From: a virus
Lineage: Duplodnaviria > Caudoviricetes
Strand: one strand, 5' to 3'
IMG/VR virus record: IMGVR_UViG_2671180615_000003
Location: 18,105 to 82,104 of that record
DNA length: 64,000 bases
Shown one piece after another: positions 1-64,000 of this stretch (within the stretch, counting starts at the first letter, position 1; each line of letters starts with the position of its first letter). A program made the position numbers and the translations under genes. The notes beneath the pieces were generated by a model that was not told the origin of the DNA, made no database searches, and saw only the letters and a list, made by a program, of their open reading frames with translations.

Positions 1-866
1 TTTAAGATTTTATTTTTTTGTGCAATTAAGTTTATTTCTCCACTATCACTTGGTATCTTGGTTGGATCAAGTCCTCTTGATGTTGCCGAACTAATTGCAA
101 GGTCTATCTGCTGAAGTGACAAGTCATACATTTTTAATGCCGAAGTCTTTTGTTCTTCAACAACTTTGATATTACAACTAAGTAACTCTCCAGTTTTATT
201 TCCCATTTCCTCCTTTAGATTACTTGCAAGAGTATCAGATGTTCCCTGTATCTGTTGTGCCTTGTCCTGAACCTGTTTAAGTTCACCTTCTACATCTTTA
301 ACTGTGAACTCTGGTATTTTTAGTATCCATTCTTGTTCTTGCATAAAAAATTCAGGAATATCCATAATAATTTCAGTGTCTTTCCATGTGGTTTCAGGTA
401 TACCCATTACCCACTCTTTTCTCTCCATAACTAATTCAGGAACTTTGGTGTAAATCGGAGACCACTTAACAGTACAGCTAAACCCACTACACGTAACCTC
501 TGGATATTCTCCAGTTTTCTTGAGCACCATTCTAATTGTAGGTAAATCCATAGACATTTTTTTATCTTTCATGGTTGTTTGAGGTGTACCAAAAACCATT
601 CTTTGAGTTTTATTTCTAAAACTTGGTGTATGAAAAACCATCCTTTTGTCAGTCCACTTCGTGTCCATTTTAAATTTAAGAATTAAATCGGGAGTAGAAA
701 AATCTGGATTTTCCAAGTTTTCCGAATCTTCTTTTAGAGTTTGAAACTTACTTTCATAGTTAGTTTGAATATCTTTTATTTCTTGCTCAATATTTTTACA
801 GTCGGTAGCAAAACCTGTTTGAGCAATAAATAATAGACCCCATGCGAGAGCATTATTAATATTCAT
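1..866 (-). CDS. Secreted protein with ~14-aa Pro-containing repeats (partial, runs off window; not in ORF track)
   Basis: Manual translation from ATG 866: MNINNALAWGLLFIAQTGFA|TDCKN..., open to position 1. Confidence 0.85.
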   Translation of the reverse strand, partial: MNINNALAWGLLFIAQTGFATDCKNIEQEIKDIQTNYESKFQTLKEDSENLENPDFSTPDLILKFKMDTKWTDKRMVFHTPSFRNKTQRMVFGTPQTTMKDKKMSMDLPTIRMVLKKTGEYPEVTCSGFSCTVKWSPIYTKVPELVMERKEWVMGIPETTWKDTEIIMDIPEFFMQEQEWILKIPEFTVKDVEGELKQVQDKAQQIQGTSDTLASNLKEEMGNKTGELLSCNIKVVEEQKTSALKMYDLSLQQIDLAISSATSRGLDPTKIPSDSGEINLIAQKNKIL

Positions 867-1021
867 AACTTTCACCAATTATTTTGGTTATTGCTCTTTT
901 AATAAACTCCTTATCAATATATTCGTCAATTATAATCTGATCAATATTTATACATATTTTCTATGATTTAGAATAACTTAAAGATGAATAGTGATTGTTA
1001 AAAAAACCACCCGAAAGTGGT

Positions 1022-1177
1022 CTAATTGTTATTCATATTTCTATTAATCTCTTTTCCAGCTGCGGTCCCACCTTTTTGTCCTAAGTTAAGTAAATTTAAA
1101 TCTTTAAAATAGTTCCAACCCACAATAATCATTATGACAATTACTGAACCAAATATGAATTTTGTTTGATTTGACAC
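1022..1177 (-). CDS. 51-aa single-TM membrane peptide
   Basis: GTG start after AAGGTG RBS; MSNQTKFIFGSVIVIMIIVGWNYF...; terminator-like hairpin at 1000-1021. Confidence 0.55.
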   Translation of the reverse strand: MSNQTKFIFGSVIVIMIIVGWNYFKDLNLLNLGQKGGTAAGKEINRNMNNN

Positions 1178-1263
1178 AATTTTCACCTTTAAGAATTTAA
1201 AATGATATTTTCGAATACTTGTTGAAGTAAGCTATATACTATTAAATCCTTAATTGACAAAAA

Positions 1264-1608
1264 TCAACCACAATTAACTACTAAAGTTTTTTTATAGAAG
1301 CTAATCACAGCTTCAGAATCTCTAGTTAAAGTTTGTTCGTTGTAGTCATTTGGTGAAAACTTGAGTAGAGCTGGCATATACTGTTTTTTGTAGACTTCAG
1401 GATAGGTGTTACACAATATCTCACGCTTCCGTTGAAGTGGAATATCTCGATTTTCTAGGTCATCGAGCATCTTTCCTATTTGTTGATCCGCACTCATGAA
1501 TTGCGCCTCAACTGAAGGTGGGAGTGCCTTACTTTCAACTTGTTTAGTGCAACCAACTAAAGTTAAAGAGATCACCAAACAAGAAGATAAAAAAATTGAT
1601 TTTCTCAT
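1264..1608 (-). CDS. Lipoprotein, moron
   Basis: Signal peptide with lipobox LVG-C. Confidence 0.8.
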   Translation of the reverse strand: MRKSIFLSSCLVISLTLVGCTKQVESKALPPSVEAQFMSADQQIGKMLDDLENRDIPLQRKREILCNTYPEVYKKQYMPALLKFSPNDYNEQTLTRDSEAVISFYKKTLVVNCG

Positions 1609-1913
1609 CTTCCGTATCTTCTCTTTTTTAAACGATCATGCAGCCCAATCACTTCAAAAAAACCATGAATTGCAATAAGCAATGGTAATACAACGACTCC
1701 CCAACGGAGTGTGTCAAAGTTTCTTAATATAAGTTCATATAAAGGATAAGTATTCAAGATTTGAAGGTTCGCAAGCCACTTTAAACACGGAAAGAAAAGA
1801 AAGACCACAGCAACCATCAATACTAGATAAACCATCATTAAATAAAAGACTTTCGGATATTCCTCAAAGACATCATTTAACGCCCACAACTTATCTATAA
1901 TTCTCTCAAACAT
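1605..1913 (-). CDS. Two-TM membrane protein, coupled to the lipoprotein gene
   Basis: Two hydrophobic stretches; ATGA overlap with next ORF. Confidence 0.75.
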   Translation of the reverse strand: MFERIIDKLWALNDVFEEYPKVFYLMMVYLVLMVAVVFLFFPCLKWLANLQILNTYPLYELILRNFDTLRWGVVVLPLLIAIHGFFEVIGLHDRLKKRRYGR

Positions 1914-2002
1914 ATTTTCCCCAATAAATTTAAAGTTATTAAAATTAAGTATTTATAAGTTGTATCTTACACAAAACTATATATTAGGAAAAGATAGATA
2001 TT

Positions 2003-2025
2003 AAAAAACCACCAGATGGTGGTTT
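2003..2025 (-). terminator. Rho-independent terminator after methylase
   Basis: AAAAAACCACCA-GA-TGGTGGTTT hairpin with U-tract on minus strand. Confidence 0.7.
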
Positions 2026-2887
2026 AAATAATTGAGAACAAATCATATTCTTGAGGGGTATTCAAAGATTCACAAAAGAACATGACCTCTTTAGCTTTAA
2101 TCTTATGATAAGCACTATAGTTCAAATCATAGTCAGTCATCAGATAATCTTTATAAATTTCTTTTATCTCGTCGCAGTTATCATAAGAAACAATCCACTT
2201 GGATTTAATTTTATCTAAAGCTTTTCTAATTTTCACATGGTCATCATGAACATAAAAATTTCTATAAAGTCCTTGTCCTTTGACATAGTAGGGTGGATCT
2301 AAGTAGACAAGTGAATTATTCGGTAAAAACTCATCAACTCTTTTTATTAAATCCAATGCATCATCATTGTAAACATGAATTCGAGAAGCATTTAGTCCAA
2401 CTTTCTCAATACGTTTACTAAGATTGACTTTATGAAATCTAGCATCGAGTGTGTAATTGCCATCCTGCTTCTTTCCTCCAATTACACCTCCCTTAAGAAT
2501 GCCAGATCTATTTGTTCTATTAAGAAAAAATGCAGCAAAACCTATCTGCAGAGGATCATGACAAGATTGATCATTCAAAATCAATTTCTGTTTATGCCAT
2601 TCATCAATAGTTACAGACGTATCGTGGAGTAATTTTAGAAATTCATCAGTATGTTTAGTTATAGACTTCCAAAAACTATAAACTGCTACATCAATGTCAT
2701 TAATATGAATATCAGTTACGAATCCACTATATAGCAAATCTAATGCGACAGCTGCTCCACCAGCATAAGGCTCTAGATAATGTCCACCGACAAGTCCATT
2801 TGCTTCAAAAATAGATTTTACAACTGGTGCAAACTTACCTTTACCCCCAGGATACCTAAGTGGTGTATTGTAGATGTCAATACTCAT
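2024..2887 (-). CDS. Dam-family (D12 class) N6-adenine DNA methyltransferase
   Basis: PLRYPGGK, EPYAGGAAV (motif I), DPPY (motif IV). Confidence 0.92.
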   Translation of the reverse strand: MSIDIYNTPLRYPGGKGKFAPVVKSIFEANGLVGGHYLEPYAGGAAVALDLLYSGFVTDIHINDIDVAVYSFWKSITKHTDEFLKLLHDTSVTIDEWHKQKLILNDQSCHDPLQIGFAAFFLNRTNRSGILKGGVIGGKKQDGNYTLDARFHKVNLSKRIEKVGLNASRIHVYNDDALDLIKRVDEFLPNNSLVYLDPPYYVKGQGLYRNFYVHDDHVKIRKALDKIKSKWIVSYDNCDEIKEIYKDYLMTDYDLNYSAYHKIKAKEVMFFCESLNTPQEYDLFSII

Positions 2888-2911
2888 TGATATTCCAGTA
2901 ACCTTTTACAC

Positions 2912-2920
2912 ATTTTAACA
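2912..2920 (-). promoter_or_regulatory. Possible extended -10 promoter for the methylase
   Basis: TGtTAAAAT on minus strand ~25 bp upstream of the ATG. Confidence 0.4.
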
Positions 2921-2951
2921 GGTTCTATCGAACATGGCCATATTCATCAAA

Positions 2952-4661
2952 CTAATTCAAAAATTCAGCTACTGAAATTTTCATTAACGGGTGTGTTTTA
3001 TCAATTACTTTTAAAATCACAGACTTAAGCTCACTTTCAAAATATGAAAATTTTGAAGGATCACTATTGATCATTATTTTAAAAGGATTTTCTGCAATTT
3101 TTCCCTTAATTAATCTCTGAACATCACTGTGCTTATAAAATGCTTTGAATTTTTCCCGAGTTTTACCTAAATCATCCTTTGAAGACTGTCTCTTTTGAAT
3201 TACGATTTTAGTCAAATCATATTCTTCATTAGGAAAATGTTCTAAATCTAAAAAATCTAAAATTTGAGACGCAGCTTTCAAAAAAACCGGTCGAGTAAAA
3301 CCAATACTGTTTTTCCAAAACACATTATCATTAGGCAATTTATACATGAAATCAAAAAGTAATTGATCAGGTGGTAAGGTGCATGGAAGTTTCAAAGTAT
3401 TAAAATATTTCGAACCATTTGATTCATCACCATCGAATACAATAATACTATTACGGCAAAATTCTGGAATTTTGTGGTCAATTAAAGATAAATAGGTTTT
3501 ACATCCTAGAGTGATATCTTTCATAGGATTTAGTAATTTATTTACTTTTCTATCTCTTACAAGCATTCTGAAAAATTCATAAGCTTCACCATCCTCGAAG
3601 TACAAATTAATTTTTGGAATTTTTTTCTCAGGTTCGAATTCAACAGTATCTATAAAAAGATCAGCGTAGATCTTACTCCATGAATAATTCTCTACAGCCT
3701 CCACCTCTCCATATGTATCAGTCATATAAACAGTTTTATAGTTTTTTATATCCAATTGTGACTTTTCGAATATATTCTGGATGATGATTGGTGAATGAGT
3801 TGTAAAAATAATTTGAAGGTTATATTTCTTTGAAAAACTTTCTAAAGTTTTTATAAGTTCAGTTTGAGCACCAGGGAATAAACCAGCATCCAATTCATCT
3901 ATTAAAAGTATTCCTCCATGATAATCTGGATATTCTTCTTTTAGTTTCTTAAAAGAATATAATGCCATTAAAAGCTGACCAGTATTATCCTCACCTACAG
4001 AAACCGACTCGTGATCATAGTAATCATTATGAACCACTACTGAATCAATTGTGCCTGTGGTTCCTGAGAGGTTTTTCCCCCCACTTTTCCCAAGTAACTT
4101 ATTATTTTCTCTAGTAAATTCGATTTCAATTGATTTAAGATAATCTAAATCCTCGTTTAATAAATATTTTTCCCTTTGCGCGATTGGCATGAGCCTTTTT
4201 AAGCTCAAGTAAATTACTGGATGAGTAACATTTCTACTAGAGTTAGTAGCAATTCCCTCTACAATATTACCTCGCACCACAGGTCTAGCTTTTATACGGT
4301 CACTTGATTTGTATAAACCTAACTTTAAACTATCAATATTTTGCTCAAAATATGCATCATACAACTCATACTCGACATCCATAGATCCAGGTAAATCATG
4401 AGTTGCAGATAATCTGAAATGTTCAGCAAATTCAGATTTAAATGGTCTACCTGCTATAGTTTTATAAGTTAATTTATTTTTATTTGTATAGTCTGTATCA
4501 AAACTAAAAATTTGAGCGATCATACCTAAAATTGTAGATTTTGAAGTTCCATTTTTTCCACAAATTGCAGTAATTCTATGGCCAATGTTTATTTCAATAT
4601 TTTTCAAACCACGAAAATGATTAACCTTTATTTTTTTTAACTGAGTTATTTTTGAAGCCAT
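2952..4661 (-). CDS. ABC/AAA_21 ATPase fused to TOPRIM-like domain (OLD/PARIS-like)
   Basis: Walker A GKNGTSKST, signature-like SVGE, Walker B LLIDELDAGL, TTHSP; C-terminal YFEDGEA and VFDGD. Confidence 0.85.
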   Translation of the reverse strand: MASKITQLKKIKVNHFRGLKNIEINIGHRITAICGKNGTSKSTILGMIAQIFSFDTDYTNKNKLTYKTIAGRPFKSEFAEHFRLSATHDLPGSMDVEYELYDAYFEQNIDSLKLGLYKSSDRIKARPVVRGNIVEGIATNSSRNVTHPVIYLSLKRLMPIAQREKYLLNEDLDYLKSIEIEFTRENNKLLGKSGGKNLSGTTGTIDSVVVHNDYYDHESVSVGEDNTGQLLMALYSFKKLKEEYPDYHGGILLIDELDAGLFPGAQTELIKTLESFSKKYNLQIIFTTHSPIIIQNIFEKSQLDIKNYKTVYMTDTYGEVEAVENYSWSKIYADLFIDTVEFEPEKKIPKINLYFEDGEAYEFFRMLVRDRKVNKLLNPMKDITLGCKTYLSLIDHKIPEFCRNSIIVFDGDESNGSKYFNTLKLPCTLPPDQLLFDFMYKLPNDNVFWKNSIGFTRPVFLKAASQILDFLDLEHFPNEEYDLTKIVIQKRQSSKDDLGKTREKFKAFYKHSDVQRLIKGKIAENPFKIMINSDPSKFSYFESELKSVILKVIDKTHPLMKISVAEFLN

Positions 4662-4810
4662 AATGAAATAAGTAAAGTTACAAACCTAACACAATGTAAC
4701 AAACCGTAATTTAAAAGGGAATACTTTATCCCACGTTAAAGTTTGAAATCAATTTTCAAAATAGATGAATTTTAAGTAACTACATTTAAATAGTTACTTA
4801 AATTAATGTA

Positions 4811-5574
4811 TTATTTATTTTTCTTAGTAGTTAATTTCTTTACTACCTCATCCATAAACAAATTATCCAAAGCAAAAATACAGTCATTAAAGATATGAGC
4901 ATCAACAGGCAAATCATTATGCTCAGCATATACATTGATTGCCTGTTGATCTAAGCACAACGGTACACTTTGTTCATATCGTCTAGATCTGATAATCGTG
5001 CTAAAGGCTGCAAGTATGGAATCTGCCGCATAAGAATATTCCGGTGGATCCGGAACATGTCCACCTAGGAACTTGATTTGTTCGATTTCGTGCGGCGTTT
5101 TTGACGCATAGGTCTTTTGGTACTTGTATAGTTCGAGGACTTTCCCAAAATCGTAGCTTTGTCCTTATCGGCATCTTCCTGGATCTTTTGCGCTTGCTCT
5201 TTAATGAATGACCAGATCAAAAGACCAATATCACCAAGGTTAAGCAGCTTAGATGCATTCTCAGGGGTATAAGGTTGCTCGGTTTCAATTGTATCGTCAC
5301 CTTCTACTTCAGCAAAAACTACGCCCTTCCAATCTTCAATTAAATGAGCTCCAGCTGCATCTAATAAAAGCTCATGGTAAAGCTTTCCGTTTTCATCTTT
5401 TACCATTACATCATAGCCTTTTGATGAAATTTGATTACCAGCCTTTTCTAAAGCAACTTGAAAAGGTTTATAGCCAATACCACGAATTTTAAACTCTGCT
5501 TGTCCACCTGCAGTTTCAAACGTACACCACTTCGATACTTCTGAACTTCGTACAATTCCAACTTTTAAAGCCAT
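4811..5574 (-). CDS. Tail assembly chaperone GT, -1 frameshift product
   Basis: GGGAAAG at 5140-5146 (minus); -1 frame open for 112 codons to TAA at 4811. Confidence 0.8.
5065..5574 (-). CDS. Tail assembly chaperone G (start MALKVG)
   Basis: Follows tail tube; GAGGT RBS before ATG 5574; ...LGK slippery site. Confidence 0.85.
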   Translation of the reverse strand: MALKVGIVRSSEVSKWCTFETAGGQAEFKIRGIGYKPFQVALEKAGNQISSKGYDVMVKDENGKLYHELLLDAAGAHLIEDWKGVVFAEVEGDDTIETEQPYTPENASKLLNLGDIGLLIWSFIKEQAQKIQEDADKDKATILGKSSNYTSTKRPMRQKRRTKSNKSSS

Positions 5575-5642
5575 ACCTACCTCGAAATTTAGATAATAAA
5601 AAAGCCCATGGGATTCCACAGGCTTTATTGATTTGAATTGAA

Positions 5643-6560
5643 TTAAACAAGAGCACGCACAATCGTTGGAGCTGTACGCACTTGAGCAAAGTTGATATCT
5701 AAGGTGATGATGTCATCACCACCGCCGTCTGGGTGATTGGCTTCCATAACTTCTAACTGTGGGAAGTTGAACGAGTATTTACTGCCTTTGCTGTCTTTAA
5801 TATCAAAGGCCAATGTAAACACATCACGGGTTTTGATGGCATCAATCCACCCCGCCGCAGTTGCCGAGAACATGAAAGAAGCATTCGCTTCGATATCCAT
5901 CATTTTCTCTAAGTAAAACTCTGGAGTGTATTTACCAGATCCAATACAACGAATCGCTTCAAGGTTGTTATTGATCGAAAGCGTAAGCGACTGCATACAT
6001 GCTTTACCTTGAATAGATTGACCATTCACAAGTAAATTTTCAACGTTTGGCATGCTGACCAATGGTCGAGTTGAAGCTGCAACAGGGTTTACAACTGGGC
6101 TTGTAGTCTGTCGTGTAAATGAGCTACCTACTAAACCAAAATTACCAGTGATTTTTCCGGTAGTTTGAATAGTGATTTCGCCGGTATTCACCTGCACGCC
6201 ACGGTAGATAAATACCTGCCCAACATCTTCAAAAACTTTAACTAGCGTTAATGACTTACGAACTGTACCGCCAATAGTTAAGCTGTTTGTGGCCCAGTTG
6301 TTGAAAGCTAAAGCACTTAAGAATAAATCAAAGGTTCCAAGTGATAATTCAAACTCTAACTGACCAGCTACTTCAGCTTCAGTAACTACACCGCCTTGAC
6401 GATAACGTGAATCAACCACTTCGCTGCTTTCTTCTGTAGAGACATTTTCTGATAAGCCATCAGTTACACGGCGAACGGTGTACCAAATTGGGTTTGCTGG
6501 AGTCGTCCCTAATACTGCTTCTTCACAAGCATATAATCGAATTTTCGCGCCTGAACTCAT
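5643..6560 (-). CDS. Major tail tube protein
   Basis: Beta-rich 305 aa, EEAVLGTTP N-terminus typical of tube proteins; upstream of chaperones. Confidence 0.85.
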   Translation of the reverse strand: MSSGAKIRLYACEEAVLGTTPANPIWYTVRRVTDGLSENVSTEESSEVVDSRYRQGGVVTEAEVAGQLEFELSLGTFDLFLSALAFNNWATNSLTIGGTVRKSLTLVKVFEDVGQVFIYRGVQVNTGEITIQTTGKITGNFGLVGSSFTRQTTSPVVNPVAASTRPLVSMPNVENLLVNGQSIQGKACMQSLTLSINNNLEAIRCIGSGKYTPEFYLEKMMDIEANASFMFSATAAGWIDAIKTRDVFTLAFDIKDSKGSKYSFNFPQLEVMEANHPDGGGDDIITLDINFAQVRTAPTIVRALV

Positions 6561-6655
6561 TTATAGTTCTCCAAAATTTAGGCATAAAAAACCCGCTTCA
6601 TGAGCGGGTCGGTATAAATAGAGGGAGTAAAAAAACCCGCTAAATTAGCGGGTTC

Positions 6656-7810
6656 TTATTGAGTTTCATCTGAGGTTTCTGAAGGTTCAGGTGGAGCTAT
6701 GCCGACCATGGCCGCTGAAACTGCTTCGGATAAATTAGTGGGTTGGAAGTTAAAAGGCGTTTCAGATAAATGTTCTTCTTCTGGCTCCGGTTCGGGTTCT
6801 TCATGCAAACGAATATCAACCCAGCGTGCTTCTGGAATATCCATAGGCATTTCTAAATCAGCTACTACTGCAGCAAGTTCAAAATCAAACTTACGTTTAT
6901 AAGTTTTAATTGAAATATCGCCGTTTTCCAATGTGTCATACACCACAGCTACGATCGTGTTTCCATTTGCATCCTTAGGTACTTCGATATACCAGCCTTC
7001 CTGAGCAAAACCTAAAGAACCCTTAAGCAGATATTCACCAACATCGACTTTCTTAAACTCAATTGGTTGTTTTTCTGCGTCTTCATTCAGTTCAATATGA
7101 TCACTAAATAACTTAACTACAGGAGATGCTGATTTTAAAAATCCGTTGGCATCAACAGAAGTGTTAAAACTGGTCTTTAAATGTCCCCAAGCAGTCCATG
7201 AATCAGCCCCAGCTCCATAACGAAAATAAAGTAGTCCTCCATAAACTGACTTAAAAATTTGCCAAGAATAAGTCCCGTATGAGTTTGTTCCCAAATACGA
7301 CATCAAAGAACCATAACGGCTAGGCATATTAAGGGGGTTGCTGACATTTCCTCCTTGCCAGTCGCCATTTGATATAAATGTAAACTTATTATCACCTAAT
7401 ACGGCAGCCCATTGAGTAATGGATACCTTGTCATATAACTCGTTAATTTTACTTCCAGAAAATCCAGGAATCCCCATATCACCTAAACCAAGAACTAAAC
7501 GAGCACCTGCTGTAGAAGAAGCACCCGTTCCACCTTGCGCAACTGAAAGTGGTGTAGTTAAGCCTTTCATTTCAATAATATCGGTATTTGTACCTTTTTC
7601 AGCAGCTCCGAGATTTGATCGAGCGTCTGCTGCAGTTGTAGCCCCAGTACCACCTTGAGAGATAGTGGCTGTACCAACTACTTGAGAAAAGTTAGGGACT
7701 AAATTAGGAATACCCGACGCAAATGGCAGCATAAATTGCCGCTTACCTTGGGCCGAGTTCAACTGGAATGGTCGATGGTCCCAATTAAATTTAAATACAA
7801 GATTTGCCAT
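6656..7810 (-). CDS. Fibre protein with knob-like domain
   Basis: Two GGTGAxxAxxARxxLG repeats; knob-like WQIF..LYFRYG..WTAW segment. Confidence 0.75.
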   Translation of the reverse strand: MANLVFKFNWDHRPFQLNSAQGKRQFMLPFASGIPNLVPNFSQVVGTATISQGGTGATTAADARSNLGAAEKGTNTDIIEMKGLTTPLSVAQGGTGASSTAGARLVLGLGDMGIPGFSGSKINELYDKVSITQWAAVLGDNKFTFISNGDWQGGNVSNPLNMPSRYGSLMSYLGTNSYGTYSWQIFKSVYGGLLYFRYGAGADSWTAWGHLKTSFNTSVDANGFLKSASPVVKLFSDHIELNEDAEKQPIEFKKVDVGEYLLKGSLGFAQEGWYIEVPKDANGNTIVAVVYDTLENGDISIKTYKRKFDFELAAVVADLEMPMDIPEARWVDIRLHEEPEPEPEEEHLSETPFNFQPTNLSEAVSAAMVGIAPPEPSETSDETQ

Positions 7811-8163
7811 TATGCTGTTACCCCATCAATCACTTGGAAAGTCAAAGTTTCGGTATGTTGAGTGTTGCCGCTTACTACGGCTTTAATATCCATTTGGCAC
7901 AAACCTACAGGCCATGCTGCTGTGCTTGCTCCTGATTTCACGTTAAGCCAACCTTTCTGTGTGCTTTGGCTTAAAGCTGCACAAGTCAAAGTAGCAATCA
8001 CTGTTCCATCCACCAACGATTTAACTTGTGATGTAAACGTGTAGCTTGTTAGATCGATGGCACGGCGAACATCATCAGGTGGAAATTGCAAAGCCTCATC
8101 CATATCAACCAGCTGCAAATTCAAGTTGAATGTGTCACCACGCTTAAAACAAAAATTGCTCAT
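7810..8163 (-). CDS. BppU-like fibre adaptor
   Basis: KRGDTF N-terminus, IDLTSYTFTSQV; coupled to fibre gene. Confidence 0.6.
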   Translation of the reverse strand: MSNFCFKRGDTFNLNLQLVDMDEALQFPPDDVRRAIDLTSYTFTSQVKSLVDGTVIATLTCAALSQSTQKGWLNVKSGASTAAWPVGLCQMDIKAVVSGNTQHTETLTFQVIDGVTA

Positions 8164-8230
8164 AAGTGATTCCTGTAAAAATAAAAAACCACCGATGAGG
8201 TGGTTGTGAAAGATTGGTTTGTTATGTGCT

Positions 8231-8629
8231 TTAGTTAACTAAATAACTTATTGATACATTGTATTGAATGAAGTCAGCATCTTTTCCTGCATAAATTGAT
8301 TCGCCATTCAAACACTCTAAATCCTCAAATGAAAAATACTCAAAATGTGCCAGCAAATCATCACTAAGAACTGTTAGTGCTTTTTCTCCGGTATGCAATC
8401 GATCAAAACATTGAACCATGATATTACCAGTACGACGGTTACAAGGTTTATCTGCTACACCGGAAGTAAAACTCGGACCACGTGCAATCGTTAATCGACA
8501 CCATAAGCCTTCTTTTGGAACCTTAAACCCTGGCGCATTTGGATACTGGATTCTGTCCTGGGCAATACCAGTAAAGCTTTGCATACGATCGATAATAGCT
8601 TGCCTTGTCTGCTCTAAAGTCATTGCCAT
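8231..8629 (-). CDS. Tail terminator-like protein (start MAMTLEQ)
   Basis: Position after neck gene; YPNAP..P..LWCRL pattern. Confidence 0.7.
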   Translation of the reverse strand: MAMTLEQTRQAIIDRMQSFTGIAQDRIQYPNAPGFKVPKEGLWCRLTIARGPSFTSGVADKPCNRRTGNIMVQCFDRLHTGEKALTVLSDDLLAHFEYFSFEDLECLNGESIYAGKDADFIQYNVSISYLVN

Positions 8630-8630
8630 C

Positions 8631-9002
8631 TTAACCACCGTACTTTTGAGAAATATAAGTAAACGTGGTCTTGTAAATACCTTGCGGTGCTTGATCAGAC
8701 CACCCATCTTCTAAGCGTTCAGCATAGGGCTGGTTGTTTTGAATATAGATCAAACTACCAAGTTTAAATTTCACAGCTTGAATCGCTGCATCTTGCACGG
8801 CGTTTGTTTCAGGTCCACGTACACCATAGTCACCAGATCCAATCGAAACAATATGAGAAGCACGATAAGCGCCAGTATCAACGGGACTTGAAACGACCAA
8901 AGACTGAACAGCATCCATTGTAATTTTCTTTACCTTGTCCTCTGCTGTTTTAGCCACATCAAAACTAAATTCAGTTGGCTTTCTCCCCTTCCACCCCATC
9001 AT
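8631..9002 (-). CDS. HK97 gp10-like tail completion protein
   Basis: SPVDTGAYRAS and NNQPYAERLEDGWS motifs. Confidence 0.85.
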   Translation of the reverse strand: MMGWKGRKPTEFSFDVAKTAEDKVKKITMDAVQSLVVSSPVDTGAYRASHIVSIGSGDYGVRGPETNAVQDAAIQAVKFKLGSLIYIQNNQPYAERLEDGWSDQAPQGIYKTTFTYISQKYGG

Positions 9003-9375
9003 TCACCTCGCTTTCTTCATACATTTCAAAAAGGTCTTGAGCGATCGCTTGAATCGAATATGCTTCAAACTCTACACTTGGCTCGCGCTCACTCATTCGC
9101 CGTTTTACTATTTGCCAGATTTGCACAGCCTCATGTAAAAGCAATCCATAAACTTGTATTTGGTCCTTATCTGCTGTATCTCCAATTTGGACAATTGCAT
9201 ATGCGCCATCTGAATAAGAACTAACCTGAGCATCCGCCCCCATATCTAAAAATTGATCAGCATTGCCCATATCTTCAAATAACAAATCCATATGTATTTG
9301 ATTTCGAGCAAGCGCATACTGCACATGTTGAAATGGTGATATATGCCATAAAGGTACGTAATCTGTACTTATCAT
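8971..9375 (-). CDS. Hypothetical phage protein (LLHEAV motif)
   Basis: ORF with RBS in neck cluster. Confidence 0.65.
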   Translation of the reverse strand: MISTDYVPLWHISPFQHVQYALARNQIHMDLLFEDMGNADQFLDMGADAQVSSYSDGAYAIVQIGDTADKDQIQVYGLLLHEAVQIWQIVKRRMSEREPSVEFEAYSIQAIAQDLFEMYEESEVNDGVEGEKAN

Positions 9376-9424
9376 TTAAACTCCTAATTTGTGCCCATTA
9401 AAAAACCCACCGAAGTGGGTTTCT

Positions 9425-10135
9425 TTACATGTTTCTTTTAATCTCATTTCCCAAAGTAACTATCGAAAAATATCTACTTGTTAGTTCGTTATGAATTTCA
9501 TGAAACTTTAGATATCTATCCATAAAATCATCACGAATATTTTTGATTTCTTCTTCGTGGATTTTTCTACCTATATCGTCTTTTATTAATTTACCTTCTC
9601 GATAAGTATTAAATTCCATAATATTTAAATGGTTAAGAGCTACGTTTAGCTTTGCATAATACATCCCAACATTTTTTTTAAAATCTATTACTAACTGATT
9701 TTTTTCATCAATTTCAACTAAAAGGATTCCTAAGAGATCCCTATACTCTAATAAAATTAATCTTTCAGAAAAATTTTCAAACTCAATATTACAGTTGATA
9801 TTTTCTTTAAAAATTCTATTTACGTATTTACCAATTGTCGTTTCAACTTCTTTGAGTATTTTTTTAATTTCATCAATACTATTGAATTGTTCTTTTATGT
9901 GATACTCAACCCTCCAGTCGTTAAATAAAACAAATGCAGCAATTGGGGCAAGAAATGCAGCACCTATGGTTAGACTATCTTTTAAAACATCATAAGCAAG
10001 TTTTTTATCCAGAAGGTACTGGTGTAGTGGAAATGAACTTAGTATAAAAAAACTGATCAATAAGTAGCCCAATATTCCACCACCAACAAAGTAGCCAACT
10101 CTTTTAATTTTATCTTCTAATTTTTTTCTAGCCAT
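9425..10135 (-). CDS. Membrane-anchored moron protein
   Basis: Two N-terminal TM segments, helical C-terminus, very low GC, terminator at ~9400-9422. Confidence 0.75.
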   Translation of the reverse strand: MARKKLEDKIKRVGYFVGGGILGYLLISFFILSSFPLHQYLLDKKLAYDVLKDSLTIGAAFLAPIAAFVLFNDWRVEYHIKEQFNSIDEIKKILKEVETTIGKYVNRIFKENINCNIEFENFSERLILLEYRDLLGILLVEIDEKNQLVIDFKKNVGMYYAKLNVALNHLNIMEFNTYREGKLIKDDIGRKIHEEEIKNIRDDFMDRYLKFHEIHNELTSRYFSIVTLGNEIKRNM

Positions 10136-10172
10136 ATATCCCCCTAATTTAGAAGGATATTAGACCAAGTAA

Positions 10173-10541
10173 TCAAACCTTCCTCAACTGACATTTCCAA
10201 ATAGTTACAGCGGGATCCTGTTGAATGTGTTTGACACGAAAAGTACCTAAAGGTGTAACCCACTCATCTTCCATAATGGGCACCATTGTCACTTCATTTT
10301 GAAGCACAATCGCTTTCTTATCTGTTGCCAGTACTCCAAGGGTTTGGATTTCATATTGACTGTATGAGCCAAATAGAACTCCACGGCCTGAATAGTTTTC
10401 TTTAACTTCAACATAAGTTTCTGACTTAGGATCCCAATTCTTTTTAGATACCCGTTCACATGTAAAGGTATGCACGGCATCTGCTAGATCTTCATTAAAT
10501 GCTTCAGCAAGATCTGCCTGAAGTTCGTCACGTAAACCCAT
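10173..10541 (-). CDS. Head closure / head-tail joining protein
   Basis: Position; WDP..E.Y and QDPA...W.CQLR patterns. Confidence 0.7.
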   Translation of the reverse strand: MGLRDELQADLAEAFNEDLADAVHTFTCERVSKKNWDPKSETYVEVKENYSGRGVLFGSYSQYEIQTLGVLATDKKAIVLQNEVTMVPIMEDEWVTPLGTFRVKHIQQDPAVTIWKCQLRKV

Positions 10542-10921
10542 TAGATTTTCCTAACAAAAAATATGCGTTTCCGTTTGCAATATGGTTTGATCAAATCAAG
10601 AATATATTGCTCAGTCGCACTCAGTTTTACTGATCCGTCCTGGTATTCCTTTTCAGTTTCTACCGTATCTGCCTTCACTTTCTTGCGCTTTAATACCTGT
10701 TCTTGGCCTTGATATAGTTCACCCTTCATGATGCCCTTTATGACTTCAAATGAAGCTGATTTAAGGGCTTTGGGTACTATGGTTGTGTCTTCATAAGGCT
10801 TAACATTACGCGCTAACAAGTAAGCTTCTGACTTTTCGAGATAGTCAGCTTTATCACTGGCAGATAAAGCATCAAAGCCTGCAACACGTTCAATTGCTTC
10901 TTGTTCAGTGATAAAGCTCAT
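10541..10921 (-). CDS. Head-tail adaptor
   Basis: Position after capsid; KRKKVKAD.VETEKEY motif. Confidence 0.7.
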   Translation of the reverse strand: MSFITEQEAIERVAGFDALSASDKADYLEKSEAYLLARNVKPYEDTTIVPKALKSASFEVIKGIMKGELYQGQEQVLKRKKVKADTVETEKEYQDGSVKLSATEQYILDLIKPYCKRKRIFFVRKI

Positions 10922-10924
10922 GGA

Positions 10925-11299
10925 TTATTCCTTTGGAAGTAATGCTAATAGTTCGTCTTTTTTAGCACCTGATTCAAATGCAATACCCTTTTCAGTTAAC
11001 ACCGCTCGAAGCTCATCAACTTTAAGTCCGGCATAATTAATAGACTGCACTTGGTCGTCACCAGTGTTTTGATTATCTTCAGGGTTTTGGTTACCTTGAT
11101 CTTGCTGATTTTCGCCATCTGGCGTTTGTTTTCCTTCACCCAATTCAAGCTCAGCAATACGTGCTTTCATTGCTTCAGGATTATTCTGGAATGCAATAAA
11201 TTCACCTTTCAATGTTGCTAGTTGATCTTCTAACTCATTTATTTTAGCTTCAGTCATTTGTTGTCTTTCCCGTGCACGGTTAAATGATGAAAGTCCCAT
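10925..11299 (-). CDS. Capsid-associated protein with C-terminal HeH/LEM-like motif
   Basis: LKVDELRAVL..KGI....AKKDELLALL. Confidence 0.75.
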   Translation of the reverse strand: MGLSSFNRARERQQMTEAKINELEDQLATLKGEFIAFQNNPEAMKARIAELELGEGKQTPDGENQQDQGNQNPEDNQNTGDDQVQSINYAGLKVDELRAVLTEKGIAFESGAKKDELLALLPKE

Positions 11300-11342
11300 G
11301 TAAGGATCTCCAAAAAATAAGGCGGTGTTACCCGCCTTTTAG

Positions 11343-12293
11343 TTATTTGATTTTGTGTTTAAAAGCCACGATACGGATCTGTTTAGGATCGTAAACACGT
11401 TCCCAGTTGGTGCCGGTTGCAAGCCCAGAATTTTTAGGTGCAATTCCATTTGGTCCTGCCCATTTAACACCACGTGGATGCAGCACAAAGTGACGGCGGT
11501 TAATCAAGATATCTACACCAGCAAGACTATCGCGATCAGTTTCAACCGCATTTGGCGCACCAATATCTTGGAAGCCAACAGCACCTTGACCAAATAGAAA
11601 GGAAGTAAATACATCACCATCCACAGGCATGCCATCATCAACAATCACACGGCGATCCATAAAGGTTTTGTAGAGCAAAACCCCATCAGCATCACGCACG
11701 GTTTCAATCAACCCCTGCTTAGATAAAGCTGACATAGTGAATGAATGCATTGAAATCGCCGTTAATTTATCGACCGCATCGCCAAGCTTATATGACGCAT
11801 CAACAAAAGAGTGACCATCAATAACCGCTGCGGCCCCTACGCCAGCTGAAATATCATGTACGTTACTTGCCATACTTGCAGCACCAAAAACACCTTTGAG
11901 GGTATTCACGGTAAACCCTTGGAACTCACGCGCCCAATAATCTGCTACTAGATCACCAACCGCTCCGAGTGGATCGTCACCAGATAAGGCCTTTGCTAGA
12001 TCATTAGCCCCCCATGCCTTACCACGAGCATGAAGAATTGCAATATCTTGACCCGATGTGATGTTATTTACAGATAAAGGGGTTTGATCTGAGAGAACTT
12101 CAGATTCACCACTTAAATCGTTCCAAAAAGGGATATTTACAGTAGTACCGCCCTTAGTTCCGAAAGCGACTTCTTCATCAAGATCCCCAACAATGCCAGA
12201 CTGCCATAAGGTAGATTTCTCAGCTGTTTTGTTTAAAACATACGGAGTGAATAACTCAGGTACGATTACATCAGCAATTTTGGTATCACCCAT
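11343..12293 (-). CDS. Major capsid protein
   Basis: TKIADVIVPELF, NIPFWNDL, RRHFVLHPRG; follows scaffold. Confidence 0.9.
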   Translation of the reverse strand: MGDTKIADVIVPELFTPYVLNKTAEKSTLWQSGIVGDLDEEVAFGTKGGTTVNIPFWNDLSGESEVLSDQTPLSVNNITSGQDIAILHARGKAWGANDLAKALSGDDPLGAVGDLVADYWAREFQGFTVNTLKGVFGAASMASNVHDISAGVGAAAVIDGHSFVDASYKLGDAVDKLTAISMHSFTMSALSKQGLIETVRDADGVLLYKTFMDRRVIVDDGMPVDGDVFTSFLFGQGAVGFQDIGAPNAVETDRDSLAGVDILINRRHFVLHPRGVKWAGPNGIAPKNSGLATGTNWERVYDPKQIRIVAFKHKIK

Positions 12294-12306
12294 TAGGCTT
12301 TACTCC

Positions 12307-13104
12307 TTAAAGTTTAATATTGTGTTTTGCAGCTAGTTCTTTAGCTAACTGCGGATTTTCATTTCGTAATTGCGCCAATTTGGTTAAATTCACTGAACCA
12401 TCTGGTTTAAGAATGTCGACCTGACCTTTTGAATTGTTACTACCTGGTGCGCCCATACCATTTGGTTTAGGCCAGTAGTAAGGCTTTTGCTCACGTAGAG
12501 ATTCAACCCACTCTTTTGGCGATAATGCTGTCTGGCCATCTTTGCCAATAATCACTTCGCCGTTTTCGTCAACAGCAACAGCTTTGCCGTTTTCATCTAA
12601 TGCAAACTTTGATTTAGCTAAAAACGCAATGTCACCTGTAGCTTCAGGTAATGCTTCAAGCTCTACAGCCGCTTGAACGATTTGTCCTTGAATTACTGAT
12701 TCCTTAAACTTATTTGCATAAGCTTCAGCTTTGTCAGCACGGTCTTTTTCGGCTTTAAGTACCTTTTCATGTTCTTCACGCATCTTCTCGGTGCGCTTCT
12801 GAATCACTTCGGTAATTTTGCCTTCAGCGATTAGCTTGGCTTCTTCATCTTGATCAATCTGAGAAAAGACCTTTTTAACAATTTCAGGATCAATCCCTTC
12901 GAACTGTTTTTGAAGTTTCTGGAGTTCTTGTTTTGCAGTCTTAGCAGCATCACGCTCGCTTTGAAGTGCTGTTTTCAAGCCCTTAGGATCTTCATAGCCG
13001 TCTAAATCGAGGCGAAACTTCCCGTTTTCCTCAACATATAAAGCACGGTGCTCCTCTTTGATGGCATCAAGTGAATCAACAATAAATGGCAATGACATGT
13101 TCAA
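12307..13104 (-). CDS. Capsid scaffolding protein
   Basis: Coiled-coil, acidic, upstream of capsid. Confidence 0.8.
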   Translation of the reverse strand: MNMSLPFIVDSLDAIKEEHRALYVEENGKFRLDLDGYEDPKGLKTALQSERDAAKTAKQELQKLQKQFEGIDPEIVKKVFSQIDQDEEAKLIAEGKITEVIQKRTEKMREEHEKVLKAEKDRADKAEAYANKFKESVIQGQIVQAAVELEALPEATGDIAFLAKSKFALDENGKAVAVDENGEVIIGKDGQTALSPKEWVESLREQKPYYWPKPNGMGAPGSNNSKGQVDILKPDGSVNLTKLAQLRNENPQLAKELAAKHNIKL

Positions 13105-13188
13105 ACCTCTCGTTTGATTTGGATAAAGCCTTATCTCAAGGCATTAAAAAAGCGCCCTAAGGACGCTGTATTTCGCTCAAATATTTAA

Positions 13189-13380
13189 TTATTTACTTAC
13201 AGCTTGGCGCACAAATGCATCTTTGGCTTCAAGTAGTTTTCGTAATCCCGTTGATTTTTCAGGACCATCAGGCAACAGTTCATCCATTTGCTTAGCTAAA
13301 TCACCTATTGGCTTGCTAACTTGCTGCAAATGTTCTGGTAAGTGTTCATACTTAAAATATTGGATAATTGGACTTTGCAT
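13189..13380 (-). CDS. 63-aa helical-hairpin protein, Acb2/Tad1-like
   Basis: LPDGPEKSTGLRKLLEAKDAFVR; flanked by terminators. Confidence 0.65.
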   Translation of the reverse strand: MQSPIIQYFKYEHLPEHLQQVSKPIGDLAKQMDELLPDGPEKSTGLRKLLEAKDAFVRQAVSK

Positions 13381-13438
13381 ATTTATTACTCACAAAAAAA
13401 GAGCCTTTTGGCTCTTTGGTTAACAATTACAAAAACGA

Positions 13439-13948
13439 TCAACTGATTTTTAAAAATAATTCACGATTGATATATTCATCTCTCAACTCTTTAATGAACC
13501 TTAACTTATATCCGCGTTCAAACTTTGTTTTGAGCTTCTTGAAGGGTATGAATCTATACCAGTCTGGATAAATGATTAAGTCATCTATTTTTTTTCCTCC
13601 TATAAATTTAATATTTACGATTTTTAATAAATTTTCATTCATAGGAGAAGGTATAAATTCCCTCCATCTATTAATGGGAAGATAAGTTTCCCTTTGTATG
13701 TATTGCGTATAAAGAACATTTTTCTTCATTTTAAAAACAGGTAATTCATTATTAATTACCTCCTGAACAGGGCCTAACCACTCTAAAATCAGTTCAGCTC
13801 CATTACCTTTTAAAGTTGTATTTCTGAGTTGACTTACATGTACATAACCATTCAGCCCGTCATCATCTTTCATGACGTTACCAATAAAATTTTTGGTTAT
13901 TATCACTTTTACGGCTCTTTCTGGTGAAGTTCGATGATAAAATCTCAT
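13439..13948 (-). CDS. Hypothetical basic moron protein
   Basis: Low-GC ORF between minor head and scaffold; starts FYHRTS. Confidence 0.6.
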   Translation of the reverse strand: MRFYHRTSPERAVKVIITKNFIGNVMKDDDGLNGYVHVSQLRNTTLKGNGAELILEWLGPVQEVINNELPVFKMKKNVLYTQYIQRETYLPINRWREFIPSPMNENLLKIVNIKFIGGKKIDDLIIYPDWYRFIPFKKLKTKFERGYKLRFIKELRDEYINRELFLKIS

Positions 13949-14007
13949 ATATTGTTGAATAGAGTTTGTGTTATAGGAACTTATAACACATTACTTGTAC
14001 CCTAATT

Positions 14008-15111
14008 CTACAATCCCAACTCCTTAAATGTTTTCTCATCCAACTTACGAAGTTGGTCCAGTGTGTATAACCGCCCTTCCGGATCGAAGAACTTTTCAAA
14101 ATCAAACTTTCCTTCTTTATAAAGTTTGTACCTCTTTGGCCCTAACCACTCTTTCTGAAAGAAGTCATCTGTCTTTTTGAAGAACTCTCTAAACGTCGTA
14201 TTAGCATCCAATTGGCCAATAAGTTGGCTACGCTCCTCTTTGGGTATGTCTTTAACTTTCCGCTCATCCATCACAAACGGACGTTCTCCTACCAGAAGCC
14301 CATCTTTCTCAACTGGTATGAGAATGCTTCTGCAGTGTGGATGTAAAGGCGGCACCCGTTTTGCTGGGTCATTAATTTTCCAAACGGTACCATCCAGTGA
14401 GGCACATAGTTTTGATGTTCTACCATCCAACGTTGCTACCAGCTTTACGTATTCAAAGCCGATCTGGTTAAAGCTACTGAGGTAAGCTTGATTAGCAACA
14501 TGACTCCTAACTGTTCTTACCGTCCGATCGATATCAGACTTACTGCTGGTTAAGATGCCGTCTTCATAATTAAGGCGTTTAGTCCCCCCGATGCGCTGAA
14601 CAATTTGCTGATTCGTTTTACCTGAACTAATCCCATCCCGAATCGCATATTCAACCTTTTGACGAGCACTTTCAGCCAACTTTGTTAAAAGGTCATCGAC
14701 CAAGGCCCCGCCTACTAAAGGGACTTTTTTAGCAGACTTATAAAGCATGTCTCCATTGGGCTGTTTAATCTTTCCGCCGTATAGTTTTGACGTGTAGTTG
14801 GCCTCATATACCGCTAATGCTGTAGCAGAAACCGCGAATGCTTCAGGTAGTGAAGTATTAATTGCCGTAAACCACTGAGAAATTAAATCCCGAATCTCTT
14901 TGAGGTTTGTAGTTGTGTATTGGCCACTAGCAAGAGCCACCTTTTCAGAATCATTTAACTCATCCAACAAATCTCGAAGCTTTGCCAGCATCAAGGCTGA
15001 CTCAGCATTAAAGATTGTTAATAATTCATTAACTGATTGAGAAGAAGTTCGATATAAATATGCTTGATGTTGTGTAAGTACTTCGATCAAGGTTTTATCT
15101 TTTGAAGTCAT
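14008..15111 (-). CDS. Minor head protein (Mu F / SPP1 gp7 family)
   Basis: ATLDGRTS..C..LDG and PPLHPHCRS motifs. Confidence 0.92.
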   Translation of the reverse strand: MTSKDKTLIEVLTQHQAYLYRTSSQSVNELLTIFNAESALMLAKLRDLLDELNDSEKVALASGQYTTTNLKEIRDLISQWFTAINTSLPEAFAVSATALAVYEANYTSKLYGGKIKQPNGDMLYKSAKKVPLVGGALVDDLLTKLAESARQKVEYAIRDGISSGKTNQQIVQRIGGTKRLNYEDGILTSSKSDIDRTVRTVRSHVANQAYLSSFNQIGFEYVKLVATLDGRTSKLCASLDGTVWKINDPAKRVPPLHPHCRSILIPVEKDGLLVGERPFVMDERKVKDIPKEERSQLIGQLDANTTFREFFKKTDDFFQKEWLGPKRYKLYKEGKFDFEKFFDPEGRLYTLDQLRKLDEKTFKELGL

Positions 15112-15120
15112 ATCTCACCT

Positions 15121-16470
15121 CTACAACGGCATACTATCGCGCTCACTTTCAACACGCTTCAGCTCTTCCTTAAAGTCATGAGCTGGTAACTTCCCAGTAG
15201 CGATATATTCCCAATACGTCTGAAAAGAGTTCTTTCCAGAAATAGCACCTTCATAAAGCTGCTTAGCCAGATTGATATCGTATTTCTGGACAATAAACTC
15301 AGGCTCTACTGTGAATGCATTTTTAGAAGGATCAAGCTTTAGCCATTGAGCAGCATATTTAATAGCTTGTTCAATTGCTGCCGCTGCACACATCACAATA
15401 CTGTGTAGACTCGCATGCTGATCATCCTGACGGGCACGGCGTGCTTCACCTGATTCTTGTGTATTGGTGTCTACAACTTTAGCTCCAGCTTCAAGAGCAG
15501 CGTTTTTTTGGGAATCCATTTCCTGCTTGGTTAACTCAATTCCATTACCTGAAATTTCTAAATAACCGCATTGTGATTCCTTAGGTAAACTCCAGACAGC
15601 CATAACTCCTGTAACACTAATATCATCATCGTCTTCATCCCCATCTAAACCATTAATCCAAGGTTGAGGATGTGCTGTGTGATGAAGTGACTGGAAATAG
15701 TCCGCGCTTAGCTGGTAATGCTTCAGTGCTGCTTTAGCCATAGTTAAAAGAGGGACTGTGCCAACATCGGGCGAATTATCAGTGGCACCGCAGAATACAA
15801 ACGGCGTGAACGATAGCTGATTACCGCCCAAAGTAGGCGTTTTATCTTCTTCAGTTGATCCATCAAACAAGCGAACTACTAAGGCCCCGTCAATCATGGA
15901 TAAAACACGATGAACCGTTTTAGTATCATGACCAAACTCATCTTCACTGTTATCAAATTGCTCCTCGAGCACTAACAGCTTCAGATCCTTACGTCCACCG
16001 ATACTGTTTTCTTTCCAATTGATGATAGATAAAGCATCATATAACGCAAAATAAGGAACACTTTTATCATCGACATCTACCATCAATCCGCAGCGGCCAA
16101 ATACTAATAGCTCCAGACAAATACGAATGAAAAGCTGTTTTAATCCAAACCCATCATTAGTTGCGTTATCAATCAGTCCTTTGAGCAAAGAGCTTTCAAT
16201 CACAATATTCGGCTCTAGCTTTGAAACTAAACCAATCATTGTACGTAATGAATCTTGAACCCATAAAGGATATTGAGCACGGCTTAGATAAGCTTTATAA
16301 ATCTCTCCGGTTGTATCACCCTGCTTTTCAGCTTCGATCATCCCTGCCGATTTAGAGAGGTATTTGGTCTGTGCCTGTTTGATCTGCTCTTCGCCAGCTA
16401 CGGCATCACGCATAATTATCCAAGCAATTTGCGCAGCAATATACTGCGGATGTTTATCAGTAACTGCCAT
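15121..16470 (-). CDS. Portal protein (DUF4055-like)
   Basis: 449 aa directly after terminase; YKAYLSRA, HYQLSADY. Confidence 0.85.
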   Translation of the reverse strand: MAVTDKHPQYIAAQIAWIIMRDAVAGEEQIKQAQTKYLSKSAGMIEAEKQGDTTGEIYKAYLSRAQYPLWVQDSLRTMIGLVSKLEPNIVIESSLLKGLIDNATNDGFGLKQLFIRICLELLVFGRCGLMVDVDDKSVPYFALYDALSIINWKENSIGGRKDLKLLVLEEQFDNSEDEFGHDTKTVHRVLSMIDGALVVRLFDGSTEEDKTPTLGGNQLSFTPFVFCGATDNSPDVGTVPLLTMAKAALKHYQLSADYFQSLHHTAHPQPWINGLDGDEDDDDISVTGVMAVWSLPKESQCGYLEISGNGIELTKQEMDSQKNAALEAGAKVVDTNTQESGEARRARQDDQHASLHSIVMCAAAAIEQAIKYAAQWLKLDPSKNAFTVEPEFIVQKYDINLAKQLYEGAISGKNSFQTYWEYIATGKLPAHDFKEELKRVESERDSMPL

Positions 16471-16509
16471 AAAAACACCAATAAAAAAGCACCTATAAAG
16501 GTGCGTTGT

Positions 16510-17841
16510 TTAAGACATTCCGCGAATTCTACGTATGCCAATTGATTTTTTATCAATCGGGAATAAATACGCGATTGGATATGTACCAGCATCATTCATA
16601 TGGTCAAATCCTGATTTCTTATCAGGCTGACCATGATCATCATAAATTTGTCGCTCTAAGCATTTAGCAAAGTGCGGACATTTAGTCACGTTCACAAATA
16701 ATCTGCGCTCAGAGAATGTATTGCAAAGCATCCCATTCATTGAGTTGATACGGTCTTTAACTGCAGGGTTTCTATTATTTACGTGTACTTTAAATCCTGC
16801 CTTTCTGAGCAAAGCCAGATCCGTTTCACTTGCATTACTAGACTTACGGTTTTCACCTGAAGCATCCGGATAAACTGCAATTTCATGTTTAGGATAACGC
16901 TCCTGAATAGCTTCAATCATTGCTGGGGTGTCAAAGAGATTCACAAACTCATCAACAGCATGCATTTGCTCACCACGTCGAACATATACAACCGCAGCCA
17001 TTTTGGTTACGTTGAAGTCCATCCCCACATGAAGTACATCATTTGATTGAACTATTTCTGTCGATGCGCTTAATAAACGATTAAAACAGTAAAAGATAAC
17101 GCCTTGATAACTTTCAAAGCTTGCCTCATATTCCTGGCTAAATGTCTTAGGATCCATCTTGCGCTTAGCAACAATGATCTCTGACTCAGGAATATTTCCA
17201 CCTTGTAATGAGGTATAAGAAAAGCTTTTACAATCTGGTTCATGCCCCGGCTGACCATCCATGAAAGTGTCATAACAATGGTTAAAGCCTTTAGGTGTTC
17301 CAATCCTTAATACATGACCACCAACCCGCTGTTCACCATTAACTACATACTTACACGTAGACAGCATTGGGCGAAGTACTTCTTCCCATGCGGCCCATTT
17401 ACAATCCGCCCATTCATCAATAATTAAGAAAAATAAGCCAGAACCACGAAGGTCATCATAATTGTCCAACCCTACAACACGGATAACATGGCCACTTCTT
17501 AATGTAATTGAACATTCAGTCTCATTCGGCTTACCTGCTCGCCATGATGCAGGAATTGCTTGCTTTAAACGTTTCCAGAAAACCCGCTTAGCTTGCTTAA
17601 ATGTTGGCGCTGCATACCAAATTTCATCCTCAACAGAAACATTCCATTTAGCGGCAAGTCTGGCGGCCCTGCGCATTTCCGCTTTTGCTAGGAAGGTCTT
17701 ACCGAAACGACGGCCACAAACAGCATCGCGAAATCGGGCTTCTTTTTGCCAACCCCATAAATAGATATTTGCTTGTTTAGGTGTTAACTGAACTGAACCT
17801 TCTGGAGGATTAAAGAATTGGCTCATTTGGTATCTCCTCAT
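16510..17841 (-). CDS. terL: Terminase large subunit
   Basis: CGRRFGKT Walker A, LIIDE Walker B, GTPKG, GMDFN and DHMNDA nuclease motifs. Confidence 0.95.
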   Translation of the reverse strand: MRRYQMSQFFNPPEGSVQLTPKQANIYLWGWQKEARFRDAVCGRRFGKTFLAKAEMRRAARLAAKWNVSVEDEIWYAAPTFKQAKRVFWKRLKQAIPASWRAGKPNETECSITLRSGHVIRVVGLDNYDDLRGSGLFFLIIDEWADCKWAAWEEVLRPMLSTCKYVVNGEQRVGGHVLRIGTPKGFNHCYDTFMDGQPGHEPDCKSFSYTSLQGGNIPESEIIVAKRKMDPKTFSQEYEASFESYQGVIFYCFNRLLSASTEIVQSNDVLHVGMDFNVTKMAAVVYVRRGEQMHAVDEFVNLFDTPAMIEAIQERYPKHEIAVYPDASGENRKSSNASETDLALLRKAGFKVHVNNRNPAVKDRINSMNGMLCNTFSERRLFVNVTKCPHFAKCLERQIYDDHGQPDKKSGFDHMNDAGTYPIAYLFPIDKKSIGIRRIRGMS

Positions 17842-18367
17842 CAGGATTCAAAACAAGTTTGTAATCCTCTTCAGGTGGGCGATACTCTGGTGGATTCACT
17901 TCACGCTGTAACTTCTGAAGCTCAAGCTTTTTAATCTCCAGCTCCACTTCAGCTTTTGTTTGTCCTTCTTCATTAACTCTCCCCTTGCTTGCCTGATCGC
18001 CCTTCTTGTCATAAAACCCTTTGGTGATTTTTTGCATCTGGTCGACGATCTGGAGTGTCATTCTCACGTTATTTTTTTTGGACCACAGCAGATCATTCAG
18101 AATTTTCAACTGGACAATGTCATTTACACCGCTAATTTTATTAAGTGGCTGTTCAAGATACTCATCCCGAACTTTCTCAAAAAAATCTTTAAATTCCTTA
18201 CTTAAATCTCTACCCGCAACTTTAGTTGGATCGTAAGATTCTACTTGCTGCCTTGAAACTTCAATATCAAATTCTTCCTTGACGAGTGCTACTGTTTCTT
18301 GAGGAGTATTAAAAACAGCAAGTGACTGCACAATAAAGAGTTTTTGCTTTTTGTTTAAAGTCGCCAT
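17810..18367 (-). CDS. terS: Terminase small subunit (DUF2280-like)
   Basis: FIVQSLA.F.TP, SRQQVESYDPTK; overlaps terL. Confidence 0.8.
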   Translation of the reverse strand: MATLNKKQKLFIVQSLAVFNTPQETVALVKEEFDIEVSRQQVESYDPTKVAGRDLSKEFKDFFEKVRDEYLEQPLNKISGVNDIVQLKILNDLLWSKKNNVRMTLQIVDQMQKITKGFYDKKGDQASKGRVNEEGQTKAEVELEIKKLELQKLQREVNPPEYRPPEEDYKLVLNPDEEIPNEPIL

Positions 18368-18426
18368 TTCTCTCTATCCGTCAAGGTACGTCAAGGAAAC
18401 ATGGCAAAAAAAATGAGCCAAACGGC

Positions 18427-19068
18427 TCAACTTATTAAACATGTCCCACAACACTTGGAAATATTTACATCTGATACAAACGGCGCTTGCTTCGCCACTT
18501 CAATTAGTCGCTTCACGCTTTCGTCCGCTCCCCATCTTTTTACTACACCAACAAACTCTTCAACGTCATGGCCAGCTAAATAGTGTTTTGGTAAGCCAGT
18601 CATATCGCTATGAAGTGGTTCACCATCCCCGTCTCGCTCAACGCCAATGTGATAAAGCTCATGTTCGATTAAAGCGCAAAAGTCTCGGTCCGTAGCCTGA
18701 TCACAATAACTAGCATCAATGGTAATTAGATATACAGGCACATAGCCAAACCAATCACGCATTTGCTGCTCTTGTCGAGCTTTCTTCCACCCGCCTTGGT
18801 TGAACATCACCTTTTCGCATTGACCTAGAACCATACGCTTTTTAGCAACACATGCGGATGAAGCCCATGCACAAGCTAAAAACTCTTCATTGTCGTGAAG
18901 TAACTCAGCAATATGATCGTGATCTGGGTTATGTAGTGGTCCACCTATCGTTAAGTAGTTAGCAATAACCCATTTTTTTAAATCAGGTGCCGGTATTAAA
19001 CGAATTGCTTCCTCTTCTTCGGCCTGATCAATAAAGTCAGTTGGTGGGAATGGTCTGATCTGATCCAT
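18427..19068 (-). CDS. Putative phage metallopeptidase
   Basis: HELYH (HExxH) and HDVEEF. Confidence 0.8.
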   Translation of the reverse strand: MDQIRPFPPTDFIDQAEEEEAIRLIPAPDLKKWVIANYLTIGGPLHNPDHDHIAELLHDNEEFLACAWASSACVAKKRMVLGQCEKVMFNQGGWKKARQEQQMRDWFGYVPVYLITIDASYCDQATDRDFCALIEHELYHIGVERDGDGEPLHSDMTGLPKHYLAGHDVEEFVGVVKRWGADESVKRLIEVAKQAPFVSDVNISKCCGTCLIS

Positions 19069-19504
19069 TAAATATTTGCCTCTTTAAATTTTTAAGCCAT
19101 TGGCTAGCGTAATCTTTTCGCATCTGTAGCGGTCCTGTCTCATCTATCCGGTGCCTTGTCGCTGTCTCAATACGAACTACTGTGTAGCCCATCTCTTCAG
19201 CCACATCGTAACGATCAAGACTCCAAGCTTTATTCTTTAGCTTGCCCTTACGACCGCCAGACCAAGGGCCACCAGCAATTTCAACTAAAATACGATGTTC
19301 AATTAAATGAAAATCAAACCGCCAATGCTTTGTAGACTTAAACTGGAATTTCTTTTCATACTTAATTCCCAGATTATCTAAAGTTTCTGTTAATTCCTCT
19401 TCTGCCTCTAGATACTTCTGTGTTGCTTTAGGCAGTGGTCTACTTTTAGGCTTGGTTTTAGGTTCTTTTTTTCTTGTAAGCCAAAAGTATTCGTTAGCTT
19501 CCAT
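19037..19504 (-). CDS. DUF559/Vsr-like endonuclease
   Basis: WRFDF...LVEIAGG.W. Confidence 0.7.
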   Translation of the reverse strand: MEANEYFWLTRKKEPKTKPKSRPLPKATQKYLEAEEELTETLDNLGIKYEKKFQFKSTKHWRFDFHLIEHRILVEIAGGPWSGGRKGKLKNKAWSLDRYDVAEEMGYTVVRIETATRHRIDETGPLQMRKDYASQWLKNLKRQIFNGSDQTIPTN

Positions 19505-19557
19505 ATTTCATCCAATAAAAAACCACCTCAAAGGTGGTTTTTTAAATATTAAAACTT

Positions 19558-19980
19558 TCACAGCAACTTCTTGTAATTCTGCTTACCGCACTCATAAGGA
19601 GTACCAGTTAATTGCTTAGCAATATCAAGATAAGACTGATTTTCTTTATCGAATTCCAGATTCATTTGTTCACGAGTGGTTTTCTCTTTTGCTAATTCTT
19701 GAGATTGCTCAAAATTATTATTATAGAATTTTTTAATCTGCTCATTTGCATTAGCCAGATCACACACTGAATTTGTAAGTTCTAACTGTTCTTTAAAGTT
19801 AAGTTGTCTTTCTTCTGAAAGCATTCCTAGTGTTTGGAATCTATTGATAGCCTCTTCACGTGCATTAAATAAATTATTGGCCTCTGTTAAAAACTCAAAT
19901 TCCGATTTTGGATATCCCTGAAATGAAATAAGTCCCAAAATCATTAAACTTATTAATAAATGCAATTTCATATTCATCAA
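19558..19980 (-). CDS. Secreted helical moron protein
   Basis: Signal peptide, two Cys, own terminator. Confidence 0.7.
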   Translation of the reverse strand: MMNMKLHLLISLMILGLISFQGYPKSEFEFLTEANNLFNAREEAINRFQTLGMLSEERQLNFKEQLELTNSVCDLANANEQIKKFYNNNFEQSQELAKEKTTREQMNLEFDKENQSYLDIAKQLTGTPYECGKQNYKKLL

Positions 19981-20170
19981 TGTTTTATAAGGTAATTTTG
20001 ATGAGAAAGTATATCGCTAAAAATTAAAAATAGTTTAAATAAAAGCGAAGACCTGTTCCATAAAATTATTTATCAGATCGTGTGGTGTTTGCTGAATTGG
20101 AATATGAAAGTCGACTTCTTTCTTCATAAAGCTTAACCATTGAAAACCCTCCAAAGAGGGTTATTCATTA

Positions 20171-20590
20171 CTAGTCCACTAAGATTTCGGTGGTAAAACT
20201 TTCATTTCCAAGAACTCTTGTAAGCACAATACCCTTTGAGTTTGATTTCTTAATAAACATACCATCTGTTGAATCACTGAAGTAAACTGTACTTAAATTA
20301 TTTACTTCATCATTATCACAAACCCATACCAAATCTATAGGCCTAAATCCACTTCTAGCTTTAGTACATAAATTAAAAGCTGAAAACTTATATTTTTTTG
20401 AGTTTGATTGCTCTTTACTTTCACTAAAATTATTCTCTGAAATTTCAGATAGTTCCAAGTCCAGTATGTCAATATCTGCCCAAAGGAAATATTCTTCAGT
20501 TTGAAGAAAATTATTTAATAACCCATATATTCCGCCATCGTTTGACTGCTTTTTCTTTAAAGTTACTTTATAAATAAAGTTTTTATTCAC
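20171..20590 (-). CDS. Hypothetical moron protein
   Basis: Low-GC ORF followed by hairpin. Confidence 0.55.
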   Translation of the reverse strand: MNKNFIYKVTLKKKQSNDGGIYGLLNNFLQTEEYFLWADIDILDLELSEISENNFSESKEQSNSKKYKFSAFNLCTKARSGFRPIDLVWVCDNDEVNNLSTVYFSDSTDGMFIKKSNSKGIVLTRVLGNESFTTEILVD

Positions 20591-20796
20591 AAATGAGTAC
20601 TCATTGATATTTAATCTTATAATATCATCAATCTATCAACTCCTAAGAAGATTATTTGAATTCTTTAATAACATATTTTAAAACATCATCATTTTACAAT
20701 TAACACCCATGTCAATTTCTGAATAATAGTTATTATTATCATGCCTAAAATTCGCTTTTACTTCGCAATAAAAAACCACCCGAAGGTGCTTGATTT

Positions 20797-21126
20797 CTAT
20801 TTACTGATTTGCTGATGTAACCAATTCAAATACGCTTTTTGATCCCTGAAGTTTGGTGCTTCGTTTGTATCCAGAGTAATTGGAACACCATTATGAATAA
20901 TAGTATATCTGTATGGGGTCTGTACTAATAAACCTTCAACTTTAGGCATTTCAAAATAAGCACGTAGAAAAGCTAAATTATATGTCCAGTTTCCAGCTTT
21001 TCTATTAACTTCATCTAAGTCTGGATGCTGAAGAATGTATTCTGCAGAACTCTCTAATTTAGGAAAATTCTCATGCTTTAAAAAATTTTCATATTTCTGA
21101 CTTAATTCTTCAATATTCATAAACAA
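20797..21126 (-). CDS. Hypothetical moron protein
   Basis: Low-GC ORF followed by AAAAAACCACC hairpin. Confidence 0.6.
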   Translation of the reverse strand: MFMNIEELSQKYENFLKHENFPKLESSAEYILQHPDLDEVNRKAGNWTYNLAFLRAYFEMPKVEGLLVQTPYRYTIIHNGVPITLDTNEAPNFRDQKAYLNWLHQQISK

Positions 21127-21262
21127 CCCTTTTATTATAAAAGGAATAAATATATCAAAAAATATTCTAATTTACAGATCTAATTTTTATCTGCTTAAAA
21201 TAAAAAAACCCCACTCAATCAAGAGATCAAGTGGAGCTTAAATTCTGCTTTTTTTATAACTC

Positions 21263-21973
21263 TTAAACAGCAGGAATCACATTAATAGTCGTAGGAATCA
21301 CTTCATTGCTATTCTGGCAAACAAGAGTGATATTGAAATAAACGTCTTCAGCGAAAGCTGTAATAGTTTGGGCATAACGATAAATTTCAGTTAAGCCATC
21401 AACCGAAGTAATTACATGCTCGATTTCAGTTGCAGACACATATTTCATTGAATACTTAACTGGCAAGGCTTGTGTATTGAACAATGTATCTAACAACGAA
21501 AAGAAGTCGTTATTTCCATCATTAGTATTGTTATAACCAATATCTGAACCGCCTAGATCATAACTGTCAAAAGCAGTCTGCAAACGAACACCACTATGAA
21601 TATTTGCAACCGAATTTAAGAAATTCTCAGCCACAACTTCAAGCGTATCGCCAATATTAGCTTTAGTAGCTGCATGGTAACCATACATGATTAGTGGAGC
21701 TTCAGGTGTACCGAAATCTAACGGCTCACCTACTGGAGTTAAAACACCATTTTCATATGTACAGTTATCCAAATACCAAGCAGAAGCTGGAGGATTTGGC
21801 AGGCTAGTTACACCAATGACAGTAAATCCCGGTAATGCATTAATTGCTTCCACATTACTCAACACTTGGTCATAGCTAGTTGAATCATCAATCTTAACCA
21901 ATACTGTATGACCAGCAGGTAAGTTTGTATTTGTTAAAGTTTCGATTGTTGCTTTTTTTGGAGTAGTAACCAT
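21263..21973 (-). CDS. Acidic beta-rich protein of unknown function
   Basis: GAGG RBS, flanked by terminators. Confidence 0.75.
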   Translation of the reverse strand: MVTTPKKATIETLTNTNLPAGHTVLVKIDDSTSYDQVLSNVEAINALPGFTVIGVTSLPNPPASAWYLDNCTYENGVLTPVGEPLDFGTPEAPLIMYGYHAATKANIGDTLEVVAENFLNSVANIHSGVRLQTAFDSYDLGGSDIGYNNTNDGNNDFFSLLDTLFNTQALPVKYSMKYVSATEIEHVITSVDGLTEIYRYAQTITAFAEDVYFNITLVCQNSNEVIPTTINVIPAV

Positions 21974-22241
21974 TAAGGTTTCCTCATAAAAAAAGCCTTA
22001 TCATTTATTGATAAGGCTTTGGTGGTAGAAACTGGAAAAGAAAAAGCCCCGCCAATAATCGATATTAAGCGAGGCCATTTTGCGCCGTAATACTCTCGGC
22101 AAGTTAAAAAGTAAATATTAAAAAACCCGCTTCTAAAAGAAACGGGTCATAAAAATAAAAACTTTCAGCGCAGATAATTCTGAAGATTGAAATATATATG
22201 CAAATACATATATGCGCAACTAGTAATTTATTTTTAAATAA

Positions 22242-22460
22242 TTAATTTTTTTGTGCTCTCAAGATTTCTAAAACCTGTTTCGATAATTCGTGTAGATCAA
22301 ATCCATATGGATGCCAAAATTGATACATCACATTGTCGCGGTTATAAATTTGAATGTAATAAGTTGATGTGTAGCTTGGATCAATTTCGGATGCTTTAAA
22401 TATTTTTACATCTTTTTTAATTTCTTGACCATCTAATTCACCGCCAACACAAAGCGTCAT
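22242..22460 (-). CDS. Hypothetical phage protein
   Basis: CVGGELDGQ motif common in small phage proteins. Confidence 0.65.
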   Translation of the reverse strand: MTLCVGGELDGQEIKKDVKIFKASEIDPSYTSTYYIQIYNRDNVMYQFWHPYGFDLHELSKQVLEILRAQKN

Positions 22461-22515
22461 GATATTTACCAGTTTTTAATTAGACTGGAATATAGCATGT
22501 ATAAAGTTATATCCA

Positions 22516-23115
22516 CTATTTCAAATCAGCCTTTACTCTAGCTGAAAATTTTTTTTGCATCTCAAATATTCTACGATTTACTTCTTCATCTTCACGAAGT
22601 CCTAATTCTTTTCTCAATTCACTTTGTAAAAGTAAGGCGTCTACCCCAAATAATTCAGTAAATTCATATATTTCATTATTAATTAATTCTTTTTTCTCAA
22701 GTGAGACTGCGTCATACCAATTCCTGAAATATAAAGTTATTACTTTTAATGAGTCACTGAACCTAATCGTAAAATTCATTATTTTTTCTTTTGTATTGGG
22801 ATCAGAAATAAAGCTTGATTCATGTAAAGATGCCGTGAGTTCTTTAACAATTATGAAGAATTCGTCAAAAAATTCTTCATCTTTTAAAACTCTATATGAA
22901 TGACATGTAATTAAGAACTTTTGCCATTTTCTAACAAGTTCGAGGTAAATATCCCTTTTCGCTTCTGCTAACTTATCAGCTTTATGAGCATTTATTGCAG
23001 ACTTAGCACCAAACCATACAGTACCAATTAAAGCTAATGCTCCCAAAAGAGCTCCAACAAATGAAAACCAGCCTTGTATTAAAGCCGATGTTATTGAAGC
23101 TACTTCAGCAGACAT
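22516..23115 (-). CDS. Membrane-anchored moron protein
   Basis: N-terminal TM (GALLGALAL) plus helical domain; low GC. Confidence 0.75.
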   Translation of the reverse strand: MSAEVASITSALIQGWFSFVGALLGALALIGTVWFGAKSAINAHKADKLAEAKRDIYLELVRKWQKFLITCHSYRVLKDEEFFDEFFIIVKELTASLHESSFISDPNTKEKIMNFTIRFSDSLKVITLYFRNWYDAVSLEKKELINNEIYEFTELFGVDALLLQSELRKELGLREDEEVNRRIFEMQKKFSARVKADLK

Positions 23116-23199
23116 TTCTTATCCTATAAAAATATTAAAGCCCGCATATGCGAGCCTTTTAAAGTGCCGATTTAAATGCAAAATCGCCAAGTTAACACA

Positions 23200-23228
23200 A
23201 ATATGCCATACCCCGTGCGCACACTCAA
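23200..23228 (-). promoter_or_regulatory. Late promoter pR'-like of prophage 1
   Basis: TTGAGT-17 bp-CATATT overlapping the Q stop, hairpin downstream. Confidence 0.6.
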
Positions 23229-23722
23229 GCGGTTTTTTCAAAAGTTTCAAATGCAAAATGTGGATTACGGCTTTTGATATAAGCTAGACCGCATTTTAAA
23301 TCCTGTCGAATTTGATTAACTGATGTTTCATTACTTTGAGCAATATCTCTTAATGAATTACCCATTACATGATGTGACCAAATTGCTGAGATCCATTCTT
23401 GTAAAATATGGTCTTCAATTAGCTGCATATCAATAAACAATCTATGTACCCCACGTGCTTCATTATCGTTTAATTGACAGCAAGTACCCTTTCGGCGAAT
23501 GCACAAACGATCCTTTAAAGTTTCATCGCTCATATACATTGCCATTAATTTTTCACGTTGTTTTTGAGTGATGCGCTTAGTAGGCATCGTTTTAACAATC
23601 TTAACCATTGTTTCGGTATCACCGTTAAGCCAAGCACCAAGCTGGCGACACCATTCCTCAAAACTATATTTAGACCAATCGACCGCTTGTAAAATGTGTT
23701 GTACTGGCATATTCATTTTCAT
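23225..23722 (-). CDS. Late antiterminator Q
   Basis: Position; C-terminal HTH SLRDIA....SVNQIRQDL. Confidence 0.75.
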   Translation of the reverse strand: MKMNMPVQHILQAVDWSKYSFEEWCRQLGAWLNGDTETMVKIVKTMPTKRITQKQREKLMAMYMSDETLKDRLCIRRKGTCCQLNDNEARGVHRLFIDMQLIEDHILQEWISAIWSHHVMGNSLRDIAQSNETSVNQIRQDLKCGLAYIKSRNPHFAFETFEKTA

Positions 23723-24111
23723 CCCACCAATTGCTCAATTTGTTTAATCGCCACGCCTGCTTTAACTTGCTCTGTACTAAACCTTAAAACTGTAAAACCC
23801 ATCATTGCTGCTTCGTTGTATTTCTCCATGTCTCCTAGATAACCTTTGCCCCTCGTATGACGACCACGGCTCCAGATCCCGCCTTCAACCTCTACCAATA
23901 TGTTTGTACCTGTAATAAAAAAATCCGCCCGCCACTTACGTTTTGGATGGAATTTATATTCCTGCTCAAAATCAATCTTGCAGGCTTTAAGATGAGTTAC
24001 TAACAAAACCTCCCCTACACTTGGTTCCCGTGTTTGCTTTGCTGAACGGCGCTTTTTATTTTTCTGAATAGGAAATAATTCACGGTATTCAGCAAGGCTC
24101 ATTGAACTCAT
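23719..24111 (-). CDS. DUF559-like endonuclease
   Basis: EYKFHPKRKWRADF..LVEVEGG.W...H...D.EKYN. Confidence 0.8.
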   Translation of the reverse strand: MSSMSLAEYRELFPIQKNKKRRSAKQTREPSVGEVLLVTHLKACKIDFEQEYKFHPKRKWRADFFITGTNILVEVEGGIWSRGRHTRGKGYLGDMEKYNEAAMMGFTVLRFSTEQVKAGVAIKQIEQLVG

Positions 24112-25451
24112 CCCTTAATTGCCTCCTTTAAAAACTTTTGAATACGAAGACCTATCCATTTCATTACTGAAACAGCCATTGAATTGCCTAATGTTTTATA
24201 TCGCTTACCTGAAGCCACACCTTTTACATTTGTATAGTTATCGGGGAAGCCTTGAAGACGCTCACATTCAACTTCTGTTAAATAACGAGCTAAGTAGAAA
24301 ATGTTCGGAGGGATATATTTAAAAATTGCTTGATGAATTGCACCACCACCTTTCCCTCCACATCTAACAGTCGGCGCAATTTCATGCGCTATATCAAATA
24401 AAGCATCATTTTTAGTACCGCAGTAAACTACCGCATTCTTTTTAGTTGAAACTAAAGTGTATGACAGCTCAGGGTTTAAGCCTGTTCCATTTGAACCTGT
24501 CTTTCCTAAATGCCCGATAGTATTTCCATTTAGACCATAACTATGGATGACATATGCGTCACCATGACGGGCTAATAATGTTGGAAACACTTCATTAGAA
24601 ATAGCAGCATTAACTGTTTGGCCTCCAACACCAATGGCATGCTTAATGTAATAATCGCCGCAAAATGCCTCTTGGTTTCCTAACCATTTCTTTTGGCCAT
24701 GTGATGCTAAAATTGGTGGAGTGTAATTTTTTCCGCTAATAGTTTGGCTTGTTCGGAAAGTGTGAATTTCACACAATCTGGTAATGTCTTCCCTCTTGCC
24801 TCTGCTCTCCTTAGAATTCCCTGACAGGCTTTTGTGCTCAAAAAGTATTTCTCCGATACATTCTGCTCGAGCACTTGCGACAACAAACACACGCTTGCGT
24901 CGTTGGGCGAGTCCGAAATATTGAGCATCAAGGACTCTCCAATAGATTTGTCGTTGTGGTCCAAACACACAACCAGCGTTTGGCCATTTTTTCCCTGTAG
25001 GCTGTAATTCACACTCTTCTCCTGCGAGTGCAGCCAGAAAGCAGCCGAAAGCATTATCTTTTGTGTTGAGTACTCCTGGTACGTTTTCCCAAACGATAAT
25101 TGCTGGCTTAAGTCCTCGAATAGATCTTGCTGAATCAATTGCATCCGCTAACCTCACATATTCTAAAGATAATTGTCCTCGTTCATCTGCTAATGAATTT
25201 CTTAGTCCTGCTAAGGAAAATGCCTGGCATGGAGTTCCACCAACCAAAATATCTGGTGCTTCTACTTGTTGATTTAGAACTTTTTCACGGATTTTTGTCA
25301 TATCTCCCAAGTTTTCAACTTCAGGATAATGATGTTCCAAAATTTGACTTGGTGCTGTTTCAATCTCTGAAAACCAAGCAGGTTCCCACCCAAGTGAGTG
25401 CCAGGCAACTGTTGCAGCTTCAATACCTGAACAAACAGATCCATACCTCAT
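24108..25451 (-). CDS. C5-cytosine DNA methyltransferase (alpha chain)
   Basis: CSGIE, GTPCQ, ENV, QRRKR, ERLQGFP, GNSM motifs. Confidence 0.95.
   Translation of the reverse strand: MRYGSVCSGIEAATVAWHSLGWEPAWFSEIETAPSQILEHHYPEVENLGDMTKIREKVLNQQVEAPDILVGGTPCQAFSLAGLRNSLADERGQLSLEYVRLADAIDSARSIRGLKPAIIVWENVPGVLNTKDNAFGCFLAALAGEECELQPTGKKWPNAGCVFGPQRQIYWRVLDAQYFGLAQRRKRVFVVASARAECIGEILFEHKSLSGNSKESRGKREDITRLCEIHTFRTSQTISGKNYTPPILASHGQKKWLGNQEAFCGDYYIKHAIGVGGQTVNAAISNEVFPTLLARHGDAYVIHSYGLNGNTIGHLGKTGSNGTGLNPELSYTLVSTKKNAVVYCGTKNDALFDIAHEIAPTVRCGGKGGGAIHQAIFKYIPPNIFYLARYLTEVECERLQGFPDNYTNVKGVASGKRYKTLGNSMAVSVMKWIGLRIQKFLKEAIKG
24707..25144 (-). CDS. Overprinted ORF resembling the M.EcoHK31I beta polypeptide
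   Basis: Same strand, alternative frame; LSQVLE...KYFLSTKACQGILRRAEARGKTLP. Confidence 0.65.
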   Translation of the reverse strand: MQLIQQDLFEDLSQQLSFGKTYQEYSTQKIMLSAAFWLHSQEKSVNYSLQGKNGQTLVVCLDHNDKSIGESLMLNISDSPNDASVCLLSQVLEQNVSEKYFLSTKACQGILRRAEARGKTLPDCVKFTLSEQAKLLAEKITLHQF

Positions 25452-26404
25452 GCCGCAGCTCCTTTACCTTGTTGAAATCCAACTTGAATGAGGTAAGTCA
25501 TCCATTTTTTCTGTTGTTCAGGATCTGCGAGTTTTACGGCGATACGTGCAGCAAGTTGTTCATAGCTCTCGTTACCTTCTGCATACTTGCTAGAAAACTC
25601 AGGATGTTTAGAAAGCTTGTCAGCGAAGACAGCAATTTGCTTTTGACTTAAACCAGTTGAATTGTTTTGTTCACCAGAAAATGATTTAGTCGGTTGTGAT
25701 GCTTTTTGACGGCGTTCGTATTTGGCTTTTGCATTCAGTAACCAATCAGCAAAATGGAAAATCAAAAGATCATCACAAAGATTCTTTGAGGCATTGTTGA
25801 GTTCAAATGCTCTAAGTTCTCGGTGGTACCATGACTCCATTACGAGTTGATCAAAATCTACAGACTTGTCTGAAAGTAAAATTTCTTCACGAAGTTTTTT
25901 AAAACAAAGCCAAGTTTTTTTATTTTTAGATTCATCTGAAAGATTACTTGATAGATTCCGTGTACCAACGTTGGTACTGTTTGCTGGAAATGTTGGTACT
26001 GTTTGCTGGAAATGTTGGTACTGTTCCAATGTTGGTACTGTTTCAAAATCTTCCCCTTGTGTATCAAGGCTTTCTGAGCCTAACTGTTCCAACGTTGGTA
26101 CTGTATTTTCTCGACCTTGTACACCAATTAAACGATAGACAATTACCTGCTTTGTTCTGCCTTTTCTTTCACCAGTATCGAAAATTAATCCCTCAGAACA
26201 GAGCTCATCCAGAATCTTAAAAAGGGTTTTTTTATTAATCTGACAGTCATCAGCCAAACGTTTAGAACTCGGATAACAGCAATGTTGTTCATCCGCACGA
26301 TCAGCCATTGAAAGCAGCACTAATTTTTTTAAAGCTGGAGAAGAGCCACCCTTAGCTTGAGTGAACTTCTTTTTCCAAGCCCATACAGTAGCGTCTAAGC
26401 TCAT
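25448..26404 (-). CDS. Replication initiator (lambda O-like, N-terminal HTH)
   Basis: KLVLLSMADRAD...YPS..RLA; internal iterons. Confidence 0.88.
   Translation of the reverse strand: MSLDATVWAWKKKFTQAKGGSSPALKKLVLLSMADRADEQHCCYPSSKRLADDCQINKKTLFKILDELCSEGLIFDTGERKGRTKQVIVYRLIGVQGRENTVPTLEQLGSESLDTQGEDFETVPTLEQYQHFQQTVPTFPANSTNVGTRNLSSNLSDESKNKKTWLCFKKLREEILLSDKSVDFDQLVMESWYHRELRAFELNNASKNLCDDLLIFHFADWLLNAKAKYERRQKASQPTKSFSGEQNNSTGLSQKQIAVFADKLSKHPEFSSKYAEGNESYEQLAARIAVKLADPEQQKKWMTYLIQVGFQQGKGAAA
25962..26104. repeat. Iterons / phage replication origin
   Basis: GTTGGTACTGT at 25970, 25992, 26014, 26031, 26094; 16-bp palindrome GTACCAACGTTGGTAC 25962-25977; AT-rich flank. Confidence 0.85.
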
Positions 26405-26730
26405 TTATCCCCCTCTTCATTCATTTGAATGAAAGTGCTGCCCAAATAACGGATCCTTTTAGCCCGATATAAGCTTGAGATAATTTGGCCAGCATGGCCG
26501 AGATAAAGACCATGTTTTCCATGTTGATCTATTAGTGCTTGCATAAACTCTTCACGTTTTACAGCAGCATTTTTCTCATCACGGTTTTGACGTGCTAGAT
26601 TTTTCTTACGGATTTCCAGTAAACCAGATAAAGTTCTTAAAGCTGGTTCATGCCATGATTGATAACTTTGTTGACGCTGTTGCTCGATCAGATTGTCTTT
26701 AGTCGTTTGATTTGATAAATTAGTTCGCAT
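26401..26730 (-). CDS. Hypothetical early protein
   Basis: RBS, coupled to initiator. Confidence 0.7.
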   Translation of the reverse strand: MRTNLSNQTTKDNLIEQQRQQSYQSWHEPALRTLSGLLEIRKKNLARQNRDEKNAAVKREEFMQALIDQHGKHGLYLGHAGQIISSLYRAKRIRYLGSTFIQMNEEGDK

Positions 26731-26790
26731 ATTCGATTCCTCTAGCCAGTAATTGAATTAACTAAGCCTGATTTCCGAGATCAGGCTTTT

Positions 26791-27147
26791 TTAATATCCA
26801 AGCTTTTCCTTTTGACCACTGATTTCGTCATGAAACAGATCATCTACAGTTTCAATTCGATTCATCCAGCTTTTAGACATAACTAAAAGTGCAGCAACTC
26901 GCTCTTTATCAATGCTTTGATAATCTTTTGGTACAACCTTTAAACCAAGTAGACTCAAGAGCTCGCAAAACATTTCAATTTCATTCAATCCGTTGTTTTT
27001 CTTATCTGTTTTAAATCGAGTAATTGTGCTTGGATCAACCTTTAAGTGTTCTGCAATCTCTTTTTGATTGCTTAAATCAAGACCATGCAATATGCGGGAT
27101 GCATCATTTCTAGCGCTTGCAGAAAGATCTATTGATAATTTGCTCAT
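26791..27147 (-). CDS. cII: CII-like transcription activator
   Basis: QKEIAEHLKVDPSTITRFK HTH, LGLKVVP; follows cro. Confidence 0.85.
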   Translation of the reverse strand: MSKLSIDLSASARNDASRILHGLDLSNQKEIAEHLKVDPSTITRFKTDKKNNGLNEIEMFCELLSLLGLKVVPKDYQSIDKERVAALLVMSKSWMNRIETVDDLFHDEISGQKEKLGY

Positions 27148-27155
27148 GGTGGTTC

Positions 27156-27377
27156 CTAAGCCGTTTTTGAAGTTCCTAAAAAGAAATCAAACAGGCTTTT
27201 GTGAGTTAGTTGTTGATTACTTGCTTCAACCATTTTTTGAATGGTTTCCATTCTTGGGTTTTTGCGGGCATGGATTAATTGAGTTTCCATATATCCATAT
27301 GTAACTTTTACTTCTTTGCAGAATTTGAGACGTTCACTCTCACTTAATCCACGCCAGTAGCTATAAAGAGTAAGCAT
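27156..27377 (-). CDS. Cro-like repressor
   Basis: 73-aa HTH divergent from cI. Confidence 0.8.
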   Translation of the reverse strand: MLTLYSYWRGLSESERLKFCKEVKVTYGYMETQLIHARKNPRMETIQKMVEASNQQLTHKSLFDFFLGTSKTA

Positions 27378-27382
27378 TTATA

Positions 27383-27473
27383 CACCTCACTGGTAAATTT
27401 ATTTATTAAATATACCCACAAGGTAAATAAAATACAACCTGTTAGGGTATTTATTTTTTTTACCTATTGGGTA
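27383..27473. promoter_or_regulatory. OR operators (YACC-N5-GGTA)
   Basis: Sites at 27383, 27413, 27461 plus a weaker one near 27436. Confidence 0.7.
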
Positions 27474-27507
27474 TTTTTGAGTTCAGCGCTAGAGGTGAAT
27501 TGAAAAA

Positions 27508-28296
27508 ATGAGTGAATTAAAGACTATTCATGAAATTAGGCTTGGAAATACAAGAAAATTAATGAAGGAATCGGGACTAACTCGTTCTGAATTCGCCGAA
27601 AAGATTGATATGTCTTATGGATTGGTAAGCCAATATATTGGAAAGAATCCAACAAAGAATATTGGTGATGAAACTGCTTTTAAAATTGAAGAAGCTTTTA
27701 ATAAACCGCGTGGGTACCTTGATCAATCTGACATTCAAAATGAAAATGCACACCAATTAGATGGTGCTGCTAGTTTTAAGCAACTCGACATAGAAGCATT
27801 TAAGAAAAAATATAATATTCCTGACAGTGAAGATGCTGTCCTTTTCTCAAATGTAATTGAAAAACCATTAGTTATTTCAAAAAGATGGGTTCCAGTTAAG
27901 GCATATAGCAAGATGGGCATGGACGGTTATTTTACAGACATGGGGTATGATGGAAACGCTGGCGATGGGTACATTCCGACTCACACTGCTGGTGATCGAT
28001 CATATGCAATTAAAGGAACTGGTGACTCAATGTACCCCGCTATCCGTAATGGCTGGTATGTAGTCTGTGACCCAGATGCAGAATTAACGCCTACTGAATT
28101 TGTGCAAGTTTGTTTAAAAGATGGTAGGTGCACAATTAAAGAATTTATTGGCATTCATAATAATGTTTTAAATCTTTTAGCTGTAAACGGCGGCGAACGC
28201 TTAACTTTTGATATGGATGAAGTCGAAAGCATTACTGCTATTACCGATATTGTACCTCCTAGCCAACACAGACAACAGCATCCTAACGCTCATTAA
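27508..28296 (+). CDS. cI: CI repressor with S24 autopeptidase
   Basis: N-terminal HTH; GDSMYP and TIKEF catalytic motifs. Confidence 0.92.
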   Translation: MSELKTIHEIRLGNTRKLMKESGLTRSEFAEKIDMSYGLVSQYIGKNPTKNIGDETAFKIEEAFNKPRGYLDQSDIQNENAHQLDGAASFKQLDIEAFKKKYNIPDSEDAVLFSNVIEKPLVISKRWVPVKAYSKMGMDGYFTDMGYDGNAGDGYIPTHTAGDRSYAIKGTGDSMYPAIRNGWYVVCDPDAELTPTEFVQVCLKDGRCTIKEFIGIHNNVLNLLAVNGGERLTFDMDEVESITAITDIVPPSQHRQQHPNAH

Positions 28297-28395
28297 TTAT
28301 TTTAATATATCCTTATTTAAGCCCACCAATTGGTGGGTTTTTTATGGCCTTTACATTAAATACACCTAGGAAGTAAAAAAATAATCATCTAATTT

Positions 28396-28433
28396 CACCT
28401 CACAGGTATTTACTTTATTTTACCTTGCAGGTA
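28396..28433. promoter_or_regulatory. OL operators
   Basis: CACCTCACAGGTA 28396 and TACCTTGCAGGTA 28421, same consensus as OR. Confidence 0.7.
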
Positions 28434-28510
28434 TATTTTTCTCACAGACAACAAAAAAGCACATCGACTCTTCTAACTTCCGATGTGCTTTGCAAACTGC
28501 GAGATCAATT

Positions 28511-28951
28511 ATGAATGTAAATGCAATTCCATTCAACCATATCAAAGTAACAGGTGTTACAGCTCTTGTTTTGATTGCTGGTTTAGCTTCTTGTGAATAC
28601 AAGACAGCTCAATCTAGTTTTGCAGCAAACTCTCAGACCTTTACACCGCAAATTCAACCAAGTTCGTATGGCGTTCAAACAGCAAAGATCATTGGTAAAA
28701 ATTCAGGTATAGCGGTTATTAAACTTGATGGCTTCCGAGTAAACGTTAGCTTTGACTTTGAGGCTCATCCAGATAGCTACGGTGTTGCGGGTTCTGAATT
28801 TACTGCGGTTGATGTAACCCAGCTCACTATTAATGAAATCACGGATGTAAACGGCAAGTCTTACCGCGATTTCACTGATTACAACGATCACCGCAATATC
28901 AATGCCCTAATTAAAGGCTTCATCGAACGTAATAAGTTGGTGGAGGCTTAA
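28511..28951 (+). CDS. Early lipoprotein-like protein
   Basis: Hydrophobic stretch ending LAS-C; first gene after pL. Confidence 0.6.
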   Translation: MNVNAIPFNHIKVTGVTALVLIAGLASCEYKTAQSSFAANSQTFTPQIQPSSYGVQTAKIIGKNSGIAVIKLDGFRVNVSFDFEAHPDSYGVAGSEFTAVDVTQLTINEITDVNGKSYRDFTDYNDHRNINALIKGFIERNKLVEA

Positions 28952-28953
28952 TC

Positions 28954-29277
28954 ATGACTAATTTCAAAAAACATCCAGATGGGTACAAGTCTTATTTAGG
29001 CCGTGACAATACTGGCCTCTACTCTGTTCGCATTGGTTGGACTGTTTATGCATCAAATGCTAATGGATCGGTTCTTTACAAGATCAAGGACTCAGTTAAG
29101 ACGCCTTTAGATGTGGCCAAGTTCCAATCTGAATATCCAAAAGTTTGGGAGGTATTAACTCAAGAGATCAGCTTTCAACGCAAAAAGAAATTAGCTATCG
29201 ATTTGGGTAACTCTCACATCACTTCAATTGAACGCAAAGCGTATAAGCAAAAACGCGGCTTTACTGGCTCTAGATAA
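28954..29277 (+). CDS. Hypothetical early protein
   Basis: GGAGG RBS, operon spacing. Confidence 0.7.
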   Translation: MTNFKKHPDGYKSYLGRDNTGLYSVRIGWTVYASNANGSVLYKIKDSVKTPLDVAKFQSEYPKVWEVLTQEISFQRKKKLAIDLGNSHITSIERKAYKQKRGFTGSR

Positions 29278-29288
29278 GGATAATAAAA

Positions 29289-30392
29289 ATGAATGTATTT
29301 TTCCAAAAAGCTGAACGCAAGCAAGCCAAATTAAGACTTGCATTATCTGGTCCTACTGGTTCAGGAAAAACTGAAAGCGCTCTAAAACTTGCTGTTGGTA
29401 TTGGTGGTCGAATTGCTGTTGTTGATACTGAAGATAGTAGCGCTTCACTTTATGCAGACCGTTATGAATTTTATGCTGCAAACCTAACACCTCCATATAC
29501 ACCAGAAAAATTTACAGCAGCAATCAAAGCAGCTGAGCAAGGTGGTTTTGATATTTTAATTTTAGACAGTATTACCCATGAATGGTCTGGTACAGGTGGT
29601 TGTTTGGAAATCGTAGACACACTGACCAAGGGTAAATTTAAAGGTAATAGCTGGGCCGCTTGGAGCGAAGTCACCCCACGTCACCGCAAATTTATTGATG
29701 CGATTCTTCATTCAAGTATTCACATCATCGTAACTCTACGCAGCAAGATGGATACGATCCAAACCGAAACTAACGGCAAAAAGAAGGTTGAAAAGGTTGG
29801 GATGAAGTCTGAACAACGCGATGGTATCGAATATGAGTTCACCACGGTACTTGACTTAAATGCTGATCATTTTGCAAATGCCACAAAAGACCGAACTCAT
29901 ATTTTCACTGAACCAATGATGATTAATGAAGGTACTGGTGCATGTCTACGTGAGTGGCTACTTTCTGGATCTGCCGATGCAACTATTGACGGTAATCAAT
30001 TTTTAGAAATTGAAGATCTTATGCAGCGCGCTGGGATCAACATAGAGAATTACTGCTTAAAGCGCAAGTTAAATAGCTTGATGGATCTTCAACAACAAAA
30101 GTTTGAAGAAACAAAAAATCAGCTCTTAAACATCATTCGCAAAAATGAACAAACTGCTCGTGAGCATGAAAATCAATTGAGCCAAAACCAAACACAGGCG
30201 GCGAATAATTTTGTTGAGATTTCAGCAGAACAACGTGATGAGCTTCAGGCCTTTATTGCTGAACGCGGCCTCGATGTAAAAACAGTTTGTGAACACTTCG
30301 GTATTGATGCTCTTACCCAAATAGAAGCGGCAAAACTAGCAGCTGTTAAACAAGAAATTGAAACATTAGCTAAAAATGGGATGACAGCATGA
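29289..30392 (+). CDS. Sak4-like AAA ATPase recombination protein
   Basis: GPTGSGKT, VVDTE, ILDSITHEW, EYEFT. Confidence 0.85.
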   Translation: MNVFFQKAERKQAKLRLALSGPTGSGKTESALKLAVGIGGRIAVVDTEDSSASLYADRYEFYAANLTPPYTPEKFTAAIKAAEQGGFDILILDSITHEWSGTGGCLEIVDTLTKGKFKGNSWAAWSEVTPRHRKFIDAILHSSIHIIVTLRSKMDTIQTETNGKKKVEKVGMKSEQRDGIEYEFTTVLDLNADHFANATKDRTHIFTEPMMINEGTGACLREWLLSGSADATIDGNQFLEIEDLMQRAGINIENYCLKRKLNSLMDLQQQKFEETKNQLLNIIRKNEQTAREHENQLSQNQTQAANNFVEISAEQRDELQAFIAERGLDVKTVCEHFGIDALTQIEAAKLAAVKQEIETLAKNGMTA

Positions 30393-31300
30393 AAACACTT
30401 AATAAAATCGAAGCAAAACTTGCTTGGGCCAATGGTGAATTACTCTTAGTAAATAATACAGAGCGTAATGGCTGGGAACTTTTTAACCCTTATGATTTCG
30501 GTTTTGATGTATTTGATAAATTTGAATTTCAGGTTAAACCTAGAACTATTTTTATTGGTGAGTTTGAAGTACCAGAGCCATTAAAAGAATCTCCAGAAAA
30601 GGGTTCTACTTGCTCTTATCCAAGTCCAACTGTTGAATTAGGTGTACAGCAGTTTAAGTGGAATGGTTCTAAAGGACAATTGCGCATGCTCCAGCATGGC
30701 CAAGTTCACTCAAATTTTGATAATGCATTTGCTCATTGCTGCGCGATTATCAAAGTCAGTGGTGGTGAGTTAGCTGAAGATATGCTGAAACTTCTAAATA
30801 AGCCAACTGATGAAGTCGAAGCACTTACCGAAAGTGATGTTGAATCTTCAATTGTGAAAACTTCAACAACAAATAATTCAGAAAAAACACCAATAACTGA
30901 ACCTGTTGTAAAAGAAGAAACCGAAGATACGGAATATAAAAAGACACTTGAGACGCTTCTAAAGCGTGTAAAAGAGTCAAAAACACCAGCAGAAGTAAAC
31001 GCAGTTTATCGATACACCCGCACTTGGTCTGATAAACAAATGGATCCTTTGCTTCTTGCAACTCACAAACGACTTGAAGAGTTGGAAAAAGCAAAGTCTC
31101 CTTCAGGTGAACCGCCTTCTCTAATGGTTCAGATCCAGACCGCACCAGACCTGACAACGTTAGATGCTTTGGAAATAGACGTGGCTGCACGAGATCCGCA
31201 GATTCAACCTAGACTCATGGATTTTATCAAAAAGCGTCGTTTTGAATTAGAGAATTCGTCTTCAAATGAACCTGCTTATTTATTAGAGGAACCTTTCTAA
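30389..31300 (+). CDS. Hypothetical phage protein
   Basis: Coupled ORF; acidic EEPF C-terminus like SSB tails. Confidence 0.7.
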   Translation: MKTLNKIEAKLAWANGELLLVNNTERNGWELFNPYDFGFDVFDKFEFQVKPRTIFIGEFEVPEPLKESPEKGSTCSYPSPTVELGVQQFKWNGSKGQLRMLQHGQVHSNFDNAFAHCCAIIKVSGGELAEDMLKLLNKPTDEVEALTESDVESSIVKTSTTNNSEKTPITEPVVKEETEDTEYKKTLETLLKRVKESKTPAEVNAVYRYTRTWSDKQMDPLLLATHKRLEELEKAKSPSGEPPSLMVQIQTAPDLTTLDALEIDVAARDPQIQPRLMDFIKKRRFELENSSSNEPAYLLEEPF

Positions 31301-31596
31301 TGTCGAAACAGACTACTCCAGAGTTTCTTTTGGAGCCAAAGCTGCTACCCCAGCAGCTTTTCGAGAAGTTCATTGTATTCAATGTTAATGCTGGCTATCG
31401 CGGTCGAGGTACACCCAAGGGAGTGAACCTAATTAAAGGTAATAAAGCCACCCTCACCTTGACCGATAAAGGTGAGATGAACAAAGCAGCTCAAGAGCGC
31501 TACAAGTTAATGCTTTTGAAGTATTTCAAAGAAGGACGCTCAGCAATGGATGAGCTGAATCATGAAGTTAAACGTATTTATAGACAGGTGGCGTGA
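31300..31596 (+). CDS. Hypothetical phage protein
   Basis: Coupled ORF. Confidence 0.65.
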   Translation: MSKQTTPEFLLEPKLLPQQLFEKFIVFNVNAGYRGRGTPKGVNLIKGNKATLTLTDKGEMNKAAQERYKLMLLKYFKEGRSAMDELNHEVKRIYRQVA

Positions 31597-31881
31597 ATGA
31601 GCAAAGTTATTGGTGAAGTGAACTTAAATCCAAGTCGTATTGAAGGTACTCCAGATCAGGTAGCGATTCATATTTTTAAAGAAGTTATTTGCCCTAGTAC
31701 AGAAGAGCTTCTCAAAAATAACCCTGAGGCTGCGAAGGTGTTTGCTTATCACATTTTTGGTTTAGCGCTATCTCAAATGGCAGAGTTTCATTCAACCAAA
31801 AGTTTAGATAAAGCTGTAAGCGTTACCCTTCACAACCTTTTGCGCCAGCTGAAGAAAGAACGCAATGAGCTGAAGAATTAA
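31597..31881 (+). CDS. Hypothetical phage protein
   Basis: Coupled ORF. Confidence 0.65.
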   Translation: MSKVIGEVNLNPSRIEGTPDQVAIHIFKEVICPSTEELLKNNPEAAKVFAYHIFGLALSQMAEFHSTKSLDKAVSVTLHNLLRQLKKERNELKN

Positions 31882-31894
31882 GGAGTAAAACTAA

Positions 31895-32068
31895 ATGCTA
31901 TTAACAGTCAATCAGACAATTCAGGTCACCAATTTATCGAAGACAACTATATATAGGATGTTTGATTCAGGAGAACTTAAAAAAGTTAAGTTGGGTGGTT
32001 CAACAAGAGTTGAGCTTTCTAATGAACTTTACGAAAAATACAAAGAAAAAATTCAGGCCTTATTTTAA
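31895..32068 (+). CDS. Excisionase / AlpA-like wHTH, 57 aa (not in ORF track)
   Basis: AAGGAG RBS; MLLTVNQTIQVTNLSKTTIYRMFDSGEL..VKLGGSTR; convergent with integrase. Confidence 0.8.
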   Translation: MLLTVNQTIQVTNLSKTTIYRMFDSGELKKVKLGGSTRVELSNELYEKYKEKIQALF

Positions 32069-32076
32069 TAAGGCCT
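32055..32076. terminator. Hairpin between convergent xis and int
   Basis: AGGCCTTATT-TT-AATAAGGCCT. Confidence 0.55.
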
Positions 32077-32085
32077 TCGTCTTAT

Positions 32086-33336
32086 TTATTTGATAGCTCT
32101 TTCCCTAGCCTCATCCCTCAATTTATCAAGATAGTCGGCCCAAGCCTGCATCATCTCGGTACGTTCTTTTAAATATTTGGTTCTGTTGTAAGCTCTGCCA
32201 TGCATATCTTTAACTTGGTGTGCCAGTTGTTGCTCAATACGTTCAATCGGATAATGAAGTACTTCATCAAGTAAAGTACGAGCTGTTGCTCGCAGACCAT
32301 GTCCTGTAGTTTCACCATTTGCAAAACCAAAATTCTTAAGCCTTTTATTTATAGTCGATTCACTAATAACATCCTTACCTTTTTTCATTGAGGCAAAGAC
32401 ATACTTTCGGCCACCGGTTAACTTATATAGCTTCCTTAAGTGCTCAACAACTTGTGTAGCTAACGGAACAATATGCTCTAATTGAGTCTTATTTTGCGTC
32501 TTTGGCGGAGTGTAAGCCCAAAGACCTTTATCTAAATCAATATTCTCCCATTCTGCCCAGCGCAATTCACCTGGTCGCACAAATATATAAGGCAATATTA
32601 ATGTAGCGAAATAAACAATTATGGAACCATTTACTTGTGGTTCTGACAAATCTAAAAGTAGTTGTCCTAATCGTTCTTCATCTGTAATTGCTGCGTAATG
32701 TTTTACCGTTCCAGACTTCAAAATACCTGATATTTGATCAGCAACATTATATTGGCATAGTCCTAAAACAATCGCATACTTAAATACCTGACTAGCTTTA
32801 GAGCGCATTCTTTTTGCAGAATCGTATTTACCTTGGTTCTCATACAATCTACAAGCATCTAAAATTTGTAGAGCAGTAATTTCTGAAATTGGAATTGATC
32901 CAACACTTAAATAAAGTTTTTCCCAAATTGAATCATTACGCTGTTTGGTACTTTCTGTGATTTCTTCAGTAAGTCTAAATTCATCAGCCACAGCAGCAAA
33001 GGTTGATACTAGATTTCTTTTTTTAATCTGTACTTCCCTTTTACGTTGTTCGACTGGATCAATATTTTGTGCAATTTGACTTCTGAATTCTTCACGTTTT
33101 TGTCTTGCTACAGCTAAAGAAATTTCAGGATATGAACCAATAGATATGGTATTGCGCTTCTTAATAATTGGCCGAGTGTAATCGAACCTCCACGTTGTAG
33201 CCCCCTTTTTATCAATTAATAGGTATAATCCACCACCATCAGAAAGTTTTTGAGTTTTTTTCTCAATTTCTTTCTTATTTTTAGCGATTTCAGACTTTAT
33301 TTTAGAGTCAGTTAAAGCAGGTACAATTTTAGGCAT
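32086..33336 (-). CDS. int: P4-type tyrosine integrase
   Basis: LSDGGGLYL arm-binding domain; RPGEL, HGLR, LAH, AYNR. Confidence 0.95.
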   Translation of the reverse strand: MPKIVPALTDSKIKSEIAKNKKEIEKKTQKLSDGGGLYLLIDKKGATTWRFDYTRPIIKKRNTISIGSYPEISLAVARQKREEFRSQIAQNIDPVEQRKREVQIKKRNLVSTFAAVADEFRLTEEITESTKQRNDSIWEKLYLSVGSIPISEITALQILDACRLYENQGKYDSAKRMRSKASQVFKYAIVLGLCQYNVADQISGILKSGTVKHYAAITDEERLGQLLLDLSEPQVNGSIIVYFATLILPYIFVRPGELRWAEWENIDLDKGLWAYTPPKTQNKTQLEHIVPLATQVVEHLRKLYKLTGGRKYVFASMKKGKDVISESTINKRLKNFGFANGETTGHGLRATARTLLDEVLHYPIERIEQQLAHQVKDMHGRAYNRTKYLKERTEMMQAWADYLDKLRDEARERAIK

Positions 33337-33342
33337 TTTTGA

Positions 33343-33365
33343 GTTTTACGGTAAGTTATACGGTA
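33343..33365. repeat. Probable integrase arm-binding direct repeats
   Basis: GTTTTACGGTA / GTTATACGGTA, 12-bp spacing, between int and core. Confidence 0.55.
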
Positions 33366-33427
33366 TGATCCCACAAAGTGAACATTTTAATAGATCAAAA
33401 TCATTAACTTATGTTTCATTTCGTGAG

Positions 33428-33443
33428 CGCGCCGGGCGCACCA
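33428..33443 (+). other. att core: 3' end of a tRNA (probably Arg)
   Basis: CGCGC-CGGGCGC-A-CCA = T-stem 3' strand + acceptor 3' strand + CCA, GC island in AT-rich DNA; no 5' half upstream. Confidence 0.75.
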
Positions 33444-33533
33444 GTTTATTATACAAAATCAAAAACTTAAACGAAAAAAATAAAAACTTAGGAATAACAA
33501 TCTTTATTTTTACTGTATTTAGTTAAATTTTAG

Positions 33534-34082
33534 TTAGTTAAATGAAATTCTATGAGCAATCCAACCATAAAAAAATTGCTCTTGGCCTGGATTACGTTCA
33601 CAGATTTCGATGTATCGCTGACCTTGCATAATATTTAAAACACGTAATAGAACTTTTTCACCATCTTTCCCACGTTTAGCCAAATAGATTTTTAAAGCAC
33701 CCAATGTAGCTGAACCATAAACTCCATCAACCACAAGATCTGACCAACCCGCCTTACCTTGGTTATTCAACAAATTTAAGGCACGCTGTAAAAGGGGTTT
33801 TGCAAACCCTATGCCGCAATTAACACCTGTATCTAAAAGTTCTTCAGCTACTACAGGAGAAATTAAATTTACTTGATCAAAGCGTGGAGCTGTCCAATAT
33901 TGTTTTTTATAAATAGACTTTGCAGTTTCAATTGGCAAATCTCGCATATTACCTTTGAATCCGTTTGTTCGAGCAACGGCTTCAGTAATTCCGTACTTTG
34001 TTGCCCCTCCCCGATCCGCTGGATTATTTACATAGCCGCCTTCGCGCTTAATTAACTCATCTAGATATTTTTCAATATTCAT
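33534..34082 (-). CDS. Endolysin, GH108 family with peptidoglycan-binding domain
   Basis: REGGYVNNPADRGGATKYGIT; FFYGW. Confidence 0.93.
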   Translation of the reverse strand: MNIEKYLDELIKREGGYVNNPADRGGATKYGITEAVARTNGFKGNMRDLPIETAKSIYKKQYWTAPRFDQVNLISPVVAEELLDTGVNCGIGFAKPLLQRALNLLNNQGKAGWSDLVVDGVYGSATLGALKIYLAKRGKDGEKVLLRVLNIMQGQRYIEICERNPGQEQFFYGWIAHRISFN

Positions 34083-34137
34083 TCCACTTTCCTTTAGAGT
34101 TGAAAACTACTCAGAGGTAGCACGTAAATTTGAATCA

Positions 34138-34359
34138 TTACTGTTGATTTGAATCTTCAGCTTCCTTTTTTTGTTTATTGTTAGATCCAAAATAGAAGGC
34201 AATCACAGCACTAGATAAACCAAGTAAAGTCCCTAGTGATACGTTTAATAGATCACGGTTTTTGTCTGGATATTCAATAAAGAACAACCCAAGAACACAG
34301 AGAAATGACATTGCAATAACCATGTACGCTAAATATGTCCGAGTATTTTCACTTTTCAT
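34138..34359 (-). CDS. Two-TM holin-like protein (start MKSENT)
   Basis: Two TMs, AFYFGS motif, GAGG RBS. Confidence 0.75.
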   Translation of the reverse strand: MKSENTRTYLAYMVIAMSFLCVLGLFFIEYPDKNRDLLNVSLGTLLGLSSAVIAFYFGSNNKQKKEAEDSNQQ

Positions 34360-34633
34360 CTTTATCCTCTTTGATGCGTAATTTGGCTTGCCCATACTGT
34401 TTTTTACGCAATTCATGAATCTCTTCTGAACGTTTTTCATCACGGCGCTTAAAGTAGAGATTTGTTAAGTAGGTTGCTACACCAATTAAGATTGAAATAA
34501 TTACAGCCCAATCAATTTTTCCAGCAATTCCAATCAACCCCCCGCCCACGACATAGCCATATGAAAATTTAGTTGCAGTAGCCGCAGCTGTACTTGCAGC
34601 TGCTTCAACCACACTATTTGTTTGGTCATTCAT
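34349..34633 (-). CDS. Holin (start MNDQ)
   Basis: TM segments, TNLYFKRR, charged C-terminus; GGAGG RBS. Confidence 0.75.
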   Translation of the reverse strand: MNDQTNSVVEAAASTAAATATKFSYGYVVGGGLIGIAGKIDWAVIISILIGVATYLTNLYFKRRDEKRSEEIHELRKKQYGQAKLRIKEDKDEK

Positions 34634-34800
34634 ACCTTCCTCCAAATCTTGGGTATAAAAAAGCACCCTAGTGGGTGACTATAAATAAATCGAAGCAGCC
34701 CGTTTTTGTGGTACAGTTCGATTAAATAAAGGTTTATATATTTCATTTTTTTATACAAAGAGAATCTGACTGACTCTTATGATCTGAATATTAGTTTGGC

Positions 34801-35667
34801 TTAGTAACCAGTAACGTCAATCATAAAAGTATTAATTGTATTCATACCTGCTTGAATGCCTGAAACTTTTCCGTCCATCAACAGACTTGAGGTTAACCCT
34901 CTAAAAATATAAACCCCATCTTGCTGTAGAACATAAGTATCGTAGATTACGCTACCACCAGAAGTAATAGCACCACTTCCTCCTGAACTAGTATATGTAT
35001 AGCTATTTTGAAACCTAATAGGAGTTTCTGCGATTGCCACAGCAAATTTTTTCCCCATAGGAGCCCGGCTAGATAAATACATAGGATCAGCATAGACGAA
35101 AGATGATGCTACATTTGCCCATCCAGGGAAATCTACATCCCTAGCTGGTTGGTTTTGAATAAAGTTAAGTACTTTTAGTGGCTTATAATTAGAATCAAAA
35201 ACTAATCTTTCATTTGCATCAAATAATTGTAATCCCATTGATGAGTGTGACAATTCTAAATCTTTAAAATTAAATTCATAAATTGTCAATTTATACGATT
35301 TGTCAGCTGGTGGAATTAAATCATTTGTAGGAATTCTAAAACTGATAAACATATCATTAGGCATAGAACTGCCTAGAAGATCTGCATCATAAGAATAAAT
35401 ATAGAAACGAAAACTAGGCTTTAAAACAATAGAATCCAGATCTCTGTGATTACCTACTGGATTCGGTGCAGGATATTCATCTACCCACCAAGAATCCATG
35501 GCAACTGCAAAAATAGAATCTTCTAAAGTAGGAGTATAATCAAAAAATTGATTACCCTGTTCACGAGCGATAGTATATTCCTGTTTTCCAACTAGAAACA
35601 TATTCCGATAGTTACCATCAATATGAATAACACCAGAATCATTTAAAATACGAAAGCCAACATCCAT
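34801..35667 (-). CDS. Tail-tip accessory protein downstream of J
   Basis: GFRILND.G...ID and GLQLFDA..RLVFDS..KPL motifs. Confidence 0.7.
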   Translation of the reverse strand: MDVGFRILNDSGVIHIDGNYRNMFLVGKQEYTIAREQGNQFFDYTPTLEDSIFAVAMDSWWVDEYPAPNPVGNHRDLDSIVLKPSFRFYIYSYDADLLGSSMPNDMFISFRIPTNDLIPPADKSYKLTIYEFNFKDLELSHSSMGLQLFDANERLVFDSNYKPLKVLNFIQNQPARDVDFPGWANVASSFVYADPMYLSSRAPMGKKFAVAIAETPIRFQNSYTYTSSGGSGAITSGGSVIYDTYVLQQDGVYIFRGLTSSLLMDGKVSGIQAGMNTINTFMIDVTGY

Positions 35668-36059
35668 TAGTAAATTCCATAGTGAAGATAAATATAGTTA
35701 TTGAACGCTGAAATATAAGCCGTTTCGAACTTGGCAGCTGACCAACTCATTGTTATACCATCAAAGATAACTGATACTTTAAAGGCTGAAAATTTAGCGC
35801 CTGGATAAAACCCACCACTATCATACCCCCAAAATCCATGCCAAAAATTTTGGCCATCTATCCACCCCGACTTTTTAGCTTCATTACCTTGAGTAAAATA
35901 GAATGGATTTCCTAAAGCCAAGTCAGGAACCACCAACTGCCCAGAAGTTTCATTTACGTTAGTGGGGATAGCAATTGTACCTAGAATCTTAGTCATACGA
36001 TCCGTGACATCTACTATAAGATTTCTTTGTTCATCAAAACACTGTAAACCTTGTGGCAT
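35667..36059 (-). CDS. Small tail-tip accessory protein
   Basis: MPQGLQCFD.....VDVTDR..KILG, ends YGIY. Confidence 0.7.
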   Translation of the reverse strand: MPQGLQCFDEQRNLIVDVTDRMTKILGTIAIPTNVNETSGQLVVPDLALGNPFYFTQGNEAKKSGWIDGQNFWHGFWGYDSGGFYPGAKFSAFKVSVIFDGITMSWSAAKFETAYISAFNNYIYLHYGIY

Positions 36060-36105
36060 ATAAACCTCCTAAAGAAATAATGGGCTAGTTAACTAACCCA
36101 ACCTT

Positions 36106-39100
36106 TTACCAAAGCCCTAATTTCACTCTTAAAACATTATTTTCATCATAAACCGTGATTAAACTCCCAGTTAAAACCATTCGAGCCCCATTAGGCTTAG
36201 AGGGATCCTTATAAGTAGTTAAGGTTCCAAGCGTCGCACTTAAGGCACTTAAACTTGATGCATTAATTTTTTCAGCATTGATATAACCAATAGATGCATT
36301 GTCTAAATACAGACCTGCAGGAATCACCGTGCCGTTCGGCAAAGTTGTTGAAGTTGATTGATAAGTAAATGCATATTTAGGTGTTATGGTACCTGTGACT
36401 GTAGATGGTGCGCCGATTGCAAATCTGTTTGCCTGAATAATGAAATCAACTGTCTTGCTATCATTCTCAATACCAACACCGCCGACCAAATTGCCTGATT
36501 GCAATTTCAACGTTGCTCTTGCTTTCAAGCCATCGATTGATTCTTGTTGAGATTGAATCGATGAGGTATGTCCACCTACCGTTGTTGTTAGGTTCGTAAT
36601 ACTCGTCGCTTGAGTTGAGACTTTGCCGTCAATGGTGCTCACTTTGGCATCTAAAGTAGACAGCGCTGATGCTTCGGCTTTATTTGCAAGTCCGTCACTC
36701 AAAGTTTTGATGTCTTGCGACCATGCACCCCAAGTGCTTGTGCTCGCACTGCGGCGTTCCGCAGTTAGCTTAGAGTCAGAGCCACGAGCAATCTGAATGA
36801 TTGCCCCGCCAGTTGCGTCACTGTAGTAAACATAAGTTTCAAGTGATACATAGGTGCCCATTCCCGTTAGGCCGATTGTTGAAGCCTGTTTAAACTCACG
36901 AACGATACGTTTAGGGTAATTCGTCCAATACCATGACGGCGGTTGGTTCGTTGAGCGAGTGTCAGTAACCTCAATGTCTTTTAGTAATCCATTAACTGTA
37001 CTGTTCAAAGACGTAATGCTAGAGCCTTGAGAGGTAATAGAACCTTCAGTTACGGTTACTCGGTTAGCCAAGTTTGTCAAAGCTGAACTATCTGCCTTTG
37101 ACGATAAAGTTCCGTTGATAGTCGTAATGCTGTTGTTAAGCGAAGTAATTGAGCTACCTTGTGAAGTAATCTTTCCTTCTGCTGTAGTTACTCGCGTATC
37201 AAGTGACGATAAAGCATTAGCTGTGGCATCGTTGGCAGCAATCGCATCAGCATCTTCAATGATGATGTAATCAAGTTCAGTCATGCCTGCTGCGTTCGAG
37301 TAGTTGGCAAGGAATTGAACGCTTAAAAATGCAGTTGCATTTGGCATTTGGCGAGGCGCTGCCAAAGTCCAACTTCCTGCCGCTGCGCCAGCAGCACGAC
37401 CTTTGACGTACACTGTCACTTCTTGCCATACGTTGTTTGTAGGACTTTGATTGATCACAAAGTAGTTTGAAGAACCAAAGTCCGTAGATACGGTATTGTT
37501 TAAGTTTACGTGTGAAGTGCCATCAGCCGCCAAACAACAAACTGCACAATAGATTGTTCCTGTACCGCTGAGACGACGATAACGCGCGCGGATACGATAA
37601 GTTTTAGTTTGATCAAATGGCAGTTTCGCTTTTGATCTCGCATTTACGTGGTCATTACCCGCGTTGTTACCGAAACGATAGACTTTGCCACCAAGCGCCG
37701 AAGTGTCATCAGCTCTCGCAACCTCACCATTTTTAGCCCAATAATTCCACTCACTATCAGGATCCACATCAAGTGATGCAGACATTGTGATGCCATTGGC
37801 TACATTTTTAAGGTTTGCAGTTAGGCTAGTGATTGAAGACGTATTTGCCGTGATTTTACCTTCGGCAGTTGTCACTCGACTATCAAGATCAGTTACCGCA
37901 GAAGTGCTCGCTTTGGTATTTAAGGCGCCGTTAATGCTTGTAATACTGTTATTTAACGTAGTGATGCTATTACTGTGAGAAGTAATGGTGTCACCCTGTT
38001 GTGTAACTGTATTTGTTAGATTAGAGATAGCCGAAGCGTTGGCGGTAATCTGAGTAGAAACATCTAACAATGATGGCTCTACAATTGCTGAAATACCACT
38101 AGATGCAAGGTCGGCTTCCGCAATTAGGCTTGCTGACCAACCGTTAATCCAATCGTCTGGTGGTGTTGTATAACCAATTTCGGCGTCAATGTTGAATTTA
38201 GGATACTGCCAATAAGCGTTAGGCGCTTGTGACGTCAAGATAACCACAACTGTACCGTTGCGAACACCCATACGTACACGCATCGGCAATGTACCTGAGT
38301 TCACTACTCCATGTTGAATAATCGAAGTGCCGGTATAGGCATAACCGCCGATATTCAAATTAATATCGGTCTTACCAGCCAAATAGTTATAACCAGTAAG
38401 CGCAAGTCTAAACATCTTACTTGTGAAGGTAATAGGCGTTTGAATTACGATGTTACCGACGACATTTGCGCCGTTTTGTTGGAAAACCAACACACCTCTA
38501 AATAACTTAGCTGCACCAGTGCCGCCTTGGATCTTAGGCAATGCAGCATTAGCTGTATTGGTAGTCACCGCTAGGTTATTAGTCAAGGAAGTAATTGAGC
38601 CACCTTGAGAGCTGATATTGCCTTCTGCTGTCGTCACTCGATTTGATAATGAGCTTAGAGCGGACGCGTCTGCTTTCTGTGAAAGCGCGGTATTAATATT
38701 GGTAACGCTATTGTTTAAAGTAACAATATTGTTGGATGCAGAAGTAACACGACCATCAATATTTGTCACTTTAGAATCAAGCGTGCTTAATGCAGATGAA
38801 GTTGCTTGCAAGTCGCTTGCTAATTTTTTATTACCTGTGATGTTGCGAACTTGAATATCTGTTACATGCCAGAGTTGTGCTGCTGCATCTGCCGCGGCTG
38901 CGCTCACTTGCAACCAAGGACGAATTAGTACAGTTGCCCCACTAGGAATTGTGAAATAACCTTCGGCAAACCCCCAATTATTTCTATCGCTCCCTTTTGC
39001 AGCGACGGCAAACCAAGAATGAACACCATTTGCATCAATAATGTGAAAACCTAGAACAGCAGTGGTATTTGCAGATGTATTAGGTGTCGCAAACCAAGCT

Positions 39101-42100
39101 GACGCATAGTACATATCCCCAGCATTTGCTTTGACTGGTTGACCAAAATATGTATCTCGCAATGTCAGTTTTAAAGCTTTTGCAGACGGCGGATTGCTAG
39201 CCGCCGTAGATGCATCAACAATTACACCAGCAGACCAAAGATTTTGAGAATCTGAAAAACTAGGGTTACGCACAAGATTCGACAAATCATTATTAGCAAG
39301 CGTGTTATTTAGGCTTGTAATTGAATTGCCTTGGCTTGTGATGCTCCCTTCAGCTGTTGTTACTCGGTTCGAAAGGTTATTTACAGCGGATGCATCTGCC
39401 TTATTTGTAAGCGTTCCGTTGATTGAGGTAACACTGTTTTTCAAGTTGGTAATGTCAGTACCTTGACTTGTAATAGTGCTGCCTTGTTGGTTGACAGTAG
39501 ATGTTAAAGAGCTAAGAGCCGCAGAGGTCGCAAAACTGCTATCAGCATCCGCAGTCGTTAAAACTGGTGAAACTTTATAGCCTTGAACTTCCCACCAGCC
39601 ACTTGTCCCCGTATGGCCAACTGCGATTCCGAAACGCATCTGTTGAATAGTTGTATTGGACGTTAAATTGCAAATAACAGATACGAAATACCAGTTACCA
39701 TCCTTTGCAGGCACCATAGCTACAGGAACACTTAGTGCTGTATATCGTGCAGTAGTCCATACACCATCTGCATATCCATACATCACAGGAACGCTTAACG
39801 AGCCATTAGAGTCAGAAGAACAACGAACCCAGAATGAAATGCGATAAGTGCGATCATTAGGAACTGCGCTTAAGCTATAGTTAAAACAATTCACTGGAAC
39901 CGTAGTATCTTTACGGAAAACAGTATTCCCCACTTTCCCCGTTGTGGTCGTTTTGAAGTACTGCTTCATGTCATAGCCGTAATGACTAATCCACTTTTCA
40001 GGGTTTGCTAAATTGTAATCAGGAATTAACGAATCACTATCAAATGAATTAATCGAGTTTGTTAGTGAAATGATTGAGTTACTTTGGTTAGTTAATCCAC
40101 CCTCAGCAGCCGTCATTCTGGTTGAAAGACCGCTCAAAGCAGAATTCGTTGCTGAAATATTTCCTTCGGCCGTACTCATGCGCGAGCCAAGCGACGTAAT
40201 TGAATTTGTCGCTGTGGCCAAACGCCCATCTACTTCTGTTACCTTGGTATCAAGTGTAGTTAAGGCAGTTGCATTCGCTTGGTTGCCCGCAATAGCTTCT
40301 GCGTCTTCAAGAATTAAATAATCAAGCTCAACTGTGCCCGCAACGTTTGGATAGTTTGCGAGGAACATTGGCGTAATGAAGCCAGTCATTTGCGAAACTG
40401 TACGTGGACTTGCTTGGGAACCTAAACCAGTTGCAGCGCCTGTTGAACGCCCTTTGAAGTACCCGACGATCTCTTGCCATTCATCAATAGCAGGCGCATG
40501 AGCATTTACAACATAGTTTGATGAACTCATGTTGGCCGCTTGAGTATTGCCAGTAGTTACATACCAAGCTTTATCAGGCGTTTTTTGTGCAATCCCTAGG
40601 TAAATTGTGCCAGTACCAGCACGGCGACGATAACGAGCACGGATACGATAAGTTTTAGTTTGATCAAAAGGAATTAGATTATTTGCATGCAACCAAATAG
40701 TATCGTTGCCAGCATTGTTACCGAGCTGAATTACTTTACCGCTTTGCCCTGTTGCTTCTGCGATAACGTTAAACTCACCTGAAGCTGCATAAGTTGTCCA
40801 ATCTGTAATTGGACTACCTGCATTCATGCTAATAGCAGAGGTTGCACTGGCTAGTGCTGAATTAAGTGACGTAATAGCATTGGTATTTGAAGTTACTTTG
40901 CCATCGACATTTGTCACTTTTGTATCAAGCGTTTGAAGTGCTGACGCATCAGCTTTAGTCGATAACGCTCCTTCTGTCGAAGTCATTCGACTTTCAAGAC
41001 TAGTTACACGTCCCGCAGTTGCGCTGTTTTGATTAGTTGCTGTGTTGAATAAATCCGTCGCTTTGGCTTGCGTCGAAATAATCATTCCACTTGGGTCGGA
41101 ACCTGCAATCCAAGTTGATGGGGTCGTATTTGTTCCAACTTGGCGCTCAAGCATCATTCGCTCAATGTTGATGACTTGGCCAGCCGCTTTACCTGTTGGG
41201 TTCCCAACTAACAACATACATACAGCAGCGCCACCAGCAGGCACAGTAAATACCGCACTGAAACGGGTTAAAGTTGCAGTGATATTGAATGTCGGCTTGT
41301 TAGTTGAATCAGCTTGATACATTACCCACTGAATTGGATGCGGTGGAGTACCGCCAACGGTTTTAGCTGCAAAGCTAAAAATGTACTTGCCTTCAGTCAG
41401 CCATTGGCGAGGAACTTGACCACCACCAATATTGAAGTAAGTGCCATTGCCTGATGAAGCAGGCATTGTGAATTGGAACGCACGGGCATTGACGGTATCT
41501 GGCGATTGAATAATTTCAAACGGCAAGCCTGATACCCAGTTAGTTGGTTTTTCAACCGGATTTGAGATTTCTGGGCCTAAAAGGTTTACACCTTGGTTCG
41601 GCAGGCCATTGAAGCTGCTTTGTAAAGCTGTAAGCGCCGATGTATTGGAAGTAACTTTTCCATCAATCGTCGTAACTTTAGAATCTAGAGACTGTAGAGC
41701 GCTAGATTCAGCTTTATTGGCAAGAGAACCATTAATGCTTGTGATGCTGTTGTTTAAAGTGGTAATCGAATTACTGTGAGAAGTAATCGTATTGCCCTGT
41801 TGTGTAACAGTGTTAGTCAAGTTTGAGATAGCAGAAGCGTTGGCAGCAATAGAATCGCTATATGCTTTAGGAATTGTGTCGTTTACCGCAGTGACGTCAA
41901 ATACTTCATAAGATGCAAGAATTGCATCTACAGGATTTGCTGTAGAAGGCACAGGCGGATTTGTTCCATTAACTACGCGGTTATGACCTTGAATGGTATT
42001 GGCTACATCAGGGCCACCTTGAATAACTGTGTAATAAGTTTCAAATTTGCCTGTTCCTAAATCATTGCCTAGGATTTTAATGTAGCCGCCCGCGCCAGTA

Positions 42101-45100
42101 GGGTTCCCAACTGCAAGTAACTTTGCACCTACAGGCATCTTGATAATTTGTTTAATCAAGAAGGTTTTATTTGGAGTAAGAATGAGAGTTGGTACTGTTG
42201 GATACCATCCCCCGCCTAGAGCTTGTGTAGCTCTAATGAGCATTTCACTTGTCGAGTCTGTAGGGTTGTCTGCCGATTTGGCTTGCTTGACCCAAGATGT
42301 CCCTGCCGGGAAGTTATAAGCTGAAAGTCCACCCGAAGAGGTTGTCTTAAATGTAGGGTCGTCTCTTAAAGGTTTGCCAAGCGATAGAAGTCGAGCTAAA
42401 GCATTAACATCATTTAATGTGTTATTGGTCGTCGTGAGGCTATTGTTCAAAGTGGTAATCTGTCCACTTTGACTTGTAAGGCTTCCCTCTGCTGCCTCAA
42501 CTCTACTTGTTAAATTATTAACGGCGCTAGATTCAGCTTTATTGGCCAAAGTGCCGTTAATTGAAGTAACGTTATTTTGAAGGGAAGCAATTGAATCACT
42601 CTGATTGGTGATTTTGCCCTCAGCGGTTGTCATGCGAGTCGAAAGACCACTTACGGCGTTATTAGTGCCAGTGATATTCCCCTCAGCAGTCGTCATTCGA
42701 GAACCTAATGAGGTAATCGAATCAGTAGCTGTAGTTAAACGTCCATCGATGTTGTTGACTTGAGTTTGCGTTGTTTGAATTGCAGTAGCGTTGGCATCGA
42801 TTAAAGCTTTGGTGTCACGAGGGCTAGGACTCCAAGCAGTCGCTTTTGTGCCAGCTTCGATTTGCAATTTACGAATCGTAGGAATACGACCAGTACCGTA
42901 AGTTCCATAAAACTCAATTGTGGAAACAGTAGTACTTGCTGTGTGAGTTCTTGGATTTACGGTAACGCTATACTTAATCCATTGGTTTGCAATAACGGCA
43001 TTCACATTGATTGAGAATGTGTGAGCAGAATTGTTAGAAGCATAAACCTGAACAGCGCCGACAACGGGCACACTCATCTCGAAAGAGATAGTGATTGGCT
43101 TATCAAGATTCTCGTCGTAGAAAGCTTTTAACTCCGCGCTACGTTCGTAGAGCAAATATTCTTTGTTTGTCGCGGCGGTTGAAGTGCGTGGAGCTTCTGA
43201 GTTTGCAACGGCGTTTACACCACCAATCGTCAACTGACTATTAAAAGTATCGATAGCGCCCGAAGTTGCTGAATCCGCTTCTGTTTTGGTGTAGTAGTTA
43301 CTTAATGCAGATGCATCAGCTTTCGTTGAAAGTCCACTCTCTACTGTGGTAACACGCCCTTGAAGAGCAGTAACAGCATTGGTATTGGTTGTAACGCGAC
43401 CATCAATGCTCGTCACTTTTGTATCAAGTGAGGTTAAAGCAGATGTGTCAGCTTTTTTAGAAACGTTGCTGTTTGTGGTGGTTAGATCATTACGCAATGA
43501 GGTAATTGAATTACCTTGGCTTGTAAGGGTGCCTTCTGCATTGGTAACGCGTGTAGTGAGGTTGCTAACGGCTGTTGCGCTTGCATCTAATGATGCGTAA
43601 ATGCCATTAAGGTCGGCCGAACCCGCTACCCATGGTGATCCATCCTTATTGTCTCCCACATACTCTTCGATCATTAACTTATCCATAGTTAAGATCGCGC
43701 CAGCAGGCGTCATCGCAGCAGATGAAGCGCCGCCCGTATACAGCAGAATCGAAGCAGTTACCCCATCCGCATGAATTGGGGAAGATAGGTATAAAGTATA
43801 TTTAACTAAGTCATTCGTGAATAAAACATTCTGCGTTTGGGTTGACGTCCATAACAACGTGACAACTTGAACATTTGCACCGCTTTGGTTAAATACGCGC
43901 AATGCAAAACGGCCAATAAATCCAGCTACATCTGCTTTAGCGTAGAAGCTAAATAACAGTTTAGATCCACCGCGTACCGCTACAGGGGCTTGTCTCCCAT
44001 CGCTATAGTTGCCGATGTAAACGTAGTTGCTGATATTGGCAGTTAGGTTTTTAAAGTTATAAGCTTTTCCTGTTCTTAACGTCGAGTCAGCTAAGCTAAC
44101 TTCAACACCTGACTTAGTTGCTGTATATGGCACAACTTGAGGGTCAGAGAAAGGAGCAATAAGAAGGTTAGACCCTTTGCCTGCACTAAGTTCCGACTTA
44201 AGCGAAGTAATCGCGCCCGCATTACTTGTTACTCTTCCATCAATGCTAGTGACTTTTGAATCAAGAGTATTTAAAGCGCTTGAATCGGCTTTTGTAGAAA
44301 GGGCGTTATTTGTTGCGACCAAATCATTTTTAATCGAAACAATGGCCGAGCCTTGAGCTGTGATTTGTCCTTCCGCCGTCGTAACACGGTTCGTTAAGGA
44401 ATTTAAAGCTGTAGCGTCTGCTTTGTCTGAAAGCGTTCCATTAATTGAGTTAACGCTGTTATTCAATTGTGTAATCGAATTGCCTTGGCTAGTGATTACT
44501 CCTTCTGCATTCGATACGCGATTTGTCAACGCGTTTAAAGCAGTGGCATCGGCTTTATTAGTCAGGGTGCCATTGATTGTAGTGATGCTGTTATTTAGCT
44601 GAGTAATTGAATTGCCCTGACTTGTAATAACTCCTTCATCGTTTGTTACGCGAGTTGTCAAGGTACTGATGGCAGAGGCATTAGCATCAAGTGCTGATTT
44701 AATAGCACCTAAATCTGCTGGTCCTGCTGTCCAAGTTGAAGCGGGTTTGTCGTCGCCGATGTACTCTTCTAGCATCAGCATATCAATGAGGATACGTGAG
44801 CCTACAACGTTGTACGTGCCGTTTCCTGTACAAATAAAACTAAATGCAAAAGCGTCAGCAGGCGCAGTTACCGCTTTAAAAGAAATCGTTCCGCCGTCAT
44901 TTGTTGGCGTAACTCTTAAATTGCCAGTTGCTTGATTTTGCAGAGTAGCCTGGGCCGTTGAGACAGTGTCGTCTGCTGCGCGTCTAAACCAAAGCAAAGA
45001 AATGTAAACATCCGCTTGCTTTGCCGCATCAAGATTTTTGAAATAAGCGCTAAGCATATAGCGCTTACCGCCAGTAATTGATCCTGCTGCCGTTGTATTT

Positions 45101-48100
45101 ACGGTGCTTGTAGAGGCTGAGCCAAAATAGATATTTCCTGCTGCTGCCGTAAATGTGACATCGTAAGCTTTGCCTTTTACGCGCATTAATGAATTCACTA
45201 ATGCGACTGTTCTGGAAGCACCAAGAATATTTACAGATAGCTCTTGTGGATCAGAATAAGGCGCAACGATATTGTTAATGCCTTTGCCCGTACTCAACTC
45301 TGATTTTAGGGATGTTACTGCCGAAGCCGTTGCTGCTGCGTTGGTCACTGCCGTATTAGCAGTCTGCTGAGCCGTTGCAGCCGAATTGATGGCGTCTGCC
45401 GTTTTGCCTTCATTGGTTGTTAATCGAGAATCAAGCGAACTAATTCTTGAGGTATTTGCGCTTGTATTAGTGGCGTTAGTAGTAATTTGCGTTTGCAAAC
45501 TAGCTAACGAGTTATTGGTGCTTGATTTATAAGTCTCGATATTACTTAACAGCGCCACATCTTCTGACTTACGTTGTGTCGTTTCAGTAGTGAGGCCGTC
45601 TTTCATTTGAGAAATTGCAGTTGTACGGGCGCTTGTTTCGTCTGCAATCTTTTGATTTAGCTGATTTGTGGAAGTGGTTAAGTCGGAAGCCACTTTTGAT
45701 GCAGCCGTTACTGCATCATTAGCCGCAGTTTGTGCATTAGTAGCGGTTGTCTGAGCATTTGTTGCAGCAGTATTTGCCGCAGTAGCCGCCGAAGTTGCGC
45801 TTTGAGCCAAAGTTTGTGCGTTATCTGCCGCAGTTTTTGCATTTGTCGCTATACTATTTGCAGTTAAGGCTGTGCTTGCGGCTTGATCTGCGGCATTTTT
45901 TGCATTAGCCGCAGTTGCGCCCGCTTCATTGGCAACTTGTTGAGCATTGGTTGCTTGTGTTTGCGCTGTGCTTGCCGCAGTTTGAGCACTTGTTGCTGCT
46001 GTTTTGGCATCTGTAGCTACCATCTGAGCATTTGAAGCCGCAGTTTGAGCGCTACTTGCCGCAGTTTGTGCATTAGTAGCCGCTTGCTCTGCTGCCTCTG
46101 CAACATTAACAGTATTTTCAATTTTTCCTTGAAGCTCTTTGGTAAGATCACTTTCAGTAATATGTCCAGAAATAAGATCTAATACAGCCTCAGGGTCAGC
46201 AATAGTTGTTCCATTAACCCATTCCGACCATGCTCCAACATTACCAATTTTATCTACAATTCGACCACTATAATATTGGATTAGATTTGGCTGTAAGCCT
46301 TGAACTTTATGAGTATTAGTTGGATAAGCGAATTGACCTAACGGCGCGATATTACTTACACCATCCGGAGAAACGCGAATTTCAACATATGCTGCATCTT
46401 GAGCCCCTACATTAGGAAAACTCCAATCCAACTGCATACCAAACAAAATACCAGTAGCACGGATAAATTCCAGTTTAGGAGGTAAACCCTTTTTACCTAC
46501 TACTTCAGTAATTGATGAGTAAACTGGTAATGAAGAAACTTCAAATGCTGAAATTGCAGTAACTCGTGCTTGATAATTGCCTGAATAAACTCCCTGCACT
46601 TCTAAAGAGTTATTTCCTGTGAGCGGTAAACGAAGCCAAGAACCATTGTCTTTACGCCATTCAACAAGATATTTAACTGCACCTTTTGCTTGTTTCCAAG
46701 ACAAAATCATTGTTGTGATATTAATACCTTGATTAACTTTATTTTCACTTGTAATTAAAATATCACTTACGGGATCTTGAATAGTTGGATTAATAACTGA
46801 AATTGGTACTTCTTCAAAATAGGCCCCACTATCTATTTCATCAAATTTCTTAGAGTTATATTGAATAGCATTAATCGTAAATTTGTTTTTCTCTTCCTGA
46901 CGAATTGAAATAACCCTAAATTTCATTGTTGCTAAATCTTGAGCATCGATTACCCAAATATTTTCCGCAGCAATTGAACCTAAATCGAATGGTAAAGTGA
47001 CTGTAATTACACGACCATTTATAGATTGAATAATTCTAGTTTGAGCTTTTCCGTTTTCACCATTAACAACCAAACGATCGCCTGGCTTAGCTACAACGTC
47101 ATCGCGATCAATTGTTAGATTAACTCTATCTTCAGAAATTGCAGATACACGTCCGCCATTAGCACGTCCTGCAAACAATTCATCTGCAATTTCAATAACT
47201 CGACCAGGTTGTGGAATCCATCCATCTAGACCAACTTTAAAAGTTACAGTTCTTGTTTCAGACTGTTCAGACTTTAAAGCCCACAAACCAGCACGTTGTG
47301 CTTGTCCACGTGAAGTACACCCCCACGCATTTAAATCTAAAATGCGTACTTGACCAGAGTCTGAAATTGCCTGCTCATCTCGAACATATTCATATTCAGT
47401 TTTATAATGATTTGCTGGATTATCAAATGCGACTTTTACAACATTGTGGCGATCACGAGCACGTGTACCTGAATATTCAAATTCTCCAATCACGTTCGCG
47501 CGGGTATACGTAAAATATGTATCTTGTGGAATATCTGCATCACAGATAATACTGTTTCCATCCCAATAAGAAATTGCTCTAAAAACTCCAGCTAATTTTT
47601 TTAGAATTTCATAAGCTTCTTCTGCTCTTTGCAAATATACATTACAAGTAAAACGTGGCTCTTGTCCTCCTTGTCCATCATTTACAGATTCATCACAATA
47701 TTGACCAAGACGGTATAAAGACCATTTATCAATCATAAATGGTGTAAGTCGATCACCTAAACCATATCGATCTGAGGTACAAATATCGTAATAAACCCAA
47801 GCTGGGTTATTTGAATATGCACTAATAAATGTGCCATCCCACATTCCAGCATATGTTCTAGAAACCGGATTATAGTTGGAAGGGAGTTTAATTTTTGTAC
47901 CCTTACATTCAACTGCAATTTTAGCGACATTGCTAAAGGTCTCTGCATCATATTGCAAACCTAATAGTGCTGTATTCGGATAGCGTAATTTTGCATCAAT
48001 AACTTCAGTGACAGCCTCAATATACATTTTGTCACTGACATACTCAGAGGTTGAGTTTGGTGTAATACGACGCACACGAATAAGCCAATCTGAATCAGCT

Positions 48101-48654
48101 TTTGGTAAGTTAATCCGATGAGCACGCTCATAATTTGCGGAAGTTTTATCAGAGATTTTTGTTTTTAAAACTTCAGTCCAAGGTCCACCATCAGTTTGTA
48201 ATTCTACTGCGTACTCAATGGTTACTCCTGAAACATCTCCACTTTTAGCATCTTGAGTTCGTAAAGGCCCCCATTTAAGACGAATACGTAAAGCATCTAA
48301 ATCTAAATTTTTAAAAGATTTAACCCATGGGGTTCCCGCTTTTAATTCAACATCAATTGCTGTTTCGTTCTCAATTGCAGGAAAGCCTTCTATATAATCT
48401 TGGTCATTTGTTCCTGAACGAAAATCGACTTTTACACTTTCAAAATTTAATTTGCCATTGTTATCTTCAAGAGGAGTATTTTCAAGCAAGATAGACTTAT
48501 TACCACTTGCTAATCCTTCAATCTCCCCCTCTGCAAGGCCATATAGAATATTTATGCGAGTTTTTGACTGTGCAGAATCAGGAGCGATATTTGGTTGTCG
48601 CGCTTGTCCACTTCCTTTTTTTGAACCTTTTACAATTGACATAATAAATCTCAC
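36106..48654 (-). CDS. Giant lambda J-like central fibre / host specificity protein, 4182 aa
   Basis: J-type N-terminus (GEIEG, YPNTAL, NNPAW, EPRFTCN, GCTSRGQA), FnIII region, coiled-coil/globular repeats, DUF1983-like C-terminus. Confidence 0.92.
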   Translation of the reverse strand: MRFIMSIVKGSKKGSGQARQPNIAPDSAQSKTRINILYGLAEGEIEGLASGNKSILLENTPLEDNNGKLNFESVKVDFRSGTNDQDYIEGFPAIENETAIDVELKAGTPWVKSFKNLDLDALRIRLKWGPLRTQDAKSGDVSGVTIEYAVELQTDGGPWTEVLKTKISDKTSANYERAHRINLPKADSDWLIRVRRITPNSTSEYVSDKMYIEAVTEVIDAKLRYPNTALLGLQYDAETFSNVAKIAVECKGTKIKLPSNYNPVSRTYAGMWDGTFISAYSNNPAWVYYDICTSDRYGLGDRLTPFMIDKWSLYRLGQYCDESVNDGQGGQEPRFTCNVYLQRAEEAYEILKKLAGVFRAISYWDGNSIICDADIPQDTYFTYTRANVIGEFEYSGTRARDRHNVVKVAFDNPANHYKTEYEYVRDEQAISDSGQVRILDLNAWGCTSRGQAQRAGLWALKSEQSETRTVTFKVGLDGWIPQPGRVIEIADELFAGRANGGRVSAISEDRVNLTIDRDDVVAKPGDRLVVNGENGKAQTRIIQSINGRVITVTLPFDLGSIAAENIWVIDAQDLATMKFRVISIRQEEKNKFTINAIQYNSKKFDEIDSGAYFEEVPISVINPTIQDPVSDILITSENKVNQGINITTMILSWKQAKGAVKYLVEWRKDNGSWLRLPLTGNNSLEVQGVYSGNYQARVTAISAFEVSSLPVYSSITEVVGKKGLPPKLEFIRATGILFGMQLDWSFPNVGAQDAAYVEIRVSPDGVSNIAPLGQFAYPTNTHKVQGLQPNLIQYYSGRIVDKIGNVGAWSEWVNGTTIADPEAVLDLISGHITESDLTKELQGKIENTVNVAEAAEQAATNAQTAASSAQTAASNAQMVATDAKTAATSAQTAASTAQTQATNAQQVANEAGATAANAKNAADQAASTALTANSIATNAKTAADNAQTLAQSATSAATAANTAATNAQTTATNAQTAANDAVTAASKVASDLTTSTNQLNQKIADETSARTTAISQMKDGLTTETTQRKSEDVALLSNIETYKSSTNNSLASLQTQITTNATNTSANTSRISSLDSRLTTNEGKTADAINSAATAQQTANTAVTNAAATASAVTSLKSELSTGKGINNIVAPYSDPQELSVNILGASRTVALVNSLMRVKGKAYDVTFTAAAGNIYFGSASTSTVNTTAAGSITGGKRYMLSAYFKNLDAAKQADVYISLLWFRRAADDTVSTAQATLQNQATGNLRVTPTNDGGTISFKAVTAPADAFAFSFICTGNGTYNVVGSRILIDMLMLEEYIGDDKPASTWTAGPADLGAIKSALDANASAISTLTTRVTNDEGVITSQGNSITQLNNSITTINGTLTNKADATALNALTNRVSNAEGVITSQGNSITQLNNSVNSINGTLSDKADATALNSLTNRVTTAEGQITAQGSAIVSIKNDLVATNNALSTKADSSALNTLDSKVTSIDGRVTSNAGAITSLKSELSAGKGSNLLIAPFSDPQVVPYTATKSGVEVSLADSTLRTGKAYNFKNLTANISNYVYIGNYSDGRQAPVAVRGGSKLLFSFYAKADVAGFIGRFALRVFNQSGANVQVVTLLWTSTQTQNVLFTNDLVKYTLYLSSPIHADGVTASILLYTGGASSAAMTPAGAILTMDKLMIEEYVGDNKDGSPWVAGSADLNGIYASLDASATAVSNLTTRVTNAEGTLTSQGNSITSLRNDLTTTNSNVSKKADTSALTSLDTKVTSIDGRVTTNTNAVTALQGRVTTVESGLSTKADASALSNYYTKTEADSATSGAIDTFNSQLTIGGVNAVANSEAPRTSTAATNKEYLLYERSAELKAFYDENLDKPITISFEMSVPVVGAVQVYASNNSAHTFSINVNAVIANQWIKYSVTVNPRTHTASTTVSTIEFYGTYGTGRIPTIRKLQIEAGTKATAWSPSPRDTKALIDANATAIQTTQTQVNNIDGRLTTATDSITSLGSRMTTAEGNITGTNNAVSGLSTRMTTAEGKITNQSDSIASLQNNVTSINGTLANKAESSAVNNLTSRVEAAEGSLTSQSGQITTLNNSLTTTNNTLNDVNALARLLSLGKPLRDDPTFKTTSSGGLSAYNFPAGTSWVKQAKSADNPTDSTSEMLIRATQALGGGWYPTVPTLILTPNKTFLIKQIIKMPVGAKLLAVGNPTGAGGYIKILGNDLGTGKFETYYTVIQGGPDVANTIQGHNRVVNGTNPPVPSTANPVDAILASYEVFDVTAVNDTIPKAYSDSIAANASAISNLTNTVTQQGNTITSHSNSITTLNNSITSINGSLANKAESSALQSLDSKVTTIDGKVTSNTSALTALQSSFNGLPNQGVNLLGPEISNPVEKPTNWVSGLPFEIIQSPDTVNARAFQFTMPASSGNGTYFNIGGGQVPRQWLTEGKYIFSFAAKTVGGTPPHPIQWVMYQADSTNKPTFNITATLTRFSAVFTVPAGGAAVCMLLVGNPTGKAAGQVINIERMMLERQVGTNTTPSTWIAGSDPSGMIISTQAKATDLFNTATNQNSATAGRVTSLESRMTSTEGALSTKADASALQTLDTKVTNVDGKVTSNTNAITSLNSALASATSAISMNAGSPITDWTTYAASGEFNVIAEATGQSGKVIQLGNNAGNDTIWLHANNLIPFDQTKTYRIRARYRRRAGTGTIYLGIAQKTPDKAWYVTTGNTQAANMSSSNYVVNAHAPAIDEWQEIVGYFKGRSTGAATGLGSQASPRTVSQMTGFITPMFLANYPNVAGTVELDYLILEDAEAIAGNQANATALTTLDTKVTEVDGRLATATNSITSLGSRMSTAEGNISATNSALSGLSTRMTAAEGGLTNQSNSIISLTNSINSFDSDSLIPDYNLANPEKWISHYGYDMKQYFKTTTTGKVGNTVFRKDTTVPVNCFNYSLSAVPNDRTYRISFWVRCSSDSNGSLSVPVMYGYADGVWTTARYTALSVPVAMVPAKDGNWYFVSVICNLTSNTTIQQMRFGIAVGHTGTSGWWEVQGYKVSPVLTTADADSSFATSAALSSLTSTVNQQGSTITSQGTDITNLKNSVTSINGTLTNKADASAVNNLSNRVTTAEGSITSQGNSITSLNNTLANNDLSNLVRNPSFSDSQNLWSAGVIVDASTAASNPPSAKALKLTLRDTYFGQPVKANAGDMYYASAWFATPNTSANTTAVLGFHIIDANGVHSWFAVAAKGSDRNNWGFAEGYFTIPSGATVLIRPWLQVSAAAADAAAQLWHVTDIQVRNITGNKKLASDLQATSSALSTLDSKVTNIDGRVTSASNNIVTLNNSVTNINTALSQKADASALSSLSNRVTTAEGNISSQGGSITSLTNNLAVTTNTANAALPKIQGGTGAAKLFRGVLVFQQNGANVVGNIVIQTPITFTSKMFRLALTGYNYLAGKTDINLNIGGYAYTGTSIIQHGVVNSGTLPMRVRMGVRNGTVVVILTSQAPNAYWQYPKFNIDAEIGYTTPPDDWINGWSASLIAEADLASSGISAIVEPSLLDVSTQITANASAISNLTNTVTQQGDTITSHSNSITTLNNSITSINGALNTKASTSAVTDLDSRVTTAEGKITANTSSITSLTANLKNVANGITMSASLDVDPDSEWNYWAKNGEVARADDTSALGGKVYRFGNNAGNDHVNARSKAKLPFDQTKTYRIRARYRRLSGTGTIYCAVCCLAADGTSHVNLNNTVSTDFGSSNYFVINQSPTNNVWQEVTVYVKGRAAGAAAGSWTLAAPRQMPNATAFLSVQFLANYSNAAGMTELDYIIIEDADAIAANDATANALSSLDTRVTTAEGKITSQGSSITSLNNSITTINGTLSSKADSSALTNLANRVTVTEGSITSQGSSITSLNSTVNGLLKDIEVTDTRSTNQPPSWYWTNYPKRIVREFKQASTIGLTGMGTYVSLETYVYYSDATGGAIIQIARGSDSKLTAERRSASTSTWGAWSQDIKTLSDGLANKAEASALSTLDAKVSTIDGKVSTQATSITNLTTTVGGHTSSIQSQQESIDGLKARATLKLQSGNLVGGVGIENDSKTVDFIIQANRFAIGAPSTVTGTITPKYAFTYQSTSTTLPNGTVIPAGLYLDNASIGYINAEKINASSLSALSATLGTLTTYKDPSKPNGARMVLTGSLITVYDENNVLRVKLGLW
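45720..46100 (-). repeat. Ala/Thr heptad repeats (AQTAAxx) in fibre
   Basis: NAQTAASSAQTAASNAQ... repeated. Confidence 0.8.
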
Positions 48655-48702
48655 GCATAAAAAAGGCGCTGATAAGCGCCTATAACAAAATCTATTTTTT
48701 GA

Positions 48703-49353
48703 TTAAAGTTGGTCTTCAGGGTATTGACCTGCACTGATAATAAATCCACCAATTTCACGCTGACCATAAAGAATAGGTACAGGATTCCCCTGTGCCACTG
48801 TTGTTACCGCACTACCAAAACCTTTATTTGCACGGTTACCATCTTGATTTTGGTCTTGAGTAGTTGATGCCGAGGGCATTAACATACTTGAAATACCACC
48901 TACAGCCATACCTGCACCTGCACCGATTAAAGCAACTCCATAAGCAGAAGTTGTACCGCCAGTCATTACACCTGCAACAATCAAAACTGCTCCAAGAACT
49001 AACTGCAAGACTCCAGTATTTCCACCAGCACCTACCACACGAGGCACAATATGAATGGTGTCGGCTTGGGTATTCATATCTAACTGATCTTCAGAGATAT
49101 TATCTCCTGTAATCTGCTGTTTCGAATCTGCATCATAAATTGAGGAATGATTCTTTTTATATTTAGAATTTTTATTATTTAAAAATACGGCAAATTTAAG
49201 TCCAGACTCATGAGCACGTAACATAAAACTTTCAAAACCCGGAACTTGAACTGATAATGCACGCATAGCTTCACGAGTATTCACAACATCTAATTGAAAT
49301 TGCTTTCCAAATTTTTCTGCTAATACACCATATAGTTTGATTGTTTTTAACAT
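48703..49353 (-). CDS. Tail assembly protein I
   Basis: TIKLYG.L..KFG, IHIVPRVVG, QGNPVPILYG. Confidence 0.9.
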   Translation of the reverse strand: MLKTIKLYGVLAEKFGKQFQLDVVNTREAMRALSVQVPGFESFMLRAHESGLKFAVFLNNKNSKYKKNHSSIYDADSKQQITGDNISEDQLDMNTQADTIHIVPRVVGAGGNTGVLQLVLGAVLIVAGVMTGGTTSAYGVALIGAGAGMAVGGISSMLMPSASTTQDQNQDGNRANKGFGSAVTTVAQGNPVPILYGQREIGGFIISAGQYPEDQL

Positions 49354-49414
49354 GAGATTATCCTGGATTTAATAAAGGAGATATTCAACTGAATACCTCC
49401 TCTAAACTTTAAAA

Positions 49415-49603
49415 TTAGAGAGCTTCTGTTGGAGTTGGAGCTTCTTCAATCAAAATAGAGAATCCTGTTTCTCGATTATAAGTCAGGACTAAATTTTCAA
49501 GTGTCATACCTTTATTGAATTGAATCGCATTCACTTGATTACTAAATTGAGTTACGAGTTCTGCTTCCAGTACTGAAACTTGTTTTGCTGCTTGAGTTGC
49601 CAT
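49415..49603 (-). CDS. 62-aa hypothetical protein
   Basis: GAGGT RBS; hairpins on both sides. Confidence 0.6.
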   Translation of the reverse strand: MATQAAKQVSVLEAELVTQFSNQVNAIQFNKGMTLENLVLTYNRETGFSILIEEAPTPTEAL

Positions 49604-49672
49604 TGAAATTACCTCTTTAGAAAATAAAAAAACCTGCGAATGCAGGTTTTAGGGATTTTGCCTTTCGGCGGT

Positions 49673-50422
49673 TTAATTCATTTTTTTGTGTCTTAAAATC
49701 TTCACGGTTCGATCTAACCATTGTGGTCCATAAATCTCTCTTACAGACTTACGCCCATAAGGATGATGAAGAATTAAAGATGAACCAATACATGGTTCTG
49801 TCTGCTCTGTTTTAAGTTTTCCTTGGTCACCAAGCCAGATTAATGCATGATTAGGATGTTCCGTGCGTCCTACTCTACAAATCAACATGTCACCATATTT
49901 AGGTTGTGATACTTCATAAAAACCAGCTTGTTCATAATTTTCTAAATATAGTGAAGGGTGATCTTTTTGTTCCCACCAAGCATCTTCTCGATCAAAATCA
50001 ATTAATGAAATATTAAGTTCACGGCTATAGAAATCACGGATTAATGAATAACAATCTTGCCACCCATGATAATAATTACGTCCTACCAGAGGTGCTTTAT
50101 AACCAGATGGTTCATATATTTGAAAATCAATATTTGGATATGAACAAATCACCCAAGGTTTTTTATGTAACTCAATTTGTGTTAAGTCTAATTCGGAAGC
50201 ACGTGTAGTTCCATCTGGATGACTATGAACATACGCCTGAATTTCCCCCTGATCTTCAATCATAGTTAAATCTTCAGGATGGATTTCAAATTGATCATTT
50301 TGACTAGAAATATTACGGCAAGGAATATATTGGCGATCTACAATCACACCACAGCATTCAAGTGGGTAACATTCATCGGCATGTACCATAATTGCTTTTT
50401 TAATTTTTGCTGAAAGTTTCAT
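49673..50422 (-). CDS. Tail tip protein K (JAB + NlpC/P60)
   Basis: YPLECCG, HSHPD, DCYSL, PNHA. Confidence 0.92.
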   Translation of the reverse strand: MKLSAKIKKAIMVHADECYPLECCGVIVDRQYIPCRNISSQNDQFEIHPEDLTMIEDQGEIQAYVHSHPDGTTRASELDLTQIELHKKPWVICSYPNIDFQIYEPSGYKAPLVGRNYYHGWQDCYSLIRDFYSRELNISLIDFDREDAWWEQKDHPSLYLENYEQAGFYEVSQPKYGDMLICRVGRTEHPNHALIWLGDQGKLKTEQTEPCIGSSLILHHPYGRKSVREIYGPQWLDRTVKILRHKKMN

Positions 50423-50434
50423 AATCGACCTGCT

Positions 50435-51166
50435 TTACGACAAGTTTGAAGCTGGAAAACCACCGTAAGATAAAGGCTGGTTTTCACCAAAATGTAAGCG
50501 ACAATCTCGTAAACGACCTCCACACTTATCTTGGGCTGGGTCATCAGTAAGCTCACCTTTTTCTGTATACATTGCTGTCCCTGTATAACCACACTCTTCA
50601 CCTCGATAACGCCCTTTACAAGCCCATTCGCAAAGTGAAGTAATTTGCCTAACAGGAATTTCTCTTCCTTCATTATCTATCGGATTAGAAAGTTCAAATG
50701 TGACTTGCTGAGCATTTTCAGACGTTTTCTGTTCTATGTACCAAATCTGTTCTTTTGATTCATTTGCTGCATTTGTATTACCAGAAGAAAAGTTTGATGC
50801 ATCTAAATATTTAGCCATTGTGGTAATGACTTTTAATTTAGCATCAGCAAAATCTTTGAATTGTAAACAGTAAGCCGAAACAGCTCCTTGAATACCATTA
50901 ATATTATTTGCAATTGCTAAGGATGGAGTAGAGGCTTTTCCATCTGAACGCAATTCTAATTCAGATACTTTAATTGCTAATGGTTCATAGGTTTCACCTT
51001 GCCAAATAATATTTGGCTTCCACTCACCATTATCTTTAAAACTAGCATGGCCATGAAACCTTAAAATACCCGCACCAAGATTCCTTGCATCTAATTCATA
51101 AAGAGTAATTAGTCCATCTACTTCAAGTTTCTGAAAATCACTGACGAGAGACATATTTATTTCCAT
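50435..51166 (-). CDS. Minor tail protein L
   Basis: C.W..YRGEECGY, DKC....DC Fe-S cysteines, GGFP. Confidence 0.92.
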   Translation of the reverse strand: MEINMSLVSDFQKLEVDGLITLYELDARNLGAGILRFHGHASFKDNGEWKPNIIWQGETYEPLAIKVSELELRSDGKASTPSLAIANNINGIQGAVSAYCLQFKDFADAKLKVITTMAKYLDASNFSSGNTNAANESKEQIWYIEQKTSENAQQVTFELSNPIDNEGREIPVRQITSLCEWACKGRYRGEECGYTGTAMYTEKGELTDDPAQDKCGGRLRDCRLHFGENQPLSYGGFPASNLS

Positions 51167-51207
51167 AAAAAAAGCCCCTTTTCAGGAGCTTATAAGTGAA
51201 TAAGTAT

Positions 51208-51549
51208 TTAAGGATAATAAACTTGGGTAAATGTTGTACTAATACGCCACCAACCACCACCTAAATGTACAGGTTGATATTCACCCACTTTTACACGTAC
51301 TTCACCATCTAAAGGTGAGTCCCAAAGAAATGATTTTGAACCTTTATGTAAGTCAAAAAATTTTTTAATCTCTAAAATATTTTTTTCGGTATCAGTCTTA
51401 GTATATTGCCACTGACTAGAACAATTATTAATACCAACACTTACGTTTTGTTCGTAACCATCCCCAAAATTTGCATTTAAGACATTAAATGTATTTTTTT
51501 GGGAATTACCATCTAAATCTTGATTCCAAGTAAACTTAAGGGCACTCAT
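51208..51549 (-). CDS. Minor tail protein M (distal tail)
   Basis: FGDGYEQ, H.G.KSFLW. Confidence 0.9.
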   Translation of the reverse strand: MSALKFTWNQDLDGNSQKNTFNVLNANFGDGYEQNVSVGINNCSSQWQYTKTDTEKNILEIKKFFDLHKGSKSFLWDSPLDGEVRVKVGEYQPVHLGGGWWRISTTFTQVYYP

Positions 51550-51749
51550 AAAATATTCCTAAAATATACAGAACAGCTATATAAATACTTATTCACACAA
51601 TATTTAAATGATAAATAATTTATTATTTGCTCTATTAAAATACAACTTAAAATATAAAATACCAAATGAGATTTATTACAATTATTTAAACAAAAAAATA
51701 AGATATATTTCAAAAATCTAAAAAATTAAAATAATAGTATTAAAAATAA

Positions 51750-51848
51750 AAAAGCTAACTTTAATTTTAAAGTTAGCTTTTAATGTATATCGAATTCATA
51801 TTTCGACCATCTTAGTTACACTATACTTTAGTTTTCAGAAAAAAGAAA
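51750..51848 (-). promoter_or_regulatory. Second copy of late promoter plus terminator inside tail operon
   Basis: TTTCTT-17-TATAGT with TTCTGAAAA and TAAGATGGTCG as at 59084-59128; 15-bp-arm hairpin 51750-51781. Confidence 0.7.
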
Positions 51849-51947
51849 CTATAAATTAATGAAGATCATTTAAAATATTTAATTCAAATTATGTCAAATT
51901 AAATAATCTCTTGAATCTATTATTTTTAAAAACCAAGTTGGTACCTT

Positions 51948-54900
51948 TTACCCACGAATCGCATTATATAAAATCCGACCTTGACGTAACTCTTGAAGTA
52001 ATACTTGTCGAATTGTATTCCCAAGCACTTCTCCAACTAATTTATATTGCCCAGATGAGTCGACCTGACTACTACCATCTGAATTTACTGTCACATTTAC
52101 TGAAACAGGAGCATTAATCGCACTTCCTGTTGGCGGAAGTTCAGCAAGCTGAGGCACGATAATCTGACTTGACTCTGTTTGAGGCAACTCACCTGTTTGG
52201 TTCATATAATTAAGATTATCCAAACCAATCTTCTTAGCTGAAGATTGTTTAATCATGAACTCTTCATTAGAAGCCCAAATAGGAATACTGTCACTTAAAC
52301 CATTTCCTAAACCTCTAATTTGTCCACCAGTTGCAAAGCCTTGTGGAGTAACAGCGGACACTGCTGCTTTTAATACCCCTGTTTGGGCCACAGCCATTGC
52401 CACTGCGGGTATGTTATAAGGAAAAGCTGCTGATGCCCATGCTTTACCAATTGCTTCAGAACTAGATAAAATTACACTTGCTAGGGAAAATCCTTTTTGC
52501 ATGGCAAACAGCGTTCTATATGTATTAGATTGCTCACCTCCAAAAGCTTTGGCTAGCCCAGCCATATCTCCAAACATGGTTGCATAATTATTTAAATTTT
52601 CTACATTTAAATTATTTTGTAACTCTCGAGACTTTGTATCATATTCAACATCCATTGCGAATTTTGCATCGACATATGCTTGATGTGCATCTTCAAGCAT
52701 TTGATATTTATCAGTCTCTGATAAGTTTTCATTACTATTAATTGATTCATTTATATTTTGGTATCCATCCCACAAATTAGTCTGTTTAGTTTCAAATTCA
52801 TTTTGAAAATTCCAATTTTTTAACTCATCTGGAGTAAGAGTTGTTCTCGCCCAAGTTTCAGTACTAGATTGATTCATTTGATCAATTCTATCTTTAGTAC
52901 TTTGAATCGCCTGATTTTGAATCTTTATTTTTTCATCTTCTGCAGCAATATAACTCTCCATTGCTTTGTCATATTCCTTCTGACGGAGATCTAATAATCT
53001 TGTTCGTTCAGGACCTTCTGGAATAGTTTTAATAATCTCAGCCTTGTCATCTTCACTATCTGCTAAGATCCTCTCCAGCTCAGTATAATATTTTCTTTTT
53101 AAAGCTTTTTCATTCGCAGCTTGAGTAAGGGATGCTTGATATTGCTCATCATCAGAATTTTGTACATTTTTTAAAGCCTCTAATGCATAACTTTCATCTC
53201 CATTTTTCCCAAGCAATAAGTTAATTTTATTGTAATAATTATCTCGTTTCTTGTGATGAGGTCGGGCGTTGATCTTATTACCGTCATAATCCCAAACAAT
53301 AAAATTATGTCCTAAAGTATTGGCGAGTTCTTTATAATCAGCATTTTTCATTAATGCCTTTTTAGATTTAGCAAATCGCTTATTTCCTAATATTTCACTG
53401 ATAGCATATTTTGCCTGAGCATTTAGAGCTTCTTGTGTTTGTTTAATATTGCCGGAGCTATCAAGGAGTCCTTTTTTCGATAAAAGACTCATTAGATCTG
53501 TCGCTCTATCCTTTTGCCAAGAAAAAATTCCTACGTTAGTAAAACCATTATTGTGATCTGTATGGCTTCCAAACATTTTTGAACTACGGAAATCATTTTC
53601 TCTTCCAACTTCCGCAGTAAAATATTTAGCCTGTTTCTCATTCAGTACACCTGTGCTCATAAATGCTTGATAAACACTTAGCATGTTTTTAGTTGCAGGA
53701 TCCATAACAGCACTAGCCATAGCTTGCTTTTTTGCTAACTCTGCTTGTTTTTTTGCTTCTTCAGTTGACCTTTGTTCTAGTTTTAATTTGTCTTCTTGGT
53801 GGCTTTTTAATTCTTTATTTAAATTTAATAAGTCTAAAGAGGCTTTCAAATCTTTTTGGGCTGTTGGGGTTGCCATCTGCGCAGAGTCATAATTATATCG
53901 TTTTCCCCACTCATAAACTTTTTCCATTTGTTCTGAAGAAAACTTTTTGCCATACTTGTCGAAAAGCGCTTGTTGACCTTTAACATCCTTGTATTCGGTA
54001 TTAAAAGTTTTTTGATATTGTTCATAACCGACTTTAGCCCTATTTGAAGCTAGTTCAGCAGCATAAAACTCCTTATTTAAATTCCCTTGTTTCTTTGTTG
54101 CTTCATCTGTTGACTTTAATAAAGAGTTGATTACTTCTTTTTGTTTTGTAAATTCTTGACCGACTTTAATTGAAGCTGCTGCTTGTTCATCAATTCTTGC
54201 TTTTGATTTTTCAGATATGCCAGATAATTTATTAATTTCAGAAGCAAATTGACTAGTTGTCAACTCTCCTTTACTGAACTCCATAGCTAATTTATTTGCA
54301 GTTCGAGATGCCTCAGTAGTAGAACCATCTAGACGTCCAATAGCAATTGTCATACTAATTAACGTGCCTTTAGATTTTTCATACTCTTCATTTAATTCTT
54401 CTAATGACTTTTTTTCAGCACGCATCTGAGTTCTTTGCGAGGCTGTATCTAACTCTTGATATTTTTTAATTATTTCAGCAATTGAAACTCCCTGTTCATT
54501 TAAAGATTTAGCAGCTTCATCATTACTATTTTTCATAAAGAGAAAAGCTGCACCAGCAGCAAGAGCTTGTACCGCAAGAAGTCCTAAACCAACAGGTCCT
54601 CCAAGAAATGCCATAGCCCCTCTTAATACACCCATTGCAGTTGTAGTCTGTAATGAAGCTGCTGTAACGCTTGCGAAAGTTGCAACAGTGCGTACACCTT
54701 CAATTGCCCACATAGCAAACTCTTTGGCTACCATAGCAGCTTGTACTGCAAGTTTAACGCTTAGTGCAGCCCCCAGACCAACTGCTGCAGCAGTAATGGT
54801 GTCCATATGAGAAGTTACAGCGATAAATACAGGCATGACTCCATTGACCATCGTGGCTTGAAGACCCTGCCATTTCAAATCCATGATTTGTAAATTTTCT

Positions 54901-55577
54901 TTGGCTTGCGTTAATTTTTTTATCATCGCATCATCCATGATGATGCCAGCTTTTTGTGCTGTATCTCCCCATTTTTTAAATTCAGCTCCACCATTTTCCA
55001 GTAGAGGAATTAATGCCGTCGAGCCAGAAATAAGGGCTTCCATATAAAACCGCATACTCTCCTGACTAACATTTGCTTTAACAAGAGAATCATAATAAAG
55101 CTGTAATGCATCTGGGCCTGAAAGTTTCTGGAATTGAGAAATTGTTACCCCAACTTGAGGTGCAATGTTTTTAAAAAAATCAGCTAATGGACCACCTCCA
55201 GTCTGTTGGAAATTGCCGATATTTTGTTGCATACCTTTTAACTGGTTTGCAAATTTATCCATGCTAATTCCTACAGTTTCTGCACCTTTTGCGTAATACT
55301 GAAAGGACGAAGTACTTGTATTGGCTAGCTGAGCCAACTTTTTGATTTCACTACCAGTATCAATTACACGTGTTACGGTCGATGTGAGGCCGGCAACAAT
55401 CTGGTTATTCATGAAATCACTGACAGATTTCATGGTAGAGCCAATTGTTTTAAAACTTTGAGCAATAGTTTCACTGGCTGATTTAGCTTTACGTTCTGCC
55501 TGGTTAATAGGCTCAACAAAATTACCAATATTAACAACTAGGTCTATGCTTAGACTTCCTAAGTTAGTTGTAGCCAT
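51948..55577 (-). CDS. Tape measure protein with internal lysozyme-like domain
   Basis: 1209 aa Ala-rich helical; LGSLSIDL N-terminus; GFATGG C-terminal motif; EVGREN...GIFSW segment. Confidence 0.92.
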   Translation of the reverse strand: MATTNLGSLSIDLVVNIGNFVEPINQAERKAKSASETIAQSFKTIGSTMKSVSDFMNNQIVAGLTSTVTRVIDTGSEIKKLAQLANTSTSSFQYYAKGAETVGISMDKFANQLKGMQQNIGNFQQTGGGPLADFFKNIAPQVGVTISQFQKLSGPDALQLYYDSLVKANVSQESMRFYMEALISGSTALIPLLENGGAEFKKWGDTAQKAGIIMDDAMIKKLTQAKENLQIMDLKWQGLQATMVNGVMPVFIAVTSHMDTITAAAVGLGAALSVKLAVQAAMVAKEFAMWAIEGVRTVATFASVTAASLQTTTAMGVLRGAMAFLGGPVGLGLLAVQALAAGAAFLFMKNSNDEAAKSLNEQGVSIAEIIKKYQELDTASQRTQMRAEKKSLEELNEEYEKSKGTLISMTIAIGRLDGSTTEASRTANKLAMEFSKGELTTSQFASEINKLSGISEKSKARIDEQAAASIKVGQEFTKQKEVINSLLKSTDEATKKQGNLNKEFYAAELASNRAKVGYEQYQKTFNTEYKDVKGQQALFDKYGKKFSSEQMEKVYEWGKRYNYDSAQMATPTAQKDLKASLDLLNLNKELKSHQEDKLKLEQRSTEEAKKQAELAKKQAMASAVMDPATKNMLSVYQAFMSTGVLNEKQAKYFTAEVGRENDFRSSKMFGSHTDHNNGFTNVGIFSWQKDRATDLMSLLSKKGLLDSSGNIKQTQEALNAQAKYAISEILGNKRFAKSKKALMKNADYKELANTLGHNFIVWDYDGNKINARPHHKKRDNYYNKINLLLGKNGDESYALEALKNVQNSDDEQYQASLTQAANEKALKRKYYTELERILADSEDDKAEIIKTIPEGPERTRLLDLRQKEYDKAMESYIAAEDEKIKIQNQAIQSTKDRIDQMNQSSTETWARTTLTPDELKNWNFQNEFETKQTNLWDGYQNINESINSNENLSETDKYQMLEDAHQAYVDAKFAMDVEYDTKSRELQNNLNVENLNNYATMFGDMAGLAKAFGGEQSNTYRTLFAMQKGFSLASVILSSSEAIGKAWASAAFPYNIPAVAMAVAQTGVLKAAVSAVTPQGFATGGQIRGLGNGLSDSIPIWASNEEFMIKQSSAKKIGLDNLNYMNQTGELPQTESSQIIVPQLAELPPTGSAINAPVSVNVTVNSDGSSQVDSSGQYKLVGEVLGNTIRQVLLQELRQGRILYNAIRG

Positions 55578-55702
55578 ACTTATCTCCAGGCAAAAAAAAC
55601 GACCTTTCGGTCGTCAATGATTAAATTATGATTTAACTAGATTTCAAGTTACTGCTTTGCTAAATTGGGCATACTTTACAAATACTAGAGTTAATCAAGG
55701 CA

Positions 55703-56581
55703 ATGAAACAAAAATTATTACTGCTATCTTCATTTTTTTTAATTAACCATTCTTTTGCAGTAACAATAAATGATTTAGAAACAAAATCGATATTCCGTAC
55801 ATTTTATCCATCTATGTTTCATGCTACTTTTGAAAGTAAAGATGAAGAAGAAATTAAACTTCCCCATATTGGAATCGAAGAAAATAGCCAAGAATATTTA
55901 GCCATACTCCATCCCGCGGAAGTCTTTAAAAATAACTCTGGTGAAGATAGATATTTAATTTTTGTTGAAAAACGTGAAATTGGTAAAGCAGTAAGTGAAA
56001 TTGAAAAAGGAAAATTTGTCGAAAAAAGTTCGAAATTCTATGAGTTTAGTGAAGGTTGTCATGCCTGTGAAGGTAATGCTGACCTCATGATTTTTAAGAA
56101 AAATAATCAAGGTAATTTTGATTTAGTCTCTAAAAATAGAGAGTCATACACCCCACCAAGTCAATATGGAATTATTAATTTAAATATTAAAAATCTAGCT
56201 TCAAGAATTATCAAGATAGGTAAAAATGATATCGGTTTCTTCGACGACTCATATACCTATTCAAATGATGGCGGATCAGATACTTTACTACATCTTATTA
56301 AATTAGGTGATGATGCTATTCAAGGATACAATATTGATATTGTTGAAGGAAGTAATGAAGGCTCTTACGACCAAAACTCACCTTTAAATTATAGCTTTAA
56401 GGGTGAATATAGAGTTAAAATGGATCAACCTTATTTAAAAAGTTACCCTATTGAAATTAAATTCAAAGGAGATATTTATGATGAAAAAACAGATAAATTT
56501 GTTAAATATAATAAAATAAAAACATATCAATTTAATAATTCTAAAAATACATACAGTATTACATCAGAAAAAAGTTATTAA
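55703..56581 (+). CDS. Secreted/periplasmic protein with CxxC, antisense moron
   Basis: Signal peptide (HSFA|V), GCHAC motif. Confidence 0.85.
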   Translation: MKQKLLLLSSFFLINHSFAVTINDLETKSIFRTFYPSMFHATFESKDEEEIKLPHIGIEENSQEYLAILHPAEVFKNNSGEDRYLIFVEKREIGKAVSEIEKGKFVEKSSKFYEFSEGCHACEGNADLMIFKKNNQGNFDLVSKNRESYTPPSQYGIINLNIKNLASRIIKIGKNDIGFFDDSYTYSNDGGSDTLLHLIKLGDDAIQGYNIDIVEGSNEGSYDQNSPLNYSFKGEYRVKMDQPYLKSYPIEIKFKGDIYDEKTDKFVKYNKIKTYQFNNSKNTYSITSEKSY

Positions 56582-56588
56582 TTTATTT

Positions 56589-56620
56589 TAAAAAAGCACT
56601 TTTAGAAAAGTGCTTTTTTA
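56589..56620. terminator. Bidirectional terminator
   Basis: TAAAAAAGCACTTTT-AG-AAAAGTGCTTTTTTA between convergent genes. Confidence 0.8.
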
Positions 56621-56631
56621 ATTAGTTATAA

Positions 56632-57260
56632 TTAGCGTAACTTTTTCATTTTATTTATACGCTCTTGTTCAAAAGTAAGAGCCGGTGGTTTATCAAAGTG
56701 TGGTAAATAATCATAAATTTGAAGCCCTTTTACACCCTTAGATGACGCAAACATGAGTTTCATTTCTGCCATTACTTCTTCTAAACGTAAACCTATGTTG
56801 AGGCTACCTCTTTTTTGTCGGTAAGCTGCCCAGGTTCTAATTTCTTTGTGGGTAAAGCTTGTTCTGACTTCTTCGATTGATCTTGAGGTTGCGATCGCGA
56901 TTTCGATGAGGAGTTCTTCTCTGTCGTCGATTTCAATGTCTGCTTTCCCATGACATTAATTTCAACAATTTTAACCCAAATGATATCAACTAATGCTTGG
57001 CTAAAGTGTAATCGTACTTCATCCTCAGTGAAAGTAGGAACACCATGCTCATCTGTAATACAACTTGCTAAAATACCTGCTAAAGCCTCTTTATTTTCTC
57101 CGTATGCTTTCATATTTGCTACAGCAGATTGATAGTTAAAAGGTTTAATATAGGTTGTAAACTCTGATTCTTCACCATTTACCAGAACTTGAACTGTTAC
57201 TTGTTCTGGTTTACCAAGCAAAATGCCTGATTTGATTTGATCCGCACTTAGTTTCTTCAT
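56632..57260 (-). CDS. Tail chaperone GT, -1 frameshift product
   Basis: GGGAAAG at 56943-56949; -1 frame open 106 codons (WAAYRQKRGSLNIGLRLE...) to TAA 56632. Confidence 0.82.
56793..57260 (-). CDS. Tail assembly chaperone G
   Basis: Between tube and tape measure; ...VMGK slippery site. Confidence 0.85.
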   Translation of the reverse strand: MKKLSADQIKSGILLGKPEQVTVQVLVNGEESEFTTYIKPFNYQSAVANMKAYGENKEALAGILASCITDEHGVPTFTEDEVRLHFSQALVDIIWVKIVEINVMGKQTLKSTTEKNSSSKSRSQPQDQSKKSEQALPTKKLEPGQLTDKKEVAST

Positions 57261-57323
57261 TTTTAATTTTCCAAAAGAAAATAAGCCTGCTAAGCAGGCT
57301 TATTAATAATGCTAAAAAAAACC

Positions 57324-57791
57324 TTAAACGGTTTTCAATGTATCGAAAGCTGGGGTTTGGCGTTTCATTGGAATAGTATGGTTTACCAATGAGTCTTTAT
57401 CGAAAATTGGTGGACCTTTTCGTAATTGAGCTTGGAATTGAGTCCAAGAACGACCTTGCGGTACTGTAACAACATCACCTTGTAAAGTTGGTGCAGCAGT
57501 ACCATCGGCCCATCCAACAAAAACATCAACTTTTGCTTTATTTTGAGCCAAATTCAAAATCGTAACATGGGTTTCATTTTCAGGATCAGTATTGATTTTC
57601 AAACTACCTTCACCTGGTTTAACTAAACCATATTCTGAAGTTGAAGATTCACGCTCTTCCATACATGTTGTTTCAATTTCAGTAACACTATCATCGCCTA
57701 CCGACAACTCAGTAATACATTCAATTTTAGTTAATACAGCTGGTGAACCATGTTTTACCCATGTTTCAGTACCTTGTGTTAATACGCCCAT
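57324..57791 (-). CDS. Major tail tube protein
   Basis: LTQGT, IETTC.E....EYGL..PG, VGWADG..APT. Confidence 0.88.
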   Translation of the reverse strand: MGVLTQGTETWVKHGSPAVLTKIECITELSVGDDSVTEIETTCMEERESSTSEYGLVKPGEGSLKINTDPENETHVTILNLAQNKAKVDVFVGWADGTAAPTLQGDVVTVPQGRSWTQFQAQLRKGPPIFDKDSLVNHTIPMKRQTPAFDTLKTV

Positions 57792-57954
57792 GATTGGACT
57801 CCTTTTTTAACGACGAAAAAAACCTCGCGTTTTGCGAGGTCATAAAATTTTAGAATTTGGGAAGTTTGTCTAATGGAGTACTACATATGTGCAATATATA
57901 AATTTAGTATTAATTACACATAGTACCTAGATCTTAGTTTTCTAATAAACTGTA

Positions 57955-58137
57955 TTACAATTTATTTATTAATTCACTTCTAAGCATCTTAGCCATTAAT
58001 TCTTTAGCATTTTTGGGAGAAGTTGCTTTTTTTTCAACGTCATCCACAATTTGACTAATTTTTTTATCATCTGATAAATTTTTTAGTTTCTTTTGTAGAG
58101 TAGACAAGCCATTCATATTCATAGATATACCCTCCAC
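57955..58137 (-). pseudogene. Truncated HK97 gp10-like protein (N-terminal part only)
   Basis: MNGLSTLQKKLKNL resembles family N-terminus; 60 aa, lacks PVDTG and YA...E.G motifs. Confidence 0.45.
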
Positions 58138-58179
58138 AATAAAACCATTTATTGCATGATCTCTTAATAGTAACTATTT

Positions 58180-58407
58180 TTACTTTAAATAGTTATTTTC
58201 ATTAGATTTACGACGGGCCTGCCTTAACTTATTTTGATTAGTTAATTTTTTATTTTTTTCTAATGCCTCTGAATTAATAAATTTAACTAAGTTAAGTTTC
58301 AATAAATCTTCCGCACTGTTTAAATCAAGTTCAATTACCTCACCGGCTATATGAACAATTCGATTATGCATACATGTTGTTAAAAACTGGACTTTTACGT
58401 TTGACAT
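58180..58407 (-). CDS. Small protein of the type normally found after a major capsid gene
   Basis: KVQFL.......AGEVIELD...AEDLL..NLV pattern. Confidence 0.55.
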   Translation of the reverse strand: MSNVKVQFLTTCMHNRIVHIAGEVIELDLNSAEDLLKLNLVKFINSEALEKNKKLTNQNKLRQARRKSNENNYLK

Positions 58408-58498
58408 ATTTTTTCCAATAAAAAAAGAGCTAGACTTTAAATCTTGCTCTTCTAATAACTAAGATAATATAAAATACTTTTACCAATTGATATAAATA

Positions 58499-58723
58499 TT
58501 ATTTTTCTTTTGGTTTTGAATCTAAGTAAGAAATAATATTTTGATCAATTGCTTGATCTTCAAAATACTTTTGAAGTAATTTATTATTCTGCTCTATAGC
58601 AGAATAAATAAGAGTATCTTTATTTTCAACCTTTTGAATCAATGTGTTGTTCTGCTTTACCAACTCTTCCATCACTTCGAGTAACTTTGAGCAACAGTAA
58701 TTTTGTTCTTCGTTCAAGTTCAT
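58499..58723 (-). CDS. Hypothetical coiled-coil protein
   Basis: ORF overlapping upstream small ORF. Confidence 0.5.
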   Translation of the reverse strand: MNLNEEQNYCCSKLLEVMEELVKQNNTLIQKVENKDTLIYSAIEQNNKLLQKYFEDQAIDQNIISYLDSKPKEK

Positions 58724-58775
58724 TATATTTACTCTCTAACCATTTACGTCTTTTAGCACAACCCGTACAACTCAT
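58626..58775 (-). CDS. Small CxxC protein (MSCTGCAKRR)
   Basis: AAGG RBS before ATG; first ORF of late operon. Confidence 0.55.
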   Translation of the reverse strand: MSCTGCAKRRKWLESKYNELERRTKLLLLKVTRSDGRVGKAEQHIDSKG

Positions 58776-59051
58776 AATAAATACCTTTCCAGACTTATTA
58801 CTAATAAAAAATAAAGCCATATCAACTTAATTTGATATGGCTTTATATGCTGCATTTTTACAGCAAAACTTAAATAACCCTTTAAAAAATATTTAAAACT
58901 TTGAATTCATATAAAAATATTTAAAAAACATAGATTTTACATTTTCCATAAATAAAGAACAATTTCTCTAAAAATTATTATCTATGTAAAAATTTAATAT
59001 ATGAATTATTCTTATAGATACGATAATAAAAATTAAAAAACAACTTAAACT

Positions 59052-59128
59052 AAAAAGTCGCACTACAAATTAAATCTGCAATACGACCATCTTAAATATA
59101 TAATACTCTTTTTTTCAGAATAATGAAA
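59052..59128 (-). promoter_or_regulatory. Late promoter pR'-like and tR'-like terminator of element 2
   Basis: TTTCAT-17-TATTAT just after Q-like stop; GGTCGTATTGCAGA/TTTGTAGTGCGACT hairpin + U-tract. Confidence 0.7.
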
Positions 59129-59131
59129 ACC

Positions 59132-59692
59132 CTATAATTGTAACTCTTTGTAAGTATCTTTCCGATATTCACGTATAGTATCTTCTGCCTCCGCAATAGC
59201 AGATTCAATTGCAAGCTGCATTAACTTCTCATACGGTTTCCATGTCATTCTATAAACATCTGCTGACATCTTATAAGCCGTAATCCCTGCATAATAAAGT
59301 CTCCCCTGAGCAGTAAAGTTTTTTTCAAGATCAGGGTTTAGAGAAAAATCAATAACCATACGAGCAATAAGCCATGCCAAATGGTGAATAGCAATATATT
59401 CAGGTTCTCTTTTTTTATCATTTTCAGCTTCTTTTAACATAATTAAAGCTAAATGATTTCTTATAAACTTATAGTCCTCTTCTGATTTTCCATTATAAAT
59501 AATTAATGAAGACACTGATTTAGCTAATTGAGTCTCCATTTTTGCAATTGCTCCTAATCTATCTTGATAATTAATAGCGTCTTTATTAGGAGTATGTCCA
59601 ACTCTTGAAAAGTCCAATGATTGTGCTGTTAAGCCTCGGGATAACCACTGAAACTGAGTAAACTGATTCATAATACTAATATCAATATTCAT
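59132..59692 (-). CDS. Late gene regulator (Q-like antiterminator)
   Basis: Last early gene, followed by promoter-terminator; YRMTWKPY C-terminal motif. Confidence 0.65.
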   Translation of the reverse strand: MNIDISIMNQFTQFQWLSRGLTAQSLDFSRVGHTPNKDAINYQDRLGAIAKMETQLAKSVSSLIIYNGKSEEDYKFIRNHLALIMLKEAENDKKREPEYIAIHHLAWLIARMVIDFSLNPDLEKNFTAQGRLYYAGITAYKMSADVYRMTWKPYEKLMQLAIESAIAEAEDTIREYRKDTYKELQL

Positions 59693-59897
59693 TCATTAAC
59701 CCTCTCAAAATATACGCAATCACAATCATTACTAACATCGAAAAAATAAAACCCAATCCAAAGGCAAAACCTCTTCGCATCCATTCAACCACTGCCCCAT
59801 GGTTATATTCACCGACCAACCATTGCATCAAAAACTTAACAGCAAAATAGAAGGCAAATGAGGCAACTATTACTAAAATAATTTGATCAGTTTTCAT
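59682..59897 (-). CDS. Two-TM small membrane protein
   Basis: Hydrophobic, coupled. Confidence 0.65.
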   Translation of the reverse strand: MKTDQIILVIVASFAFYFAVKFLMQWLVGEYNHGAVVEWMRRGFAFGLGFIFSMLVMIVIAYILRGLMNEY

Positions 59898-60124
59898 TAT
59901 ATTAAGCCCTCAGTACATTTAATTATTAATAAGCGCCCATAAAGTTCTATACCTAATAAGCATTTAAAGTTCTTTTTCTGTAATTTCAGTTCATAAGCAA
60001 AATTTTTATTACTCTTGATAGGTAACTCTACATTCGTCAAATCTTTAAAATTACTTAGAATCTTTTTGTGATTAATTCTAACATCCAGAGTTTGACAATA
60101 ATGCTGTTCAACAAGATGATTCAT
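59897..60124 (-). CDS. Hypothetical protein
   Basis: Coupled ORF. Confidence 0.5.
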   Translation of the reverse strand: MNHLVEQHYCQTLDVRINHKKILSNFKDLTNVELPIKSNKNFAYELKLQKKNFKCLLGIELYGRLLIIKCTEGLI

Positions 60125-60599
60125 TATTCACCCCTAAATTTTCAAGTGACTGTCTTAAAACATTCCAATCAAGTAATGAAGCTTCTGATCGCCCATGATA
60201 AACCCGATAAAGCTGATGAGCTGTTAATGCATAACCAGAATTAGCTGCTAAGAAATCCCAAGATTGTCCGAACTTATTAACAAATATTTTTAATAAAGCT
60301 TGTTGGTCATTTAAATATGCTGTCGTTTCTTTAATTGATGAATGAATCAATAAGTTTTTTGATGTAACACCCGAGTCCATATAACTTTTGCCGTTATACT
60401 CATCTTTAATAGACTTCTCCATCCCCTGTTTCATATAGCCTTGATTCTCATTCTTGTTTTTAATCAAGTTAATTTGATTACCTTGAGCCACCCATTCTGC
60501 TAATTGGATAGCGAGCTCATTACGCTGTTTAGACTTAAGAAAAACATTTGAATAACTCATTGAATAATCATGTTTAGTAAGTTCCAATTTAGCATTCAT
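60108..60599 (-). CDS. Hypothetical protein (start MNAKLE)
   Basis: AGGAG RBS, ATGA overlap with loader gene. Confidence 0.65.
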   Translation of the reverse strand: MNAKLELTKHDYSMSYSNVFLKSKQRNELAIQLAEWVAQGNQINLIKNKNENQGYMKQGMEKSIKDEYNGKSYMDSGVTSKNLLIHSSIKETTAYLNDQQALLKIFVNKFGQSWDFLAANSGYALTAHQLYRVYHGRSEASLLDWNVLRQSLENLGVNNESSC

Positions 60600-61372
60600 A
60601 GTTTTGCTCCTAAACGAGTATCTGCCCATACACATTCAATTTGAGTTAATCCCCCATGTTGAAACCGAGACCAAAGGCGATCACCTAAATCAGAAATCAA
60701 GCCATGAATAATTGTGCCTATCCGATCCTTAGTATCATTAAGCGCAAAATTTGAAATAAGCATTGTTGCTTTATCTGCGTCATAACGTGCATATAAAACC
60801 TTATGAACCACTTCTTTACGTTTTTCGCGATCATGCAAGCCATACTCATCAATAATGAGTAAGTCATATTCTGTATAACGATAAATAGTATTTTTTTCAC
60901 TATCACCCTGACGATACCAAGCTCCCATGATGTCATTTGCTAACTCTTCACTGGTGATATAACGAGCTGTTTTTCCATTTTTAAGTAATGTTCTAGCCGT
61001 AGCACATGCAAGATGTGTTTTACCGGTCCCAGTTTTTCCCACCATAACCAGATTCGTTACCTGTCCTTTCATAATTCGTTCGGCGTAAGCTGCACAACTA
61101 TTAAAAGCAATAATTTGTCCTGGTAATTCACAGCGATAATTATGAAAACCTGAGTTTTTATGACGTATAGGCAACATTCCACCAGCTAAATGATTTTCAT
61201 AAACCATTTTTCTAACGGTTTTACTATGCTTGAGATTAGACTCAGTTACTTTATTAACAGCACATGTTGGACAGATTTCTAAACCAGCAATCTTGACCTT
61301 TTTCTCCAAATGAATAGAGCAAATATTTAACCCTGGTTCAAAAGAGTGATTAATTTTTGTCATTACATTCAT
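60596..61372 (-). CDS. DnaC/IstB-like helicase loader ATPase
   Basis: C..H/CPTC zinc site, GKTGTGKT, LLIIDE, LISN. Confidence 0.92.
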   Translation of the reverse strand: MNVMTKINHSFEPGLNICSIHLEKKVKIAGLEICPTCAVNKVTESNLKHSKTVRKMVYENHLAGGMLPIRHKNSGFHNYRCELPGQIIAFNSCAAYAERIMKGQVTNLVMVGKTGTGKTHLACATARTLLKNGKTARYITSEELANDIMGAWYRQGDSEKNTIYRYTEYDLLIIDEYGLHDREKRKEVVHKVLYARYDADKATMLISNFALNDTKDRIGTIIHGLISDLGDRLWSRFQHGGLTQIECVWADTRLGAKL

Positions 61373-62262
61373 ACAAATTTCCCTCCCAACTCCAATGGCT
61401 TAATACTTTCGTCATATTCTGGCTGTTGGTATTCAAAAGCTTGATTTACATTTCCATGTATTCTTGAATTTAAATAAATTGACTTCGTTGATTTAGTTTT
61501 TGAAGCTTTTAACTTTTCAAACTTTTCAAATATCCATTGAGCAAACTTGCTGTGTCTTTGACTATCAGTTAGATATCGCGAAGTTTCATGGTGAGCATTG
61601 AAATTGCTCAAATGAAATTCAAAGTCATCCATATATAAGATTTCTTGCACTTGCTGAGAGTATTTAGTCTTTTTCAAATAAGTAGCGAGATGATTTAAAT
61701 CTGGTCTCCAATCTTCTGATTTCATGACGTTCGTTAAAATTACTTGAGAGAGAGTTTTTTCCTGTTCCTGTTCTTGCTTCTGTTCTTGGCTTAAAAGAAC
61801 CTTGTTAGGGGCTTCTTTCTCTACATAGTGGTTATTCTTTCCTTCACGTCGATGCGTCATACAAAAAGCTTCAAAGTATTTATTATAAAAATCTTCTAAA
61901 AATGGATTTGACGGTAATGAGTCATAATCCTTTTGAATACCTTTACAACGGTTATCACTCTCCTTCAAAGATTCAGCAACCTGAAAACGAGCCATTTCAT
62001 GTACCCAGATCATTTCTGAAACATTGTCATAACTACAGAAACCTACTTTACATGCCCATTCAAGCCCCTTCTCTGCTCCTTCTAGCCCCAAACCAGTTTC
62101 ATGAGCTATATATAAAAGAGGCATATAATAAAGACCAAGCATATTTGCATGTGGACTGGTTATTAAATACATAGCCACGATAATGGACTCGGGACACTCT
62201 CGTAATTGTTTACCAGTTATACCTGTCCAGAAGTGTGGAGAAACCTTCCCATAATCACGCAT
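61369..62262 (-). CDS. Phage replication initiator
   Basis: MRDYGKVSPHFW, YLITSPHANMLG, QEQKQEQEQE linker; upstream of DnaC-like. Confidence 0.85.
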   Translation of the reverse strand: MRDYGKVSPHFWTGITGKQLRECPESIIVAMYLITSPHANMLGLYYMPLLYIAHETGLGLEGAEKGLEWACKVGFCSYDNVSEMIWVHEMARFQVAESLKESDNRCKGIQKDYDSLPSNPFLEDFYNKYFEAFCMTHRREGKNNHYVEKEAPNKVLLSQEQKQEQEQEKTLSQVILTNVMKSEDWRPDLNHLATYLKKTKYSQQVQEILYMDDFEFHLSNFNAHHETSRYLTDSQRHSKFAQWIFEKFEKLKASKTKSTKSIYLNSRIHGNVNQAFEYQQPEYDESIKPLELGGKFV

Positions 62263-62389
62263 TGGAATTTAACTCCTTTAAAAGAGTTTTAAAGGAATTT
62301 AAATGGTAAAAGATTTTATTTTCCTTACCCTTACAATTAATCGATTTGTTTTCGCCACAACATTGTGATAAATTTATTTTCAAATTCAT
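62255..62389 (-). CDS. 44-aa ORF, probable remnant of pre-initiator gene
   Basis: AGGA RBS; MNLKINLSQ... positional counterpart of 26401-26730. Confidence 0.35.
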   Translation of the reverse strand: MNLKINLSQCCGENKSINCKGKENKIFYHLNSFKTLLKELNSNA

Positions 62390-62449
62390 TGTGATTTCCT
62401 AATTAAATGAATTAACTAAAAAGTCTGATTTGCCGATCAGGCTTTTTGC

Positions 62450-62580
62450 TTTATAAATCAAGCATCCAAATTTTCTTTTCACATTTTTGATAAAACTTAT
62501 TTAAAAAATCTCTCCTTAAAACTAATCTCAACCATTTATAAATCCTTAAAAAAATTAGTCTCTACCTACATCTTTACTGT
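62450..62580 (-). pseudogene. Eroded cII slot
   Basis: No cII-size ORF after cro, but the post-cII hairpin AAAAGCCTGATC..AATCAG is kept (62418-62447, cf. 26765-26792). Confidence 0.4.
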
Positions 62581-62585
62581 GAAGA

Positions 62586-62828
62586 TTAACTCGCAACTTT
62601 CTTCTCAAACTCTTTTAGTGTTGGGCAAAGTTGATATGCTTTAAATCTCTCATTAGTTACATACTCAGCCCGCAAAGCAATTTTTTCAGACATTTGACTT
62701 TTACCCGTTAACCAAGCATTAACCGAAGGCTGCTTAATTGAAAGAGCTTGTGCCGTTTTTGTTTGACTCCCGAAAAAGCTCACCAGTTGGATGTAGATTG
62801 AAATGTTATCTATACTCATAACTATCAA
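62586..62828 (-). CDS. Cro-like repressor
   Basis: FGSQTKTAQALSIKQPSVNAW HTH; L.P C-terminus. Confidence 0.88.
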   Translation of the reverse strand: MIVMSIDNISIYIQLVSFFGSQTKTAQALSIKQPSVNAWLTGKSQMSEKIALRAEYVTNERFKAYQLCPTLKEFEKKVAS

Positions 62829-62846
62829 ACCCCTATCTTAATAGTT

Positions 62847-62911
62847 AATTTATAGTTTTAACTATCAAATGTCAATAGTTAAGGTTATTTGATTTTAATA
62901 GTTTTAACTAT
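62847..62911. promoter_or_regulatory. OR operators (ATAGTT-N2-AACTAT) and pR
   Basis: Perfect sites 62852 and 62898, imperfect 62875; TTGACA at 62870-62875 (minus) with TAAATT 17 bp on. Confidence 0.8.
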
Positions 62912-62944
62912 AAAATTAGGTGCAACGATTTTAAGGTTAATATC

Positions 62945-63616
62945 ATGTCTGATTTAGCAACTCGTCTAAAAGCGGCTCGCTTAAAAGCAGGAAAGAGTCA
63001 ATATGAAGTCGCTGAAGCGGTTGGTATTAAACAACCGACATATCAAGCGCTGGAAACAGGAAAAAGTTTAAAGTCAGCATTTCTTCCTTTAATTGCAAAA
63101 TATCTAGGAGTAGATGCTTATTGGTTAACAACTGGTGAAGCTGAGGATTCTTTTAGTGAAGATGATTTGGTAAAACCAGTGGTAATAGATAAAGAAAATA
63201 ATCAATATGTATGGATAGAAGTAGCTGAGGCTAATTTTTCATGTGGCACAGGTGAATCAATTGAATTTCATTTTGATGCGATTAATGGAAAAATTCCTTT
63301 TCCATCTTCTTTTTTCAAGGAAAAACATGTAGCTCAAGATTGTATGCGCATTATCAAAGCTAAAGGCGATAGCATGATGGACTATATAAAAGATGGCGAT
63401 CTTGTAGGTATAGATATATCTCAAACACAAATTATCGATGGTGAAATATATGCTGTATATTTTGCTGGTGAAGGTATGCTAAAACAGATATTCAAAGAAG
63501 AAGATGGGTCTTTAATTCTCCACAGTCTTAACGAAAAATTTAGAGATCGGCGCGTAACAGAAGAAAATGGTAAAAACTTTAGAGTTATGGGTCGACAGTT
63601 CTGGAGAGCTGGATAA
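62945..63616 (+). CDS. cI: CI repressor with S24 autopeptidase
   Basis: HTH; SCG cleavage site; GDSM and LKQ catalytic motifs. Confidence 0.93.
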   Translation: MSDLATRLKAARLKAGKSQYEVAEAVGIKQPTYQALETGKSLKSAFLPLIAKYLGVDAYWLTTGEAEDSFSEDDLVKPVVIDKENNQYVWIEVAEANFSCGTGESIEFHFDAINGKIPFPSSFFKEKHVAQDCMRIIKAKGDSMMDYIKDGDLVGIDISQTQIIDGEIYAVYFAGEGMLKQIFKEEDGSLILHSLNEKFRDRRVTEENGKNFRVMGRQFWRAG

Positions 63617-63641
63617 CCCCTCCATACACATGAAGTTTTGT

Positions 63642-63670
63642 AAAAAAGCCACAATTAATGTGGCTTTTTT
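63642..63670 (+). terminator. Terminator after cI
   Basis: AAAAAAGCCACA-ATTAA-TGTGGCTTTTTT. Confidence 0.8.
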
Positions 63671-63688
63671 ATTAGCAGCAAGAAAGTA

Positions 63689-63751
63689 AAAGTTAAAATT
63701 ATTATTTTAATAGTTAAAACTATTGACTCAATTAATAGATAAAACTATATT
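63689..63751 (+). promoter_or_regulatory. OL operators and pL
   Basis: ATAGTTAAAACTAT 63710, ATAGATAAAACTAT 63735; TTGACT-17-TATATT at 63723-63751. Confidence 0.8.
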
Positions 63752-63814
63752 CAACTATATAATCTTTGAATCGTATTCAGAACAAGTCCAACTGCAACTT
63801 AATAAGAGGTAATT

Positions 63815-64000
63815 ATGAAAGAAGATATAACACACAACTTGAACTCCCCTCACAAGTCTAGCCATAAACACAATTTATGGTTCTTAAATTTTAAAACTAA
63901 TATTTTGATTACAATAAAAATGTTAGGCTTCTTATCAATAGGATTAATCATTTGGTTTATCGCAGCTGTGATTACAGTGAAATTTATTACTACCACCTAA
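63815..64000 (+). CDS. Small membrane protein, first pL gene
   Basis: GAGGT RBS, one TM segment. Confidence 0.6.
   Translation: MKEDITHNLNSPHKSSHKHNLWFLNFKTNILITIKMLGFLSIGLIIWFIAAVITVKFITTT

What the first reader, a model, noticed from the sequence alone, without database searches (positions are those of the whole stretch)
33534..63760. Head-less lambda-type tail locus: candidate F-type tailocin in Acinetobacter
Seen: between the Q-like gene (59132) and the tail tube (57791) there is only ~1.3 kb, with no terminase, portal, protease, capsid, connectors or tail terminator. Every tail gene (tube, G/GT, tape measure, M, L, K, I, J, two post-J genes), both holins and the endolysin are open over ~24 kb, and the cleavable CI, operators and late promoter are intact. 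Known: Pseudomonas F-type pyocins have the order tube-chaperones-TMP-M-L-K-I-J-accessory, with SOS-linked control and lysis genes but no head. Inference: this is a domesticated, DNA-damage-inducible flexible-tail bacteriocin rather than a decaying prophage. I am not aware of a characterised Acinetobacter F-type tailocin, but cannot check the literature.
Basis: partly seen in the sequence, partly recalled or inferred. Interest (0 to 1): 0.9.

Follow-up and report, generated by a model that had tools for sequence, protein, structure and literature searches.

The report
Head-less phage-tail locus in Acinetobacter
Several Acinetobacter lineages carry, at the same chromosomal spot, a phage remnant that has lost its head and integration genes but keeps its flexible tail, control and lysis genes intact under selection, so it is most likely a tail-shaped bacteriocin, a kind of weapon I found no report of in this genus.

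Summary
From CI (62945-63616) to the endolysin (33534-34082) the window has repressor, cro, replication genes, a late regulator, a full lambda/HK022-type tail set and a lysis cassette. No terminase, portal, protease, capsid, connector or tail terminator is present. The 1.3 kb between regulator and tube holds N-terminal scars of two deleted genes.

Seven other viral-collection records carry the same head-less junction at 88-96% DNA identity. All tail frames are open in 8 of 8 loci. Tail-core dN/dS is 0.05-0.17 (median 0.10). The eight form one clade (100/100). Of 61 related loci with enough upstream DNA, 54 have head genes; the 7 without are this clade.

The element lies between tRNA-Arg(CCG) and an ABC transporter. 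Four of six related species genomes have that site empty. A sister record shows only a weak 39-codon integrase trace and no head genes right of the window.

Best reading (0.62): an SOS-inducible F-type tailocin, organised like rhizoviticin. The closest solved structures are F2-pyocin parts. Particles and killing are untested.

Five literature searches found no Acinetobacter tailocin. This scan noted similar head-less tail loci in other taxa, not this element.

The parts
63815..64000 (+). 61-aa ORF with a C-terminal hydrophobic segment, co-oriented with CI. It is the last gene of the record.
   Evidence: No PHROG or PADLOC hit. Homologues at 61-98% identity in 6 of 7 sister records.
62945..63616 (+). 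CI-type repressor with an HTH and a LexA-like S24 self-cleaving domain. GDSM serine motif and a C-G candidate cleavage site.
   Evidence: Pfam PF01381 and PF00717. phrog_4. Sequence. dN/dS 0.03-0.05 at dS 0.5-0.63 against 6 loci.
62829..62944 (.). Divergent CI/cro control region with repeated palindromic operator-like sites (ATAGTT-N2-AACTAT type).
   Evidence: the repeat finder gave 3 direct-repeat families and 10 inverted pairs in 211 nt. Binding was not tested.
62586..62828 (-). Cro-like small repressor.
   Evidence: phrog_35. 88-91% identical in 7 of 7 sister loci.
61369..62262 (-). DnaD-like replication initiation or helicase-loading protein.
   Evidence: phrog_12196 and phrog_1701. dN/dS 0.05-0.22.
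60596..61372 (-). DnaC-like helicase loader.
   Evidence: phrog_50. dN/dS 0.03-0.14.
59682..60635 (-). Three small early ORFs (175, 75 and 71 aa) of unknown function.
   Evidence: Variable among sister loci.
59132..59692 (-). Candidate late-gene regulator ('Q-like', phrog_5656, 186 aa). It is the last gene before the late promoter.
   Evidence: phrog_5656, function unknown. No Pfam family. The AF2 model has mean pLDDT 77.8. Its only PDB match with TM above 0.5 is lambda Q, 7ubn_Q (TMq 0.54, prob 0.93, E 0.48). Atlas lead: a cluster where 11% of members carry PF06323. dN/dS 0.02-0.08.
59056..59130 (-). Late-promoter motif copy 1 (TTCTGAAAA..GTATTAT..TAAGATGGTCG), followed at once by a hairpin with a T run.
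   Evidence: Present in 8 of 8 head-less loci. Also present after the same gene in head-bearing G008 and G009.
58811..58846 (-). Terminator-like hairpin.
   Evidence: 3 terminator-like sites in 1.7 kb against 0.4 expected from shuffles.
58499..58775 (-). Two overlapping small ORFs: a 49-aa CxxC peptide and a 74-aa coiled-coil-like peptide. Full-length relatives have the pair upstream of the small terminase gene.
58180..58407 (-). Deletion scar 1: a 75-aa remnant of the post-capsid gene (phrog_33217, profile positions 1-48 of 102).
   Evidence: dN/dS 0.32-0.61 and length 75-91 aa among loci.
57955..58122 (-). Deletion scar 2: a 55-aa ORF whose N-terminus matches residues about 3-52 of the Neck1/tail-completion protein of the head-bearing relative.
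   Evidence: tblastn at 32-34% identity, E 5e-4 to 4e-3, in the window and in 5 of 7 sister records.
57821..57841 (-). GC-rich hairpin with a T run, 30 nt before the tube start. DNA similarity to head-bearing relatives begins here (window about 57822-57829).
57324..57791 (-). Tail tube protein (155 aa).
   Evidence: PF16460 at E 8.9e-41. Full length relative to 30 homologues of 86-178 aa. Best PDB hit is 25vd_A. dN/dS 0.01-0.055.
56632..57260 (-). Tail assembly chaperones G and GT. Slip site GGGAAAG at 56943-56949 with a 103-codon -1 frame.
   Evidence: PF16459. T-frame homologues. Slip site and open frame in 8 of 8 loci.
55703..56581 (+). Opposite-strand 292-aa gene of unknown function, in a moron slot between GT and TMP.
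   Evidence: No PHROG, Pfam or PADLOC hit. Atlas gave only unnamed clusters. Truncated in G006 and G007. dN/dS 0.43-0.75.
51948..55577 (-). Tape measure protein (1209 aa).
   Evidence: phrog_1506 at E 1.9e-146. Open at 1209-1290 aa in 8 of 8 loci. Middle part (52343-54545) exchanged in 3 loci. dN/dS 0.10-0.14 in the 4 collinear loci.
51745..51848 (-). Late-promoter motif copy 2 plus hairpin, in the TMP-M gap.
   Evidence: Present in 8 of 8 head-less loci. Also present in G009-type head-bearing phages: G009 and 4 of the 10 other loci scanned in that call. Therefore not tailocin-specific.
48703..51549 (-). Tail-tip genes M (51208-51549), L (50435-51166), K (49673-50422), a 62-aa ORF (49415-49603) and I (48703-49353).
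   Evidence: phrog_14, 18, 30 and 32. L's best PDB hit is F2-pyocin 25vf_7 at E 3.5e-66. dN/dS values.
36106..48654 (-). J-type central fibre of 4182 aa. A conserved N-terminal tip domain is followed by a long modular, variable fibre.
   Evidence: phrog_31, 2589 and 11678. Residues 8-1074 match the F2-pyocin fibre 25vf_A at E 1.9e-246, against lambda J at 6.1e-132. Open at 2855-4563 aa in 8 of 8 loci. dN/dS of the first 1000 codons is 0.07-0.19.
34801..36059 (-). Two post-J genes (130 and 288 aa). The cassette keeps its layout but is highly variable.
   Evidence: phrog_2427 and phrog_4062, function unknown. All 8 loci keep a pair of 114-154 aa and 225-288 aa with little sequence identity.
33534..34666 (-). 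Lysis cassette: holin (34349-34666), a 101-aa membrane protein (34138-34443) and a GH108 + PG_binding_3 endolysin (33534-34082).
   Evidence: The lysin is intact in 7 of 8 loci and frameshifted in G007. dN/dS 0.07-0.12.
33430..33443 (+). A 14-nt copy (13 of 14 identical) of the 3' end of tRNA-Arg(CCG). It marks the attachment site shared with prophage 1 and the left limit of similarity to sister records.

Best explanation
This is a grounded, head-less derivative of a temperate Acinetobacter siphophage with an HK97-type head module and a lambda/HK022-type tail. It sits at the tRNA-Arg(CCG) attachment site.

Three separate deletions removed (a) small terminase through major capsid, (b) the two head-tail adaptors, and (c) the tail-completion and tail-terminator genes. 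A fourth loss removed the integrase and the early-left operon. The rest is kept by selection.

Proposed mechanism; every step is inferred from homology and sequence, none is experimentally shown.
- DNA damage activates RecA, and the S24-domain CI cleaves itself.
- The rightward early operon is then expressed: cro, the DnaD- and DnaC-like proteins, and the late regulator. The replication proteins may amplify the locus in place.
- The regulator drives two late promoters that share one motif. Each is followed by a terminator-like hairpin, as in Q-type antitermination.
- The first transcript gives tube, G/GT and the tape measure. The second gives M, L, K, I, J, the two variable post-J proteins, holin and endolysin.
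- Head-less flexible tails of about 190 nm assemble on the tape measure. That length is scaled from lambda by recall.
- Holin and endolysin lyse the producer and release the tails.
- The tails bind neighbouring cells through the giant variable J fibre and kill them, as F-type tailocins do.
For: Anatomy. The non-contractile tail set, the lysis cassette and the CI/cro switch are complete. No head or packaging gene is present.

Scars. 58180-58407 is the N-terminus of phrog_33217, the gene after the capsid gene in head-bearing relative G009. 57955-58122 matches the N-terminus of its Neck1 protein.

Single old origin.
- Seven other records share the same junction and are collinear from window 63990 to 33430 at 88-96% identity.
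- The eight loci form a clade with 100/100 support on a stem of 0.26 changes per site.
- Every locus with a tube at least 97% identical is head-less (8 of 8). The 9 loci at 95-96% all have heads.

Selection.
- All of CI, cro, both replication genes, the regulator, tube, G, TMP, M, L, K, I and J are open in 8 of 8 loci.
- Tail-core dN/dS is 0.052-0.167, median 0.099, at dS up to 0.42.
- A neutral simulation never keeps TMP or J open.
- The accessory gene 55703-56581 and the two scars show relaxed values of 0.26-0.75, so the method can detect relaxation.

Grounding.
- In G001-G005 the element lies between tRNA-Arg(CCG) with a host gene on one side and ABC-transporter genes on the other.
- Only a weak 39-codon integrase trace is left there (E 0.076, plus a 24-nt DNA match).
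- The same site is empty in 4 of 6 related species genomes.

Precedents.
- F-pyocin clusters lack a terminator.
- F2 pyocin made without its terminator protein has uncontrolled length but still kills.
- Rhizoviticin is a proven F-type tailocin that keeps a LexA-family repressor, replication genes and an integrase remnant beside a tRNA gene.
- The closest solved structures of tube, L and J are F2-pyocin parts.
Against: - No particle, killing or expression data exist. The one run labelled RNA that holds the locus looks like a whole-genome assembly, so it shows no transcription.
- The element is not fixed.
- One of 8 loci (G007) has a frameshifted endolysin. G006 and G007 carry a different holin.
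- Tail-core dN/dS in the head-less clade (median 0.10) is about three times that between two head-bearing cousins (0.036 at dS about 1.0). This could be mild relaxation or only the usual time-dependence of dN/dS.
- dS differs between modules of the same pair. For window against G002 it is 0.08 for G and 0.51 for CI and lysin. Recombination therefore occurs, and some alleles could have been imported.
- Without terminator and tail-completion proteins, tail length may be uncontrolled.
- The Q-type assignment rests on a fold match with a non-significant E-value.
Confidence: 0.62

Rival explanations
1. It is a defective prophage kept for reasons other than its tails. Candidates are CI-mediated immunity, the small membrane protein beside CI, the opposite-strand moron, or regulated lysis for DNA or vesicle release. 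On this reading the tail genes are passengers that still look intact because recombination with related functional phages refreshes them.
For: - Early genes (CI, replication, regulator) are at least as constrained as tail genes.
- dS varies several-fold between modules of one pair, which shows recombination.
- The TMP middle, the J distal part and the post-J cassette are exchanged between loci.
- The element is absent from 247 species representatives.
- One endolysin is broken.
- dN/dS is higher than in head-bearing cousins.
Against: - No head-bearing donor is in sight. In M, L, K and I the head-less loci are 82-100% identical to the window, while the nearest head-bearing relatives are 68-82%.
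- The clade has 100/100 support.
- About 25 kb of tail frames stay open in 8 of 8 loci at dS up to 0.42, against 0 of 500 and 0 of 300 in neutral trials.
- Three separate deletions removed only head and connector genes and spared every tail gene.
- True passengers in the same locus do show relaxation.
Confidence: 0.22
2. It is a helper-dependent tail donor or hitch-hiker. Its tails are capped and joined to capsids made by a co-resident prophage or a capsid-forming island, or the element is mobilised by such a helper.
For: - In 3 of 8 records (the window, G006 and G007) a second prophage with an integrase sits in tandem at the same tRNA site.
- In G007 that neighbour has a related head module and tail terminator, 32-63% identical to G009's.
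- Prophage 1's integrase is 89% identical to that of the head-bearing cousin G008.
- The element is less diverged than its host flanks, which suggests transfer between species.
Against: - The element lacks the terminator and tail-completion proteins that make a tail joinable.
- It has no small terminase and no integrase.
- In 5 of 8 records no prophage adjoins it.
- Prophage 1's head and connector genes belong to unrelated families.
- Spread between species can equally be explained by recombination in the conserved flanks of naturally transformable hosts. That is an inference.
Confidence: 0.1
3. It is an assembly or provirus-trimming artefact, with the head module lost by mis-joining of contigs.
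For: The window's record is trimmed at gene ends and stops 384 nt after CI.
Against: - The same junction is present in 7 independent records.
- It is also present in contigs of 4 of 4 runs laid. These include contigs of 43,779 and 67,282 nt that run from the J gene through the junction to CI.
- The junction carries recognisable deletion scars.
Confidence: 0.01

Closest known systems
Rhizoviticin, the F-type tailocin of Allorhizobium vitis VAR03-1 (PMC10811719; abstract and passages read)
   Same: - A head-less prophage-like locus beside a tRNA gene.
- It keeps a LexA-family repressor and replication-related early genes, plus an integrase remnant.
- Tail and lysis genes are intact.
- The authors interpret it as an early stage between prophage and tailocin.
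   Different: - The host is an alphaproteobacterium, and no sequence comparison was made here.
- Rhizoviticin is described as a chimera of two phages; I found no evidence of that here.
- This element has a Q-like regulator with two late promoters and a central fibre of 2855-4563 aa.
- Rhizoviticin's activity is proven. This one's is not.
F-type pyocins of Pseudomonas aeruginosa (F2 structure, PDB 25vd/25vf, PMC13455828; preprint 10.1101/2021.02.16.431561; passages read)
   Same: - Gene order: tube, two chaperones, tape measure, M, L, K, I, J, then variable accessory genes.
- No tail terminator in the cluster.
- Among all PDB chains, the best matches of tube (E 2.6e-14), L (E 3.5e-66) and the J N-terminus (E 1.9e-246) are F2-pyocin parts. 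They score better than lambda L and J.
   Different: - This locus has its own CI/cro switch, replication genes and a candidate Q-type regulator.
- It lies at tRNA-Arg(CCG), and its lysis genes follow the tail genes.
- J is 3.5 times longer (4182 against 1204 aa).
- The pyocin side of these contrasts (a locus between trpE and trpG, control by PrtN/PrtR) is recalled, not tested.
Head-bearing temperate Acinetobacter siphophages of the same lineage (IMG/VR records behind L021-L029, such as G009 and G008; more distantly vB_AbaS_TRS1 and vB_AbaS_qsb1, matched through the regulator gene)
   Same: - Same order of early, regulator, tail and lysis genes.
- Tube 95-96% identical, endolysin 88%, regulator 71-76%.
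- The same late-promoter motif after the regulator, and in G009-type phages also after the TMP.
- The giant J fibre is typical of this phage group.
   Different: - They carry small and large terminase, portal, protease, major capsid, phrog_33217, Ad1, Hc1, Neck1 and tail terminator between regulator and tube. G008 also has a 416-aa integrase and an early-left operon.
- Their M, L, K and I proteins are only 68-82% identical to the window's.
Phage lambda and HK022 tails
   Same: - The V, G/GT, H, M, L, K, I, J order.
- The same GGGAAAG slip site as I recall for lambda G/GT.
- HK022-type major tail proteins are the best named phage hits of the tube, at 33% identity.
   Different: These are whole viruses, and the sequences are distant. 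Lysis genes lie after the tail genes here. There are no U or Z homologues.

Membership tests
F-type (non-contractile) phage tail-like bacteriocin, generic | A complete non-contractile tail gene set: tube, chaperones with frameshift, tape measure, tip complex. No sheath. | tested here: met
F-type (non-contractile) phage tail-like bacteriocin, generic | No capsid, portal, terminase or head-tail connector genes in the locus. | tested here: met
   Searches found only two N-terminal scars. In one search, the head-less clade accounts for all 7 of 61 related loci that lack head genes upstream of the tube.
F-type (non-contractile) phage tail-like bacteriocin, generic | Fixed in the chromosome, with no working integrase or excisionase. 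| tested here: met
   This was read in sister record G001, because the window's record ends 384 nt after CI. G001 shows only a weak 39-codon integrase trace (E 0.076) and then host ABC-transporter genes.
F-type (non-contractile) phage tail-like bacteriocin, generic | Own lysis cassette for release. | tested here: met
   Holin and GH108 endolysin. The lysin is intact in 7 of 8 loci.
F-type (non-contractile) phage tail-like bacteriocin, generic | Kept by purifying selection in several lineages. | tested here: met
   Eight loci and three host flank types. Tail-core dN/dS 0.052-0.167. Neutral control.
F-type (non-contractile) phage tail-like bacteriocin, generic | Head-less particles are produced and kill sensitive strains without multiplying. 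| not testable with these tools
   Needs induction, electron microscopy and spot assays. The only 'RNA' run was uninformative.
F-type pyocin locus of Pseudomonas aeruginosa | Structural proteins homologous to PyoF proteins. | tested here: met
   Best PDB hits of tube, L and J are F2-pyocin chains.
F-type pyocin locus of Pseudomonas aeruginosa | Pyocin locus context and PrtN/PrtR-type control (features recalled). | tested here: not met
   The locus lies between tRNA-Arg(CCG) and ABC-transporter genes and has its own CI/cro.
Intact temperate siphophage (prophage) | Terminase, portal, capsid, connectors and integrase present. | tested here: not met
Lambdoid Q-type antiterminator (gene 59132-59692) | Sequence membership in a Q family (Pfam Q families). 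| tested here: not met
   0 Pfam families. No PDB profile hit at E up to 1. Only an Atlas lead in which 11% of a cluster carries PF06323.
Lambdoid Q-type antiterminator (gene 59132-59692) | Q-like fold. | tested here: inconclusive
   Lambda Q (7ubn_Q) is the only match with TM above 0.5 (TMq 0.54, prob 0.93), but E is 0.48. Residues 1-40 of the model are of low confidence.
Lambdoid Q-type antiterminator (gene 59132-59692) | The gene lies directly upstream of a late promoter followed by a terminator. | tested here: met
   The motif is conserved in 8 of 8 head-less loci and in G008 and G009.

The most novel reading that the evidence does not exclude
This is the first tailocin of Acinetobacter, and of Moraxellaceae. 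It would be a 'living fossil' F-type weapon that still runs a full lambdoid programme: a CI/cro switch, in-place replication that amplifies the locus on induction, and Q-type antitermination from two late promoters.

Its killing range would be set by a giant central fibre of 2855-4563 aa with cassette exchange, plus a hypervariable two-gene post-J cassette. It would pass between species by recombination at the conserved tRNA-Arg and ABC-transporter flanks rather than by infection.
Probability: 0.3. Interest if true: 0.75.

Novelty: new member of a known kind. Interest (0 to 1): 0.6.

Why it matters
Tailocins are studied as narrow-range antibacterials and as drivers of strain competition. F-type examples with solid evidence are few: F-pyocins, monocins, rhizoviticin and efagins appeared in my searches. 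I found none reported for Acinetobacter, a genus that includes a priority hospital pathogen.

This locus gives a concrete, testable candidate with eight natural variants. They differ mainly in the fibre and the post-J cassette, which is the kind of variation that sets killing range in known tailocins.

It also catches the route from virus to weapon in mid-course. Head, connector and integrase genes are gone, with scars still readable. The repressor, replication and late-control genes remain under selection. The element can therefore show which phage functions a tailocin still needs.

Tried and rejected
Searches that found nothing or little.
- A near-identity search of the phage collection with 55500-59800 found nothing.
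- The junction DNA had no match above 72% identity in 247 Acinetobacter species-representative genomes. The tool may withhold genomes near the window's.
- The metagenome scan with the L protein returned three close loci.

Expression. Run X15 is labelled RNA-Seq. Its assembly has 981 contigs and 3.96 Mb, with one 43.8-kb contig across the locus. This looks like genomic coverage and shows no transcription.

Unexplained genes.
- The regulator has no Pfam, PADLOC or PDB-profile hit.
- The opposite-strand 292-aa gene, the post-J genes and the small early ORFs have no Pfam or PADLOC family. The Atlas gave only unnamed clusters.

Other negatives.
- No copy of the tRNA 3' end (20 nt, up to 4 mismatches) was found on the CI side of G001, G004 or G005, so the second att site is not identified.
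- The complete tRNA-Arg expected at the far end of prophage 1 is not in the 82-kb record.
- I first thought the second late promoter might be special to the head-less lineage. A looser search showed it in G009-type phages too, so I dropped the idea.
- No spanin was recognised.

Literature. Five searches gave no Acinetobacter tailocin. In PMC10967457 and PMC12473004 'tailocin' occurs only in a cited E. coli title. PMC6193963 mentions bacteriocins only in general. The PhageTAILor preprint does not mention Acinetobacter. Subscription journals and older work on Acinetobacter bacteriocin typing are outside the library.

Full report
WHAT IS IN THE WINDOW

The window is bases 18105-82104 of an 82,104-nt virus record that is trimmed at gene ends. 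Two phage-derived elements lie side by side.

Prophage 1 (window about 1-33336, continuing to the left) has its own large terminase, portal, head-morphogenesis protein, major capsid, tail terminator and tail proteins. It also has a CI-type repressor and a 416-aa integrase at 32086-33336.

The finding concerns the second element, 33430-64000, read on the minus strand. PHROG and Pfam scans give this order:
- CI (HTH plus S24 peptidase), cro-like repressor, DnaD-like and DnaC-like replication proteins, and three small ORFs.
- A 186-aa protein of phrog_5656, then a 1340-nt junction.
- Tube (PF16460), chaperone G (PF16459), an opposite-strand 292-aa gene, and the tape measure (1209 aa).
- M, L, K, a 62-aa ORF, I, J (4182 aa) and two post-J genes.
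- Holin, a 101-aa membrane protein and a GH108 endolysin.

The G/GT frameshift is intact. GGGAAAG lies in the right phase, followed by a 103-codon -1 frame that matches the T parts of relatives.

No head, packaging or connector family was matched anywhere in the element.

WHAT WAS DELETED

Relatives of the tube protein were fetched with 10-kb flanks from species genomes (13 loci) and from IMG/VR (80 loci). Of the 61 loci with at least 5.7 kb upstream of the tube, 54 carry three or more head or connector families there. The 7 that carry none are L014-L020.

The nearest head-bearing relative is G009 (locus L026). Its tube is 95% identical. Between the same regulator gene and the tube it has small terminase, large terminase, portal, protease, major head protein, a phrog_33217 protein, adaptor Ad1, head-closure Hc1, Neck1/tail-completion and tail terminator.

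In the window, 58180-58407 is the N-terminal third of phrog_33217. The ORF 57955-58122 matches the first 35-50 residues of Neck1. That match has E 5e-4 to 4e-3 in the window and in 5 of 7 sister records.

The two small ORFs at 58499-58775 lie upstream of the small terminase gene in G008, G009 and other Acinetobacter relatives.

At least three deletions therefore removed terminase to capsid, the two adaptors, and Neck1 plus terminator. Every tail gene was spared. This agrees with a first-reader note on the same window (e1-6255791).

THE SAME HEAD-LESS FORM ELSEWHERE

L014-L020 belong to seven records, G001-G007, which I fetched whole. All are collinear with the window from about 63990 to 33430 at 88-96% DNA identity, with the same junction. 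The variable zones are the middle of the tape measure (3 loci), the distal part of J, and the post-J cassette.

Public runs also hold the junction. Fifteen runs hold at least half of the sampled words of 57300-59700. Seven of these are flagged as possible sources of this DNA. The other eight come from eight studies, two of which also contain flagged runs. Contigs of 4 of 4 runs laid bridge the junction.

ARE THE GENES KEPT BY SELECTION?

All of CI, cro, both replication genes, the regulator, tube, G, TMP (1209-1290 aa), M, L, K, I and J (2855-4563 aa) are open in 8 of 8 loci. The slip site and T frame are kept in 8 of 8.

As a control, random substitution at 5% or 10% kept the TMP frame open in 0 of 500 trials. 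It kept the first 1400 J codons open in 0 of 300.

Pairwise Nei-Gojobori dN/dS against the window:
- tube 0.01-0.055
- L 0.03-0.06 (0.18 against G001)
- K 0.03-0.08
- TMP 0.10-0.14 (the four collinear loci)
- CI 0.03-0.05
- regulator 0.02-0.08
- endolysin 0.07-0.12

For tube+M+L+K+I over all 28 pairs, the 27 pairs with dS above 0.05 give 0.052-0.167, with a median of 0.099 and dS up to 0.42. The first 1000 codons of J give 0.07-0.19.

By contrast, the two scars give 0.26-0.61 and the opposite-strand gene gives 0.43-0.75. That gene is also truncated in two loci.

In a maximum-likelihood tree of five concatenated tail genes, the eight head-less loci form one clade (100/100). It sits on a long stem, apart from the head-bearing clade. 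In M, L, K and I the nearest head-bearing relatives are only 68-82% identical to the window. I see no head-bearing donor that could have supplied these alleles.

Points against:
- One endolysin (G007) is frameshifted.
- dN/dS is about three times higher than between two head-bearing cousins, which give 0.036 at dS about 1.0.
- dS differs several-fold between modules of the same pair, so recombination occurs.

WHERE IT SITS

In G001-G005 the endolysin end abuts a tRNA-Arg(CCG) gene and a 209-aa host gene.

On the CI side, G001 continues past the window's end. It shows about 0.5 kb with a weak match to the first 39 codons of the prophage-1 integrase (E 0.076) and a 24-nt DNA match at the same place. 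ABC-transporter ATPase and permease genes follow. There are no head genes and no early-left operon.

In six related Acinetobacter species genomes the same host genes flank the same tRNA. Four have only about 200 nt between tRNA and transporter, which is an empty site. Two have other inserts of 6.6 and 12 kb.

In the window, G006 and G007, a further prophage has integrated at this tRNA. The window keeps a 13-of-14 copy of the tRNA 3' end at 33430-33443, next to prophage 1's integrase. That integrase is 89% identical to the integrase of head-bearing cousin G008.

The host flank gene is 72-84% identical in DNA between G001, G002 and G003. G001's copy is 97% identical to two species representatives. 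The element is therefore in at least three well-separated host lineages. It is also less diverged than its flanks, which I cannot fully explain. Recombination at the conserved flanks in transformable hosts is one possibility.

The junction has no match above 72% identity in 247 species-representative genomes of the genus. The element is accessory, not fixed.

CONTROL

CI has the GDSM serine motif and a C-G candidate cleavage site. The CI/cro gap holds repeated ATAGTT-N2-AACTAT palindromes.

Directly after the phrog_5656 gene lies a conserved motif, TTCTGAAAA..GTAT(A/T)(G/A)T..TAAGATGGTCG, followed at once by a hairpin with a T run. A second copy with its own hairpin lies between TMP and M. Both copies are in 8 of 8 head-less loci. 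The first is also in G008 and G009, and the second also in G009-type phages.

Two more terminator-like hairpins precede the tube (3 found against 0.4 expected). This layout fits Q-type antitermination.

The protein itself has no family match. Its AF2 model has mean pLDDT 77.8, and its only PDB match with TM above 0.5 is lambda Q (TMq 0.54, prob 0.93, E 0.48). An Atlas neighbour cluster carries a Q family in 11% of its members. I treat 'late regulator, probably Q-like' as moderately supported.

COMPARISON WITH WHAT IS KNOWN

Among all PDB chains, the best matches of tube, L and the J N-terminus are F2-pyocin components. They score better than lambda L and J.

The F-pyocin preprint states that the clusters lack any tail terminator (passage). 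The 2026 structure paper reports that the terminator is encoded elsewhere. It also reports that particles made without it have uncontrolled length but still kill (passages). So missing U- and Z-type genes do not argue against a working tailocin.

The closest match in organisation is rhizoviticin. It is a proven F-type tailocin encoded by a head-less prophage beside a tRNA gene, and it keeps a LexA-family repressor, replication genes needed for production, and an integrase remnant (abstract and passages).

The giant modular J fibre is typical of temperate Acinetobacter phages, as earlier notes of this scan on other genomes say. I confirmed only its N-terminal homology and its variability here.

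Five literature searches found no Acinetobacter tailocin. The library lacks most subscription journals, and supplements were closed.

VERDICT

The sequence-level claims are well supported. The element is head-less and grounded, has a single origin, is kept by selection, and sits at a tRNA site in several lineages. That it makes bactericidal particles is the best explanation (0.62) but is untested.

It is a new member of a known kind (F-type tailocins), of the 'early-stage' rhizoviticin type, in a genus for which I found none reported.

Noticed in passing
window 1-33336 (continues left to about base 6290 of the 82-kb record): Prophage 1 looks complete. It has a large terminase, portal, head morphogenesis protein, major capsid, tail terminator (phrog_179), tail proteins, a CI-type repressor and a DNA methyltransferase. 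Its head genes are unrelated to the module deleted from the head-less element. Its 416-aa integrase is 89% identical to that of head-bearing cousin G008, and it uses the same tRNA-Arg(CCG) site.
   Followed up: partly
window 55703-56581 (+): A 292-aa opposite-strand gene sits in the slot between GT and the tape measure. It has no PHROG, Pfam or PADLOC match. It is present in all 8 head-less loci but truncated in G006 and G007, with dN/dS 0.43-0.75. Relatives carry other genes in the same slot.
   Followed up: partly
window 63815-64000 (+): A small 61-aa protein with a C-terminal hydrophobic segment is co-oriented with CI at the edge of the element. It is conserved in 6 of 7 sister records. It may be a lysogeny-expressed membrane protein.
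   Followed up: no
window 34801-36059 (-) and the same position in G001-G007: Every head-less locus keeps a two-gene cassette after J (114-154 aa and 225-288 aa) with a shared layout and N-terminal motifs but little sequence identity. Head-bearing G009 goes straight from J to the holin.
   Followed up: partly
G001-G003 flanks compared with the element (L097, L094, L095; records G001-G003): The host gene next to the tRNA differs by 16-28% in DNA between carriers, while the element differs by only 4-12%. A head-less, integrase-less element seems to have moved between species, and the route is unexplained.
   Followed up: partly
G007:25781-26346 (L101, L102): The endolysin of this sister locus is split by a frameshift after about residue 30. 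G006 and G007 also carry a different holin-like 129-aa gene.
   Followed up: partly
L157 (G099) and L158 (G048): Two related species genomes have other inserts, of 6.6 kb and 12 kb, between tRNA-Arg(CCG) and the ABC transporter. The site is an integration hot spot.
   Followed up: no
window 2024-4661 (-): First-reader notes on this genome flag an OLD-like ATPase/TOPRIM gene paired with a Dam-type methyltransferase in prophage 1's tail region. I saw only the ORFs (287 and 569 aa) and did not test the claim.
   Followed up: no
G008 (L122-L124), after 37600: No long J-type frame was listed downstream of gene I in this head-bearing record in my ORF listing. I did not check whether the gene is broken, masked or simply different.
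   Followed up: no
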